A stretch of 61,989 bases of DNA, the filler included, from Sphacelaria rigidula (Eukaryota): the NCBI GenBank assembly GCA_964200075.2. It is 7 parts of 7 records of this genome, joined end to end, with 100 filler letters (N's around TTAATTAATTAA, not from the genome) between each part and the next. Parts side by side here need not be neighbours in the genome. Positions count along the whole stretch, not along the records: positions 8,872 to 17,641 come from CAXNAA020010148.1; positions 17,742 to 26,511 come from CAXNAA020010149.1; positions 26,612 to 35,381 come from CAXNAA020010150.1; positions 35,482 to 44,251 come from CAXNAA020010151.1; positions 44,352 to 53,120 come from CAXNAA020010152.1; positions 53,221 to 61,989 come from CAXNAA020010153.1; 1 more part is not named here. One strand, written 5' to 3'. Made by a program: the position numbers and the translations under genes. Positions 1 to 61,989 of the stretch are shown piece by piece (positions within the stretch are counted from its first letter, which is position 1; each line of letters begins with the position of its first letter). The notes beneath the pieces are model-generated. The model was not told the origin of the DNA, did no database searches, and saw only the letters and a program-made list of their open reading frames with translations.

Positions 1-1128
1 CTTTTCTTCTTTTAACTACGACCCCGCTCTAAATTTTGCGGAACAAGTTGCCCCCACCCCCCCCCCCCCCCCCCCTATCGTAAGATGACTCATTCCCCGA
101 CGTACTTTTCATTTTTTGTGCGTGTACTGGTGAATACATTTCTTTTTTTTATTTGTCGCGCGGATACTACATACACGATTCCTTTTTCCTTCTGGCCTTG
201 CACAGCGTGTTCCACGTTTTCCTCTTTGACCTTTTCCTCTTTGGTGCTCCACTACCTGGACCGCTTGACGATTCCCTGATTTCTTGTTCAAAATTTCGTA
301 CCCCCCTGTAGTCTTTTCCGCTTGGCGCCTGACCTGCATCAACAATTAGTGTTTCAGTCGACTGCTACAGCTGTCTTCTCTTGGACCCCTGCACTTGAGT
401 TCGCTGTTTCGCACCCTCGTTGCCGCACTTTTGACTCCCTTTCTGCCTTGAATTTCACAGGTATTTACACATCGCCTCCCCTTTGGCAACGTATTCTACA
501 CTAGTATTGGTGCCTCCTTCCGCGGTCTCGAGTGGTGTTTTTCTACACCTCCTGTGTGCGGTATTTTACTTGTACCACTGCAATACCCTTGTCCAGCGTG
601 TGCCTGGCCACTACGTATCCCTGTCATATTTGCCGCGCACAGCGCGCCCGTCGGACATCTGCCCGGGTGTCTGTCTCCTTTCACAGTCACCTCATTGTTA
701 GGTTTTACTCTTGCACCAAGCCGCTCGTGCGACAACTGTCGGGTTTATCTGTGAGTTTGTTCCTTTGCGACTATCTACACCTTTGGTACACCTTCCGTGC
801 GCCCCCCCCTACTCCCCCATACACAGTTTCCTCTAGAGGTGTCTTATTATCGTCGCAGTTGCTCTCTTTTCGGCGTTTCATAACCTCCACCTTTTTGCTC
901 TGCTGTCTGCCTTTTGGTACTTGGAATTGCCGAGATTACGCTGGTTGTTATTATCACAGCAGCCTACTCTAGTTTAGTGTAACTCCGTATATTAAATTCT
1001 GTTGTCTTTCCTGCTTAATTTTTGTTCGGTACTTACAATCTCCTGCCGAATCTACACTACCTGCTATTATTTTACCAGGACCCTTGTACTCTGGTGTCTG
1101 GCGTCCATTTCTACTTCTTCAAAATAAC

Positions 1129-4100
1129 ATGGCGCAACCGCAGAAAATAGTTTTCCCCTGGACCCTGCCTACTAACAAATTTTTACGCCGTCAGTGTTTG
1201 CTTTCATCAATCAATTCAAAACCAAAACCCTTCACTATTACTTCCCCTGTACACGAAGAAGTGAAATCCGACAGAGCTTCGACCCGCAACTCTGGCGACT
1301 ACACGTCTCAAGACTTGGCTGCTGCTGGTGACCACGACCGCCATCTGCTCAAGACTTCCAACATTATCGACGAGACGCTCCGCGCGCGCTCTGTTGCGAA
1401 CCGCATACCGTTCAAGACTCCCGACATTTTCGACGAGTCGCTACGCGCTCGCTCTGTCGTGGACCGTACACTGTCCAAGACTCCCGGCATTATCGACGAG
1501 TTGCTCTGCGCTCGCTCTGTCGCGAATCGTTCACTGTCCAAGACTCCCGGCATTATCGACGAGTCGCTCCGCGCTCGCTCTGTCGCGGATCGTACACTGT
1601 CCAAGACTTCCAACATGGTCGACGAGTTGCTACGCGCTCGCTCTGTTGTGCAACGGGCTCAGTCTCGGGGTTCCCACATGTCTGATGAGTCGCCACGCGT
1701 CGCCACTGTTGTGGAACGCCAACCGCTTCAGGCTCCTACCGCGGCTATTGACTCACCCCGCGCTCGCGGTGTTGAGGGTTACGACGCCTCCCAGCGCCAG
1801 CGCCGACAAGACATGTATCGTGAGGACACTTCTGTTCACCGCACCTCGCGCCGAACATTCTCCTCGCGTCTTGGCCGCTCCGAACCGCCTTCCACAGAGC
1901 ACTTGCCTTTAGTAACGGCTCTTGAGCACTTGCTTCGTTCATCACCGGCTGTCATTTCTGACGGTCCGGCGACAACTGCCCTTTCACAAGCGCTTGCAAC
2001 CGCGTTTCACACAGCCGTTAAACATTCAAAGTATTTTGATCATGTTCACTTTGACAGTAATATGAACCATCGAGCCTCTGCACCACTGGCTGCAGATCCT
2101 GATGATGTACGTTCAACCCCAGACGTTGCTTCTGATTTTGATTTGGATCATGACGACCTTGTTCGCCACGGTGATACCACTACTCATGCCCATGATGTAC
2201 GTGCTCTGTCATCGGGACTATCTTCAACCACGGGATCCTCACGGCCTAAATCTGTCGATCAGACAAATGTGAACTCACGACTGCCCGTTGATGCTTCGTT
2301 GGCTAATATTCACGCACCTTTGCGCAGCGGACGCAGCACTCACCGTGCCCTTCCGCCCCATCCCGATGCTGCCACTGTGCGTGCTGTCAAACAACAAATT
2401 GCAGATCTTCGTCGCTACTTACGCTCCGCTGCAACTATGGCAAATGCCCCTGCACCTTCGACTACTGCACCCATCGCAGCCCCTGCCCCTTCTACGGCAG
2501 CCAACATCGATACGGATGCCGAGAGCACCCGTGTCACGCCTCCCGCTCCCCGCGCGGCGGCCCCAGCGGATTCCGCCACGGCGGATCGGGGTCACACCCC
2601 TGTCACGGCCGCCTCCGCGAGATCGGCCCCTTCGCCGCCAAATTCTACTGCCGCGGGCTCGGCTCCGGCCCCTGCCCCCGCGCCTGACACGGACGATCGC
2701 CCCCTGTTGGGCGTCGAGCATTCCCCGTCGGGCCTTCCGCCCCGGTTCTGGCTTCGTGGCGCCTGAGCAGACCAGGAACAAATTCTGGCTGAAAATCAAG
2801 CTTTCGAACCGGCCACGGCCCCGATGCCACCTTCACCCCGATAACCGGTGGACAACGCTGCTCCCCGTCTCCTTCAGGATGACCTCGCGGACCGACTGGC
2901 ACGCCAACGCCAGGCCGTTGATTCGGCATCCAGTCGCCAGCGGGCGGCTCAACGTACCCTCACTGAACGCCTCGCTGCGCTCGGCCAGATGCAGGATTCC
3001 GTACGACGCGATGAACACCGCTTGCGTCAGTGTGAGACCGCGACCGAAACTGCGACCACGGCCGTACGTTCCATGGAACAAGAACAACATCTCCCTCTGC
3101 TCCAGACCACGCCGAAAGAGCTTGCACCTTCCGCCGCCATTTCTGACTCTCGAACAGACCGCCAGTCTTCGCGCTTACGCGCTGCTGCCGCGGCTTCTGC
3201 GGCTTCGCTTACGCTTCCCCCGCCTGCACCACTGCAGGTCCCTCGGGCTTCGGCGCCCCCCGCCTCCACACCCGGGCTGCACCTGCAGGGCAGCGAACGT
3301 GCTTGGCTCGGTTGGACGCTCCGCCAACTTTCGGGAGAATACACCTGCAACAACGTCCTTCGCGCCTCTGAGCAGACTTGGAGCTCCCTCATCCTGCCCG
3401 TCAATAGTGTGATCGTCCCCTTTCTTCAACAAGATGTAGAGCTCCCGCGCAACGACCCCGGCGCTCTCATTACCGAACGAATCGTGCTTTATCTCACGAT
3501 TGGTGCCGGGGACGGTCGTTCTAATTATGAGACCGCCGTCGCCGCCCTCTTTGCCGCCATGCGGGCAGCCCGCAACACACTGCCGCCCGACGATGATGGA
3601 GCTTGGATCACCCCGCACCCCCCTCGCCATCGTCATGATGATGACGACTCTGACGACGACCCTTCAGGTGCTGCACCACGCCGTGGGCACGGGCCCCACC
3701 GCACTAACAACAACAGTCGATGATCGACCCGAGGCACTCACAAACGGGCTGGCAACCAGTCTTCGGGTTCGTCGACTGCACGACACCGCCACCACGCCTC
3801 AACGCGGTACGACCGGCCCTCATCGGCCGTCAGGCATGTAACGCCTCCTATAGCTGATGCGTCTGCTCGCATTCTAGGTCTCACGGATAGTGATAGTGAC
3901 AATTCGGCTCGCCCATTGTCTTCCAACTCGGCTCGGTCACTAGCTTCCGCGGCCGCAGCCAAACGCCAAGCTGCCGCGGATAAAATGGCTTCCGATACTC
4001 GTAAAGAAGCGTCTCGTGTCGCTGCCGTAAAACGAGAATACTTACAGATGAATGTCAAGAAACTCTGTCATATCAAAACCATGCCTGCTGCAGACAATGA

Positions 4101-5399
4101 AGACTCTGGTCAGTTTACGTCAGCCCTCATTTCCGCAATTCCTCGAACGATGCGCAACATCCTTGAATTGGCCGATGCGACTGGTCAACAACGTTTCGAA
4201 GATTCCGACTGGGTTGATGGATGACAAACACCGCTGCATAAGGCTTTGCACCGCTCAATCAGCCGCCGCTCCCCTGACGTTGTTGCCTCTTTGACGCAGA
4301 TTCTCGATTCCTTCTTCGCCGCCATGGACCAAGATCGTGCCAGCGGGCAACCAGCGCCGCTATTATTCACCAATTTGGAAAGGCGTTTCATAGGGTATTT
4401 CGATAAGTCTGATCAGGCAGGCGCCATCAAGCGCCTCAGTTCCTCCGCCGTCGCGACAGAAGTGCCCTTTGCTGACTACCTCCGCGAATTCAAGCTTTTG
4501 GTGTCGAGTGTGACTGGTACCGGGCGACAGAATGGCCCTAGTGATGCTATGTGTCAAAGATACGTTCGCAATAGTATTGCTCAGCAATTTCGGACGCTGA
4601 TGCCGTCTTTGTTTCCGGGCGCTTTGACGCACGAAGAGGTGCCTTACGCCTCCGTAGACGCGATGTGGAATGAGGTTGTAGATCAGGAACATAATTTAAC
4701 GCCTGCCATTCGTGGTGCACAGTGTTCTTCTGGGTCTTCGCAGACCTTGCGTGCCGCTTCAACGAGTACCTCCGGGCCTCGTGGACTCACTCAGACTTTG
4801 TCCAATAATACTTGGACACCAAACTCTGTCGGTGGATCGGTCATGCCTGTTCGTAACAAAAGGGACCGTTCCGTGCAAGCTTCGATGCTTGGCCTTTTTC
4901 GGCGGACACTTTTGATGATGTTCATGTCGTTTTCACGACTGCTTTCATCACCGATGACCCACATTTGTGGATCCCCTTGCTTTCGCCTTCGGCTCGCAGG
5001 GATGTTTTTCGTCGCCATGCTAACACATGCATTAACTGCAATGGTACTGGCCACAGTATGCGAGATTGCCCTGAACCTTGCATCAATATTTTTTCGCTTA
5101 TGAACCCTGAACTTCAGAGCAACAGGCAGGCGTGGCGCCGATGGCAAAACCGCATGCGCGAGTATACTCCACCTTCTCGCCACCCTCGCCAGCCTTACCA
5201 AAATCATGGCGACTCTCGCTCAAATCGCGACCGCCGCCACACCACTAACACAGTCTCAGGGACTCGCCATAGAGATAGTGCTTTCCGCCCTTCTCAGTCT
5301 TCGCATGGTCATCACCAGCGAACAGGGCCGACTCACCACAACACCAACCCCAATGCCAGAAACCTTGGTTCTTTCATGACGGATCGCAACGACCCATGA
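1129..5399 (+). pseudogene. gag: Giant Gag-like polyprotein (disrupted)
   Basis: ORFs 1084-2766, 2848-3723, 3916-4224 and 4246-~4860 share one frame, separated only by in-frame stops (2764, 2842, 3721, 4222). A frameshift near 4860 leads into the zinc knuckle CINCNGTGHSMRDC (5028-5069). First ATG is at 1129. Confidence 0.8.
1351..1790 (+). repeat. 63-bp (21-aa) coding tandem repeat in the gag N-terminus
   Basis: Units start at 1351, 1414, 1477, 1540 and 1603, plus two degenerate units. Consensus KTPxIIDESLRARSVADRTLS. Confidence 0.92.
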
Positions 5400-6414
5400 C
5401 ACGCCGACGACGGCGTGAAGTCTTCGGCGCCGCCGATAGCAGACTCGAAGACTCATCCAACACACAACACCGCTCGGGTGACAAAACGTTCTCACCCACC
5501 ACTATTCAGGAGATCTAATGACGGCCGTTCTTCTCGACCCTCGTCTTTATCTTCATCTACGTAGCGTAACCATTGTGTTGACTCACAACCCAGCTGTATG
5601 CTTGGCTCCAGAATTGGTCCTCCCGAACTAAGTATACATGTGAGGTGTGGGAAGACCGACTGCGGACCCTTGAGGCACAGGCTTCCCTCAACGACCGCAC
5701 GCACCGGTTGTAGCAGACTTCCTTTACCTGGTTCTGGCGTTGATGGTTCGAAACTGACCGCTTCAAACCTTTCGACTCCCACCCGACCTGATCGTAGTTC
5801 TTTTCCGCGCCATTCTTCTGCTGCGAAACTACCCCGACATACAGCGGACAACACTCGTCCCCTTTCACATTTTGCAGTGTCCTTTGTACCGAGCTTGCCA
5901 GCGGACAGTCCACAAGTTTCGGCCGAGCATGCCCCGATGTTGACAACATCACCTCAACTGGACGCAGTTGCAGTTTCCCAAGAAGTCTTGGAAGTTTCCC
6001 GTCATTTGCCATGGCCCGGGAGGAAGCCTCATCGTCATGCCCCCACGGAAGCGCGAGCATTGACACGCCCCCCTCCCGTCAGAGGAAAATTCCGACCTCA
6101 TTCTCCCCAAAAAGCGGCGACTTTGAGCTCGATGGCATTGCCAGGCATCCCAGAGGAATCCAAATGGGATCTTTCAGACGGTACCGGATCCTCCACCGAT
6201 GACCCCTGTCGCACTTCGCAGCAATCTCTACTCAACAATGATCCTTGTACTTCCAAGCAAGTGATCTACGAGATTGATCAAAATCATTATTCACGCTGCC
6301 CTTCACGATCGGATCAGACCCCCACGATGTCTACCGATACCTTCGAACCCCCCGCGGATCACCCGCCATTCGTTTTCACGGTCAGTCCAACTACTCCTGG
6401 CCAATTCACCTTAG

Positions 6415-7005
6415 TTGCATGGCCCACACCTTGTTGGTGGTAAGGTGTTCGTTGATCCTGCCACCTTCACTACCCGCGTAGCATTACACTGCGGCCCTTA
6501 CGCCACCGCGCGTGCCAAGTGCGTCTCGTTGTTAGATAGCGGAAGTCCACAGACATTCATCAAAGAATCCATGTGGAATCATATAGAGCAGACTAGCGCT
6601 GCTTCCGATGTCTGCGAAATCACCACCCAACCTCGCGTTTGGGGCGGTTTCGGCGACTCCAATTCACCCTTGACGACACAAAAATCTGTTCGTCTTAGTG
6701 TGCAATTTTTCCATCACGATACACGTTCGGCTAGTCTCGTCGTCTGGGCTTACATCGTCCCTGACAGCACCATGCACCATGCTCTCCTCCTTGGCAAAGA
6801 CAGTTACATGCGCTTCGACCAACGCACATACCGCACCCTTCCACCATTATCGTCTAAGTCGGCGCCTCGTGGAGAACTCCAACTCGAACACTTTGGTACC
6901 CTCAATGGTGCCTTAGCCTACAAAAAGAATGAGCAGGCTACCGGAGCGGCTTACCATCTTTGGTACACCGGCAGTTCTGGTGTCACCCTTTCCGATGAGC
7001 CTTAA
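6415..7005 (+). pseudogene. pol: Retrotransposon aspartic protease region of pol
   Basis: LLDSGS active-site motif (~6529-6546) and downstream LLLGKD motif. In frame with the RT ORF, separated by one TAA at 7003. Confidence 0.85.
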
Positions 7006-7038
7006 CTCTTATAGGTTTCGCTTGTTCGCCGCAACGGT

Positions 7039-8771
7039 ATGCCTGCCCTCACCGGCCACTACCTTGCGGAATTACTGCCTAAAGTCGGTGCGCCCGCTGG
7101 TACTGAGCATTTTGTCTCGGACGGCGACCAACTCCTGCCCCTCACAGGCCATGCTAATTTGGAACCTGGCGATGTCTTGGGCATCGCCGCGGCTCCTCTT
7201 ATGCACATTCCTCTGGAAACTTGTGTAGCCGACCCTCCGGCGCCTAATCTCACGCCGCCGACTGATGATTTTGTCCACTGCGTCGATGAGCCATACTTCA
7301 ATCTCTCCGCCTCATTACCGACTCAGATTTCTGCGGTGGAACCCGACAGACCCCCTGCTGAATCTCCTGATGAAGTGCTTCAACGCTTGTCAGTCGATTC
7401 TCGAGAACAGCTCTTGCAAATGTGGCACCAACCTCCACCTCATTTGCGTGATATCCATTTTGACCTACATGGTCCGGGCTGGGAGCCCGCCATCATCCAA
7501 GAACTACAAGATGTTCTCCTGGAATATCAGGACAGATTTTCAAGATTCAAAACGGATCTCGGGCATTGTGAAACATTGCCATTCGAGATTACACTGCAAC
7601 CTGACGTTTCGCTCATCTCATCTCGACCACATCAAACGAATCCCCTCCTCACCAAAAAAGTCAATGCTATTTTGGATGCCTACTTAGGAGCTGGTCTGAT
7701 TCAACACTCGTCTTCGCCATGGGCCTCACCCCTCGTGGTCGTCCCCAAAAAAGATGGCAACATACGCATTACCGTGAACTACAAACGGCTGAACCGCGTC
7801 ACTGTCGTGGGAAAACTCCCCATACCTCGCATCGACGAAGTCTTTGACTCTCTTGGCGAAGGAAAAATATTCAGCACTTTCGATCTGGCCTCTGGATTTT
7901 TCCAAAATGCAATTCACCCCGATACAGTTCCCTTGACAGCGTTCTGTACATCTTCAGGGCTTTTTGAATGGCTGCGTATGCCACAAGGCGCTGCCACCGC
8001 ACCTGGCTGCTTTCAACGCCTCATGCAACGCGTTACTGATGATATAGAGCATGTTATCATGTATCTAGACGATGCTATCGCTTTTGATACCTCCCCCAAG
8101 GCGCATGTTCGCACTCTACGGGAATTTCTCTCCCGCTTGCGTACACACGACTTGAAATTGTCTCCATCCAAAGCTCGACTCGGAGCCACTGAATTGGATT
8201 TCTTAGGACACTCTATCTCTCCTGCTGGATTGCACCCCGACACGAACAAGGTCAAAGCTATGACAGATCTACCTATGCCCACCAACATTTCGCAGCTTCG
8301 CTCGCTGCTAGGCGGACTTTCATACTATCGCAAATTTTTGCCCAACTTGTCCAAGCGGATCCGCCCCATCACCGATTTACTGAAGAAAAACGCCCCGTTT
8401 GTCTTCACTAAAGACATGGAGGCCACCGTCCGTGAACTGCTCAAAACACTGACCGAAAAACCGGTTCTTTGTTTCCCGGATTGGGATGCGGTACAAGACG
8501 GTTCACGTCTTTTCCAACTACACACCGATGCTAGCACAGATGGGTTCGGCGCCGTTTTGAATCAACCTCAACTGGATGGCTCTGTCCGACCTATTTTGTA
8601 CATCAGCCGTGCGACCCTTCCAAATGAGGCAAACTGGAGTCCCCTCGAACTCGAAGGCGGAGTTATCACTTGGGCTATTAAAAGGCTTCGACAGTACTTG
8701 TTCCACGTGCCTTTCCACATCTATACAGATCACGGAGCTCTTGAACAACTCGCTAAGGTTGGAGAACACGT
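7039..8771 (+). CDS. pol: Gypsy reverse transcriptase + RNase H (partial pol)
   Basis: Motifs SPWASPLVVVPKKDG, FSTFDLASGFFQ, RMPQG, YLDD (8062-8073), FLGH, LHTDAS and YTDH. Runs into the gap. Confidence 0.96.
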
Positions 8772-8871
8772 NNNNNNNNNNNNNNNNNNNNNNNNNNNNN
8801 NNNNNNNNNNNNNNNTTAATTAATTAANNNNNNNNNNNNNNNNNNNNNNNNNNNNNNNNNNNNNNNNNNNN
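8772..8871. other. Artificial contig linker (N-run + TTAATTAATTAA + N-run)
   Basis: 100-bp spacer with a six-frame stop cassette. Identical spacers occur at 17642-17741, 26512-26611, 35382-35481, 44252-44351 and 53121-53220. There is also a small internal 10-N gap at 12000-12009. Confidence 0.98.
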
Positions 8872-8929
8872 TTTCACTCTCAATCGTATCACCTACTCTC
8901 AATCTCACGAAAACACTGTTTGTGGCCAT

Positions 8930-10560
8930 ACACCGAAATCTATTGAGGTCGACCAAATGCACCGATTGATAGCTTTTCAAATCTATTGATGACGGCAATG
9001 GCTATCGATAGACCACGTGCCAAATCTATTGATGACGACGATGGTTATTGACAGATTGTATATCAACTCTATTGATTAAGGCAATAGCTATTGATAGATT
9101 GCGTATAAATCTATGCACGCAGGCAATGACTATTGATAGAAACATACCAGGATCTACTGTGGTATACAATGCCTATCGATAGATATTCCCTGTCGTCTAT
9201 TGCCACACCTACATCGCAACATACGACGTAAAGAGCATATTATACTCCATTAGGGTACGGTGAAGAAGCCGCAGGTGGACATGCAGTGGGTTTATAATGA
9301 TTCTACTTGTGAATATATGACATCACGTTTCTACAATTTTGGAACGCTTGTATTTTGCAGGAATCCGCAATATGTGTGGACAAAAGTTTACAACTTTAGT
9401 TGTTGGTGTGGTGTTATTACTTATGGTTGTCCCTCTGATGGACATGAGCGCTTACAGTACTTTTGTGTGTGGGTGAGATGTGCTTATGCCTTGGAAGATA
9501 GACTATGAAAATAGAACATTGGCGCTGCAATAGCTCCGAAAAATTGTCTATCAATGTTTGTTGTCAGTGACAATCGACTGACATCAAAGTCTATCGGTAG
9601 CTGTTGTAGGTGACGATAGATTCGGGACAAGGGACAGAATGTATCATCGCCGTGACAATGCAGGGGCCAACTTGTCTGGCGATACATTTTATTTGTTGCA
9701 ATAGGCTCTGAATCGTGGCCACCAATGTTTATTGCTAATCACTATAGCATCTGTCACGCGGCAAGCAATACATATTGTTGGTCACAATAGGATATCAATT
9801 GAGCCCACCAATGTCTATTGAGGGTCACAATAGAATCTGAGTCGCGGCCACCAATGTCTACCGCTGGTCACAACGTAATCTGAATCGCGACCACTAATAT
9901 CTATTGCTGACCACAAAAGTAGCCGAATGGCGTCGATCACTAGCGCTATGTATGCATATATTCCGCTGTATGTTTCCACCTTATTCCACAGAAGCTATGG
10001 CCAGCTATCGCCTCAGGTCGTTGCGTTTTCATGTGCAAGGGGTATTGCGGTTGATATCATGAGACCATTGCCGTGAGCAATCGTATTTTCAAATCCTATC
10101 GTTGGCGTCACTGGCTATCGATAGGTGTTCCCGAGGACAATCGATTGTTGACGGCAATGCCCATATTGGTAAATACCAAAAAATTAATTGTTGGCGGCAG
10201 AGGCTACCGATAGACGGCTAACAAATCTATTGATGGCGGTAATAGGTATTGATAGATGGCTCACCTAATCTATTGATGACGGCAATGACTATCGATGGAG
10301 ATATCACCGAACATATTGATTATGGCAATGGCTATGGATATATACAAATCAGAATCTACAATATTGCGGTACGCAATGTCCATCGATGGCCAGTGATCTT
10401 CATCTATTGCAATTGCCTATCGATCGACTATTGCAACATCTATTGTCCCTTGCAGTACATATCAATAAATGTGTTTCACCATCTATCGTGTTCGATAGTA
10501 TATATCGATAGGTTTTTCCCCGTGTCTATTGCTAAAGCAATGGACTATTATTGTGTCCAT
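8930..10560. repeat. CTATTGAT/CTATCGATAG-rich element with ~43-bp tandem arrays
   Basis: Units such as AAATCTATTGATGACGGCAATGGCTATCGATAGACCACGTGCC at ~8978, 9021, 9064, 9106 and 9148. A second block lies at ~10090-10400. Confidence 0.75.
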
Positions 10561-11236
10561 TGTCCAGAATGTGGTGAGCTTGGAGCGGCGGCATGTCCTT
10601 CATTTCAGCGTTCTCCATGCCAAGAATCTTTGTACACGGCAGCTGAACGCATCCGCCAACGCCTCGGCAATAAACTAGAGGACAGCAGGATGGGTGCCCC
10701 CCCCCCCCCCCCCTCAAAAACTCGAATTTTCGATCTTGGGTCCTACGTGTCCCGAAGTAATTTTTTTACAGACCCTTGGAACGCCTTAAACAAATCGCAG
10801 AGAGGATGATACTCGGACGTCAACTCTTGATACTCCGTGAGCCAGGCGTTGACTTTTCGGGTCATGTTTTCGCATTAATGTCGTATATAGTCGCACCGTC
10901 GCAGTGTATGCGCCGCCATGATCGCGCGAATACGCGTACCGGTATGGACATGAGGACTACAGTGTGCGGGATGAGCTTCTGCTGCCTCTTACCTTTGCAC
11001 TGCATCCTTCCCACGGGCTGTGCTAGCTAGCCACGTAGCCCACCTTTGTTGGCCCAACTTGGTATGTGTATAGCATGTGTCGTAGTGACGAAGCGGGCCG
11101 TCTTCGCACAAGTTCATTAAGACGATCTATTAGCCTCGTCATACGGCGAAACGACGCAGCTGACAACATAACTCGTTTTTGCTCTGTCCGCCAGGCCATT
11201 GGTGCGGCTAAAATCGCAAGACAGTCCCTCGCAACG

Positions 11237-11507
11237 ATGAGCGCGGCCGAGGGCCCTTATATATACCCCGCCGGAGGCACGTACCACCACCCTATCGCCG
11301 TAGCCCTCCTGTCAGATGATGGGGCAGCTATTTTCTACACAACCGATGGAACCGAGCCTACCGAGAGCTCGGACACTGTGCCCTCCGGCGAATTGATTGT
11401 GATAGAAGAGTCGGGTTTACTGCGGGCGATCGCAGCACAAAATACTAATACCTTCTCAACGACTTCGTCCGAGGAGGTACAGGCGACCTTCGTTGTCTAT
11501 TCCACAG
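11237..11507 (+). CDS. Exon 1: Fn3-associated/chitobiase C-terminal-like domain
   Basis: MSAAEGPYIYPAGGTY...IFYTTDGTEPTESS...LRAIA; donor AG|GTGAAT, phase 1. Confidence 0.85.
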
Positions 11508-14500
11508 GTGAATTTTGTTTCCGGCGCTATTCTTTGCAGCATGGCGATGATCTATGAACCTTGCTATAATCAGTGAGCAGAAAATCTATTGACGCGAACT
11601 TTTCTGGACTATCGTTTCTTCGTGCCCATGGACCACAATCATCCCGAATACACTCCTGCACTACGTTCATGTATTCGGGCAGGATAACGAGCTGTTCGGG
11701 AAACCGACCTTGTGTACTACTGTTCATTCGTCGCCAGTCCTCTACCCAATACTATCAGGGGATGCACGCGCGCGGCGGGAAATAATGCCACGGTAGGGGT
11801 GCACTTTATAGTCCCAGATATTTGTCATCAAGGGGCCCCTACAACCAAGAGCCCCCCACTTTTGGTCAATGGTCAAACGACTAAGGCAAGCAACAAATGA
11901 GTACGCCCCCCCCCCCCCCCCCCCCCAAACCCCACACTCCCACCTCGGGCCCCCCTCCCCCCGCACTTGTTTTCCCATGTCCCCCCGTTCCTCCCCCTGN
12001 NNNNNNNNNCGCACACCAAGCACCCCCCACTCTCGGACACGCAAGATACCCAACACCCACACCTAAACAAAAAGCCCCCCCCCCCCCCCCCCCCCCAAAA
12101 GTGCACCCCTCCCGTGGCATTGCTCGGGAATGTCTAGTGGCGCCTGGATGTGTCCTCTTCAGAACCACGATAACGTCGATTCACAGTCCGGCGGGTGTCA
12201 TCAATGCTCTTATATACTGTACCATTCCCCAGAAATAGAATGCACCGGTTCTCTTGTTCTCATTCTCGCCCGGGTAATTCCTCATTGCTCACGAACCTCC
12301 AGGAAAGTGTGGCCATGCCTACTTTGTGCCGGGCTTCACCATTTCAGGATACTCCGGAAAGTTGGTAGACGTTGACCTGGGAACCACGGCCATGCAAAGC
12401 GTCCGGCTTCACAGTGTGGTGACAGACTTTGCTGACTTTTACTCAGAGGGAGGCGTAGGTCCCTATGACGCACAGGTGCGCAGCACTCGCGAGTGACCAA
12501 TTTGGTATCAAGTCCTTCGGAACAAGTAGAACCTTGCGTGGTACAGAGCCATGGGAGTGCCAAGAGACATACCTGGTCACTTTGTTGCATCTCCGGCTGA
12601 AGTGAACTCTTCGTAGCACCCAAGACATGAACCTGCAAATAGGTGTATGCACGACTTGTTTGGACCCTGGAGCGAAAAGACCTCAGCGGTATATACACTT
12701 TTCCCGCTGAATGCATCTATTGCGCATTCCGATGGTGGCCAGAGCGCGGAAGGGGTCTTGTTTAACTAAAATGGCCTTTCGACTAGGGGTATGTGCGAAT
12801 GCTGTACCTTGGGCTGTACCCTGCGCACTGCGCACTGCGCTGTGTCAGTATGTGCATGTTTAATTGCGTGTTGTACGCCTGCCTATAGGTTGTTCACCAA
12901 TATATACTTGGAAGGGTTAACGCTGGTACAGAAGACAACAGTGATAGTATTTAGCATTAGTCTGATACCGCGGCAGCAGAATCGTCGGATAAATCCACCG
13001 CAGATATTTTTTGTCTCGTTCCACAGTGTAGATGTCCCATCTGTTCACGCTGCGGTTGATGCCTGCCTGCATCGCAAGTCCTCGTTTTCGGTGGTTTGTG
13101 CAGATGATTTTGTCATCCCAACACAAATGAACACGTTCCACTTGGTGTGTCGTGTGATGCGGAAGGTTGCCATTGAAGACCTGACCGCTGGCGGAGACTC
13201 TTCCCTTGCAGGCTATTGGGGGGGATTCAGTGGAGAGATCGATGGGCACAACCTGGGTTTCCTCAGTCCGCTCTTCAACGGGGAAGACTTCCACGGTAAT
13301 GCAGTCCAGGTGGGATGCTTTTTTTTTTCCAAGAAAGGATGTAGAGTGTATCTAGGTCAAGGCTACTTACGACGCTGCTACATTATTCAACATTTCAAGG
13401 CAAGTGCAATGCCCCCCGCCCGCACACGGCTTTTGCTAGGCCGTCTGTTTCGATGAAAACATGACACTGCCACACCGGGTCAGTGTCTGCGATGGTGCCC
13501 TGGACCTTGATCATGTGTTGATGGGTTGCGCAGGCATTCCTTCCACGTGCACTTGATCGTGAGGTGAACAAATATTTAGAGAGGAGCGATTCAGCCAGTA
13601 CCCAACCTCGAGGGCAGGGCGGATTCGGGCGAAACCTACGTCGCCCCGTGTTGCGTGATAATTGGGTTGTTGGAGTTACATATATATGTATATATATATG
13701 TACACAGGAAGCTTTGACTGTGGAGTGGACATTAAAGATCTGCGGCGATTTTCAGCCAGCGGACAAAAGATCATTGGGTGCGTAAGTTTTGACCATACTG
13801 TCGAGACTACGCCCTATTGAAGGAGGACTTATCACGAGTGTCTGCAGCGAACGAAGGATCGTGATCCACAGCGGCGACAACGGAAAGGCGGCGAAGAAAA
13901 AATGGTCTGTGTCCCATCGATCAGTTCCCAAAGAGAAGCATGCTCCCGTTCCGGGTGTCCTTGTTGTGGTTGCTACTCTTGAGTACCGTTTGGAGGAATT
14001 GTGCTATCTAGTCTTGGCTTCACCCCCGTGTCGTAAACTGAGAATATGGCACCGCTGCTCCCTGATGGTGCTGCTCCAGGTTCAACTGGAGAATTTCGGA
14101 AAAGAAAACATCACCCGCTTCTGTGAGTCGGCCTCTCTCCCGGGCGAGAACTCCACGTGTCTCTTTACCGTCTTAAACCTTGAAGAGGTGAGCGACGGCG
14201 CGACAAATTACATACATTATCCCAATTTCGAGGTTGGAAAAACATCACGGGGGCACGTCAGTCTCTCGCACAAACTCGACAGGGATTTCACCTCCCCTTT
14301 CCCCACGAGACCGTGATATAAGACCATGAGATGCGATCTGCTGTCAAAAAACAGGTTGACGCCGACCTTCGCGGTTTCAGCGGGGGGTTCCTCTACGATG
14401 AAAAGGCATATTTTGTTCCTTCTCGAAATGGCCGCGGACGATATGCCAAGCTGGTTCGGGTGGATGCCGGCAACTTCTCCGCCGGTAGCGTCGAGGTGCA

Positions 14501-16779
14501 CTTGGGGTATGGCTGAGTAGGACAGGGGGAGGAACCCAACACCGGAACCGTGCGCAATTGTGTCGTGTGTACACAATGCTTGACCGCAACCTTGCAGGTC
14601 ACATTTTTCGTCATCGTCAAATACGCTCAGCACCACACCGTGTAGCGTCGTATAAACAATGCGCGATTGCTGCTCATCCGCGGCTTCGACCGTACGCCTA
14701 CTGGCGCACTTCAGATGAACGCTATTCTATTCAGAATCACCCTTACCTAGCCTCCGTGCGCCCGTCGCTCGGTGGATTTCCTCGTCCGATAGCGGCAGGT
14801 AGCACTTCAGTCGTGTCAAGTCAAGGGTGTGCTGCTCGCCTATTGTCGGCAGCCTTTGAGCTCCACGTTTTGTCATACGTCAAGTGCTTTGTTATACCAT
14901 CGACGACCCCGGTCTCTCAGGTGCTAGACCTACTGACGGTAGACTCTGAGGTGGGGGGGTTCTTCGGAGGATTCGCCGCCGACGGGTATGGCTACCTGGT
15001 CCCCTCCAGGGCGTTCAAGGTGCGGAGTACACGCGGTACTGTACGTGATGCAACAAAACAGCCGTGGGCGATAAGAGTTTAGGATTTGGAACCTAACACC
15101 CAGGGATATTTTTTCAAAGTGAGGTGGTATTAAACGCACCTCTGTACGGCGCTGCGGGTATCGTACCGGCATGGTGTCAAAATAGCCGAAGTCTTATCAG
15201 CCGGCGATATTCAAGAGTGGTATCCACCGTAGGGGCGTGATGGTGTGTCATACGTGGCATGTCCGGAGTCTTTAAAATCTTTTGAATGGCTGGTAAGTTA
15301 TCTCAAATCTTGGTTACAAGATCTGTCAGATAGCTCGCGAATTCTGCACAAAGCTTGATGGTGAAAAACAGACAACATACGACTTCTTTGGCAGCTCAAC
15401 AGCTCTCATAAGATTCCACGGCTAGTGGACAAAAGCAGACTTTGAAGTTCTGCACCAGATACCTTTTTCTTGGTCCTTCACGTATGGCATAAATTTTCTG
15501 GAGAGCTAATTCCGTTTGACCCTTAGTAGCTTGCGCTGCATCACGGTCACATCTCGATATTTATCTCATGCAAAAACCAAGCTCTCCATACCGCTGATGC
15601 TGCACGAGGATTGTTCTGCATATGTTCTTCTGCACATGGGGAGTACAGCAGTCCGGCAAATATTTAATTTGTTAGGTCATCTGCGATGTGTGTTCCCCGC
15701 CCCCAGTATGTGCCAGCTCACACACATACCTAGCTAGATAGCCGGGCCTCGGTGGTTTGAACTGCAAGTGTACAGTGGGAACCTGCTGTGGCGGAAGATG
15801 GAGGGTTCGAAGATCGGCAGATGCATATCGATTTGTTTTCTGAGAAGCATCTGGTCAAACTCATGAAGACGTGAGGAGCTCTTGAACCTTATTTGATGAG
15901 AGTCGATGCGGTGCGAAAATGCCGCTCAAACCCGTTACAGTGAAATATAAGGTGTGTTCCGGGTAAAGAGATCGGAAGTTTTCTTCACACTACACGGATT
16001 CGTGCCAAGGAAGGAGAGGGATGAAAAGGATGGCGATAAGGAAAAACTCACCAAGAATATTTTATACGATGATTCAACGCTACCTCACCCTAACCTGCGC
16101 AACCAAGTATGGCCATATACATATTGTTTTCATCATTTTTATTTCTTTGTCGCACTTTGAACCCCTCCCCTTCCTCGGGATAAGTCCGTGGTCTCAAGGA
16201 ATCAACCCATCTCTCCCCCGGTACACGCCTTGCATTTCGGTCTCGCGGATTGGGTCATGATCATCAGCACTCCCGCACCGCGTCAACTCACGTCGAACAA
16301 ACTCGGTCGACTACTTTATTTACCCACGTTCTCACGCTTTCCACGGTGAAAATCAGATATTACGAAGAAAAAACCCAACGCATCGAGAATCGAAGCCTCG
16401 TTCTCTCCGCCCTACTGGCGATAGTTGGACCATTTCACCACTGGGACGCGGAGGCCCTATATATATAATATGTGTGTTCGTGGTCTCAGGGGGGAGTCCC
16501 GCGGGGTACTCTCATTTCTCTTTTATGTCATGCAATATACTGTGCCATGACCATCCAGTCGACTGCAACGCGCCCCGTAAACATGCACATGAACTTCCAA
16601 TTGTTCGATTGCAGGGCCCAGTGGGCGGAATAAACACGAACTTAAGCGCTGACGGCGTAGCGGCTTCGTCTCTCTTGGAAGACAGTGTCGACGTGCGAGC
16701 GGGGGACCGGTTGGAGTCATCGTACTCGGGGAAGTTAGTTCGCGTTAACCTCACCGACTTTTCCGCTGCAGGCGTGGAG
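11237..16779 (+). CDS. Uncharacterised multi-exon protein: Fn3-associated/CHB_HEX_C-like domain + four GFxGGF...YFVP...GKLVRVDL repeats (3'-incomplete)
   Basis: Seven GT-AG exons join in phase with no stops: 11237-11507, 12303-12475, 13166-13309, 14080-14187, 14355-14495, 14921-15019, 16615-16779. IFYTTDGTEPT motif is in exon 1. Confidence 0.85.
11860..11915 (+). repeat. Dispersed short repeat GGTCAATGGTCAAACGACTAAGGCAAGCAACAAATGAG + poly-C
   Basis: Near-identical copy at ~17770-17825 and a reverse copy at ~16815-16890. Confidence 0.8.
12303..12475 (+). CDS. Exon 2 of repeat protein
   Basis: Acceptor ctccag; GKCGHAYFVPGFTISGYSGKLVDVDL...YDAQ; donor GTGCGC. Confidence 0.85.
13166..13309 (+). 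CDS. Exon 3 of repeat protein
   Basis: VAIEDLTAGGDSSLAGYWGGFSG...FHGNAVQ; AG/GT flanks, phase 0. Confidence 0.82.
14080..14187 (+). CDS. Exon 4 of repeat protein
   Basis: Acceptor ctccag; VQLENFGKENITRFC...VLNLEE; donor GTGAGC. Confidence 0.82.
14355..14495 (+). CDS. Exon 5 of repeat protein
   Basis: VDADLRGFSGGFLYDEKAYFVPSRNGRGRYAKLVRVDAGNFSAGSVE; AG/GT flanks. Confidence 0.87.
14921..15019 (+). CDS. Exon 6 of repeat protein
   Basis: Acceptor ctctcag; VLDLLTVDSEVGGFFGGFAADGYGYLVPSRAFK; donor GTGCGG. Confidence 0.87.
16160..16450 (-). mobile_element. tRNA-derived SINE, family 1
   Basis: Reverse complement matches 54325-54615; tRNA-like head with A/B-box remnants and a shared body. Confidence 0.75.
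16615..16779 (+). CDS. Exon 7 of repeat protein
   Basis: Acceptor ttgcag; GPVGGINT...SYSGKLVRVNLTDFSAAGVE; donor GTGTGC. Confidence 0.85.
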
Positions 16780-17827
16780 GTGTGCTGCTCGGGGTACTTT
16801 GAAAAGGCCACAGGAGGGGGGGGGGCTTCTCATTTGTTGCTTGCCCTTAGTTGTTTGACCATTGATCACGCATCCCTTTCGAGACGGAGCACCGTTCCTA
16901 CTCGTACTCCTAATAGAGACACCTCCAACATTCCGGCGCTCATTACGTTTCTTCCATACGTTGCACAAAAACAAATTACATATCTTATCCCCGTCCTATT
17001 TCGTCATCTTTGGCCACCATCTATCTTCTAGTATAACCATCGTTTTCTCGCCACTGTCTAATGCACCAACGATTCCATGCCACCTTCGTTCATGTCCCGC
17101 GTTTCCCTCTCTAGCACGTCCCGTTCCTCCTTGTATAGTTCAAATGCTGCAACTGTATGACTTCTGCTCTCTACTGCTTTGCCATTCTGTGCATTTACTT
17201 CCTCCACACGACTACTGGTATTAGGCCACAGGAGGGGGCAGAAGGAATTATTGAGAAATGCGTGCAGGACGTTCGTTGCTACTATGACGTACTCGTGTAC
17301 TCGTGTAATCTTGCTGCTGTTTATATTTAGGTTATCGCGTACTTGTATGTTCCCGAGTGCGGGGTGATAGTGTAGTGACTGTACCGCGATGTGTGACGTG
17401 ATTGCATCATTGGAGGGTTTCGAAAACGCGTGTTTGTGTCCTAGCCTAAATTGTGTCGGCGTTTGTACCTCATAAAGCGAAACATTTCCATACACTACTT
17501 TCTCTTTTTTTTCATGAACCGCATGCAAACCTCAAAACGCTGAGGGACGTATGGGAGATGCCACGATAGCGCCCCCCTCCTTCCCCCCCCGATCCGGCGA
17601 GAACCCGGCGTGCTCCGTCCCGGCTTTGTAGGGGCGAACCCNNNNNNNNNNNNNNNNNNNNNNNNNNNNNNNNNNNNNNNNNNNNTTAATTAATTAANNN
17701 NNNNNNNNNNNNNNNNNNNNNNNNNNNNNNNNNNNNNNNNNCCCCCCCCTCCGTCTCGAAAGGGAGGCGTGGTCAATGGTCAAACGACTAAGGCAAGCAA
17801 CAAATGAGTGCGCCCCCCCCCCCCCCC

Positions 17828-18105
17828 ACCCCCTCCTCGGGACGAGTCTGCGGTCTCAAGGAATCAATCCATCTCTCCCCGGTACACGCCTCGCATTTTG
17901 GTCTCGCGGATTGGGTCAGCACTCCCGCACCGCGTCAACTCCCGTCAAACAAACTCAGTCAACTATTTTGTTCACTTCCGTTCTCACGTTTCCCACGGTG
18001 GAATTCAGATACGACGAAGAAAAAACCAAACGCATCGGGAGTCGAACCCTCGTTCTCTCCACCCTAATCGCGACAGTCTGACCATTACAGCACCGGGGCC
18101 CGGCG
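17828..18105 (-). mobile_element. tRNA-derived SINE, family 1
   Basis: B-box GGTTCGACTCC on the minus strand (~18037-18048); body shared with 16160-16450. Confidence 0.78.
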
Positions 18106-18172
18106 GCACAGACGCGAGGTGTTCCGATGGTCATGCACGTTGATCCGTGAAAACGGTTACATGTATACACAC

Positions 18173-18342
18173 CTGTATTCCGTTTTGTGCAGTGATGGAT
18201 CTGCCGTTTATAAACATCAACAGTGACCGCATCAAAACCATCCCCACGGTAGCCACCACACCCACACACAACCCGCCATACACGGCGACCGCCGGGGGCA
18301 GCAGCTCTAGCGGCGCTTCAGTCAGAAATATGCCGCATGGAT
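18173..18342 (-). CDS. Candidate isolated exon with a hydrophobic (TM-like) segment
   Basis: Open frame between cag and GTGTGT: PCGIFLTEAPLELLPPAVAVYGGLCVGVVATVGMVLMRSLLMFINGRSITAQNGIQ. No recognisable homology. Confidence 0.35.
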
Positions 18343-18412
18343 CTGAGTCCTCGGCAACATGCAATCGATGTGGAGGAAGACGTGAACACAAATACAATAT
18401 TTGATTGCTCAA

Positions 18413-18518
18413 CCCTTTGACTGCGCGGGTAGGCGATCAGTTGAATCGGCATCATTGACACCCCGAAAAATATGAAGTATGCTGGTTTCACAAATCACCT
18501 ACCCTCGCGGTCGAAGGG
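18413..18518. mobile_element. piggyBac-like MITE
   Basis: ~25-bp imperfect TIRs CCCTTTGACTGCG... / ...CGCGGTCGAAGGG, flanked by TCAA/TTAA. Confidence 0.75.
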
Positions 18519-18709
18519 TTAACCATTTTGACGGCGAGTATAGGTAATCTGTTGGATCAGCTTCAATTTCACTTGAAAGAGGTATGCATGGCCAGATAGA
18601 CTCGTACCCTCACGGTCAAACGGTCAAAAGCAACACATTGGTCGATTGTTGAAGACACCGAATCTCGACGTTTTGAACCATCCGACCCTTGCGAACGAGA
18701 GGATTCGTG

Positions 18710-18914
18710 CAAGGGTAGGTCGAGCAGAGTATACTCAATTGCGGGGTATTTTGAAAGTCGTGCTTCCAGTACACAAGTTGGGAGTAGGTTTTTTTCGGAT
18801 CGCTTTCCAGTTATATTTTGGGTACACTTCCAACACTCTACCCTAATTCGAGTACCCCAAGTACGTCTTTCAAAATACCCCGCAATTGAGTATACTCTAC
18901 TCGACCTGCCCTTG
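18710..18914. mobile_element. hAT-like MITE
   Basis: ~48-bp TIRs CAAGGGTAGGTCGAGCAGAGTATACTCAATTGCGGGGTATTTTGAAAG; 8-bp TSD GATTCGTG/GATTCATG (1 mismatch). Confidence 0.85.
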
Positions 18915-19014
18915 GATTCATGTTGTGATCTTTCCTTCACACACCTAAAGGTGAGGCTAAAAACCACTACCTAATTATATGTTGCGCCGTCCAATCGAAC
19001 AAGAATGGAACATT

Positions 19015-19507
19015 ACGAGCTACACCGGGTAAACTAGGCACATGGCGTGAGTGAGCTATGAGCATTTGTTCTCGGGGTTAGCTTCCGTGCGTACCTCATC
19101 CTCTCATGTTTTCCCTGGGTGAGCTATGAGAGCTGCGAGAGCTACATATGATTTTCCTGGGTGAGCTGTGAGAGCTACATGAGCTACGCATGTTTGGCCT
19201 AGTTGAGCTACCAACCCCTAGCTCATCAGCTCATATTCGCCCTGGGTGAGCTATGAGAGCTACATGAGATAAGCCCATTTGTCCTGGGTGAGCTGCCAAC
19301 CCGTAGTTCATCAGCTCATATTCGCCCTTGGTGAGCTATGAGAGCTACATGAGCTACGCATGTTTGGCCTAGGTAAGTTACCAGCCCGTAGCCCTTCAGC
19401 GCACGTTTACCTTTGGTGAGCTATTGGAGGTAGCTCGAATGTTCATGTTCAACTACAAGTGAGCTACAGCCCACAGATGAGCTAGCTCATGAGTTGCCCG
19501 ACGTGTG
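19015..19507. repeat. GAGCTA-motif array with 42/43-bp period
   Basis: CTGGGTGAGCT-like unit starts at 19115, 19157, 19199, 19242, 19284, 19327, 19369 and 19412. Ends in CCGACGTGTG. Confidence 0.85.
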
Positions 19508-20177
19508 TAGAGCTCCCATTCGTACAAGTTAAAAGTGAAGAAGTAAGCTAAATCTTACTCTCAGTTGCCCTCCTTCGATGTTGCAAGAGCAGGAAAAAAC
19601 AAAAAAACACGAGAAACGCGACGGCAAGAAAGCGCCATGCAAGAAAAAAAAAACCCGCTGTAGCTGTACCCCCATCCTCACCACGTCACGACAAATTCTC
19701 TCATGTCTGGCGCACTTGCTTAGCGGTATGCGCTGCGATCGGCCTTCATTTCCCGGATCAACCGCTCCGAGCACCCGAAGCGGTCTGCTATCTGTTCATG
19801 AGACAGCTTCGCATCCATCAGCTCAAGGATCTCAACCTTATATTCGAGTCCAGCCGCGTACGAGAATCGTTCTTACTCCTCCGTTTCACTTTCGAGCGTT
19901 TACACTGTCTCATCCCAGCACCCTCAGCTGCTTTCGCTTTGCGCTTGCCAGCCTTGGCGACGCTGCAGATTCGGCGCATCTCGTTGTCGGCAAACACGCT
20001 TCCGCGTTCGCCGTGGAGCCGCCCGCCACGTCCTCCCTTGCAAACGTGGCCACGAGGGGCTTGTGGCGAAGTGTCCTGTATGTGGTACAGTTCACCTTCC
20101 GCACATGGCATGGTGCGCCTTGGCGTAGAGCTGTTCTGCAGCAGCACGTGTCCCCTCTTCTCTGTGTGGCATCTGCC

Positions 20178-20178
<1 letters not shown>

Positions 20179-20226
<48 letters not shown>
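20179..20226. repeat. (TG)n microsatellite
   Basis: Direct inspection. Confidence 0.95.
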
Positions 20227-20227
<1 letters not shown>

Positions 20228-22314
20228 ACGCGCGTGCGTGCATGAACCGGCACTAATGTGCGGTACAGTGGTGCCTGAACCGGTACTATAGTGAGCAAGC
20301 CTCAAAAGTGCCGGTCTGGCACTAACAGGGGCCCTGCCTGTGCCCAGAGATTTGACCGGCACTATACCGGCAACTGGCATTTTACAACCGGCACTAAACA
20401 GGGACCTCTACTGTATTCTTCTTCTTTCATCATCATGATCATAATGATCATCATCAAATGTATCGTTAGCGTAAATGTCTCGCCGCTCGATACCCAAATC
20501 AGTATATTTACGTCCGCTTTTTCGATACTTCATCCAAATACAAAATGATCATTTTCGGAATAATCATTTATGCTAGTGTGATGAAGCTCAGAGGTCTTGC
20601 AAGATATTAGGATGTGCGCGTCTGCTCGTAGAGCCTGGGTTCCGTGAAGCGCTGTATCGCGTTTGTCAATGTCATTGTTTGCGTTGTTCGGTGTGGTTAG
20701 ATGCCACCTCCCAACCTTGGACGCTTGTTGGCTTGCCTTGCTCGCTGGCGTGGTGACTACTGCCACCCTGGCGCATCGCCACGCTCTGCTTTTATGGCTG
20801 CACCCCGGCTATACTGAGCTGGAGAGCTGCTTGTAGGTACAATATGATGCCATCTACATGTGAGTCTCTAATCTCCCAGCAGTATACACAAGAACTTACT
20901 GTGATGTGTGCATGGTGGATGAGCTAGGCCTGTACGATATGCCCACGTTGGGAGCTTGGTTAGCTGGAACCATGGTATCCCCTGGTGCTCATACTGAGAG
21001 ACCCCAGCTAATGCATTGGCTATACTGCACATCATTATAGACGCTCGGACTAATATTTCCGAGTCTACCAGTGCCATTTTTCAATCCACCCTTGCTTTTT
21101 TACACGTGTCTTTTTTTCAAGGTCCGGCATCACTCTTGCGTGCTTGGCGAATACAAAACAGCGCAGGGCAATAGCAGTCATGAATACCCGTTAGGTGGGT
21201 TCAACGGCGATCACAGTTTTGGGGGCGGTTTGGTGGGGACTATCGCGTCATTCCTCTTGCGTGCTTCGCAAAACACAACAGCGCGGGGAAACGGGATATT
21301 ATATCGAGAAATTATGACTGGAAATTGCCGACGAAAGCTGTGCCAATTCAAGTTCAAAATGCGGAACAACATCTCACCCGCAGTTTGAAATGACGCCATG
21401 ACCACACTGTAGTTGTGTAGAGCGACATAGCACATACTATACTCCTGTGTCCGGCTTCCAAACACACACACAAATTTCCAGCCGCACAGAAATGACGGGA
21501 AAGTGGAATGGGATATTGCAACGTTCCGTTCCCGAGGAAAACTTCGCCGTTCATTTCAAAACCTTTTCAGAGCATCATAAATTCAAAATACGGAACAATA
21601 TCTTACCCACAGTTTGGAGTGGTGCCATGCCCGCAACAGGCTGCATACTTACTCTCGACCGCCTTCCATCGATGTTCTGTCAATGCATACGTAGAACCCT
21701 CCAGCGAGGGACTAACACTTTAGTCTCTGTGGACTCGGCGGTGATCCATACACCGTCATCCGTGTTTCTCGCCAATCCGTCGTGAACTACTTTGTCTACC
21801 GTCTGTTCCGTGCGTTTCAGTTCGGCTGGGTGTGGTAACACACCGCCATGCTACAATTACACAGTCTGTCAACCGATGTGCTTCCACACATTACTCTGGA
21901 ATCAGGACAATCGCGGGAAGGTGTCTCTACCAACCAATTGGCTCCACATGCGGGTGATAAGTGACATACGTGCAACACGAAACACGAGCACTCACAGTAC
22001 TCTATTGCCTTGTTCCATACCCTCGCAACACGCTTACGGACGACGCAATGTCCTCCTCGGCAAAATGATGGTGTTGACTAAACACCAAGGTTTAATTTCC
22101 GTTGTTATGTACACGTTCATGCGTCATCTGAGGTTCGCCGCAGAAGGCAAGCGCCGCTTCCCGACTTTTAAATCATAAATCCCATGCCGGCTCTGTTGTG
22201 CATGGTGGGTGGATTCAGGGTGGGTAGATTCAAATAGAGGTGTCCATTGGACCGGCCGGTCTACGCACAAGTGTCCTGTGGAACTGGTTCTACTTCGTCA
22301 GCAGGTTCTCTTAA

Positions 22315-22474
22315 TCCATTGGAGACCGGACTCCCTGAAACGTGGTGTTTGCACGGAGGGGCCTTTTTGTGAATTGGCATCATTTTTACTTGAAAAAGAC
22401 TGAAATTGACCCCGATACACGAAAATGCCCCTGCGTGCAAACACCATGTTTGTGGGCTTCCGGTCCCAAAAGGG
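22315..22474. mobile_element. piggyBac-like MITE
   Basis: TTAA on both sides (22311-22314, 22475-22478). Right end CCGGTCCCAAAAGGG; degenerate left end; extended inverted arms containing GGTGTTTGCACG/CGTGCAAACACC. Confidence 0.7.
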
Positions 22475-23416
22475 TTAATCTGCCTACACCGGCAGACATA
22501 TGCCGGGCGGTCAGCAGTCAGCAGTAGTTCAGACATGTTGAACCAACGACCACCGTCTAGACCCGCCGCATTTTTGAACCTGTGTGCAGATCCGCGCTTC
22601 GATCTGGGCTACAGTACGGTCTTACACCAACTCAAACATAGATTTGACAGATATTCTCGAAATATCGAACCACAACCGCCCATACCGATATTCTTGTCGA
22701 TATTCCGAAAATGACACGATACGTATCGAGTATCGAGTATCGAGTATCGATACGGCCGTTTTGGTATGGCCGCAGTGCACAAGACACAGCAGTACACTGG
22801 CACACTGGCACACTGACACCCTCACTCACTGTTGTAGGTTGCTCAATATACCACATCCCCTAGACAGATTTTCAAAGCTCACTCACTCCTCACCAGAAGC
22901 GATGCTAGGGCTGAACTTGGCGGCGTTGCAACCATCTCTTCGAAAGAAGGTAATCGAGCTTTGAAAATCGCTCCTGAGGGTGTGGTATCTCAAGCAACCT
23001 ACGGTAGTCTCCAGTGGACAGCAGTGCGCACATGATGTACAGCAGCGGGTAGTGTGCAAATTGACATCATAGCAGCGGCGGCATGCGGTGATTCAGCCGT
23101 CTTGCGAATATCTTTCGTCAGGTATGGTATTGGTTAGTATTATAGTGTTTTCATTTCTACCGTCTCTAGTCCGGGTGTTTCGATCGAATGACCGCATACC
23201 TCGACTCTGCACATTCATCAGAAAAGGAAAATTTGTCAAACCTCGAACAAGCACAAACTCAAATGCAAGCTCTTTACCCAACGTTCTTCTCTACCAATAA
23301 CAGGAAACGTCGGCAACATGCGTCAATTTTTAATTTTTGGATGCCAAAAATTATATATTTGTATGTCACCAACCAAGAAGGAAAAACCACTAAGCTTGCA
23401 ACAATTAGAATGTCCG

Positions 23417-23749
23417 CACACGCGGCCATTTGGCTAGCTCCGAAATTCCTCCAGGTGGGTACACTTTTCGAGCCTCCAGAGCAATTAAACGCCTCCGGAG
23501 GGGTGCGCGGCCCTCCAGAGGAAATTCTTTGGTTTCCTTCAAAGGGATTGAAGACCTCCGGAGGCTAATTCTTGCCTCTGGAGGGCTGCGCATGACCCCA
23601 ATTTTCTCCGGAGGGGTGCGCGGCCCTCCGGGTCGGTAGAGTTTGGTTTTCTCCAGAGGGATGGAAGGCCTCCGGAGGCTTGTTTTCCCCCTGGAGGGCC
23701 GCGCATCCCTCCGGAGGCATTTTTGGGTGTAGCCAAATGGCCGCGTCTG
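23417..23749. mobile_element. MITE with CTCCGGAG palindrome array
   Basis: TIRs CACACGCGGCCATTTGGCTA / TAGCCAAATGGCCGCGTCTG. About 11 CTCC(G/A)GAG motifs, mostly ~20 bp apart. Confidence 0.8.
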
Positions 23750-24269
23750 CAGACAAATGGGTGGAGTGGAAAATAAATCTAACACTCGTCGAACATAAAG
23801 GAAAGGCGAAGCGACAGTACCATCTCCTCATACTCCTAAGGACAGCTGTTTCCTACTGTTATCTGCAGCTTTGCATTGACCGTGGCTTCGTATCTACTCC
23901 GCCACGCCACCCGTGTGTTGCCGTTGGTGAACACCCCCGCTGAATCACATCACTAAACCCTTAACCCACGAGGCACCAGCGGTTACTCTGATGCCTCCTA
24001 TCCTACGAACAGGTATTACATCCATTTGTACACCGTGCAACCGCTTTACAGCTATACTCGCAAGTGCAACCTGTGAACACTGCGGAAATTGAGCTGATGT
24101 GACGACAAAAACAAGAATATCTAGCGTATCGATATTCGATATTGATATTCGATATTAATACATGTCACATGTATCGATTTTCTGCGCTCCGATACCGATA
24201 TGGCATCGCCGATATTTATCCAAATCGTATCAATTATCGATATCCGATGTGCAATCCTGCTCCACAGAG

Positions 24270-24400
24270 TATCGGGAAAGCTCACGGAGTCAACCATGTG
24301 TGTTCATGAGTTTCCCGCGGAAACTTATGAGCCGTGCACGAGGCCCGAAAGGCGCGGGAGGACCATTCTGACCAATCACGGTCGTCAAAATGAGCATTTT
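24270..24400. repeat. Dispersed repeat (inverted copy at ~43037-43151)
   Basis: Shared GACCATTCTGACCAATCACGG and TTTCCCGCGGAA blocks. Confidence 0.7.
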
Positions 24401-24655
24401 TGTTCCCGTAGACGTGAACAGCTGGTAGACAGCCTCGCTGTCTACCCTCAGAACTCACTTTGATCATTCCAAATCAACCGTAGATTACATAGCCAAGAAG
24501 TGGGTGTTCGAGCATCTTTGGAACACTGTGTCTGTCTGTTCGTTACTGCCTGAGCGTCCTACTTGCCCCACACCTCCAACTGGCATCAAGCGTCATGACG
24601 TACACGCGAGCACCCGCCACGGGTATCCTACACACGTAGATGTAGACAAGTACTT

Positions 24656-26199
24656 CTAGGGTAGTACTCGAAGTTTGAGTAGAGCATTTGAGGTCGTACT
24701 CAACCTACTCAATAGTTCGAGTGATTATGTGAGATTATACTCTGTCTACTCGAAATTTGAGTATCGAGGTAATGGTCAAGTGATATTCTATACTCAAGTA
24801 TTACTGAGACTGAGATTGCTTACTCAATATTCGAGTGGAGTATTTGAGGTCGTACTCAACCTACTCAAAACTGGACTGGAGTAGAGTATTTGAGGCCATA
24901 CTGAACGTACTCAAAATTTGAGTGAAGTATTGGGGTCGTACTTGAGTGATACTTTACACTCAAGTATTACTGAGAATGCTTCCTCAATATTCGAGTAGAG
25001 TATTGGAGGCCGTACTCGACCTACTCAAATATTGAGCTGAGTATTTTAGGCCGTACTCAACGTGCTCGAAATTTGAGCAGAGCATATGAGGCCATACTCA
25101 ACGTACTCAAAATTTGAGTAGAGTATTGCGGTCGTACTCAAGTGATACTCTATATTCGAGTATTACTGAGAGTGCTTACTCAATATTTGAGTTGAGTATT
25201 TGAGGTCGTACTCGGCCTACTCGAAATTTGAGTAGAGTATTGGAAACCATACTTGGCCTACTCAAAATTTGAGTAGAATATTGGAGGCCGTACTCGACCT
25301 ACTCAAAATTAGGGATCCGATGTACTGAAAACCTATAACGTCAACTTCAATAATCAAGTTACGCAAAATACTCAAATTTGGGCAGAGAAAATACCGAGGT
25401 ATTATTAGAGTTGCCCACCCATGATGAGAGTTGATTCAAGGTCAAACTTCAGCAAACATTCCGATCAGAACCAAATCGTGCAAAACTAGGGTAGAATGAA
25501 TGTTGGGGTATTGTCGAAGGGCCCGCCACGCCTTTTAATTTCTTTTCATGGCCATCATTCGCTCATACTGCTTGTTGGCTGTGATCCAACGCCGTCCATC
25601 TAATTGATGGCCATCGTTCGCCCATGTATTCAACATAGTCTGAAGTGACGTCACGAAGTCGCCGACTGTCAGGAATACTCACCATACCCAAAGAGTACTC
25701 TATACTCGAGAATTATTGAGAGTGCTTACTCGAAATTTCAGTAGAGTATTTGCGGTCGTACTCAAACTACTCAAGATTTGAGTAGAGTATTTGAGATCAT
25801 ACTCAACCTACTCAAAATTTGAGTAGAGTGTTGAGGTCATACTCAAGTGATATTCTATACTCGAGTATTATTGAGAGTGCTTACTCAAAATTTGAGTAGA
25901 GCATTTGAGATCATACTCGGCCTACTCAAAACTTGAGTAGAGTATGTGAGGCCGTACTCGACCTACTCAATCTTTGAGTATAGTATTGAGCTCATACTCA
26001 GGCGATGCTCTACACTCAAGTATCACTGAGAATGCTTACTTTATGTTTGAGTAGAGTATTTGAGGCCGTACTCGACCTACTCAAAACTTGAGCAGAGTGT
26101 GTGAGGCCGTACTTCGCCTACTCGAACGTCAAGTAGAGTAAATACTCGAGTATTTTACTCGAGCACTCAGAAGTACAGACTCTACTCGACCTACCCTTG
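24656..26199. mobile_element. Non-autonomous hAT-like element with 41-bp GAGTA/TACTC tandem arrays
   Basis: Perfect 8-bp TSD AAGTACTT (24648-24655 and 26200-26207). Termini CTAGGGTAG...CTACCCTTG match the 18710 MITE. Arrays at ~24670-25310 and ~25680-26190 surround a unique core. Confidence 0.88.
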
Positions 26200-27046
26200 A
26201 AGTACTTCGAAGGTGAGGCGACCGCCATCGCCGAGCAGTTGGTGCAACACCACATACGTTGCACAGCTTTGTGCCACCCCGGGAGAAAACACATTCTGAC
26301 ATCCCCTCCTCTGCTATGCCTGCGGGAGAGGGTACATTCCTGTACTGCTCGCGACACAGCACCAGTGGATGCGTACTGCCCAGAGTTCGCAGTACCATTC
26401 GCCCGAATGACACGGCGCCGATAAGCGCGGTACGTGCTACAACGGCGTTCCCGACGGTAGTCACAACTTGTATACCCCCGAGCACGCATGGGTGGGACAT
26501 ACCGCGCTTATNNNNNNNNNNNNNNNNNNNNNNNNNNNNNNNNNNNNNNNNNNNNTTAATTAATTAANNNNNNNNNNNNNNNNNNNNNNNNNNNNNNNNN
26601 NNNNNNNNNNNGAACACACCACGGCGCTTCGCGCTTGGTGGTTTGAGTGCAAGCCTGGTCCGGCGAAAACCCGGCGTGCTGTGGTGTGACGGCATTGTCG
26701 CTATCCACCTCGTTGTATGCTGCTGTCGTTCTGGACCTGTTGCTATTGCTGATACACTGGCTGACCGTTTTTGTTACAAGTTTATCAGGACGAGGCCGCA
26801 CCCGTCCATGTGAGACTGTCGCAGCACTCTGTGCACATGGGGTTCACAAAATTACTTGCATCCAGCCGGTCACTCGAGCTTTTCACACCCGTATGTGTGC
26901 GTGTGTTTTGCGAAGTAGAGATATCGGAAAAATCAGTCCCTCTCTGTGTGCTTTTGACGACTGAATTGCAAAATCGACGAATATGTCCTTGTTGGAGTAA
27001 TAGCTTTTTGCCATGTTTTTTTTCTTTCTTCGTGTTGCCTGCCCAG

Positions 27047-27185
27047 ATTTTGGCAGATACAAGTCGACATCTCAACCCCACAGTGCTGACGGTGTTTTCC
27101 GCGCCGAATTACTGCGACCGCTACCGGAATAAGGCTGCCATACTGCACATCGAGAAGCAGGGGTATTACACCGTCAATCTCTTGG
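27047..27185 (+). CDS. PPP phosphatase exon (SAPNY loop)
   Basis: LTVFSAPNYCDRYRNKAAILHI; donor G|GTGAGT. Confidence 0.9.
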
Positions 27186-30100
27186 GTGAGTTATGTATCG
27201 CTGCTGCTGCACATGAGGATAGGAAGGCAGACTTTTTATAATGTACTTGTCACGTTCCTCGGGTAAGTCGATGGCTCTTTTTTGGGCTGTCACGCACTGC
27301 TGTTGCCTTTACACAGCATGGCAGGCATGATACACCGTGACGGTAAAGCCGTGAGTCTGGTCAGAGAGTCTTTTTGTTGTCACTGACTGCTGTGCGACGA
27401 CAGCGTCATCAAGAACACATACAATACAAAATAATATATTGCCCGGAATATACAGACCGGTTAAATGCTTTGTGGTACGGTGCAGCTGGGCAGTGATGCT
27501 TCGTGCTGTTCATTTTCTCGAGCGCCATGTATGCGGAGATCGCGTAGTGATTTCTGTGCTCCATCCTCCGACGCTGGCTTTGTTGTGCTGCACGTCGCTC
27601 TATGTCTTCCACCGGCCATGTTGGGAACTCATCTCCCACTCCTCAAGTGTTGTATGTCCGGACCAGCGTTTCAGATAGCTGTTGCGCTGTTGCGGCCCCG
27701 TAACAAGTTGATGAGAAATATCTGGCCGTAGGCCAAAAAGCATATGCAGCATTTTCGCTGTAGGCGGAAATAAATGGGTTCCATCATTTCTCGCTGACGG
27801 CGAGATTTGTTTTGTGGGCCCTTGAGCTGAAAAAGCCTGAGAAACACCCATTCAACCCTTTTGGAACCCATTAACGATTTTTTTCCTGTGAATAAGCATC
27901 ATTTCAGTCATTTTCAAGTGGAAATTATGCCGATACACAAAGCAAAAATCGTCGATGAGTTCCAAAAGGGTTAACAGTGATTCATGGTGAAAATTGTGTA
28001 ATATCCCCGAAAAATCGTCTCCGGGGCCAAATACCGCAACAACGACCTGTGGCCTTTCTAAAACGCTGGTCCTGACAGCTGCTGGCTCAAGTTCGGCAGG
28101 CTCTTGCCCAAATTATCCGTCGATGAGTTACTATCTCGGACTGTCTATCCTGCATTGACGAAGATACATCGTTTCCTCCTTCTTCCTCACAAGTGTCAAT
28201 CCGTCACCGCCGTATCCAACACTTCGTTCGGCGTCGTATACCCGGAGCTTCTTCCCACGACAGGACAAGCGAGGGGTAGTTGTGAGCGGAATTGATCAAG
28301 CAGAGTTCGACTTACTGTCTCGTCGGGGATGGGGGTTGATGAAGTCATTGTGGAGTATGACTTGTGCGAGAAGGTTGTGACCATGGTTTATTCGAACGAT
28401 CGTTGAAATTCACTTGGACGTTCTGTAATTGAAAAAAAACTTGTCGGGTGGCAATTTTACGAGTTTGTTTTTGTTTTTTTGTTAGAACTTTGTCCGCTCC
28501 CCCCCTCCTTCCCGCGCGCTCTCTTTGTAAGCCGCCTGTGGCGCAGTAAGAAGGAGTACAAGAGAGGCTATCGGTGATCGATTTTTTTCATGAAACTGAG
28601 AACGACGCGTTGCCCTCTCGACGACACGCAGCCGACGGCTTCAACAGCTCAGGCACGCAGGATATGAGCACCCTCACCGAAACTATGGTATGGTATATAC
28701 CGAAATAAACATCCGATTACTTTTGAGTCTCAACGCTCCGCTCACCACTTTTACCGCAACTTGTACTCCTCCCGCCACACCCCCTTCTTTCCCCAAACTT
28801 GACGTTCCTCATAGCGGCGGAGCCACATCCTGACCCCGTGTCGGAGACCGATGTGAACGTGATGCAGCTGCTGGCCATGGGCAACACATGTCCGTATATG
28901 CCCACGAGCTTCCGAGAGTTTGTCAAGGCTGCCGTGGACTTAGGAATGGCTGTGGAGCCCGCCGGTAACCAATCGGCTCCCCCAACGCCGACGAACGGAG
29001 AGGGTCGCAGTAGTGCTGCTGTTCTTGGTGGTAGCGCCTCGGGTAAGCGTGTGGAGAAGAACGTGAGGGAGTGGAGGGGCGGGGGGGAAGGGGGGGGGGG
29101 GGGGGGGGGGTAGAGTTCTTCCAATGCGATATGTGTTCCGAGGTATTCATTCAACAAATCAATTGTCGAGGCTCTCAGTGGACATGTGGTGTGGATTTTT
29201 TCAGCATGAAGTCTTTTCAGCTTTTGTTTTCGCGGAGAAACCCTGCTGTCTGTCTTGCACGGCTCATGTGAGATTATGTAACAGTGAAGTTTATGTGAAA
29301 GTGTTGCGCAGCAGCACTGTAGATACCAGTACGATCGTCCAGTTATCGTGCATGATGTTGGTAATGTTTTATCTATTCGTGCCACCTCGTAGCTGCGTCC
29401 CACGTTCTGAAATTCGCTGGTGTAGCTAGTCGTGTTTTTATTTTCTTCTTCCTAGTTTTGAAGTGGACGTGCGTGCTGCATCGAGCAGCTCCCAGGCCTC
29501 CCTGTTGAAACTCATCGCCAAATACTACCGCGACCGAACCCTGCGATGGAACCCTGAAATTATGCAGATAGAACAAAAGCACTGCTTGCGGCTGCCACGC
29601 TTCGTGTTCAGCCCTTTACACGAAGTTTTCTCTCGAGACGAGAACCTCACTCCACGATACCTAGGCTGGACCCCCCCCCCCCATGACCGCCTCCACTAGC
29701 CCTTGACCTCAAAACTACTCTCTGACCGCACCAAAAACGGACAAAGGAATGGCCGGGATCCGCGAACTCGACGATGGTCATGACCATGATCACGACGAGA
29801 GCGACAGCGATGACAGCGGAGACCAAGCAGAGGAAGAGGACCAATTCGGTTTCGAGAATGGGGAGGACCCCGGGAAGCTCGGGGCCCTCCCGAGCTTCGC
29901 ACCAAGGGAGCGGCGAGGGATGGTGTCGAAGATGACATCCGAACCAGTTTTGGGTCGACGAAGTTCGTCGTCATCCATAGGCTCCGCTGACGGGACGCAG
30001 TCGAGCGGAGATAGAGTGGCGTCTGGGGACGTTAGGAACGCAACGCCTTCTTGGGATGGTGACGATCTTAGATCGGGTGTTGGCGAAGCGGAGAGCGGGG

Positions 30101-33100
30101 TCGATGGGGGGGGGAGAGGTGGAGGGAATGGCGGGGGTGCGGCGACTAGTGGGGGTGGAGGAGGCCGGAGACTGTCGTTCATGGAGGACTTGTACAATAC
30201 GGTGAGCATCGTGTGCGCGCGTGGTACTTCATGCAGTCGGTGCTTTGGTACTTGCTGTAGTGAATGCGGCGGGTTGTGAGGGTGGTGGACGAGCGTCGTG
30301 CTAGTATTATGTTGCATGCATGCGCAGGTAAGGTGTTTTGTTGTCGGAAACGGCATGCATGCTCACGCACGGGTGTCCAACAGTGCAAGTGGTTGCATGT
30401 GGGAGGGGGAAATGATACGGCGAGAATCTTGAGACGACGTTTACATGCGAAGGGCGGGCCAACTCGTATATGTAGACATGTTTTTTGTTTGTGAGCACTG
30501 ATCCACAGTCTCATACGGGCTGGGCAAGATTGAAAGCGGCTAAAAGTTGCTCACACCACAGCTTTCACAATTTTTCCCGAATGAACCCGATGTAAGCACA
30601 TCACTGTGAAGTATAGACCAACCTGGTAACGCAAGGCACCGCCGCTTAATGTTTTTTTTTTTCAACAAATGTACTGAATAATGTATGACCTTAACGACGG
30701 ACGAAAAAAAAAGAGAATTTGTCGGGATTCGAACTCATGATCTCCATTATTGGAGTGTCCCATCACTTGATTTATAGGGGTGCAGCAGCGTCACGGAAAC
30801 ATTGGAACGCACGGCTCAATTCGACGACTCTTGAGCAGAAATTTCAGGTAAAACTTTTGCATCCAAAGAACTGATACTTCACGTGAACAGCTGCGGATTC
30901 TCCTTTTTTTCCTGGACTTATGGCATCATCTTGTTATTGCTGAAGTTTCGAATGCGCATAACTTTTTCTTTTCCCCCTTCTTTTCTTTGCTGCTAACATG
31001 ATCTTCCGCGTTTCGATTATAAAAAGCTTCTGTCAAAATTTCAGCGTCCAACTCCTAGTCTCGCGCCGTGCGTCGCCTGAGCGAGATTCACACTACTATT
31101 GGCCGGCCCAGCTCGTACTGCGTACCAGGTGTTCACCTGCCCCTGGCTACGTTGGCGTGTGTTGGTCTGTCTTTGTGGACATGCGGGACACTTGTGTTGT
31201 GTACTGGACCGTACCTACGGGCGAGTTTCGCATGTTTTCTCGACCGAACTGTTCCCGCACACATAGGGAATCATCGTCGTGTGGTTACCGACCCAGCTAT
31301 AATAGTGTCAGGATCGCCTGGTAGCATTTTTTCTGGAGGGCCATAATCTTCACTGCTGTCACCTCCATTCCTACAGGCTCCAGCTGCGCACGATCTCAGC
31401 GTGCAGAATTAAGACTGCGATGTTGCACCCTCTCTAATTGGGTACAAGGTTGTTGTACGAAGAGCCGTGTCGTTCGTCTTCGTGGTACAGTAGAGGGCCG
31501 TACAACCGGCGCCGGAGCGGAAGGCATGTGCAATACATGCGTGACATCGAATCAAATCGCTTTCTAGGATAATCGCATGATTCCATGAAGCCAGTCAAGA
31601 CTGCCCGCGAGAAAAATGAGTCGCGGCCAAAACATGTGCATGTTTCTTGGATTTGTCTGGCAATGTTTGTTCATGTATCGGGACCGTACTCACCGTAGTT
31701 ATCACCAAAGCATGCTGCCAGTTCAATCGTCGATTTGCGGGTTCCCTTGCTATCCCCGTATTCTCATCCTTGCATCGCCCTGCAGATGTCTAGGAGCAGT
31801 ATACGCGGCTTTGGGGGCGGCACACGTGCGTCCAGTCCCAGCATCGGTTTGCTGTCTAGGCAGAATACTTGGAGCGTTGGGTCTCCTGCGGGGCCCACAA
31901 GGTGAGTGTTGCACACGCTAGCAAAGCAGAGGGAATGTGAGGGTGAGACAGGAAGGGGTAGGGCGCGCGTTGATGTGATTGAGGATCGTCTTCTTCGTCT
32001 CTCGGTCGGGCCCGTTTATTTTTGCTGTTTTTGTCGTGACATGGCCGTGCCGGACCCTATTCTGTTCTTTCATGCTCCGTTTTTTTCAAGGGTTGATGCC
32101 GCACGTAGTTGTATACCCATGTCGCTGCATACGGTGGCCCTTGTTTCTCTCCTCTTCGGCCTTGCTTTCCAATGATCATGTATGGAAATGACTGTGAACG
32201 CAATAACAACAGTAGAAAATGGAATGTGTGGGGAGGAATTGTACTGCTCAACGAGAACGTACAGGAGCTGAGCGGTTCACTGGTGGGTACTCTCCGACGT
32301 CATGAATTACACATCTTGGTAGCGTCGTTCGATGTTGGATCTCCAATGTTGAACGCTCACACGGTGCCTGCTCATGTTGAGTGAATGCTTCTATGCAACG
32401 CGCAATGCCGTGCAGATGCTCTGTTCCCGCAGCTGACTGTCGGTACAACTGTTGTCCTGCTCCCGACCCTGAAAACAGCGAGCACTACCGAAAGGCGCAC
32501 GCCCGGGACGGGATCAATGAGATGCACCCCGACGTGTTGAATAGGCGGATAAGTCACCAAGAGTGCGGAGAGATGGAGAATGCGGCGGCGCAAGCTTTGG
32601 CGGCAGAGACGACACAAATTGACAGAAGAGGGGAACAAGTGAGTCGTTGCTTTATTTGTTGAATTGATATTGAAATAATGCTCCACCGTGGTGTGATGAT
32701 GCGGCTGAAGGCATTTAGGCATTCGGGTCGGAAGGTGCGGGTTCGACTCCCGACAGGTGACATTTTTGTGTGTGTGTGTGTATGTGTGTTTTTCCCGAAG
32801 GAAGTATCTGATTCTTGTCGTTGAATATGTGAGAGTATAAAAGAAAAAAAAAAAAGTTGATTTGATGCCAGTCGACGCGGTGCGAGATTGCTGATCCAAT
32901 CCGCGGCACCGAAGTGCAACACGTATACCGGGGGAGAGATGGAGAGATGGGTTGATCCCTTGAAAGCACGGACTCTTCTCGAGGACGGGAAGGAGTTGAA
33001 ATTGCCCCCCCCCCAATCAATGCAAGGGCCGAGCATGAACGCCTGGTGTGTGCAGTATCGCAACTTATCTTCTGAGCATCGTATGAGATATGTGTGCATG

Positions 33101-33487
33101 TTTATATACTGTACAAGCCGCCGCGGTCCGATGGTCCAACTGGTACAAGTTCGGTCGGTTAGGGCCGGAGGCTGGGGCTTCAGGTACAACAAAGGCCGTG
33201 CACAAAAAAGAGAAGGAAATACGAAGGACAAGCACCGATACACACGAAAAACAGATAAAGAAGCTGTGGGAAGAATCTGGTTTGCGTCTTCCAAAGCGCT
33301 AGGTAATTAAGGAGCAGAAGTAACTTTTTTGAACGAGAATCGACACGTTGCCGGGGTGTTGATAGTCATGATCTAATCCACGATACCGAAATGTCAGGCT
33401 TCTACCGAGAACGAGGTGGATTGGTCCCTTGAGAGAGGCTACGGACTCATCGCGAGAGAGGAGGGGACAGGGGGGTCAGAAATATGA
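27047..33487 (+). CDS. Calcineurin-A (PP2B)-like PPP Ser/Thr phosphatase, 3' part
   Basis: In-phase GT-AG exons 27047-27185, 28815-29042, 29747-30201, 31786-31901, 32479-32638 and 33398-33487 (TGA). Motifs TVFSAPNYCDRYRNKAAIL, EPHP, and the autoinhibitory-like YRKAHARDGINEMHP. The 5' catalytic exons are off-contig. Confidence 0.82.
27856..27970. mobile_element. piggyBac-like MITE (intronic)
   Basis: 16-bp TIR CCCTTTTGGAAC(C/T)CAT; TCAA/TTAA flanks. Confidence 0.78.
28815..29042 (+). CDS. Phosphatase exon (post-catalytic, CnB-binding-like position)
   Basis: Acceptor tag; AAEPHPDPV...CPYMPTSFREFVKAAV; donor GTAAGC; phase matches. Confidence 0.8.
29747..30201 (+). CDS. Phosphatase exon (acidic/Ser/Gly-rich)
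   Basis: Upstream CTGAC branch point, aag acceptor, GTGAGC donor; phase matches. Confidence 0.75.
30514..31117. mobile_element. 604-bp TA-ended TIR element (Tc1/mariner-like, non-autonomous)
   Basis: Ends TACGGGCTGGGC...GCCCAGCTCGTA; homologous inverted copy at 38186-38789. Confidence 0.72.
31786..31901 (+). CDS. Phosphatase exon
   Basis: Acceptor ctgcag; MSRSSIRGF...GPT; donor GTGAGT, phase 2. Confidence 0.72.
32479..32638 (+). CDS. Phosphatase exon with autoinhibitory-like motif
   Basis: EHYRKAHARDGINEMHP resembles the calcineurin AID FEEAKGLDRINERMP; donor GTGAGT. Confidence 0.8.
32683..33012 (+). mobile_element. tRNA-derived SINE, family 1 (diverged)
   Basis: B-box GGTTCGACTCC at ~32740; body GACGCGGTGCG...GTATACCGGGGGAGAG. 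Confidence 0.72.
33398..33487 (+). CDS. Probable terminal exon
   Basis: CTAAT branch point; acceptor tcag; ASTENEVDW...SEI then stop. Confidence 0.55.
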   Translation, partial: ASTENEVDWSLERGYGLIAREEGTGGSEI

Positions 33488-36459
33488 CCCCAACACACAC
33501 GAGTGTTCAGCCGTAAATTGTGGCGTTCGCTCTGTTAGTGTTGTCATTGTGGCACATTCTTGAGGTTGATTTCACCATGGAGTCACCGAGTGATGTCGTT
33601 GTTGCACTTTCGTCAGACATGTTCTGGGATTGGATCCCTGTGCGCTGGAGTGGAGTTGGTTAGTGTGCCTGTTTGTGTCATTGCTTGGTTGGGCAGGCAC
33701 CCTGCCCACTACCCTTCGGTTCGTAGCATTGTCGGCCTGATCAAGCCTCATTGACGACACATGCACTGGGGTCTATCCCTGTAGAGTCAGTTAAGTCATC
33801 ACGTGTGTGGGATTTTGTGCGTGCCAGGCTATGTATTGAACAGACAGGTAACGAATCACCTCGGCTGTGAAGGTAGCTTGATATGCCAATCCAGCGTCGT
33901 ATTTGCAGCCAAGCTCACTGTAACACGGTAGGTATGCCCCCACCTGTTGTGTCGCTGTCCTGGGTAACAGCTCGCGAATCAAAACTATCCCCCCCCCCCG
34001 TCCCCTTTTTATTCTGTTTGCTATGGATGTACTCTGTAAAGCAGTGAAAAACATGGGTACAGAGCAGCAAATCACCCACCCCCCACCCCTTCGCCATTTC
34101 AATAATAAAGGTGTAATTGTGTGTTGTGAGAGTTCAGCCCCAAGTTTTGAGGATTGAGATGCTCGTGAAGTCTCAGGCGCAGGCTGTTGGTGGTGTCACG
34201 TTGATGTTATGCAATATCTACTGTTAGGGGAGAGAATTAGGGCCATAACGACCAAAAAGCCATGCGGAAAAAAAAACGCCGAGGAATAATGACACACGCT
34301 TCGTCCCTAGGTAACTTGCTTATGGTAACGACAGTGCAGCACTTTCATCGCGTTTTTCTCGACACGGGAAGCAAGCCGGCCCGTGGCACTTTACAGTACT
34401 CCGCACACATAGAATGGCCAGGGGATTGTCCGTTAAAATTGCTTAGATCGCCACAGCGGACCCCCAAAAAGCTCGCCAAAACAGCAAGAAAACAGCCTTC
34501 TTGATAACTTCTGGCTTGGTGTGGTTCCCTAGTTTTTGAATACTTTTAGCTTGGTATAATATATTCCGCAGTTCAATCCTCTGCTTGGTTGCGGAGATAT
34601 CCGCGGTGAAAGATCGGCACTTTTGGTTCGGGGACAAGCAGCATCTTAGCGGTACTATTATAGCAGTATGCCAGGGAAACGTTTCTCGCTGCTACTGTGG
34701 TGTGTGGCGGCCACTTCTTTTACTGCTGCTCGTAGTGTTGTCTCCTGATGCTTACAAGGGCGATCAGGCCGAAGCTCATAAGAGCATGGCGGCGCGTGTG
34801 CTGCGCCAAGTTGATACGGGGTTTTAGTGGGAGCATTCCCCACACTGCGTTGGGCAAAGCTTGCGAACGGTCGAGGCGCCTTTTTCACATGACTGACTGT
34901 ATGCCGCGAGGCAGTCTAGCCGAACCTTCGGGTCATCGGCACACAAAATCGCTTGCGAGGTCATTGTTGAGTTGGGTTTCCTTCTGTCGTCCAGGAAAAT
35001 AGAAGGGGCGGTGAACGTGGTGTAGTAACTCGCGGGCGTGTGCTTCTCGAGTGCTACAGCAACTTACAGCAGCAGTATACTAGTGCAACAACGGGGGCTC
35101 GTCAACAGCAGGAGCAGCAGCTTCCATCGTCCTGTTGTGCCCCTGTGTGCAGATGTACAGCAGCACCAGTCACAGGGTTGTCGTAGAAATGTTCCATTAT
35201 TAGAGCTCGGAAATGGTTTGTCTACCCGTTAACCAGTTGAATGGTCACGCGTAGCGCACTCATTAACCAGTTAAGTGGTACTTAATGGTTTCGGTCACCG
35301 AGCGGTGCAGCCGCGAGCCAAAATGCTCCCCCCGGCAGAGGGTGTACTCATGATCATATATGCCACAGTCCAGAGGGGGGGNNNNNNNNNNNNNNNNNNN
35401 NNNNNNNNNNNNNNNNNNNNNNNNNTTAATTAATTAANNNNNNNNNNNNNNNNNNNNNNNNNNNNNNNNNNNNNNNNNNNNGGTCCGCCCCTACAAAGCC
35501 GGGACGGAGCACGCCGGGTTCTCGCCGGACCAGGCTAAGGAAGGGGGGGGGGGTGGACGCACAGCCTGCTGCTCCCTAGCTTATTGCCCAGTCGTTGGCG
35601 GATGCGGTCAGCTACCGTCTACTGAGATCCTTGGCATGGAGGCCGCTGAGATGACAGACACATCGCCCCTCCAAGCTCATTATCTACCATGATTGCATTT
35701 ACGGGATCATGTTCCGTGTCGTGTGCCTCGACTGCGTACCACTAGTGCGGGCAAATTTGGCGAGGCGTGAGATAATTTTGCTACTTTGGCTACAGGCTGT
35801 AGCTGCCGTGCGCCCGTGTACTGTACACAGATGTGTATGAGCGATGCCGGCATCCGAGGTCACCGGGACAGGGTGGGCAAGGAGCAGAAGTAAATATACG
35901 AACCTCGCAACGCCCGCCAGGCTTTTCGTATTTTGTAAGCGTTTGTTGATCAATTTCTTTCAACAATATACTAAAAAAATATGATGACAATGAAAAAAAT
36001 TGCCCTCCGGGAGGGGGGGGGGGCGCTCCGTGTCCGAATTTTTTCTCTCGACAGACCCTTGGGTCGGCCGCTTGTCGGTCGAGGCTGGCAGCAACACCGG
36101 AAAGAACTACCAGTCAAGGTCGGCCATATGTAGGAGGCAGATGCCCTTTGTTTTTTTTATACACGTGTCGAGCAAGACGCGGCCGCACAGCGCAGCCAGT
36201 CAGAAGAGAGTCTTCTGCAAAGCACCTCTGCGGACCTGTTCGGGGAGGGGGCAACGCCTCCTTCCAAACAGTGCCAGACTTAGCGTGACCGTTACCATGA
36301 CGGTCTGAAAAGGACAGGGGCGGTTGCTGCAGTATTCAACGGAGAATTCTGACGGCGCACGCTTCCACGTGAGTATCTCGAGCTTTCTCTGACAGGCGCG
36401 TGATCGCCCTCTTGCGGTTTTTTTTTTATTTCGCTTGGTTCCAGAAGAGGACAGAGTGT

Positions 36460-36836
36460 GTGTTGTGTGTTGCCATCCTACCTATTCTGGACGCCAATCT
36501 ATACCTTTTGGTGTATGTGGGCGCATCAGCCGGGATCACACAGGAGGAAAAAAAGCCAACACAGCGGTTTTTTTGTTCTTCTTTTGCTTCAATATTTCGC
36601 CTTCCTTCTGCGGTGCTTGCCTCTATTTGTTATCGCGAGAGGGTTCGGCAGCTCCTTTCCCTTGCCGACCGTTAAGTGAAATATTGAACGTTGTTCACCC
36701 ACGACGTATTCCCTCTCCACTGTTGGTCATGGTGTGAGAAACAATCCCAGACGTGTGACTCCACCGAGATTCGAACCCACGACCCAACCGTTAGAAAGGT
36801 TCAAGGTAACCAAATGAGCCACCGCGGTGACCGGCA
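36460..36836 (-). mobile_element. tRNA-derived SINE, family 2
   Basis: Minus-strand head GTCACCGCGGTGGCTCATTTGG...GGGTTCGAATCTCGG (A and B boxes) followed by a non-tRNA body. Confidence 0.65.
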
Positions 36837-37842
36837 CAGAGTGCAAGTTGTAATTTTGAAAAAAAAAACACGGATGGATCACGGGTATTACTAGCCCTGT
36901 CAAGGAGTGGTTCGCATCGCAGTCAGTGCTACAATACTCGTTGTACTGCCACTTGAAACACACTGTGGATACTTCGGATATTACCGTGGCAGTCATGGGC
37001 ATTTTTTCCCGTCCGGTTGCCAGGTGCGACGGCGCAGGTCTGTAGCGCCAGGTATCCGTGCTGAAGTGGATATCTTTCTTGCAAGGACGCTCGCCCCTCC
37101 ATAAGTTTCAGCATATTTCAGGCCTTGGAATATGACTGTACAGTGTGTCCAATTGACGCTGCGGATGATGAATTATAACCACTGTAAAATGCCTCCATAA
37201 TATTGAAAGGAACAACACTGCGTTGTTTGATTTTTTTTTTCACAACCTGCTGTACGCAGAGAGTGCGGACAATCCTCCTGTGCTGTCCGTACTGCACGTT
37301 GCTCCTTTTTTTTTACACCCTACTACACAAGACACACAATATGCAGACAGTACAGAGAACACTGTATAGTATGTAGTCTGTACTAAATTCAAGCGAACAA
37401 GTAGCGCTTCACATTAATTCCGCCGTCTTTTTTCGATCCAAAGCATGCAAATTCGCTCGGATCAATCCCGACGCACTTTTTCGTTCGATCGGAAAAAACG
37501 GTGAAAATCGTGAAGCGATGCTTGTTCGCTTGTCTAGAGTACGAGTACAGACAGTCTGTCCTGTCTGCACTGTTTGCATGCAGTGTTTCTGAGTGTGTGT
37601 GCGCGTGCTTCGTACAGTAGGATGTGAAATACAACGTCAGTTCAGAGAGTGCAGGACTATCTGTCTTCTCTGCTTACAATACGACGTGAAAAGGACTTAG
37701 GCAACGTGCAGCTTTGTACTGTCTGCGCTGTCCATGAGTATGTACGCAGGTCGGTCGTCCACCCTATCACGCAGTTCCGTCGCTGATCCCTACCATGAAA
37801 GAACATGCTCGAGTTTCCGCCAACAAAAACATACAAAGCATC

Positions 37843-37910
37843 CAAGGGCAGCTCGAGTAGAGTATGTACTTTTGAATACTCGGGTAACATACTCGAGTAT
37901 TTACTCCAAC
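37843..37910. repeat. Terminal fragment of the CAAGGG hAT-like family
   Basis: CAAGGGCAGCTCGAGTAGAGTA... matches the 18710 and 26199 termini. Confidence 0.7.
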
Positions 37911-38185
37911 ACATTTTTGGTATTGTGAGTTTACACGACAGATGCTTACACCATTATACATATATATATATATATATATATACAATTTGACTGTACAATT
38001 GAGGCCTGTACTCTACAGTCGCAGAGGACTATGGGGCATCAGTTGAGACGGAGGATGCTTCGAAGGTGTCCACGAAACTTGTTTGCGTCACTGACGCGTG
38101 AAGCAGCGGTGCACAGCATCATGCTTCGTCTTCCGTGCTTCGGTCGACGTGTACAGCATAGGTTTGGCGTTCTGCGGTAGTACCG

Positions 38186-38789
38186 TACGACCTGGGCCAG
38201 CTGACAGTGATTTGTGAATGTATCCGGGCCCGGCGGTGGGTAATCCGAAGCGTGGGGCGCTGAAAATTTGACACAACGGTTTTATCATCACTACGCACAA
38301 CCTTCTCGGGAATGCCAAGAAAAGAAAAAAAAAAAGTTACAGCGATAAGACGTTTCTGCAAAAACTAGAAAAATGCTATAACACCGTGGAAATGAAGGAA
38401 ACACGAGGGCATCCCTAGCACAGTTGTGCGTCCTTGTGTGGAGGAGATCCTGGTGCAATTCCGGCGGAAAAATCCAGAAATTTGGCGCAGCATCCAACTT
38501 TTCGTGTGGCACGGCTGCGCTTGTTTCATCCAAGTGATGCAGTTGACTCCAGTTACGGAGGTCACGAGTTCGAAATCCCGACGGATTCCGTTTTTTTTCC
38601 TTCCGTCGGTTAGGTGATACATTATGCAGTACATATTTCTTCAATTTTGTTTTCATTCAGCGGCGGTCCCGTCCGTTACCGCGTTGATCTGCAGGTCACA
38701 TCGATATACTCAATTCGGACTGATTTGGTAAACTTGATAAGTTATGATGTGACATGCAAATGCGGGATCTACTACTGGCCCAGCTCGTA
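38186..38789. mobile_element. 604-bp TA-ended TIR element, second copy
   Basis: TACGACCTGGGCCA...TGGCCCAGCTCGTA; interior is the reverse complement of 30514-31117. Confidence 0.75.
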
Positions 38790-39585
38790 GCACATGAAGA
38801 ACGACTTTGCCCTGGGCCAGTCACTGGCTGACTACTTCATGTGTTTTAGCTTTTTTTTTGTCACGTCTGCTTCGCTGGTACCTGGTGGTTTTGCAGCTTT
38901 CCGCTTTTTTCCGCAAGCGTCTCGACGGCTGGTCCGTCGAATGAGGAAAATGAAGACAAACGAGTTGTGACATATACGGCGGGACGCTTCACGCGGAACT
39001 GCTGAACGCCAAACCCCAGTTGCCAATTGCTAATTCCATGAGGAGTATTTGAAGATGTAGCACATGCTCACTACACCTCGAAGTGATATAACGGATATGT
39101 GCCAAACTTTGTCGTTTCATTGCACGACATCCGAAAACAGAAACGACAAACTGTGACCCATGACGACAAGATACAAGATACACCATGGCTTGCTGTTTAA
39201 CTACATACGCGTTTGTCGGCCCGGACGTGAATAATTTTGCGCCCTTATCCCCATGTCCTGCCGGCCTTGGCTTCCTTGTTCCCATCCTCCGCTTCTAACG
39301 GAGAGTCTCTTCTGCTGCATCCTAAAGGTAATATATTTTCGAATCGCTCACCGCTTTGAATGAGATTTTCATGTCATCTCAACCTCTTAGCTCCTCAGTC
39401 TGAAGGGTCACAATTTCCACAACTGTCCACATTTTTTAGGGGAAAACAAGACAAATACCACAATCTTTCTTGCCTCCGGCGGCGCTCCCACGAGGTCCCC
39501 TCAACACCCGGGGAGAGGGCGGGGGGTTGGGGCTAGCGACTTCGCCGCTCCCCGCCCATGTTTTGCCGATTAACTGAAGAAACAT

Positions 39586-41181
39586 AACACGCTGGACGAG
39601 CCATTACTCGTCGAAACGAGTGCACTCGTTGATTTGATTTGAAAACACCACGAGCATGACTCGTGTGCCCGAGTTATATATAAATATATATATATATATT
39701 TCAGCACGAGCATGACTCGCGTGCTCGAGTCATATATTTTTCGACCACGAGCAATGCTTCGAGTACCCGCCGTAGTACTTTGTATCGCCACGAGCAATAA
39801 CTCGAATACCCGCCCTATTAATTGTTTCCAACCACGAGCAATGACTCGAGCGCTCGCCCTATTAATGGTTTCCACCACGTTGTCTTCCGTCCACTCCCTC
39901 TCCATCGACTTCCACGACCTCCTGGCACCAAACGACGTGCTACCAATACTACTGTTGGGCATCGTCTCTTCCGGCGTTGACATCGTCGGTATCTTCTCTC
40001 CCGTCGTCCACTCACTCGTTGCTGGTTCGCCAGCATCTTCTGAAAGAGGAGGGTGGCTCATGGGTCGACACCAAACAGCACTGCAATTAAATGTAAGTGT
40101 ACTGTTGTTGTCTTCACATTAAAAAGTCGTTCCGGTATCTGCGCAGTGCTGTACTGGGCATCTGACTCGGACGTCTTCTGTGGTCACAGACTACCACCCC
40201 ATGTTAGGGTAAAAGGAAAATCAGGAAATAAAATCGGACTCACGAAAAATTGACACAGACGCGATGCAAGAAAAACAAAACAAAACAAAAAAAGTGAAGA
40301 GAAAAAGAAGAAACAAGAAACCTATCCTTGGACCTCTGAGAGGACAGCTATGCGTATGCATAAACTAGGAAAACCAGAAAGGGCGCCACATGACACCGCC
40401 CACCGCCTCGGAGGGAGGGGTACTGCTCGAGTAATACTTCCCGCTTTAGTACAAGTCTGATATCTCCCTCTCTTTCTCGCTCTCTATGTATGTGATGCTT
40501 GGATAAAATGAGAACAAGCTTTGAATTTCGAAGCTGGAAGCTTGTACATGTGCAGATATGCATATGAACTTGAAGACCCTAGGTTCAATATCGTCGAGCA
40601 GCTCATTATAATTATTTTCTCGTCGGATTGCTGACCCCTCGACTCGTGTCGTTCACCACGAGTAATGAGTCGTGTGGTCGACACATTAATTTATTTCACC
40701 ACGAGCAATGACTCGAGTGCTCGATCTATTCATTTTTCAAGCACGAGCGATGACTCGAGTGCTCGCTCTAGTATTTTTTTCCACCACGAGCAATGACTCG
40801 AGTGCTCCCTCCATTCATTTTCTCCATTACGGGCAATGACTCAAGTACTCGACCCACTATTTTTCATCACCACGAGAAATGACTCGAGTGCTCGCCCTAT
40901 TAGTTTTTCCCGCCACGAGCAATGACTCGAGTACTCGACCTAATATTTTTTCCCACCACGGGCAATGACTCGAGTACTCGCCCTAATAATGTTTCCGCCA
41001 CGATCAACGACTCGAGTACTCGCCCTATTCATTTTTTCCACCACGAGCAATGACTCGAGTACTCGCCCTCTTCATTTTTCCACTACAAGCAATGACACGA
41101 GCGCACCCCTCCAAAAACGGCCCACGGGCAGCGGGACGAAAGCGAGTGCCACACGAGTCACTCGTGCTCGTCCCACGCATG
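39586..41181. mobile_element. Non-autonomous hAT-like element with 42/43-bp CACGAGCAATGACTCGAG arrays
   Basis: Termini ACACGCTGGACGAGC...GCTCGTCCCACGCATG. Arrays at 39649-39875 (~5 units) and 40657-41100 (11 units). Possible degraded TSD AGAAACAT/AAAAAAAT. Confidence 0.75.
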
Positions 41182-42201
41182 AAAAAAATCCATGTGTTGG
41201 CCGCTTGCGCGGCCAGTTTAAGCTTCAGCCCTTAGACAGCGACCCCCTCGCAGGTGGGCTGAGATGAGCTATGTCACATTTGAGGGCCAGAACAGCTCTT
41301 TTCTCGCCTTTTTGCATCATCATGTGGATGCTGGGTATCTATATAGGAAATAGTTCCGGAGCACCCCTGACCGTTTTTGACCGTGCAATCAATAGCGTAC
41401 AGAGTCAGTATGGTGCGGTATGTCTCCGCTGGATACGACGGCAAGAAACAATCAGCGTGTCATCGCTCTCCAATGAACACAACTCACTGCATGCTGATGA
41501 TGACTCTGCTTAGTGTTCCACAGCAACACCACAGTGTGAAGCTATGCCGGCAACACATGAGGGGTCAGACAAGCGGCACAGACCACGAGCAGAGCATAAA
41601 ACACGTTACTGTATTTGCACCCATGTTATCTATGGTTGAATTGCCATGACCAAGATGAGAAATACCAGTAGACAGCGAAGGAGTTAGGCCTGGACACAAT
41701 CTGCTATTTGTTTTGCTCGTTTTTTGCGCTTTTCTGTTTTTTTCCCTGCGTTTTTATTCGCTTTTCTGCGTTTCTTCTGCGCCCTTTTCTTATGTTCTGC
41801 ACCCGCCTCCCCTTTTTCTGACCCTTTTTTTTTTCGGCCCCTTAGGTTGTTTCTCGACCCTAAATTTCTTTCGGCCCTTCGTGTTGAAAAGTACGACCCT
41901 ACCGCACATTTCTTTCGCGTATCTCGTTATTATTATCTCGTACTTCGCACATATTTCTCGGCGACATTTTTGACATGTGTTGTGCTTCTCGTCTTGTACC
42001 AGTACAAAATGCCACATGATCCATGGAGAGAAATGTATATACTTCGGGTATCGGCCACGCCGTGCTGTGAAATTCACCATGACCTTCGTACATTGAACGA
42101 ACGGTTTCTTCCCACAACATGAATAACTTCGAAAAACTAGAACAAATAGATGGCGACAGATCGCCCGAACTAGATGGCTGAACACATCGATACTTGGAAA
42201 C

Positions 42202-42352
42202 CTTCGTCTTCGCGGGCTGGTTGCGGCGCCCGCGAAGGGTCACACCCCTCACGATTAACACCGCACTCATCCCTGCTGTTGCTCCTGCTGTACTCTCCCT
42301 CCTCATCGCTATCATTGACGAGCGGGTTTGTTCTTGTGCTGGAACCCTCCAT
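42202..42352 (-). CDS. Candidate first coding exon, unknown low-complexity protein
   Basis: ATG at 42352; MEGSSTRTNPLVNDSDEEGEY...AREDE; weak donor G|GTTTCC; no homology recognised. Confidence 0.25.
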
Positions 42353-42573
42353 ATGTGTGTAGCGTGTACTGAAGTGTGTGCGTGTGTGTGCGTGCTGCTG
42401 TATACTATACATCGCTGCTGTGCAGCTGCAGATAATAAGAAGGTCCGAGAGTCCGCGACGCGGCGACACACGCGCGCGCTGGGTTCCCGCACACGAAGTG
42501 ACCCCCCAGCGGTTGAAGATGATGCCGAAAATGAGGGTGTTTGGATAGGAAGAAGAACACGCGCGAAAGGAGG

Positions 42574-42789
42574 CGGGGCCCTCCACGTTACACGCCCACG
42601 TTTCACATTTCACGTCAAAGTCAAGCTAGGCTTGTCATACGGTGGGGGATCACGTGGGGAGCCCTGATTTGACTTGACTGACTTTCAAACAGGGCTCCCC
42701 ACGTGGTCCCTATCCCCCACCTTAGTATTAGCCCGGCTTGACTTTTGACGTGAAACGTGAAACGTGAAGGTGTAACGTGTAAGGCCCTG
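42574..42789. repeat. Fold-back element (~95-bp inverted arms)
   Basis: CACGTTACAC...TTTCACGTCAAAGTCAAGC pairs with GCTTGACTTTTGACGTGAAA...GTGTAACGTG; inner CACGTGGGGAGCCCTG pairs with CAGGGCTCCCCACGTG. Confidence 0.85.
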
Positions 42790-43516
42790 AAATGAGGGGG
42801 TCTGGCTGTCTATCTGCAGGTTTTCTGCTCGGGAAAATCGCAAGTCTGCGCGCTGTCTTATTGGAAATCTGCGCCAGGCAATCCCAATAATGCTCTGTCC
42901 TCTCTAGAATCTGGTGTATTTCCTGAAAGTCTGCAGACATAAGAAGTGTTCTGCTTTTTCTGCGGCCGTAGAAGGAGTCAAGGCCTAGAAGTAGTCCACC
43001 TATAGTCCACCAATAGGGGAACTATAATATTATAGCCGCTCATTTCGACGGCCGTGATTGGTCAGAATGGTCATTCCGCGCCTTGGGCCTCGTTCCTGTC
43101 TTAGAATCTTCCGCGGGAAACTTCCGAATACACATGGGTGACTTGGTGAGCTTTTCGGCTCAGGGCGTGTCTTAGCACTTTTTTTTTCGATTGAAAAAGT
43201 GCGATCGATTTTTTTTTGTCCTATCTGATAGGTCCACCGCATTTATGTTCCTCGAAGGCTCGACTCAAAATTATCATTAGCGGCGCGCGGAGAAGAATGC
43301 AACGAGTGAAAAAACATTTTTTCAGTACATATCACTTGTTTTCCCTGTGATGGACGCTGGCTTCATTCCCATCACCAGCAATAACAATGCGTGTGAGACA
43401 CACTCCACGTGCACAGCTCCCACGGGGAGATTCGCACAGCTATTTCTCCCAGAACTTAGCTGAGTGAGGAAGCATAGACCCATCGGCGGGTAGTACGGAC
43501 TAGCGCTTTCCAGCTC

Positions 43517-43784
43517 GGCGGCTATCACGCGCAAGGTGCGTGGGCGTTGTCGCACTATCAAAATGCGGACCGTTTCTCGCACGAGAAAGAGCAGCAACAG
43601 CAGCAGCAGCAGCAGTATCGGCACCGGCTGATTCAGACCCACCCACAGTAGTATTTATCCACTTCTTGTAGTAAAGATGCTGCTGCTGCTGCTGCTGCTA
43701 TTGCTTTTTTTCCCTCTCGAGCTGGAGGCTGTCCGCATTTCGACCGGCGACAATGCCCATACACCCTTGCGCGTGATTGCCGCC
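43517..43784. repeat. Fold-back with (CAG)n/(CTG)n inner arms
   Basis: GGCGGCTATCACGCGCAAGG... pairs with ...CCTTGCGCGTGATTGCCGCC. Confidence 0.8.
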
Positions 43785-43977
43785 CTACCTGAAGTCGCTG
43801 GTCTATTCCGTGTGCTGTTACCGTCATGGCATCACTCGTCTCCCCGTCCAGTGGAACGGCGTGAGATTTCTCGTGAAAACGAATTTGGCAACCGTCTCGT
43901 CACTATCACTTTATCACGAAAAGATTCTCGCTTTCCTTGTTTCGTCAAAATGCCGCCTCATGTCATAGATCTCTTAA

Positions 43978-44251
43978 CCCTTTTGGGACCGGACCCTCAC
44001 TAACACAGCGTTGACCCTGTGTTAGTGGAATAATAACAAACACAAGGGCTCCGGACGCGGGGGCCTACGGCCCCCTCGTCCTTCGGTGTACTGTGGTGTC
44101 ATGACGTTTAGACTTGTGAGAAATGTTACCAAGAGTGACGGTGATGTTGGAAAGAAGGAGGACAGACTTGGCAGGAGGCCCCCGCGTCCTTTGGTGTACT
44201 GTAGTCTCATGACGTTGAGACTGGTGAGAAATGTTACGAAGAGTGACGGTG
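43978..44251 (+). mobile_element. piggyBac-like left end with hairpin and 108-bp tandem repeat, cut by the contig end
   Basis: TTAA|CCCTTTTGGGACCGGA (same TIR as 22474); CACTAACACAG/CTGTGTTAGTG stem; repeat units at 44085 and 44193. Confidence 0.6.
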
Positions 44252-44351
44252 NNNNNNNNNNNNNNNNNNNNNNNNNNNNNNNNNNNNNNNNNNNNTTAAT
44301 TAATTAANNNNNNNNNNNNNNNNNNNNNNNNNNNNNNNNNNNNNNNNNNNN

Positions 44352-47093
44352 CCAAGGTCGACGAATGTATCGTCGCAGTGTGAGAGGATATCAGTAACTA
44401 CAGTAGTGAGGGATTGTCGTAACTGGCTGCAGGAAAGGCTTACATCAGATCCCGCAGGGAAGGGTAGTGAAGGCTTGACTTTGCCTACAAACTTCGGGTC
44501 CAAGTTCTTGTACTGATGGCGTACAGCTGAATGTGTGCCTGTCGGTCCGTGGAAGAGGGGGAAGGGTCACTGGATTGAGGGGCGGGAGCCGAAGGGGCAA
44601 ACTGTAAGCGGCGGGTAGCAGGTGTGGTGTCTTCCTTCGCTTGCTTGACTTTGAGCTGAGAGTGACGCTCTTTGGCGACAGTGGATGATAGCGGAAGGAA
44701 ATCGCTCAAAGTGGGGGGCGCCGGACGTGAAGGGGCCGCACTCGTGTCATTATGAGACCCGTCAGTGCTGTCCGACTCACTATCGAATGAAGGGCGACGA
44801 TGACGGCGAGATCGTGACTGCTGCGATATGTGAGATTTACCACTATCCTTGAGACGGTGTTTCCCTTTCCCTTGAACAGTCCAACTGCCGCCACTGTCCG
44901 TTGCATTGTGCTCTACGTGACCTGCCTGAAGGTGACTAGTGGCAGTAGGGTGTGAACGGTCCGTCCCATCAGCAGGGCTGTGTACTGTCATGCGTATCTG
45001 CTCAATTTCTGTGAATAGCCCGATAAGGGGCCCGACGCACTCATGCCGTAGCGCGAGGCTAAATTCGGAACGAGGGTTGGAAGGTATGCATTGAACGACG
45101 CCTGCTAACGTTACGGTCTCGGTGTGTTTCGGAAACCAGTTGAGTATCTTTATCGAACTGTCAGGGAACAGTGAGGCGCTGTGCCTGATACGCGTAGGTA
45201 AGGAGGGTTTCAGGGTCGTGGACACAATCGTAGAGGGGAACAGCTGCCAAAGGTTCTACACCAGAAAGATCAAGACCGTCGGAACGAGTAGCCTTAGGAA
45301 GTAGCGTTGGGTGAGTGGGTTTAGTGGAGAGTGATTTGTCCGCTGTGGAGGCAAATGTAGGGGGAGTTTTGCCGCGGTGAACTTTGGGGGGCACACCAAA
45401 CGTGGTTGAAGCGCCGGGTGCGATCGTCTCAAGTGGCATGGGAGGTAGTCCCGTGGCTACAGGGGCGACATTCGGAGTGGCATTGGAAAGTGTAGGTGAA
45501 CCAGTGGATGAGTGATCAGAGTCGGAGTAAGTGTCGATGGGATCGCGGGTGAGCAGACGTAACTGTTTCGTCTGCTCGTCTAGTGAAGATTGAGTGACGG
45601 AAATGCGATAGATGGATTGTTCCGCCGTCGTATTGTGCTGCTGTAAAGCGTGTTCATATTGGGCTTTAGCCGCCTGCAAAGTCTTGGCGGTTTGCCGGAG
45701 GAGGCTGGCTTCTTTGTTCTACCCCTCCGCCAAGGCTTTGCGTTTGGCTTCGACCTCACGACGTACTCGCTGGATTTCCTGAGCGTGCTCGAAAGCTTCA
45801 CCATTCTTACGTTCCACTTGCGCTTGTGCGGTCTGGGCCAACAAGTCGTCCCAGTAAGCGGCTCGTTCCTCGCGGGAAAGTTTGTCCCACGCATGGGCTG
45901 GAATAGCAGCGGGACGGCTATGTTTAAACTGGACCTTAGCTTTGTCGCGTGCTTTCTTGGGTAGGCGCGTAGCCGTGGTTTTTCCCGACTCACGACCACT
46001 CGTCGAGGCTACGATATCAGAAGCGTAGGGCTCCGCAGGGGAATGATCACGAACCCAATGGTCACCACTAGCAGTAGAGTCGACGTGCCTAGTGTCACTG
46101 GTAAGAGTTTGAGCGGCGGCGGCATGCAGTGGGAAATCAAGTCCCAGCTGTATGTCGGTCACCATAGAGAGGGGAATTCCTCCCGACTGAGATTGGGCAT
46201 CATCATCATCCTCTACACTTTCAATGACTGGATCAGGCACGACTGTGTCTGACGCAAGCAGTGGTTCACCGGATTCGGAAGAGGATGTGCCTTCTTCATC
46301 AGCACGTAGCTCTAGCGAAGCCGGGGAGTTAGCGCTTGTGTACCTGCGCGGGTGCGCGTCACAGTCAGTGTAGAACGAAGGAGGGTAATGAGTGACCGGG
46401 GTGTTGCATTGGAAATGGAACAGGAAGAGAATCTACTGTAGGAGCCTGTGGGCGTGGTGGGTGTCGGCCAGGCACCAGTGAAGGACAGGGAGGGGCGATC
46501 TAAGAAGGGACTAGAGAGAGGGTGCGGACGAGTTGTCCATACCGGAGTCCACGAAATGGACTGGATGAACACAGGACCTTGGGAAGAGGGTGGTACTGTA
46601 GTGTTATCATGGATGTTTGGTTCGCATACATTGTGCAGGGTGGGGTCGGGTGATGTACAGTCAACACCCACGTTGGGCACAAGCAAAATGTGCTGCACGG
46701 TGAGCATATCTTGAGACAGCAAGAGACGGTCAACATTAGCTACTGAAGAAGAAAAGGCCGACGGTACATGCGGCGGGGTGGGTGTAGCGAAAGGATGCAC
46801 GCTGATACAGTGCCGGTAATGGTAGAAAAGAGTTGGTAGCTGGTAATGTACGGGCAGCTCATACGGGAAAAATGTAACGGAGCAGGAGAGTCACGGTATG
46901 AATTGGACTCTACATCATGACTCGCATCCGCTACAGGGTAGGTGGGTATCATTACTGGGGCGGGTGCCACAGAGAGGTAGCTGGGACGAGCAGGTGAGGA
47001 TGGTGGGGGGGCAAGTGCTATTGCTCGCGTACGTTCGCGACGGAGTCGGCGCATCGTGCGAACGTCTAGTGTATCAGAGGTCCTTGAACTCAT
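44352..47093 (-). pseudogene. Long disrupted gag-like ORF (S/P/T-rich + coiled coil)
   Basis: Chain of minus-strand ORFs 47093-46740, 46800-46312, 46240-45719, 45679-45161, 45225-44485 and 44503-gap. Composition and architecture parallel the contig-1 gag N-terminus. Confidence 0.6.
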
Positions 47094-47266
47094 GTCACCA
47101 GGGATAGATGACAGAGCAACGGCATCAGACGGCTAGACGGTGAACAAACAAAAAAGATGCGCATGCAAGGCACACAGTAGTAGTGTAGTGTACACAACAG
47201 CTCGGCAGTCCGAACACAACGCAACTCAAAAAAGAAGTGCAGCACAGGCAGTGCGGGAGCTCTAAC

Positions 47267-47936
47267 TGTGACGTGACAAGGGTGAGTCACCTTGAGAAGG
47301 GTGTAATGGTGTTCACCACGATTGATTCCAGGTTCAGACCTCTGTGTAAGTTGTTTGTTTACTCAGCTCAGCAGCGCGAGCTGACCAAAGTCGCTCTCGT
47401 GTATTTCACGCAAGGAGACAACAAGCCAATACAGACAAGAGTAGCACCGTTTTTTCACGCAATTGATTGCATCCAAGCTTCATCTACAGAACAGGCAAAT
47501 ACAAGACAAACCGAAACAAGCCGAAGCCTCAATTAATAAAACACACCAGACAAAACGGCAGCCCGACTACTGCTCTTATTTCTGGGACTCACTTTCTCGC
47601 GGTTTGTAGATACTCCAATGGGGAAACTGTTGAATTGCAGCCAAAACCCGGGATTGAGGAGATAGTGACGTTGGGGAACTGCTTACAGCTCAAACGTGTT
47701 TCGCCACCCCATAATCATCATAAACTGAGGTCATACCATAAAATTCAAGAGCCGAGCTCTTCAATACATTCCATGGTTGGGTCGCTACCTTTTTTTCGAA
47801 TTCAAGTACATGCTCTCCGTAGAACGTCAACCCAAGCGGAAGCCAATTTTCCGCTGTTTGAATATGAAAATGTTCATCATTCAACGTCACCTTTGCCCAA
47901 GATCATGACTACGTCCTGCAGTCACATCATATCACA
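47267..47936 (-). repeat. Candidate single LTR (~670 bp)
   Basis: Minus strand begins TGTGATATGA after the purine-rich GGAGGCTAG and ends TCACGTCACA (imperfect terminal inverted repeat). No second copy is present to confirm it. Confidence 0.5.
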
Positions 47937-49774
47937 CTAGCCTCCGATGGGTAAAGCTTTCGCAGGAGAACACAGTGAAACGAGATTGCTTTACCCACAT
48001 ATTCCATTCCCCCACACCACAAAAACATATTTAAAAAAGAAAAAAGAAAAAAAAATACCACAATATAAAGAAAATGTGAGACACGTCGAGGGGGGAGTAC
48101 TGTGACGGGGACTAAAAGGTCGACACGACATATTGAAAACAAATCCGAAGGGTGTGAAAAAACAAAGAATCGACAACCGTCGAAAAAACAGCGCCGAAAG
48201 CTACGAAATATCCGGGAATCCAGGACAAATTCGCCACAAAAAGCTGAAGCAGAGAAAAAACAAGCCGGTCGTCCATCCGCTACGAAAACCTTGACAGAAT
48301 GCTTGACTGCTATCATGCGAAGGGGACATTATGTCTCAATACACGTTCAGTTCCGTTGTGAGAGTCTTTTTCAAGCAGCCCGCCAACGTTTCACAGTACC
48401 GGAGAAGCACAAACGATCGTACACTTCTTTCATCAGTAGAACCCAACGGTGTAGAATGCTCAAGCGGGAAAAAAAGAGAAAGAAAGAATGAAAGAAATCT
48501 TTCGCTGGGCGGAAGACACCGGAAACCAAAATCAACATGTAGCCGTGAGGCAACATGATGCACCAACGTGACGATGAAGGGCGGCCCATCGAATTGAAAA
48601 GGGGCCTGTATCGTCCCACAAAGCGTCAACGAATAACACACAACCGTAGGAGATAAATCCAAGGCGGGTAATCCGATGCGTTCGTGGTGAACCACGACAA
48701 GTATACAGAAAGAAGGACCAATGCGGTCTGCTCTTGGATACTTGCCCGTTCAGACGAGAAAATCGAGAGGGTGTGCATACAAACGGAAGGATAAACTCCC
48801 GCCGAGCACATCAACGCGATAATCCGCCAGCAACAACCCTACAAGGAAAACGAACCACCGTACTGATTTCCGAAGCGGCGGACCGGATGTACGACCTCGA
48901 GACTGCGAAAAACAGAACAATTTTTGGCGGACTGGTGTTGGGCGATAAATAGCCGAGCAACGGAACTGAACATAATCCAAGAGAAGAGTAATACCCCCGA
49001 ACATGGGACAACTGATACAGCGAGCAATTACAAAGAATCTGCGATGGCACTCAGGAAAAGGGCTTGTTGGACATGCAACACATAACCCGGTCATCGAAAG
49101 CCAACGTGAGTCCAACGGTATTAAGCTGTAAAGAAAAAGACACACACACACAAAACAAAGATAAGATTAGGGGGGAAACGAATAACAGGGTACGCGGAAA
49201 GAACCAGTCCGTTGGAGAGGCTGATAGCGTACGTGGTTGGGCAATCGCACACACAAGGTATTTGCCCCGGACAGGGGTTGATACGGGACGTGCTGAAGAA
49301 TACTAACGGTGTACGTCGGCCGCCTTCGAATACGAACAAAAAGAAAAAGAAAAGACGAAAACAACGAAAACAGGTGACCATGCGAGGTAGGAAGAAGGGG
49401 AAACAGGACAGAACACAAAAAAAAAACAAGGAAAAAAGAACACAAAAGCTTCATACAGGAACAGTCATACGCGGCAACGGGTCACTATAGAACACAGACA
49501 TACGCGGCTACTGGATGCTGCCGAGGGAAACGTGGGCAACCGGGCTACACGGTGTTCAAGGAAACGAGACCACGAGAGGACAAGGGGAAGCAGGGGGAAT
49601 TATAAAAAACACGACGAGACCAGGGGGACTGCGATTGGCGGTAGGGAAAAACGCAGACCATCGACCCACAACATTACTTGAGAAGACGACACCAACGACA
49701 AAACAAGAAAAAAAAACAGGGGGGATTTCGAAGAACACGAAAAAACTCGGAAGGAACGCGATTCGCTACTAAGA

Positions 49775-52700
49775 TTATTCCGTGTCCCACGCCGTGTCGG
49801 GGTTGCGCAAGACAGCTGTGTCGATGTCCCCTTTGTCGTGTCGTTGTAGGCACCAAGATCCTCGGCGAGCGGTCGGCATCTCGGTGTGGTGATCGTCGTG
49901 CAGACGGATCTTGCGAGGACCCGGATCATCGAGGAAGCGGATGTAGTAGGAATCGTCCGCCTCAGGATCTATCAAACCAATCTTCCTCAGCAACCACCGC
50001 GAATCCATAGCCCTGTACCAAAAATATGCGCCTTTCGGCAAACGTTTCTTCGAAAAAGAGCGCAGGTATTGCGAACGAGAAATGAGACTATAGCCCAAAA
50101 TGAAAAATCGTGCCGAGTGTTCTCGGGCCAGTTCACGAGCTGCTGCGCCTTTTCGCATAGACCTATATCGTTTGTTCAACGGGCGGTGTTGGACGACATC
50201 TCCAACCCAATAAAAAAGTATTTCTCTTTGAAAATGACGCAAATCCTCCTCCCGTTCCCGCGTAACACGCATGAGGCCTTTCCAGTGAGTCTGATACGTA
50301 ACCGCAATTTTACCGCCTCGATCTCGGACTAGTTGATGGCCCGAGATGCGATCTACCACTACACGTTCAAGAGGACCGTCAGCGTCTTCAACTGTCATGT
50401 GGTATGGTGGGGTTTTTTCCGCATACCTGGTTAGCACATACCGACTGAGCCCCATAGGCAATTGCTTGGGCATATCACTAGTGTCGTGAGGGGGCAGACA
50501 CGGCTTGCACCGAAGCATCAAGACCCGGTTTTTGGGTTTGACGCCAAGTTCATCCGTGGGGAAATACAAATACAAAAGCTTCTCACCTACTGGCCTATCG
50601 TTAGGTGCGGTATCACAAGGCCCAACTGCCGAAATCTTCCAAGGACCAGTCCAATTCAAGCAAAGCTTCGACTTCAACGCCTTATCCGACGACGACTTAG
50701 CAGAGCTTGCACCTTGGGTTAAAGTTCTCATATCGTTATACACCAATGCCCATTCACCTACTTTCCACACCGGACGTTCACTGCATCATCCAACACGCTG
50801 TTTGCTTTAGCTACCTTTGCTGCGTTGATCAAGTTCTGCTCCCGTACCACTTCATATGCAAGACGAAGACGATTGATTACTAACAGACATATGATACTCC
50901 ACAATATCCCGATCCAAACTCTGATGACCACCAGGGGGTTTCCTGTCGAACACTGTCAATGGCAACCTGAGCATACGGTCAATATGAACTTCATTGGGAG
51001 CCAAGCCTGTGGCGGCATTGACGGAGTTGTTGCAGTTCATTTGGACAAGGGGTAAGTGCAGGTCCTAGTCCGTTTATCGCTCATTGGTCACTGTGGCAAG
51101 CATTTGTGCCATCGTGTGATTAACTCGTTCGATCCCACCGTTAGGGGACGGATGGTATGAACTAGTAAAATACGATGGGCACCCAGGAGATTACTGATCG
51201 CGGCAGACAGTTTGCCGGTAAAATGTGGGCCGTTATCGGATAACAAACGTTTGGGGACACCCCACTGAGGGATGTATGTGTACACAAGGACTTTGGCAGT
51301 CCCTTCTGCGCTATAGTTGGCCTCCGAAACAGTATTCATCACAGCATATCGACTGAACCGATCCGTAAACAACAAAATGCACTTGTTACCACTATCATTG
51401 AGGGGCAGGGGGCCAAAGTAGTCCCATGAAACTATTTCACCAGGCCCATTGGGGAGGGGCATAGAGATCACCGGCCATCTAACTGTTCGACGCGAAGTTT
51501 TGCGTGCTTGGCAAAGAAGACACCGCCGAACCCACCAACGCACACATTGGTAAATCCACCAAACAAAACGCTGAAGCATCTGGAAGGTCCTAGCGACGCC
51601 CAGATGTGTGGATGCTTGTGAGTGGCATTCATGGAGAACTCATGGACGCAGAAGCATCGGAACATAAATACGTACGGGGGCATCACCCAACAAACGGGCG
51701 TGACTACTTGTAGGCTCCCCTCTAGGAGGTTTCGTGGGGAGGCGGTGAACTAAAAGAACAACGCCATCATCATCCGTATAAAGCATGCCTTTACGCGATA
51801 CTCCAGTAACTTCATCCTGTGTGGGGGCTCGGTGGGGCCTTACTGGCAAAAAGAACTCAGTTTCTGGAAAGGGGGAGGGGCATCCTTTGGATAGATAATG
51901 TATAGCTGCTCTACAAGTAGGTTCTGCTTGCTGTTCCCGGGCCCAATCGGCGTGAGAAAAGAGGGTCAGTTCCTTGAATACACTGTCGGAGGGGTTGTCC
52001 AAAACGCAGGGGATCGAATTGAATTGCTGTGGGATGGACACGAGGCGTTGTTTGGATGAAGGGCAAAGGGGGTGGTCAGTGTATTCTCAAACGGAACGTT
52101 CACCTCTATTCCTACGTTGTGGAGGGTGTCGGATGGTGTGGTACCGGCGGTGGTACCATCACGGGGTGGAGGAAGCACTGTCGAGGTCTCGACTATGGTG
52201 GGCAGAGGTGGTTTGGGAGGTGTTGATTTTCTGGTAGCCTTGCGCCGTGGAGGTAACGGGGGCGCAAGGAGGCTATCGGGGACTGGAATGGGGTTGGGGA
52301 TTGGGAGGTCTGGGCCGGCTGCTGCCCGGGCGGCAGCCGTTTCTGCGGCCCGGCGTCCTCGGGTCCGGCTCGAGATGAGGTCTCGAACTTGAACCGGGAG
52401 GGCGCAGTCAGTAGAAACCGGCTCGACAGTGCAAACCATCCGATGACTAGACGCGCGACATTGATCATACCCGCCGGTGGTTGCACGAATTTCACTCCTA
52501 ACTGAACACATCGATCGTGGGGCCAAACTGCCCAATACAGAAGCGTGAGCCGAAGGCGTCAGCTTATTTTCAATAAGTGCCGAGTTGTGGTTCAGTGAGA
52601 GTGGTGTATAGAGTCCGCGATGACCATTTGTGCTCATGAAATATACAATATCTTCGGTGGGGTCTGTGATGCGACCCAAGGCGGAGTTGTCGATGGGTTG

Positions 52701-53120
52701 GGCTGGTAAGGATAAGCGTGACAGGAAGTCGGCGTTTGCGTTTTGGGGACCTGTGCGGTACTTCAACGTGAAGCTGTAGGAAGACAGGATTTCAAACCAG
52801 CGTTGAACCCGGGCGTTGTGTTCCGCCATCTTGGCGAGGTTTTCCAAATACTTATGATCTGTATAAATCACAAATGGGAGGTCATACAAATATTGCTGGA
52901 GTCGTCGCACTCCCCAAACAATTGCACCTGCTTCTCGTTCCATAACGGACCAGTTTTGTTCGTTTGAGTAGGTGGTTCGGCTCAGATATACATTGGGGCG
53001 AACACTAGCATCGTCTTGTTCCTGTTCCAGTGTGCAGCCAAACCCAATTTTCGAAGAATCCGTGTGCAATCGGAACGGACGGGAGCCATTTTCAGCAGCT
53101 GATCAGTCTGGAAAAACCAG
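49775..53120 (-). pseudogene. pol: pol 3' half: RNase H, integrase (HHCC, DDE, GPY/F), chromodomain
   Basis: HTDSS...YTDH...NADFLSR; HECH...HLG...CLLC; WDYFGP, SDNGPHF; KLCLNWTGPWKI; VDRISGHQ...YQTHWKG...EREEDL. Several frameshifts and stops. Confidence 0.92.
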
Positions 53121-53787
53121 NNNNNNNNNNNNNNNNNNNNNNNNNNNNNNNNNNNNNNNNNNNNTTAATTAATTAANNNNNNNNNNNNNNNNNNNNNNNN
53201 NNNNNNNNNNNNNNNNNNNNAGCACGGTTTGCTTATTTTGCCAAAACTATCGACGCTAGCACTTTCGAGTGCTCATGGAAAATGTTATGCGGAAAACCCC
53301 CGAAAATACGCCATCCGCAAAAAATACTAGACGGAGGTCTGTGCAGTATAGGAGGGAAACACGATCTCGATCGTTATTGTGAAGAATTTTAGACGTATTC
53401 GTTTATCTGAATATTTACCGTTTCGCCGCTGAAGAGCGGGAAAACTGCTCATACTGAACCAAAAACGGTCAATAACACCCTCCTGATAAACGGTGTATCA
53501 AATCCGTATCGTCCCAAAAACACCAACGTGAGCATTGCAGTTTGAGCGCGGCCTAAGCTTTCTCCCTGAATCTACCGGCGCCAGCACTTTCAAGTAGTAG
53601 TGAAGTATAGTACTCCAGAAAAACTCAGAAAAAAAACACAACTACGAATTCTGAAAACTTCTGACGCTGACTACTATATTCCTCATAACCCTACGGTTAC
53701 ATACGCGGATTTTCAGCAACATCCCATTGTTTCGTGTAGATGCCAGACACGCCATTCCTGGCCCAGTACCAAAGGAGTCAATTTTTT

Positions 53788-53982
53788 CCACAACGAGCAA
53801 TGACTCGAGTGCTCGCCCTATTAGTTTGTTTCTATGACGAGCAATGACTCGAATGCTCGCCCTATTATTCTTTTCCCACAACGAGCAATGACTCGAGTGC
53901 TCGTCCTATTAATTTTCACGGCCAACGAGCAGCCCAACGAGTGCAAGTGCCACGAGTCACACTCGTGCTCGTCCGACGTGTG
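53788..53982. repeat. Right end of the CACGAG-array element family
   Basis: Three to four ACGAGCAATGACTCGAG units, then GTGCTCGTCCGACGTGTG, as at 41140-41181. Confidence 0.82.
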
Positions 53983-54324
53983 AAAAATTATAACAGACGC
54001 GATACAAAAAAAGATATACTGCTAATCCTATAAGATCCGGTGCCGCAAGCGACCAGTCGGGCTACTGGAGACAGAGCAAAACGTTCCCACTCGACACGCG
54101 AAGTCAAACAGAAATAGAGCAAAACCCAGGAACCAAGGATCATTAACCAGAGCAGTAAGAATCGTAGACTTCCATCCTTGAACCTCTACTAGGCCGGAGT
54201 TTGTTATTCGCCGGGGGTTACGTCGGTTATGTCCTTTCTCCACCCATATCTACACACGCCTGGGGGGTCTGAAAACACAAAGGTACACATATTACTTGTA
54301 TACTCAATTCCAATACAGCCGCCG

Positions 54325-54615
54325 CGCCCCGGTGGTGGAATGGTCTGACTATCGCCATTAGGGTGGAGAGAGCGAGGGTTCGATTCCCGATGTGTTGGGT
54401 TTTTTTCTTCGTAGTATATGATCTCTACCGTGGAACGCATGGGAGCGTGAGTAAACAAAGAGTTGTTGATTGGGTTTGTTTGACGTGAGTTGACGCGGTG
54501 CGGGAGTGCTGACCCAATCCGCGAGACCAGAATGCAAGGCGTGTACCGGGGAGAGAGGGGTTGATCCCTGGACACTAGTAGACCACAGACTCGTCCCGAG
54601 GGCGGGGAGGGGTTC
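54325..54615 (+). mobile_element. tRNA-derived SINE, family 1
   Basis: A-box TGGTGGAATGG and B-box GGTTCGATTCC, followed by the shared body. Confidence 0.8.
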
Positions 54616-57600
54616 AAAGTGCGACAAAAAAAACATGATCATTAAAATAAGAATACAAAGGCACGGTACCGCACATTGTCATCATGCTGGAATATTACAT
54701 GTCGGGTTTTCATCGGCAAGGCACACCTCACCGCACGCAGAAATGTGAGGGACGTGGTGAGTACTCCTGTAACCTCCGCCCACTTCAGCGCGGTAAATGT
54801 CTGGCTATACGTTCTACCATCCCCCTCCAGCTGCCCTCGACCGCACTGGCATCCTCAGTTCGGACCTCGAGGTGCGCTCGAAAATCACTCTCCATATACA
54901 AGACCGAAGAGTTCTCGTCACGACACTTCGACAGTGAAGGGTCCACTCGATGGAAATATTCGAGGCCGTGTCCGCCAGGGTATGCCTGATATTTTGATAT
55001 TTTGAAACGTCGCACATCACCTAAGTCAGTCACAATGACTTGTATAGGCTCCAGAGAGGGGAACAACAGCACTGGGCTGGCTGCTGCTGTGGGCATGGGT
55101 CGGATCTCCACTTGTCATGTTACCAACATGTCGAGCGTACCCCACTCGACACGTCCTTGCAAACAAATATGACAGGGCCAAAATAGCAGCGATTAGCCAT
55201 CCGGTGGGAACCATTCGAGGCCACCGTTTCAACGCGTGATCGTCGACATCCCGATGAGAACCAACAAAGTGTTATGAGGGTGTAAATGTTGGGGTGCTGC
55301 CCTGCGTCAAACAAGACTCCGGTTTAGACGAAAACAACTTATGACATCTCAATGGCAACAGCATCAGATTCCCAAAAGAAATGCTGGCGAAGGGGATGAA
55401 GCAATGCGTCCTGCGCGATTTCGAGGTGCGGACATTCCACCGGCGGAACCCCCGTCCAACCTCTTTCGATAGACACGGGTAAAATGAAAAATCTTCAACT
55501 TCCCTCCTGGACTCAAAACACCACCCGTTCCAGTTGCAAACACACCTCAACAATCGTGCCCACCGGTCTCACCTACCCCCTGCCCCCCTCCGCCCCCCCC
55601 CGTCGCCTCCATCGCCAGCATCCTGCTGCGTATCTCCTCCTTGCTCTCTCCCGACCTCCTTTCAAAGTGCATTTAATCGGGAGTGCATTAGCGTTGCAGA
55701 AGTTGGAGGGTGACGGAAACGTATCCATTGATTGTCATGGATCCGAGTGAAAAACCACAACCTCATCCCCGAGGAGCACATCCACTCGATGTCAAACCTA
55801 GTTCTTCCCATATTGCACAGTGAAAATGGTTGGACGCTACAAGCGCGACCGCAATTGATCATCCTTGTTTCACTTAATAGCAATACTTGGGCTTGCTACG
55901 GTAGAGTGTTAAGCTGTGCCGTGTCGAGAAAACAAAATCACATTAAAAAGTCGCGCGTTTGTGGGATTGAGAGCTCGATTCCAACCCTCCCCCCAACCAA
56001 AATAATTTCGGATGTGCTTTTCGGCCTGCGGATGCATCCTTTGGCGAGAACCAAAAGACTTGTAATAAATTATTTGGGCTGTTTGAACAACCGCATTGCT
56101 CGTCAGGGAGCATAACTGCGTGCTGGGGAGCATGCCATGCAAGCATGCGACACGTGACCGTAGAGCGGCGCAGATCCCGCAAACAATTAAACCCTGACGC
56201 GATTGCTGAATGCGTGTCTCGATAGGACGAGGAGTAACCCTCTGCCCAGTTCCATGGACACTTCTGGGGGCGACCAATAGATGTCGGCCAAGGTGTATAC
56301 GACCCTCGCGGGTCATTCGTTTTTAAAATCCGGAATCTTTTCCGTCGCGGGTGTCAATCACCCGGCCCTGTACAGTACACCAGATGCTGGTTTGAACACT
56401 TTCTACGACAGCCCCCCCCCCCCAAACCAGCCCAAAACTGTCACAAGGAAAACGGTCATACAGCGCCTGATGTTTGGTTTCAGGCTGCATGAAGCGCCTT
56501 ATATGGGCGACATTGGCGGAAACGAACCCAGGCATTAGAATTCCCAGCTGCTCGTTATGCTCGTTTTTTTTTTCATTTCGATTTACAGTACGTGTAAATC
56601 TTGCCTCCCTTCACCAGCAAGCTTTTTTTTTTGGGGGGGGGGGGCTATCGTGGAAAATGTCTTTGGAAAAAGTGACGACACCAACATATAAAAAATAAAG
56701 CAGGAGAGCATCACCATCAAGTTGAACCAATTGAGTCGCCTTCTCAACTTCCCGTCAAACCTGATATACAATACTTTCGAGCTACCTCTCAATTAAAATT
56801 CTGTAAAATCAGACGAGAACCAAATGGTATGACGGGTGTTTATGAGGGGTAAAACAAATGTCGACCCGGGTGCACTATTGTTAGGGTGATATGTGACATA
56901 CCGACGATACGCACTGTCAATTTTTCGCACTGCGTGTACGACTTCCCCGCCGTAAGCCATAGCTCCCTTTCCCAGAGTCGAGAAGTTGTGCAAACGCACG
57001 CTGCGCTTTAACAACAGTAATCACTTTGTAACCATGCAGTGCTCACACATGCGGACGTCACGTGTAAATCGTGTACGAACGCGAACGATCCGAAGCGCAG
57101 TTTGGGCACTTCGTATTCGAGCGAGCAGCTTCTTCTCATCGTGCGTCAACGGAACACCTCCTCCCCTGGCCGCTCAAGCCATCTCGGCAACATCTTACTC
57201 CACCGCCAGAACCCACGACGTCACCCGCAAACGGAGATCCGCCGCCCTTCGTCTCTTTTTGCTCTTGCCCACATTGTTTTGCGCCACCCCCCGTTCATTT
57301 CCCTGTGCTCGATGCATATACCCTGTTCTACCTCACTCAAACTTTCTTCTACCTACGCCTCCCTGCCAGGCCTGCCGGCATCTCACACTGACACCCGCCG
57401 CCGCCAGCTGTGCAGTACCTGTACTAGGTTCAACCGTCAGATAACGTGCATTATCCTAGACTTATTCTATGCCTTATCCACGACCAGCTGGGGTGTTGCC
57501 TGCCTTGCCCTTGGTTCGTGCAGTACCTCGGCTGGATTCAGACGGAATGCTACCTGCCTTAATATTTGAGGCGACAGTATCAGATGCGGCCAGCGGAGTA

Positions 57601-59272
57601 ATTTGACGCTACCATGCCGCTCGGCGACAGTATCAGATGCGCTTGCCGACCGTTATTCGGGCTGTCTAACCTCCTGGGCATTCATTTTCGGCGGCCTTCT
57701 CACCGCTTCAATTTTTTCCCCACGGTATAGTTGCACTATGGCGCCATCCCCCCGAACTCTGCGCCCATCCAACGAACGTCGCACGTGCTGATGGAAGACG
57801 TCCCGTCGCTGCGGAGGAGCCTGACTGCAGCGGCACGGCGTAGAGACGGAGTATACAACTGTTCTTTTAAGGCTTCATTACCTTGTATTTCGCCGCAGTG
57901 GTGGCGACAGATGCCGACGCGTAGGGGCATCGAACGACACTCTTGCATTCACGTCATCAAGCGCTTTCTCAGATCACAGGCTGTCAACAAGAGGTTGCGA
58001 TATACTGGACTATCACCTCTGCGGGTTGTTGAAATGTCCGCCAGTACAGCATCAACCATCTCGCACTACTGTTGTCTCCGGCTGACGCGACTGCGTCGTC
58101 ATCGATGACCCACCGCTCTTTTCAACTGTATAATCTTTGCCCCTGACGGATTTACGTCCTCACATACCTCTTGGCCTCACTTGTACCTCGGATGAATAGC
58201 AGTCATCGCCTGTACGGGTGTGGACTACATCACATCAAGAGAGGTGGTGTGCGAGCTGGACGCGGTGCAATTCCATGGCACAAGACCTGTTGAGGCGGTC
58301 CCATCGCAGACGGCCGCCGAGTCGAGCTTTCTACGCGAAGTGTACATCTTCCTCGCCGTGTCTACGCCACTTGCACACGCCACTCGCACACTCACACAAG
58401 ATGCTGTACGCAAGAATGTTCTCCACTCAAGCTGCAGTGGCGCCAACAAGAGAAGCCTTGGGTGTGGCGGCATGCTGCCGTTCGGTGGAGACCGCGGGGA
58501 AGCGGGTTTACTGCTGCTGCTGCAACGACGGCACAAGTTGTACTAGTTTTATTATCGGGTGATGATTACATATACCTGTGCCATCATCCACCAACGACCA
58601 CCCCGAAGCACCTACCTCAGTGGTCGTTCTGGGGGCCTGACCCCGAAACGGTTTTTGCGGTTGGATGTTCCCAGTTTGCATCATTCCCCCGAAGATTTCA
58701 GAGACGGTTCGGAAGAATCCCGGTGGTACAAAGGGAGCGAGAAACCGCGAGACACACCAATTTCCATGCATCCCGACAGCTGCTGCAATCTGACGACGCA
58801 GGGCCCGAGGTGAGTTGCTCTTTCGCAGTACATAGGTGTACGGACTACGTGCGCAATTGATCCTTCGTTCGCTTGGCAAACAAGAGGCTGGAAGATACAG
58901 TATTCAACCCCACATAGCTGTAGATCGTTTGCCCAATTACAACAACGAGACACCCCACTTTTCATCTACAAGCAGCGGCAAAAGGTTACGATGACCATGT
59001 GCCATAACCCTTTCTTTGAGCAGTGGGTAAGTGGCGCTACCCATGCCACGACGCTACTCCCCCCCCTAGCGAGCCCTCGATGCCAACAGGGCATGCTGTG
59101 CGGACTCTTCTGTTGGCTCCGATTCTTGGCTGTACTTTCGTACTCAGTGCAGCCATTCCGTCCACGATTGGGCTGCTGTGGTCTTCATTATATTCGAGAG
59201 AACGAGCCGTGGTGTAGAGTTCACGCGAACTGGTCGACGAGATTCATGTCGCGGTTGAATGAACAGTTCGTC

Positions 59273-59614
59273 TGTTCAGGAAGCGAACAGTTTACCCATT
59301 GAACCAGTAAGTGCTCAGTGGTTCAATGGGTAAACTGTTCGCTTGCTGAACAAAAGATATGATGTGTGGTCCGTCCCGGCATGACGCATCAGTGATCTCG
59401 GAGGCCTCGCGTACCCCTCGCAAGCCTCACTGTTTACATGTCAAACTCGTTCCTTCAACAATCGATCATGTCGGGACCCGAACCGCATATCTTTTGTTGA
59501 GGAAGCAAACAGTTTACGCATTGAACCAGTGACTTTTTTTGTTGAGGAAGCGAACAGTTTACCCATTGAACAAGTGAGCGCTCACTAGTTCAATGGGTAA
59601 ACTGTTCGCTTCCT
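59273..59614. repeat. Cluster of near-perfect palindromes (AGGAAGCGAACAGTTTACCCATTGAAC arms)
   Basis: Hairpins at 59273-59352 and 59545-59614, plus a half copy at ~59500-59530. Confidence 0.9.
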
Positions 59615-61882
59615 GACCATGGTTTCAGTCTAGATGATCATTCTGACTACAATATGAAGGGCTTACAGTCTCCACTCGCCCGGCGTACGTCGTAGGCGCC
59701 GATTCGAGCTCTGCCAACGTAGTCTTGATCTAGAACAACGTATGCATCCCCCGTGCGTGCCTGCGCTTTCTCGGTATGCCCTGGGTTGGGGCTGGGGTTA
59801 AAGCTAGCGTCATGAATTCACAACATAACTATTCCAACAATGGAATTTGTCCGCACACTTCGCCTCAACACACAACACCCTAGAAAATAGACAACAAATA
59901 TAATGAGTAAAATAGACAACAAATATAATGAGTATTGATGCATATAGAAAATTGTCTAATTCATTGTCTAGTACAGTAGACAATTGGTTCGATGTTGTAT
60001 CGACACCGTACACAGTACACTTTTTGCCCCTGTGATATGCTGTCTAGGGTGTGAAACGTTTTCGTGGTAGGTGTCTCCGGCTTCACCCTAACGAAGCCGA
60101 ATCTTCAATTCGGTCCTTCTTTTTGCACATCACAGACACACCGCCAGCGATGGGGGTTCACGCCTTTTTGTTCTCGATCTTTTTGCCGCGGGAGTAGTCT
60201 ATTTGAGTCATGCACACCATTTGCGAGTGAAATTGATGCCCATTCGGCGGATGACCCATGGTAGCCGTCAAAGGGTTGACCTGTTCACCATAGTCGACAC
60301 GTTCTAGAACTTTGATCGTGGGATTGCTCGCCAATTTTTCCGCCGAATCCCTACCGGAGTTTTCAGAACGTATTTCTGCAAAGCACGAATTATAAGCGAT
60401 GCGGACAGGAGAGAGCAAGGGCGGTCCATACCGTGCATCCGACCGTGGGTCTGCGCTCAGCTCTCCTGCCTCGACATATCATCGCATTCTCGCGCTGTTT
60501 TAAGTATGCAAAAGATGTGATGAACCGTGTTCGATCATTCTTTCATGATTGGTAGGAACAAAACGGTTTTGCAGCAGTTGTCAAGTTGTTAATTTTCACG
60601 GCGTACCATGCGGACACAAACCCCGCCCTCACCGCGCTCCCGCGGTCCACTCTCCTTACCTTGTCCGTTCAGTAATCATGTTGTCGAATCTCTCAGCATG
60701 CTCGACACCCTCTTCATGAAAGTGCACTCGGCGGAGTTGGTTGTATACTAAAAACGTGCAGAAAACCACTTCAAGTTGCAGTCTCAACCCTGACCGTCTT
60801 CAGAGGCCCCTCACTCCCACCCGCAGGACGCTTCATCCGGAATCTGGATGGCTGACCTCATGCGTGATGTCCACGTTGCGCTGACATCTCGTATTGTGCA
60901 CGTGCATCACCAATTATTGTACACGGTTGCTAACAGCAGCAGAGTATGCATGGCGTGGGATGTTCATATGTACCACCTACCCAACCCGCCGCTGGAAGCA
61001 GATAAGTAGCGGTGAAAGTGGTTTAAACCTGCATGCTTACGACTTGGAATGTTTTGGGGGTTCCTGATGTTCAGAAACCTCGTTCCCCTTTACGTTGAAG
61101 TTACACAACTGTAGCACACGTCTCGAGTTCCCAATCCCTGCAGACATGACTGTGTCTGTGTAGCAGACTCATGGCCAGAAGTAGACATGGCCTTAACAGT
61201 GCAGGGCCCAGCCCTTCGTGAGAGTGTCAGACTGAGGGTGTCATGCTAGTCACCCCCCTGTGGTCATGAACGAGATATTGTTGATTCTTCGCCCCATCCC
61301 ATTTAACCGCTGTTTTCGTTGTCGCGCTTCAGCAACCTCGACCGATCTTCCCCCACGTATCTCTCCTCCACTCTAGCTGGCAAAGTGCCCACCCCCCGCC
61401 CCACGAACGTGCGCCGGTGCGGCTGCTATCTAACCGTCCCTGGAAGCAAATGCTAGTACGGACTGTCGCCTCACCTCGGGCGACGAGTCGTATTTCGGAG
61501 GCTCACTTCGGGATGATTTTTACGTGGGGTTTACCGCGGTTGCACCACGGAAACTTGTAAATGACACGTTACCATGATACATCGAAACTACAATCACCAT
61601 CCGAACCGTTACCAAGCAAATGGCATTCTTCCGTTCCGATCCAAATCTTCACCGAGCAAGTTATATTCCCCCATTCCCGTCCAAATAATCACCGCGCAAA
61701 AACAGGCATTATTGTGGTTTCTCATTGGCATCCGAACAAATAGCGCGCAAATATATTTCTCCCAATGCACAGGAAAGCAAAGTGAATCATCGAAGTGAAT
61801 CAACATCACGTTACCTCAGTAGGCCGCTAATACATGTGCACAACAATCCCCGGGGAATGGGTCGCGGGAGTGATGCCGCGAC

Positions 61883-61918
<36 letters not shown>

Positions 61919-61989
61919 ACTATCTAAGAGGCGGGGGAGAAGAGAGGGAAAAGAAAGGAGAAGGGGGGGGGGGGGGTGGGGGGGACAAA

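Follow-up and report, generated by a model that had tools for sequence, protein, structure and literature searches.

The window analysed here, 61,989 nucleotides of Sphacelaria rigidula DNA, consists of seven sampled pieces of about 8770 bp each linked by N/TTAATTAATTAA, and harbors the repeat-bearing elements designated A to F in Table 1. As the window was joined from sampled pieces, the arrays of A to D lie on separate pieces (2, 3, 5 and 7), in agreement with the earlier remark that they occupy several independent contigs. None of the 189 open reading frames of at least 90 amino acids in the window encoded a transposase, BED or hAT domain, and known RNA families and tRNAs were likewise absent from it.

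Table 1. Repeat-bearing elements of the window and their arrays (positions along the whole stretch).
Feature	Position	Strand	Description
Element A (putative bounds)	8914..10573	+	Left-end, right-end and central arrays of CTATTG/ATCGATAG
Arrays of A	8930-9200; 9699-9916; 10080-10560		Periods 43 bp; 43 bp; 42-43 bp
204-bp MITE	18710..18914	+	C-family tip CAAGGGTAGGTCGAG, TIRs of ~48 bp, without array
Element B (uncertain bounds)	19039..19507	+	GAGCTA array, 19105-19400
Element E	23411..23755	+	MITE-like; 49-nt imperfect TIRs, CTCCGGAGG palindromes
Element C	24656..26199	+	Tips CTAGGGTAG / CAAGGGTAG, 8-bp TSD AAGTACTT; GAGTA/TACTC arrays
Arrays of C	24665-25310; 25696-26140		41-bp units, direct orientation
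Solo C-family terminus	37843..37906	+	CAAGGGCAGCTCGAGTAGAG...; BLAST, 87.5% identity to 26136-26199, inverted
Element D (probable bounds)	39587..41186	+	Tips CACGCTGGACGAGC / CATGCGTGGGACGAGC; CACGAGCAATGACTCGAGTGCTCG arrays
Arrays of D	39649-39879; 40654-41101		41-44 bp; 42-43 bp (10.5 units); direct orientation
Second copy of D	53780..53982	+	Three 44-bp units together with the right terminus found in element D
Family F	59320..59612	+	26-bp motif GGAAGCAAACAGTTTACCCATTGAAC twice, direct orientation, 45 bp apart

Array periods within the window were determined with TRF and by autocorrelation against 100 shuffles, which yielded tandem arrays of 43 bp in A, 42/85 bp in B, 41 bp in C and 43-44 bp in D. 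For A, TRF reported period 43 over 8978-9149 and 9699-9916 and period 42 over 10187-10284, and the autocorrelation peaked at lag 43 (z 9.8, 13.9 and 8.0); the left and right arrays were direct copies of each other by BLAST, and the middle array was built on a different unit with CTATTG in common. The B array gave TRF periods of 42 and 85 and autocorrelation lags of 85 (z 12.9) and 42 (z 7.6), its 85-bp unit (starts at 19156, 19241 and 19326) splitting into diverged halves, one of 42 and one of 43 bp, and one extra 43-bp step was found in other B copies (joint 19365>19330 plus 7 letters). C proved to be mostly array: TRF over 24665-26140 returned period 41 with higher-order periods of 155/196, the best lag was 41 (z 15.1 and 9.3), and the TACTC/GAGTA columns were conserved in 16-21 of its 21 units; as many as 17 contigs had an odd 46-bp unit shortened by 1-4 bases and hence closer to 41. 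For D, TRF gave period 44 over 39739-39879, periods 43 and 85 over 40654-41101 and period 44 over 53780-53916, with autocorrelation lags of 43-44 (z 5.2, 15.5 and 13.4, the last being the second copy at lag 44) and unit spacings (n = 15) of 43 (eight), 44 (three), 42 (two), 41 (one) and 56 bp (one). By BLAST, this second copy aligned with the right end of D (40992-41186 versus 53785-53987, 76.6%).

An unbiased scan across the whole window, run in 240-bp segments with lags from 8 to 150 and a cut-off of z ≥ 6, detected 11 periodic regions with lags of 63, 43, 43/86, 43, 85, 113, 41, 41/114, 87, 43 and 44, two of which, at 63 and 113, are further regions outside the 41-44 range. The series 43/85-86/127-129 in the autocorrelation reflected a 42/43 alternation common to three families. 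By all three approaches, the arrays with a shared period that the preliminary description had reported were borne out, as were the motif spacings it gave for A to D, including the 41-bp period of GAGTA/TACTC (13 of 19 within-array spacings exactly 41). Its range of 41-43 bp needs extension to 41-44 bp, D units reaching 44; in the GAGCTA array, read there as 42/43 bp, the dominant period is 85 (42 + 43). The approximately 20-bp spacing ascribed to a fifth family, here E, had to be abandoned: autocorrelation over 23417-23749 displayed no 20-bp periodicity, the CTCC.GAG spacings were irregular (19, 20, 43, 50, 45, 19 and 39), and the best lag, both in the autocorrelation and in the scan, was 113, corresponding to an internal duplication of 113 bp. 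The imperfect TIRs of E correspond to an inverted repeat (I1) that is 76% complementary. Family F, too short for the scan to detect, gave period 45 by TRF (59492-59577, 1.9 copies, 92%) and lag 45 by autocorrelation (z 6.7), and bears inverted copies of GGAAGCAAACAGTTTACCCATTGAAC at about 59320 and 59588.

Each array is individually far beyond chance. Periods of 41-44 bp occurred in 4 of 6 strongly periodic families, and periods of 41-45 bp in 5 of 7 when the weaker array F was counted. When family periods were drawn from 15-150 bp, the probability of at least 4 of 6 families falling within 3 bp was 0.006 (log-uniform) or 0.001 (uniform), that of at least 5 of 7 within 4 bp was 0.0017 or 0.0001, and that of at least 4 of 10 within 3 bp was 0.059 or 0.012. 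With four to five families in 61 kb and P of about 0.0001-0.06, the indication that the coincidence of periods across families goes beyond chance is only suggestive. Independent neutral minisatellites residing inside transposons, similar in period without any cause and picked from a very large scan, might also produce such a picture, an explanation that we consider rather unlikely but worth serious attention: the simple nulls rise to the 0.059 given above, periodic regions with lags of 63 and 113 coexist in the window, and the first-stage scan covered about 250,000 windows, while the proportion of families within the narrow range and the 42/43 alternation common to three of them speak against it.

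The consensus units of A, B, C and D aligned no better than 200 shuffles, the observed score being reached by 53-110 of the 200 in five pairs and by 8 for C-D, and relatedness between units was found only among the A sub-arrays (0/200). In addition, no cross-family BLAST match was obtained at E ≤ 1e-5. This alignment check for a common ancestral unit, set beforehand, upheld the proposal that the families are unrelated. Descent of all arrays from one ancestral subterminal array of ~42 bp in a single transposon lineage, the sequence having diverged and the length having stayed fixed for lack of indels, is thus very doubtful: similarity was detectable neither among the units of A-D nor elsewhere in the elements, the tips differ (CAAGG versus CACGC/CACTG), and so do the insertion signatures (an 8-bp TSD in C, none readable in the others). 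It could draw on the two unit types within A, which are only weakly similar (z 4.6) and have the same 43-bp length, on the B half-units, which have only about 13 bp in common yet measure 42 and 43 bp, and on the 12-mer GTACTCGACCTA common to C and D together with the C-D score. That diverged A unit types and both B halves hold the same length also argues against neutral coincidence.

Non-coding interspersed elements of high copy number carry the arrays at their ends, within 10-90 bp of the element tips. Element C is a non-autonomous cut-and-paste transposon, for which a TIR+TSD search gave a TIR of 9/12 and an exact 8-bp TSD, and it alone among the arrayed elements A-D has such clean boundaries. 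The search recovered both positive controls, namely C and the 204-bp MITE (TIR 11/12; 8-bp TSD GATTCGTG/GATTCATG, 7 of 8 positions equal), at whose end, position 18914, many contigs stop matching in at least two of four runs (X3 and X4). For A, B, D and E the same search returned only trivial or palindromic matches; the left tip of A reads CACTG and the A flanks do not match each other, and D has the tips CACGC/CATGC with flanks AA/AA and no informative TSD. With no TIR and TSD recovered for these four elements (A, B, D and E), we infer their cut-and-paste status from structure and copy number only. Summed contig depth, taken on piece 3 (B, E and C) with A and D outside it, was 5.8e4-3.0e5 over the arrays versus 58-79 for single-copy contigs (run X2), although depth does not equal copy number. 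The values for C were 8e4-3e5 versus about 60-80 for the single-copy contigs of X2, E was likewise of high depth, and B, C and E all lay at roughly a thousand times single-copy depth; these three are multi-copy. A plain non-mobile minisatellite or satellite was rejected on the grounds of the arrays lying near element tips, the TIR and TSD bounding C, and the high depth of B, C and E. As for searches outside this genome, a 22-mer of a very abundant SINE-like repeat had 0 matches in viral and metagenome contigs, and a reverse-transcriptase-based search of metagenome contigs returned 6 distant loci only (23-48% identity), which were set aside.

As the preliminary description held, the arrays occupy subterminal positions in mobile elements and consist of short motifs, specific to each family, that run both directly and inverted; its interpretation as a whole is partly supported. 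The presence in several unrelated mobile-DNA families of end-motif arrays with a period of ~42 bases is a genuine regularity, seen in a sample of limited size.

Sequence immediately internal to the element tips is similar to the units. In 5 of 8 terminus tests, at most 9 of 500 shuffles reached the observed score (left end of A, 1; right end of A, 9; right end of C, 5; right end of D, 4; MITE, 3), and the other three were weak (23, 27 and 40 of 500). Such paralogy of units to termini counts against neutral coincidence, as does the organization of the D units, in which a conserved 24-bp dyad core is combined with a variable spacer (identity 0.917 versus 0.716, p = 1.6e-5). The spacer is T-rich and slippage-prone, so that its conservation could be lower without selection on the core, and the length variation of D sits in a T-run, a point in favor of coincidence.

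The explanation that we favor, to which we assign about an even chance of being correct, is that, in these arrays, non-autonomous DNA transposons carry repeated copies of an end module to which transposase binds. At least three unrelated non-autonomous cut-and-paste families would be involved (C, P-like or hAT-like; A and D, with CAC tips; B, unclassified), each of which would have amplified its own module so that tandem arrays occupy either end. Every 41-44-bp unit would represent one copy of an inner-terminal recognition module situated just inside the cleaved tip and presumably bound by the transposase of an autonomous partner; it would comprise three to four copies of a family-specific 4-9-bp motif, partly as dyads, which make up a core of 24-31 bp, with a less constrained spacer of 12-19 bp after it. 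The arrays may grow and shrink by whole units via unequal exchange or slippage, and many modules would provide many landing sites, so that the element could compete well for transposase made elsewhere, which would fit the high copy number of the families. The common period would then correspond to the length, about four turns of DNA, that a complete end module takes up, and need not mean shared sequence ancestry. Protein binding, selective advantage and the setting of the period by module size or phasing are what we infer from these structures. The orientation of the left and right arrays of A, C and D, which by BLAST is direct and not mirrored, counts against the end-module reading.

A more demanding version, which strikes us as unlikely, would have different superfamilies independently lock their end-binding arrays to ~42.5 bp (four helical turns; higher orders 85 and 128), because the assembling transpososome, or an architectural factor of the host common to them, requires consecutive modules to lie on one face of the DNA; a single spacing rule would then apply throughout the genome, each family keeping its own motifs. 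The original proposal was stricter still, namely that the four-turn period allows hAT BED fingers to bind one DNA face, with a family-specific code linking BED residues and motif, and this we judge improbable. The mean periods of A, B and D (42.3-42.8) are indeed near 4 x 10.5, half-sites in A, C and D are ~10-12 or 22 bp apart, C combines GAGTA/TACTC motifs with an 8-bp TSD, and the binding of short subterminal repeats by hAT BED domains, as stated at the outset, agrees with PMC10368747, where phasing is found to matter in Hermes. However, no hAT or BED domain occurs in the window, the tips of C are of the kind seen in P-like and not hAT families of Ectocarpus, A and D bear CAC tips, the motif spacing in B is 9 bp, and a drift of about one turn would accumulate over 10 units in C (at 41) or 5 in D (at 44); the four-turn idea itself has no other basis than the closeness of 42 to 4 x 10.5, and the repeats of known hAT elements are "haphazardly present" according to PMC4890040.

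Helical A/T periodicity, that is, curvature, was also rejected, with 0 of 8 arrays exceeding shuffles in AA/TT or WW power within the 10-11-bp band; the lack of such compositional periodicity speaks against the strict BED reading as well. It leaves next to no likelihood for an account based on DNA mechanics or host chromatin, in which the arrays would specify curvature or a lattice bound by host factors, as has been suggested for the Helitron minisatellites of C. elegans, and the position of the arrays beside TIRs and their resemblance to termini point the same way, even though a preprint describes minisatellites in transposons whose remodelling brought them into line with the helical repeat (10.64898/2026.08.08.743475). 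A hairpin or cruciform as the feature common to all arrays was rejected too, the DNA fold z being strong only for C and D (-5.2, -3.0 and -3.8, with C at -5.2) and weak in A (-2.2 and -1.4) and B (-1.1); palindromic or inverted motifs, formerly attributed to most units, are accordingly clear for C and D and weak for A and B.

Should the shared period hold genome-wide, it would imply a geometric constraint on eukaryotic transposases or host cofactors that read multi-site transposon ends, and would offer a simple signature for non-autonomous DNA transposons in brown algae; should it fail, the arrays would belong to ordinary array-bearing MITE-like elements.

Elements of the hAT superfamily have short TIRs with a YARNG-type tip, a loose consensus with which the tips of C are compatible (CAAGG/CTAGG; the right one is of the CAAGG...CCTTG type and the left reads CTAGG), and Tol2 reportedly repeats (A/G)AGTA in its subterminal region. 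An 8-bp TSD, the hAT length, was found for C (exact) and the MITE (7/8), and not for A, B, D or E. Like those observed here, the subterminal repeats of Hermes, Tol2/Tgf2 and Ac are motifs of 4-6 bp that lie immediately internal to the TIRs and run in either orientation; the zinc finger of the transposase binds them, some form palindromic pairs, and AAGTA/TACTT at the Tgf2 left end is close to GAGTA/TACTC of C (PMC4890040 and PMC10368747). They are irregularly placed (PMC4890040), in contrast to the regular 41-44-bp tandem units of the present arrays.

In Ectocarpus, hAT families carry TTGGC or CACAC tips, and P-1/P-2/P-3_Ec32, listed as "P-like, likely new clade", have CAAGG...CCTTG termini (PMC12477816 supplement 1), which recur at the right end of C, at either end of the MITE and at the solo terminus (37843); the tips of C thus appear to match those of the P-like and not the hAT families. 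The P-like TIRs are long (36-39 bp; PMC12477816 supplement 1), as are those of the MITE, whereas their TSD is 7 bp against 8 bp in C and the MITE, both of which fail a 7-bp reading. Tandem arrays are not mentioned for them in the curated table, with whose descriptions the comparison was made (PMC12477816). KDZ elements of Ectocarpus show elaborate ends that contain tandem repeats, and an 8-bp TSD (PMC12477816 supplement 1), a combination also found in C, but their tabulated tips, GGGxx and CAGTA, differ from CAAGG (PMC12477816). The CAC-type tips of A and D are closer to Ectocarpus EnSpm, which has CACxG tips, TIRs of ~21 bp, a 2-bp TSD, "complex palindromes in subtermini" and, in EnSpm-2, a "tandemly repeated RE" (PMC12477816 supplement 1); the AA/AA flanks of D form a 2-bp match without weight. 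These KDZ and EnSpm elements with repeated termini are giant (9-30 kb), with no repeat period given (PMC12477816). D further recalls Replitrons and Helitrons in its direct arrays, right-end palindrome and lack of a TSD, but the short direct terminal repeats of those elements, as characterized in PMC10288648, were not seen in D, the tips of which are imperfect inverted repeats instead.

Our literature search, with subscription journals outside its reach, yielded no report of a subterminal array period common to several families. Tetris, DINE-1/Helentron and MITE-derived satellites are likewise non-autonomous DNA elements having internal arrays of variable copy number; these arrays mostly lie inside the element and have periods of tens to hundreds of bp that are specific to each family, and none is reported to be shared across families.

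Tn7, Mu, Sleeping Beauty IR/DR and plasmid iterons contain repeats of the inner end-binding site that lack the cleaved tip and are spaced by whole numbers of helical turns, with cooperative, multivalent binding. These have 2-7 sites, as opposed to the 5-21 regular tandem units found here, and each is a single system, whereas in the present window several families have one period.

The shared period of the array-bearing families A to D, placed at 41-43 bp in the preliminary description, was borne out by TRF (see table), by autocorrelation against shuffled sequences (z 5-16) and by an unbiased whole-window scan, with a range of 41-44 bp. The scan returned 11 periodic regions with lags of 63, 43, 43/86, 43, 85, 113, 41, 41/114, 87, 43 and 44, and a 41-44-bp fundamental was seen in four of the six strongly periodic families. 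An alternation of 42 and 43 bp was common to three families (autocorrelation lags of ~43, 85 and 128), and the unit length was unchanged among the diverged unit types inside A and likewise inside B. A short fifth array had a period of 45 bp, its 26-bp motif being also inverted nearby (59320-59612). At 23411-23755 (element E), where a ~20-bp spacing had been claimed, no 20-bp array was found; E is MITE-like, with a 113-bp duplication and CTCC.GAG motifs at irregular spacings.

Features located in the window (array periods by TRF)
Feature	Position	Strand	Details
A array	8978-9149		period 43 bp
A array	9699-9916		period 43 bp
A array	10187-10284		period 42 bp
B array	19105-19400		periods 42 and 85 bp
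C array	24665-26140		period 41 bp, higher orders 155/196
D array	39739-39879		period 44 bp
D array	40654-41101		periods 43 and 85 bp
D array	53780-53916		period 44 bp
Gypsy-type retrotransposon piece 1	1-8771		zinc knuckle 4857-5396; RT/RNase H 7015-8769
Gypsy-type retrotransposon piece 2	49778-53102	minus	RNase H 51969-53102; integrase 51091-51639
CHB_HEX_C_1 + Fn3_assoc ORF	11039-11554	+	domain scan, E 6.5e-13 and 2.8e-8
SINE-like repeat, ~330 bp	16124-16455, 17824-18107, 32861-33005; 54318-54650		last copy on opposite strand
C or G homopolymer runs, 17-35 nt	10697-10713, 11906-11926, 12075-12096, 17813-17833, 29076-29110, 61885-61918, 61963-61984		
Linkers with TTAATTAATTAA	8772-8871, 17642-17741, 26512-26611, 35382-35481, 44252-44351, 53121-53220		

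The families showed no relatedness in sequence, as had been proposed. Cross-family alignments of the A, B, C and D consensus units were no better than those of 200 shuffles, the C-D pair being marginal (8/200), and related units were found by this comparison only among A's own sub-arrays; self-BLAST of the window likewise gave zero matches between different families. The 12-mer GTACTCGACCTA occurred both in C units (e.g., 25955-25975) and in the otherwise unalignable D units (e.g., 40930-40945).

Element C (24656-26199) was bounded by the tips CTAGGGTAG and CAAGGGTAG and by an exact 8-bp duplication, AAGTACTT. Its tip also bounded a 204-bp MITE at 18710-18914, with GATTCGTG/GATTCATG as the duplication, as well as a solo end (37843-37906). 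The first C array began 9 bp inside the left tip, and the second stopped ~60 bp short of the right one; the 380-bp stretch between them (25310-25690), which starts with TAGGGATCCG and finishes with ACCCAAAG, could represent either C's original interior or a small element nested there. The D tips were imperfectly inverted (CACGCTGGACGAGC at 39587, CATGCGTGGGACGAGC at 41186), with a second copy of the right end at 53982, and inspection of the D ends revealed no informative target duplication. Since a ~35-bp sequence (ACG..AAAAATT..ACAGACGCGAT.CAA) recurred just past the piece-7 D terminus (53975-54010) and inside the piece-5 D (40236-40290), the right boundary of D may lie further out, or D may prefer this sequence as a target. 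The left tip of A was CACTG, and the search of the window for TIRs and duplications found no bounds for B. The left and right arrays of A, C and D were in direct orientation.

The 21 units of C were spaced by exactly 41 bp in 13 of 19 within-array intervals, with a higher order of 41+41+73; the columns TACTC and GAGTA were conserved in 16-21 of the units, and those varying most were CG/CA alternations. The 18 D units shared a 24-bp core, CACGAGCAATGACTCGAGTGCTCG, in which CGAGCA...TGCTCG arms flank a CTCGAG palindrome. Column identity averaged 0.917 over this core and 0.716 over the spacer, which is T-rich (Mann-Whitney p=1.6e-5). The inner-tip sequence resembled the units beyond shuffles in five of eight tests (1-9 of 500) and weakly in the other three (23-40 of 500), and the C terminal TACTCGACCTAC|CCTTG can be set against the unit junction TACTCGACCTAC|TCAAA. 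Judged by this likeness, the units look like repeated inner-end modules without the cleaved tip.

Contigs of four public runs were compared with piece 3, which holds B, E and C. The summed contig depth over these arrays, which is not a copy number, was 5.8e4-3.0e5 versus 58-79 for perfectly matching single-copy contigs of run X2; at contig joints, other B copies were longer by a unit-sized step of 43 bp, and in as many as 17 contigs the odd 46-bp C unit was 1-4 bases shorter, nearer 41. Accordingly, B, C and E are dispersed families of high copy number.

Whether the similar periods are a coincidence was weighed by Monte Carlo nulls drawing periods from 15-150 bp, from which the genome's own distribution may differ. 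Under log-uniform and uniform draws, respectively, P was 0.006 and 0.001 for at least four of six families within 3 bp, 0.059 and 0.012 for at least four of ten within 3 bp, and 0.0017 and 0.0001 for at least five of seven within 4 bp, values to be read in light of the finding having been picked out of a very large scan. A shared period beyond chance is thus suggestive, not decisive, and coincidence is a serious rival, if a less likely one. As mechanisms, two candidates failed: DNA hairpin potential was strong in C and D only (z -5.2, -3.0, -3.8) and weak in A and B, and 10-11-bp A/T periodicity was present in none of eight arrays, so that unit length is what supports the idea of four helical turns. 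Of the preliminary interpretation, subterminal arrays of mobile elements held up, whereas nothing in the window supported the specific hAT/BED code or strict helical phasing. That the arrays are subterminal arrays of mobile elements is the firmer claim; the full mechanism, in which several unrelated non-autonomous DNA transposons carry repeated end modules that a transposase binds, is the most likely reading, and we put it at even chances, the common period plausibly being a common module size.

The window joins seven sampled pieces of ~8770 bp by N runs around TTAATTAATTAA and is not a contiguous locus; a further 10-N gap lies at 12000-12009, and GC is ~0.43-0.61. Among all 189 stop-to-stop ORFs of at least 90 aa, domains were limited to Gypsy-type RT, RNase H, integrase, a gag zinc knuckle and one CHB_HEX_C/Fn3_assoc fragment, the sole non-transposon protein signal, which may be a host gene exon. 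The RT ORF (7039-8771) best matched an unnamed protein (63% identity), its nearest named proteins being from Ectocarpus (44-59%); a brown-alga-like stramenopile was accordingly taken as the probable source. Gypsy-type piece 1 also bore, in a long domain-less ORF, an array of 4.7 copies of a 63-bp unit with a higher order of 126 bp (1350-1703). The SINE-like repeat, whose abundance in the runs far exceeded that of any other sequence (X2 summed depth 4.9e6 over 17742-18034), carries at one end GGTTCGATTCC, which we take to resemble a tRNA B-box; ARAGORN called no tRNA in the window, this repeat included. Several homopolymer runs cap a common ~65-75-bp repeat (11863-11926 = 17770-17833 = reverse complement of 16813-16889), and such runs would be explained by RTE-X-type elements, given the '(C)n termini' listed for Ectocarpus RTE-X LINEs and non-autonomous derivatives (PMC12477816 supplement 1).

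In hAT elements, BED fingers of the transposase bind short subterminal repeats, whose exact phasing matters in Hermes (PMC10368747); such repeats have also been described as 'haphazardly present' (PMC4890040). A period common to several families was not found reported in the literature searched. Entries of the curated Ectocarpus table (PMC12477816 supplement 1) describe P-1/2/3_Ec32 ('likely new clade, preliminary P') with CAAGG...CCTTG tips, 7-bp TSDs and 36-39-bp TIRs; hAT families with TTGGC or CACAC tips and 8-bp TSDs (assumed for hAT-2); KDZ with GGGxx and CAGTA tips, 8-bp TSDs and complex termini with repeats in tandem; and EnSpm with CACxG tips, 2-bp TSDs and 'tandemly repeated RE'. These entries changed the classification: C is P-like in its tip, hAT- or KDZ-like in its 8-bp duplication and KDZ-like in its repeated termini, and A and D are nearer to EnSpm; assigning any of them would take a transposase. 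Tandemly repeated transposon termini, according to the same entries, are thus a known brown-algal feature.

Follow-up and report, generated by a model that had tools for sequence, protein, structure and literature searches.

The element at one end of the integrase-bearing piece described here belongs to a brown-algal Ty3/Gypsy family, and its integrase ends in a C-terminal tail that probably serves targeting, a function suggested by the predicted fold and the position of the tail. The window (the whole stretch of DNA that was analysed, 61,989 nucleotides including linkers) holds one copy of this tail (tblastn of the tail against the window). Behind the C-terminal domain of the integrase, the AF2 model places two folded domains, a chromodomain and a Tudor-like barrel, which with a conserved arginine-rich helix are predicted to form one compact unit. 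Residues are numbered below in the translation of 49775-50770 on the minus strand (P0001), in which residue i begins at 50770-3(i-1).

By the ORF list, the translation, Pfam and tblastn, the minus-strand ORF 49775-50785 is the continuation of a Ty3/Gypsy integrase. Residues 949-2063 of the polyprotein P0163 map to 53120-49793 by tblastn, Pfam places RNase H, H2C2 and rve upstream of the tail in identical orientation, and a GPY/F-type motif (NWTGPWKI) lies at 50630-50653 (Table 1).

Table 1. Features of the element in the window and of its surroundings (aa, residues of P0001 unless P0163 is named).
Feature	Position	Strand	Evidence
RNase H part of pol; element cut by the end of the stitched piece	52623..53120	-	tblastn P0163 aa 949-1114, frame -2; Pfam RT_RNaseH E 3.6e-30; N linker from 53121
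Integrase zinc-binding (H2C2) domain and catalytic core; in-frame stop 51640-51642	51169..51957	-	tblastn P0163 aa 1344-1593, frame -1; Pfam Integrase_H2C2 E 3e-10, rve E 2.8e-9; ORF list
End of integrase core and C-terminal domain with GPY/F-type motif; frame change 51166/51169, stop just above 50785	50399..51166	-	tblastn P0163 aa 1595 onward, frame -3; translation; ORF list
Chromodomain, aa 134-190, three strands and C-terminal helix	50201..50371	-	AF2, VIA, column counts
Conserved arginine-rich linker helix, aa 200-217	50120..50173	-	AF2 (tail residues 76-93), family counts
N-terminal extension of the second domain, aa 221-242, short strand and helix; Y227, W/Y235 and F239 conserved	50045..50110	-	AF2, column counts
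Tudor-like five-stranded barrel, aa 243-314	49829..50044	-	AF2, profile vs PDB, Foldseek, VIA, column counts
Short C-terminal tail and stop codon (49775-49777)	49775..49828	-	Translation; pLDDT drops to ~60 at the end
N44-TTAATTAATTAA-N44 linker between stitched pieces, non-genomic	53121..53220	.	Sequence

The copy in the window is a dead, decayed member of its family. It is cut, it changes frame (at ~52.6-51.96 kb and 51166/51169) and contains the in-frame stops listed in Table 1, and it departs from the family at conserved positions (R at W171, L at W260 and R at G262). The sequence is cut at 53120, before any NADAR region, and the copy is without reverse transcriptase (RT); this end is the linker between stitched pieces and not a biological truncation. 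Pfam recognised no reader family in the tail of the window copy at E<=1, and a keratin-matrix match there (E 0.086) was discarded as noise. In a search for LTRs, 44000-60000 and L001 showed short tandem arrays but no long direct repeats, and the DNA downstream of the stop codon gave no meaningful alignment among the window, L001 and L003. The ORFs that follow the element (45.7-48.5 kb) matched no Pfam family, a sub-cut-off low-complexity match to CENP-C_mid aside, and no tandem repeats were found. Contigs of two sequencing runs cover the tail at ~94% identity; that these runs are RNA is only a guess, so the contigs say nothing on expression.

The tail is conserved in many proteins. In an exhaustive phmmer search with aa 125-331, 428 proteins passed E<=1e-3, of which 158 also passed E<=1e-10; the named relatives are from Nemacystus decipiens and Sphacelaria rigidula, both brown algae. 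All six long relatives cover the tail (96-99%), and the column counts of the family show conservation over its whole length. Among the relatives are intact polyproteins of 1,600-2,400 aa with a NADAR domain at their N-terminus (Pfam E 3.6e-49 for P0163, 1.7e-49 for P0166), a domain that tblastn also detected in L001 and L002. Multi-kilobase frames are intact in both of the latter, and in L002 a single open frame of 2,386 codons passes through the tail. Intact members of the family encode one giant polyprotein comprising NADAR, protease, RT, RNase H, integrase, chromodomain, helix and Tudor-like barrel. In every segment of the tail pN was 0.10-0.32 and pS 0.61-0.83 (L001-L003, three intact relatives), so purifying selection acts on the tail even among divergent members of the family. 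The linker helix, which the initial annotation had described as basic, coincides with a predicted helix (AF2) and ranks with the best conserved parts of the tail, on a par with the barrels (R206 in 107/131, A210 in 115/134, R212 in 109/133 and R216 in 105/134 sequences; mean column conservation 0.62).

The whole-tail AF2 model, built on a family alignment of 146 rows, reached a pLDDT of 90.2 and a pTM of 0.79. The stretch that had been called chromo-like by eye (50365-50207, aa 136-188) is modelled over aa 139-189 as three strands (tail residues 15-25, 31-39 and 46-49) followed by a helix (50-65), i.e., the three-stranded antiparallel sheet against a C-terminal helix by which a chromodomain is recognised. 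In the VIA comparison with 48,161 chains, 30 of the 50 matches listed fell on this domain, all of them chromo- or chromoshadow-domain proteins, and 20 on the second; the best on the first domain were Chp1 (Z 7.1, rmsd 1.7 A, 53/55 residues) and dHP1 (Z 6.6, rmsd 1.7 A, 51/53 residues), all Z being below 8, a range that may just reflect a common arrangement. The Pfam family Chromo (PF00385) was matched at E<=0.01 by 14 of the 146 family members (best 1.7e-4) and by none of three full polyproteins.

The cage positions of the chromodomain were mapped from the motif and from the VIA ranges for 6mha. The corresponding HP1 residue numbers we take to be W45 and Y48. The cage of the HP1 chromodomain consists of three aromatics, Y-W-Y (PMC3605345). 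A complete three-residue aromatic cage was not found in the column counts of the family, in which one of the three positions, the middle tryptophan, is aromatic: position 1 is L38/V8/I7 of 78 (F/W/Y 3%), position 2 is W in 91/108, and position 3 is L70/I15 of 110 (F/W/Y 5%). The window copy has V137, W163 and L166 at these sites.

The aromatic beta-rich stretch that follows (50041-49838, aa 244-311), for which a Tudor/SH3-like module had been proposed, contains five predicted strands (aa 249-253, 259-267, 274-279, 286-289 and 306-311). Modelled alone, the second domain reached a pLDDT of 88.2, and both AF2 models show the five-stranded bent barrel of ~55-60 residues that characterises Tudor and other Royal folds. 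The AlphaFold and Foldseek check suggested by the initial annotation gave the Polycomb-like Tudors PHF1, PHF19 and MTF2 at a probability of 0.99-1.0 (1.0 at 23-26% identity for PHF1/PHF19; 21-26% identity overall, TMt 0.60-0.65 for single-domain chains), with nothing at E<=1e-3 against the PDB for either model; against BFVD, Foldseek returned just uncharacterised phage and giant-virus proteins (E>=0.011). The family profile, compared with 177,635 PDB sequences, had the PHF19 Tudor as its sole match, at a weak E of 0.067-0.081. VIA with domain 2 alone yielded Agenet (Z 5.5), Spindlin (5.3), the RDM15 Tudor (Z 4.9, 56/58 residues, 2.1 A) and the PHF19 Tudor (Z 4.8, 55/57 residues, 2.3 A), the Tudor, Agenet, PWWP and Spindlin matches spanning Z 4.6-5.5. 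About 24 of the 50 VIA matches listed are titled Tudor, tandem Tudor, Agenet, PWWP, chromo-barrel, MBT or Spindlin; the second domain matches best, at Z 6.4 over 76 residues, the translocation-signal domain of bacterial TraI, which is not a histone reader. At E<=0.01, Pfam matched Agenet in 2 and SH3_VIII-1_N in 3 of the 146 members, and the best scores of aa 221-331 in the ESM Atlas (0.76-0.77; DUF3104, PTM/DIR17-like Tudor) were under the noise level. Profile, Foldseek and VIA together point to a Royal-type SH3-like barrel. Both proposed folds are therefore borne out, and both domains are conserved in related elements (428 proteins, column counts, pN below pS), so that neither of the observations that would have spoken against the proposal, a different fold or a lack of conservation, was made.

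The cage of the PHF19 Tudor is formed by W50, Y56, F74 and Y80 (PMC7105160). In the algal family, W50 aligns to A38/G20/S17 of 103, Y56 to a W in 63/84 and F74 to an F in 60/87, and Y80 lies beyond the alignment (if ungapped, it corresponds to P in 74/88). A four-residue Tudor cage was thus not found at these positions, two of the four being aromatic in the family and F279 only in the window copy. The barrel does have a family motif, WW-L-G-K-I, and conserved aromatics at W251, Y252, W259, Y275, Y295 and W306 (column counts).

The barrel also occurs without any integrase, at the C-terminus of P0076, P0105 and P0168, which are unrelated coiled-coil, S/R-rich proteins, and P0048 carries it together with a chromodomain behind another unrelated N-terminus. 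Residues 160-520 of P0076 matched only themselves among 5.8 billion proteins, BLAST found no similarity between the N-termini of P0048 and P0076, and N-termini of this kind were absent from the window and from L001-L005. Since the barrel is found alone as well as with a chromodomain, it might conceivably be common to autonomous elements and to non-autonomous or host-derived partners that use one chromatin address.

Chromovirus integrases generally end at the chromodomain, whereas the algal tail adds ~140 conserved residues. The group II chromodomains of chromoviruses (plant Tekay, Reina and Galadriel; PMC3605345) likewise stand behind the GPY/F region of the integrase, and they miss cage aromatics 1 and 3 and keep the middle tryptophan, as in the algal family; they were stated to be known in plants alone (PMC3605345), in contrast to the brown-algal family described here. 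According to PMC12477816, the chromodomain lineages of Ectocarpus are unrelated to chromoviruses or Chronos by RT phylogeny. In the same host group, the centromeric Gypsy element ECR-1 of Ectocarpus (PMC11541908) is an integrase-chromodomain fusion too, but it belongs to a different lineage that keeps all three cage aromatics, and no second barrel is reported for it. The Polycomb-like Tudors of PHF1, MTF2 and PHF19, readers of H3K36me3, come closest to the second domain when sequence and structure are taken together (rmsd 2.0-2.7 A, 47-52 columns); the D-G-L-aromatic-aromatic-L-G-K-I strand can be aligned between the two, as can the F of strand 3, although the E-values are weak and the algal barrel has A/G/S at W50, probably proline at Y80, and an extra N-terminal strand and helix, and packs against the chromodomain.

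Fusions of integrases with a chromodomain or with a Tudor domain were described in 2025 from separate lineages of Ectocarpus, including a NADAR lineage (PMC12477816). The full-length relatives of the tail resemble, by domain content, its NADAR-carrying lineage (e.g., Gypsy-12_Ec32), in which NADAR comes first, followed by RT, RNase H, H2C2, rve and a C-terminal chromodomain. For that lineage the main text names only a "putative C-terminal chromodomain", and a second domain may be contained in Fig. 1C or the supplementary alignments (PMC12477816). All three mentions of "Tudor" in the same main text concern Gypsy-10_Ec32, in which a Tudor-type barrel, proposed as a chromatin reader, likewise ends a brown-algal Gypsy Pol, with a homologue in Tribonema minus; this is a separate lineage with a Tudor domain and without a chromodomain, the barrels being compared by description only. 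The combination of a chromodomain and a Tudor-like barrel in one integrase tail may thus be a variant beyond the separate fusions already reported in Ectocarpus, and it may be present in the figures or supplement of PMC12477816.

By analogy with chromodomain-bearing integrases, the tail unit would tether the integration complex to nucleosomes and thereby bias its landing sites. In Ectocarpus, 5mC is negligible, H3K27me3 and H3K9me1/2/3 are lacking, and H3K79me2 and H4K20me3 are associated with repeats (PMC12477816), in line with the chromatin background given for Ectocarpus in the initial annotation (no DNA methylation, no Polycomb H3K27me3, H3K79me2 on repeats). Given the incomplete cages of both domains and a host lineage reportedly without H3K9 and H3K27 methylation, recognition is probably not classical HP1-type reading of methyl-lysine by each domain alone; a surface to which the two barrels and the arginine helix all contribute, binding some nucleosome feature or mark, appears more likely. 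The dual histone-reader module originally envisaged accordingly stands as far as its two conserved folds are concerned, and is weakened by cages that are aromatic at only 1/3 (chromodomain) and 2/4 (Tudor) positions.

It is conceivable, although we consider it the less probable reading, that the tail is folded and selected and yet reads no histone mark: the chromodomain would be chromoshadow-like or protein-binding, and the barrel and arginine helix would have DNA, RNA, a host protein or the acidic patch of the nucleosome as their partner, or would aid multimerisation of the integrase. The incomplete cages of both domains are consistent with this, as are the chromoshadow domains of HP1-alpha, Chp2 and Rhino (VIA Z 5.1-6.4), which are level with chromodomains (within 1 Z), a protein-binding or dimerising role being inseparable by fold; the matches of the barrel further include KOW/NusG, PWWP-ssDNA, the PcrA Tudor and a retroviral intasome, the arginine-rich helix is conserved as well as the barrels, and the PHF20L1 Tudor binds DNA on nucleosomes according to the title of a JBC 2026 paper (PMC13285377). 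It is opposed by the Pfam matches, which are to Chromo (14/146), chromoshadow being absent among the five families listed at E<=0.01, by the methyl-lysine-binding Polycomb-like Tudors as nearest sequence-plus-structure neighbours of the barrel, and by the six conserved barrel aromatics named above, which could form a shifted cage.

It seems very unlikely that the second barrel arose by duplication or extension of the SH3-like C-terminal domain of the integrase, or by duplication of the chromodomain, rather than by acquisition of a Tudor-type module. Integrase C-terminal domains are SH3-like barrels, the PFV intasome reaches a VIA Z of 4.0, and chains of retroviral intasomes are among the weak whole-model Foldseek matches, but the latter have an rmsd of 17-22 A and a probability of 0.18-0.30, the barrel exists without an integrase in P0076, P0105 and P0168, and hhalign gave probabilities <=0.4% for the barrel against the GPY/F region, the barrel against the chromodomain and the chromodomain against the GPY/F region. 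An internal duplication among the three barrels of the tail was rejected because hhalign found no similarity between them. Finally, a meaningless chance frame in decayed DNA, which the dead window copy (with its frame shifts, stops and lost W171, W260 and G262) and the failure of Pfam in its tail might suggest, is refuted at the family level by the 428 relatives, the intact frames of L001 and L002, pN far below pS and a fold predicted at high confidence (AF2), and can be dismissed.

Chromodomain, arginine helix and Tudor-like barrel might be a single composite nucleosome-binding unit that evolved in brown algae and reads a lineage-specific state (e.g., H3K79me2, H4K20me3 or H3K36me3), the barrel being also a portable module; in this specific form the proposal is speculative and rather improbable.

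Nowhere is it clearer that transposons select insertion sites by chromatin state than in fusions of integrases with readers, and before 2025 these were, to our knowledge, essentially single chromodomains only. The interest lies in the family, the window copy itself being an ordinary dead relic: an abundant family retains a degenerate chromodomain locked to a Tudor-like barrel, though the marks recognised by classical chromodomains are missing from brown algae (as reported in PMC12477816). If the pair binds nucleosomes, it would be a natural two-domain probe for the marks of "safe" or repeat chromatin in brown algae and a testable model for how readers are combined in the evolution of transposons.

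The window consists of seven pieces of ~8.77 kb joined by N44-TTAATTAATTAA-N44 linkers; as these are not contiguous in the genome, neighbourhood across a linker is meaningless and any element at a piece end is truncated by the joining. Position 53120 is such an artificial cut, not the biological end of the element (the linker begins at 53121). Upstream of the open reading frame (ORF) with the integrase tail, the same strand encodes RNase H (Pfam, E 3.6e-30), integrase zinc-binding (E 3e-10) and integrase core (E 2.8e-9) domains, and the full-length relative P0163 (2,075 aa) maps to the window in three frames, so that the ORF represents the final third of an integrase. Frame changes and in-frame stops interrupt this copy, as the ORF list and tblastn show. 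At the frame-change site at 51166 and the stop at 51640 it differs from most related contigs, and both breaks are thus confined to this copy or a few copies. Comparison of the contigs of four runs with the window revealed a high-copy family: run X1 gave 2,474 aligned contig pieces (630 at an identity of at least 99%, 856 at 95-99% and 988 at 90-95%). Another fragment of this Gypsy family, divergent and cut by the piece end at 8771, corresponds to the protease, RT and RNase H regions of P0163 (52% identity, one frame, 784 codons with 2 stops); where it overlaps with the minus-strand copy, in RNase H, the two show no similarity at the DNA level. A stretch strongly T-rich on the coding strand directly follows the pol stop in the window and in two loci of relatives (L001 and L003); the three sequences did not align, and neither a polypurine tract nor the beginning of an LTR could be identified in them.

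Coordinates of the features in the window, in P0001 (translation of the tail ORF) and in loci of relatives
Feature	Sequence	Position	Strand	Remark
Linkers N44-TTAATTAATTAA-N44	window	8772-8871, 17642-17741, 26512-26611, 35382-35481, 44252-44351, 53121-53220
N10 run	window	12000-12009
ORF with integrase tail	window	49775-50785	minus	336 codons stop to stop
P0001	window	from 50770	minus	331 aa
P0163 aa 949-1114	window	53120-52623	minus	tblastn
P0163 aa 1344-1593	window	51957-51169	minus	tblastn
P0163 aa 1595-2063	window	51166-49793	minus	tblastn
Divergent fragment	window	6418-8769	plus	P0163 aa 274-1049
T-rich stretch	window	49400-49775	minus
T-rich stretch	L001	8180-8600
T-rich stretch	L003	1780-2200
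Intact relative	L002	190-7347
Tandem array	L001	886-1272		~78-nt units, 4-5 copies
Chromodomain strands	P0001	139-149, 155-163, 170-173		AlphaFold2
Chromodomain helix	P0001	174-189		AlphaFold2
Long linker helix	P0001	200-217		AlphaFold2
Short strand and helix	P0001	227-239		AlphaFold2
Barrel strands	P0001	249-253, 259-267, 274-279, 286-289, 306-311		AlphaFold2

The tail (aa 125-331) was modelled with AlphaFold2 on 146 family sequences (mean pLDDT 90.2, pTM 0.79), and the pTM of this two-domain chain suggests that the domains are held in a fixed mutual arrangement; a separate model of aa 221-331 gave pLDDT 88.2 and pTM 0.77. The chromo-like segment, basic helix and beta-rich segment that the initial annotation had distinguished coincide with the predicted structure. 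In a VIA structural search (all-against-representatives, 48,161 chains), 30 of the 50 matches listed fell on model residues 1-103, and all were chromodomain or chromoshadow proteins (Chp1, Z 7.1, 1.7 A, 53/55 residues; dHP1, Z 6.6, 1.7 A, 51/53; also Oxpecker, Chd1, Polycomb, SUV39H1 and cpSRP43). All these scores fall under Z 8, a range that the tool terms common, yet the matches span small domains in full at low rmsd and are all of one kind. Among the 146 family members, 14 matched Pfam Chromo at E<=0.01 (best 1.7e-4); the window copy did not.

The second domain is, in the predicted model, a Tudor-type SH3-like fold. Of all PDB sequences, only three matched the family profile at E<=10, each of them the PHF19 Tudor domain (E 0.067-0.081, over strands 1-3). 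Foldseek, run on the AlphaFold model as the initial annotation had proposed, returned the PHF19, PHF1 and MTF2 Tudors with probability 0.99-1.0 (21-26% identity, rmsd 2.0-2.7 A over 47-52 columns), at weak E-values of only 0.02-0.1. The top VIA match of aa 221-331 was the TraI translocation-signal domain (Z 6.4, 76 residues), followed by the AGDP3 Agenet domain (5.5), Spindlin-4 (5.3), the RDM15 Tudor (4.9; 56/58, 2.1 A) and PHF19 (4.8; 55/57, 2.3 A), with PHF20L1, LBR, PWWP, BAHCC1, UHRF1, SGF29, TDRD3, MRG15, MBT and SMN lower down. About 24 of the 50 matches listed name a Royal-family domain in their title, and five more (PHF19, MTF2, SGF29 twice and HTATIP) we take to be such domains; the remainder are other SH3-like barrels (KOW, BAH, ribosomal proteins, R67 DHFR, PFV integrase). 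The barrel is thus a Tudor/SH3-like module, as first read, and probably a true Royal-family member whose nearest solved relatives are the Polycomb-like Tudors. An origin by duplication of either the integrase C-terminal domain or the chromodomain was rejected (hhalign probability <=0.4%).

The tail is conserved among related elements. When 1.84 billion representative sequences were scanned exhaustively with HMMER, aa 125-331 matched 428 proteins at E<=1e-3 (158 of these at E<=1e-10, 10 at E<=1e-30), mostly fragments (among the 146 alignment rows, 93 cover the chromodomain, 82 the barrel and 34 both). In a second database all six long relatives cover 96-99% of the tail; RT, RNase H, H2C2 and rve are present in three of the six (1,618-1,848 aa). 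Between the loci L001, L002 and L003, Nei-Gojobori pN was 0.10-0.32 against a saturated pS of 0.61-0.83 in each of four segments (integrase C-terminal region, chromodomain, linker and barrel), which points to purifying selection on all four. The relatives with a named source are from the brown algae Nemacystus decipiens and Sphacelaria rigidula. In the metagenome locus L002 an uninterrupted frame of 2,386 codons includes the tail and continues to the contig end, and a NADAR domain stands at the beginning of L001, L002 and the cluster members P0163 and P0166 (E ~1e-49 in the latter two). In the intact relative on L002, ~270 codons precede the NADAR domain, and neither a separate gag frame nor a zinc-knuckle match was seen. 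The tandem array of L001, a full-length relative, lies inside the open frame upstream of NADAR and points to a repetitive, probably disordered N-terminal region of the polyprotein.

Parts of the tail also occur elsewhere. Three non-pol proteins (P0076 and P0168, ~830 aa; P0105, 612 aa) have the barrel alone at their C-terminus; they are homologous over their length (29% identity) and contain coiled-coil and S/R-rich regions. In P0048 (626 aa) an unrelated N-terminus is followed by a terminal chromodomain and barrel. None of the four has a Pfam family, and the N-terminal region of P0076 (aa 160-520), searched against 5.8 billion proteins, matched only itself; the four may be proteins of non-autonomous elements or products of host genes. 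In P0046, a Nemacystus decipiens gene model, TIMP and WSC domains stand in front of the transposon helix and Tudor-like barrel, and this is probably a gene-prediction chimera across an insertion.

The HP1 chromodomain cage is Y-W-Y, and group II chromodomains are described as being without the first and third aromatic residues (PMC3605345). In the family, position 1 is L/V/I (3% aromatic, n=78), position 2 W (91/108) and position 3 L/I (5% aromatic, n=110), which is, by the aligned residues, a group II-like pattern outside plants. The PHF19 Tudor cage is given as W50, Y56, F74 and Y80 (PMC7105160); by the PHF19 profile alignment, in which one numbering offset puts W, Y and F on these residue numbers, W50 aligns to A/G/S, Y56 to W (63/84), F74 to F (60/87) and Y80, if there is no gap, to a conserved proline. 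The canonical cages are thus incomplete (chromodomain 1/3, barrel 2/4). Further conserved barrel aromatics are Y227, W/Y235, F239, W251, Y252, W259, Y275, Y295 and W306, and the linker helix, with four conserved arginines, is conserved at least to the degree of the two folded domains (mean column conservation 0.62, vs 0.61 and 0.50); together they would fit a composite binding surface. The window copy departs from the family residue at three positions (W171R, W260L and G262R), which agrees with its decay. The earlier proposal of a dual histone reader holds for the predicted folds, a chromodomain and a Tudor-type barrel; with their canonical cages incomplete, the two domains are candidate readers of marks.

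Four Gypsy lineages are described in Ectocarpus (PMC12477816, Genome Biology 2025), three with putative C-terminal chromodomains, one of which always has an N-terminal NADAR domain (e.g., Gypsy-12_Ec32); the window family matches this NADAR lineage by architecture. Gypsy-10_Ec32 is called there the first transposon with a Tudor domain. All three occurrences of "Tudor" in the main text concern Gypsy-10, and the combination of chromodomain and Tudor-like barrel in one integrase is accordingly a variant not stated in that main text, integrase fusions of either being already known. Our literature search found no other report of the pair in one integrase.

It appears fairly probable that the tail unit would tether the integration complex to nucleosomes and bias insertion, by analogy with chromodomain integrases, reportedly treated by Gao et al. 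(2008), with a specificity unlike HP1-type H3K9me reading. The main rival, in which the unit binds something other than histone marks (DNA, RNA, the acidic patch or a host protein) or associates with itself, seems to us rather unlikely; as far as the fold goes, the degenerate chromodomain may serve in a chromoshadow-like way. As the initial annotation had stated in part, Ectocarpus is described as having negligible 5mC and no H3K27me3 or H3K9me1/2/3, with H3K79me2 and H4K20me3 associated with repeats (main text of PMC12477816). Nucleosome tethering with a non-HP1 specificity would fit this host background, without H3K9 and H3K27 methylation.
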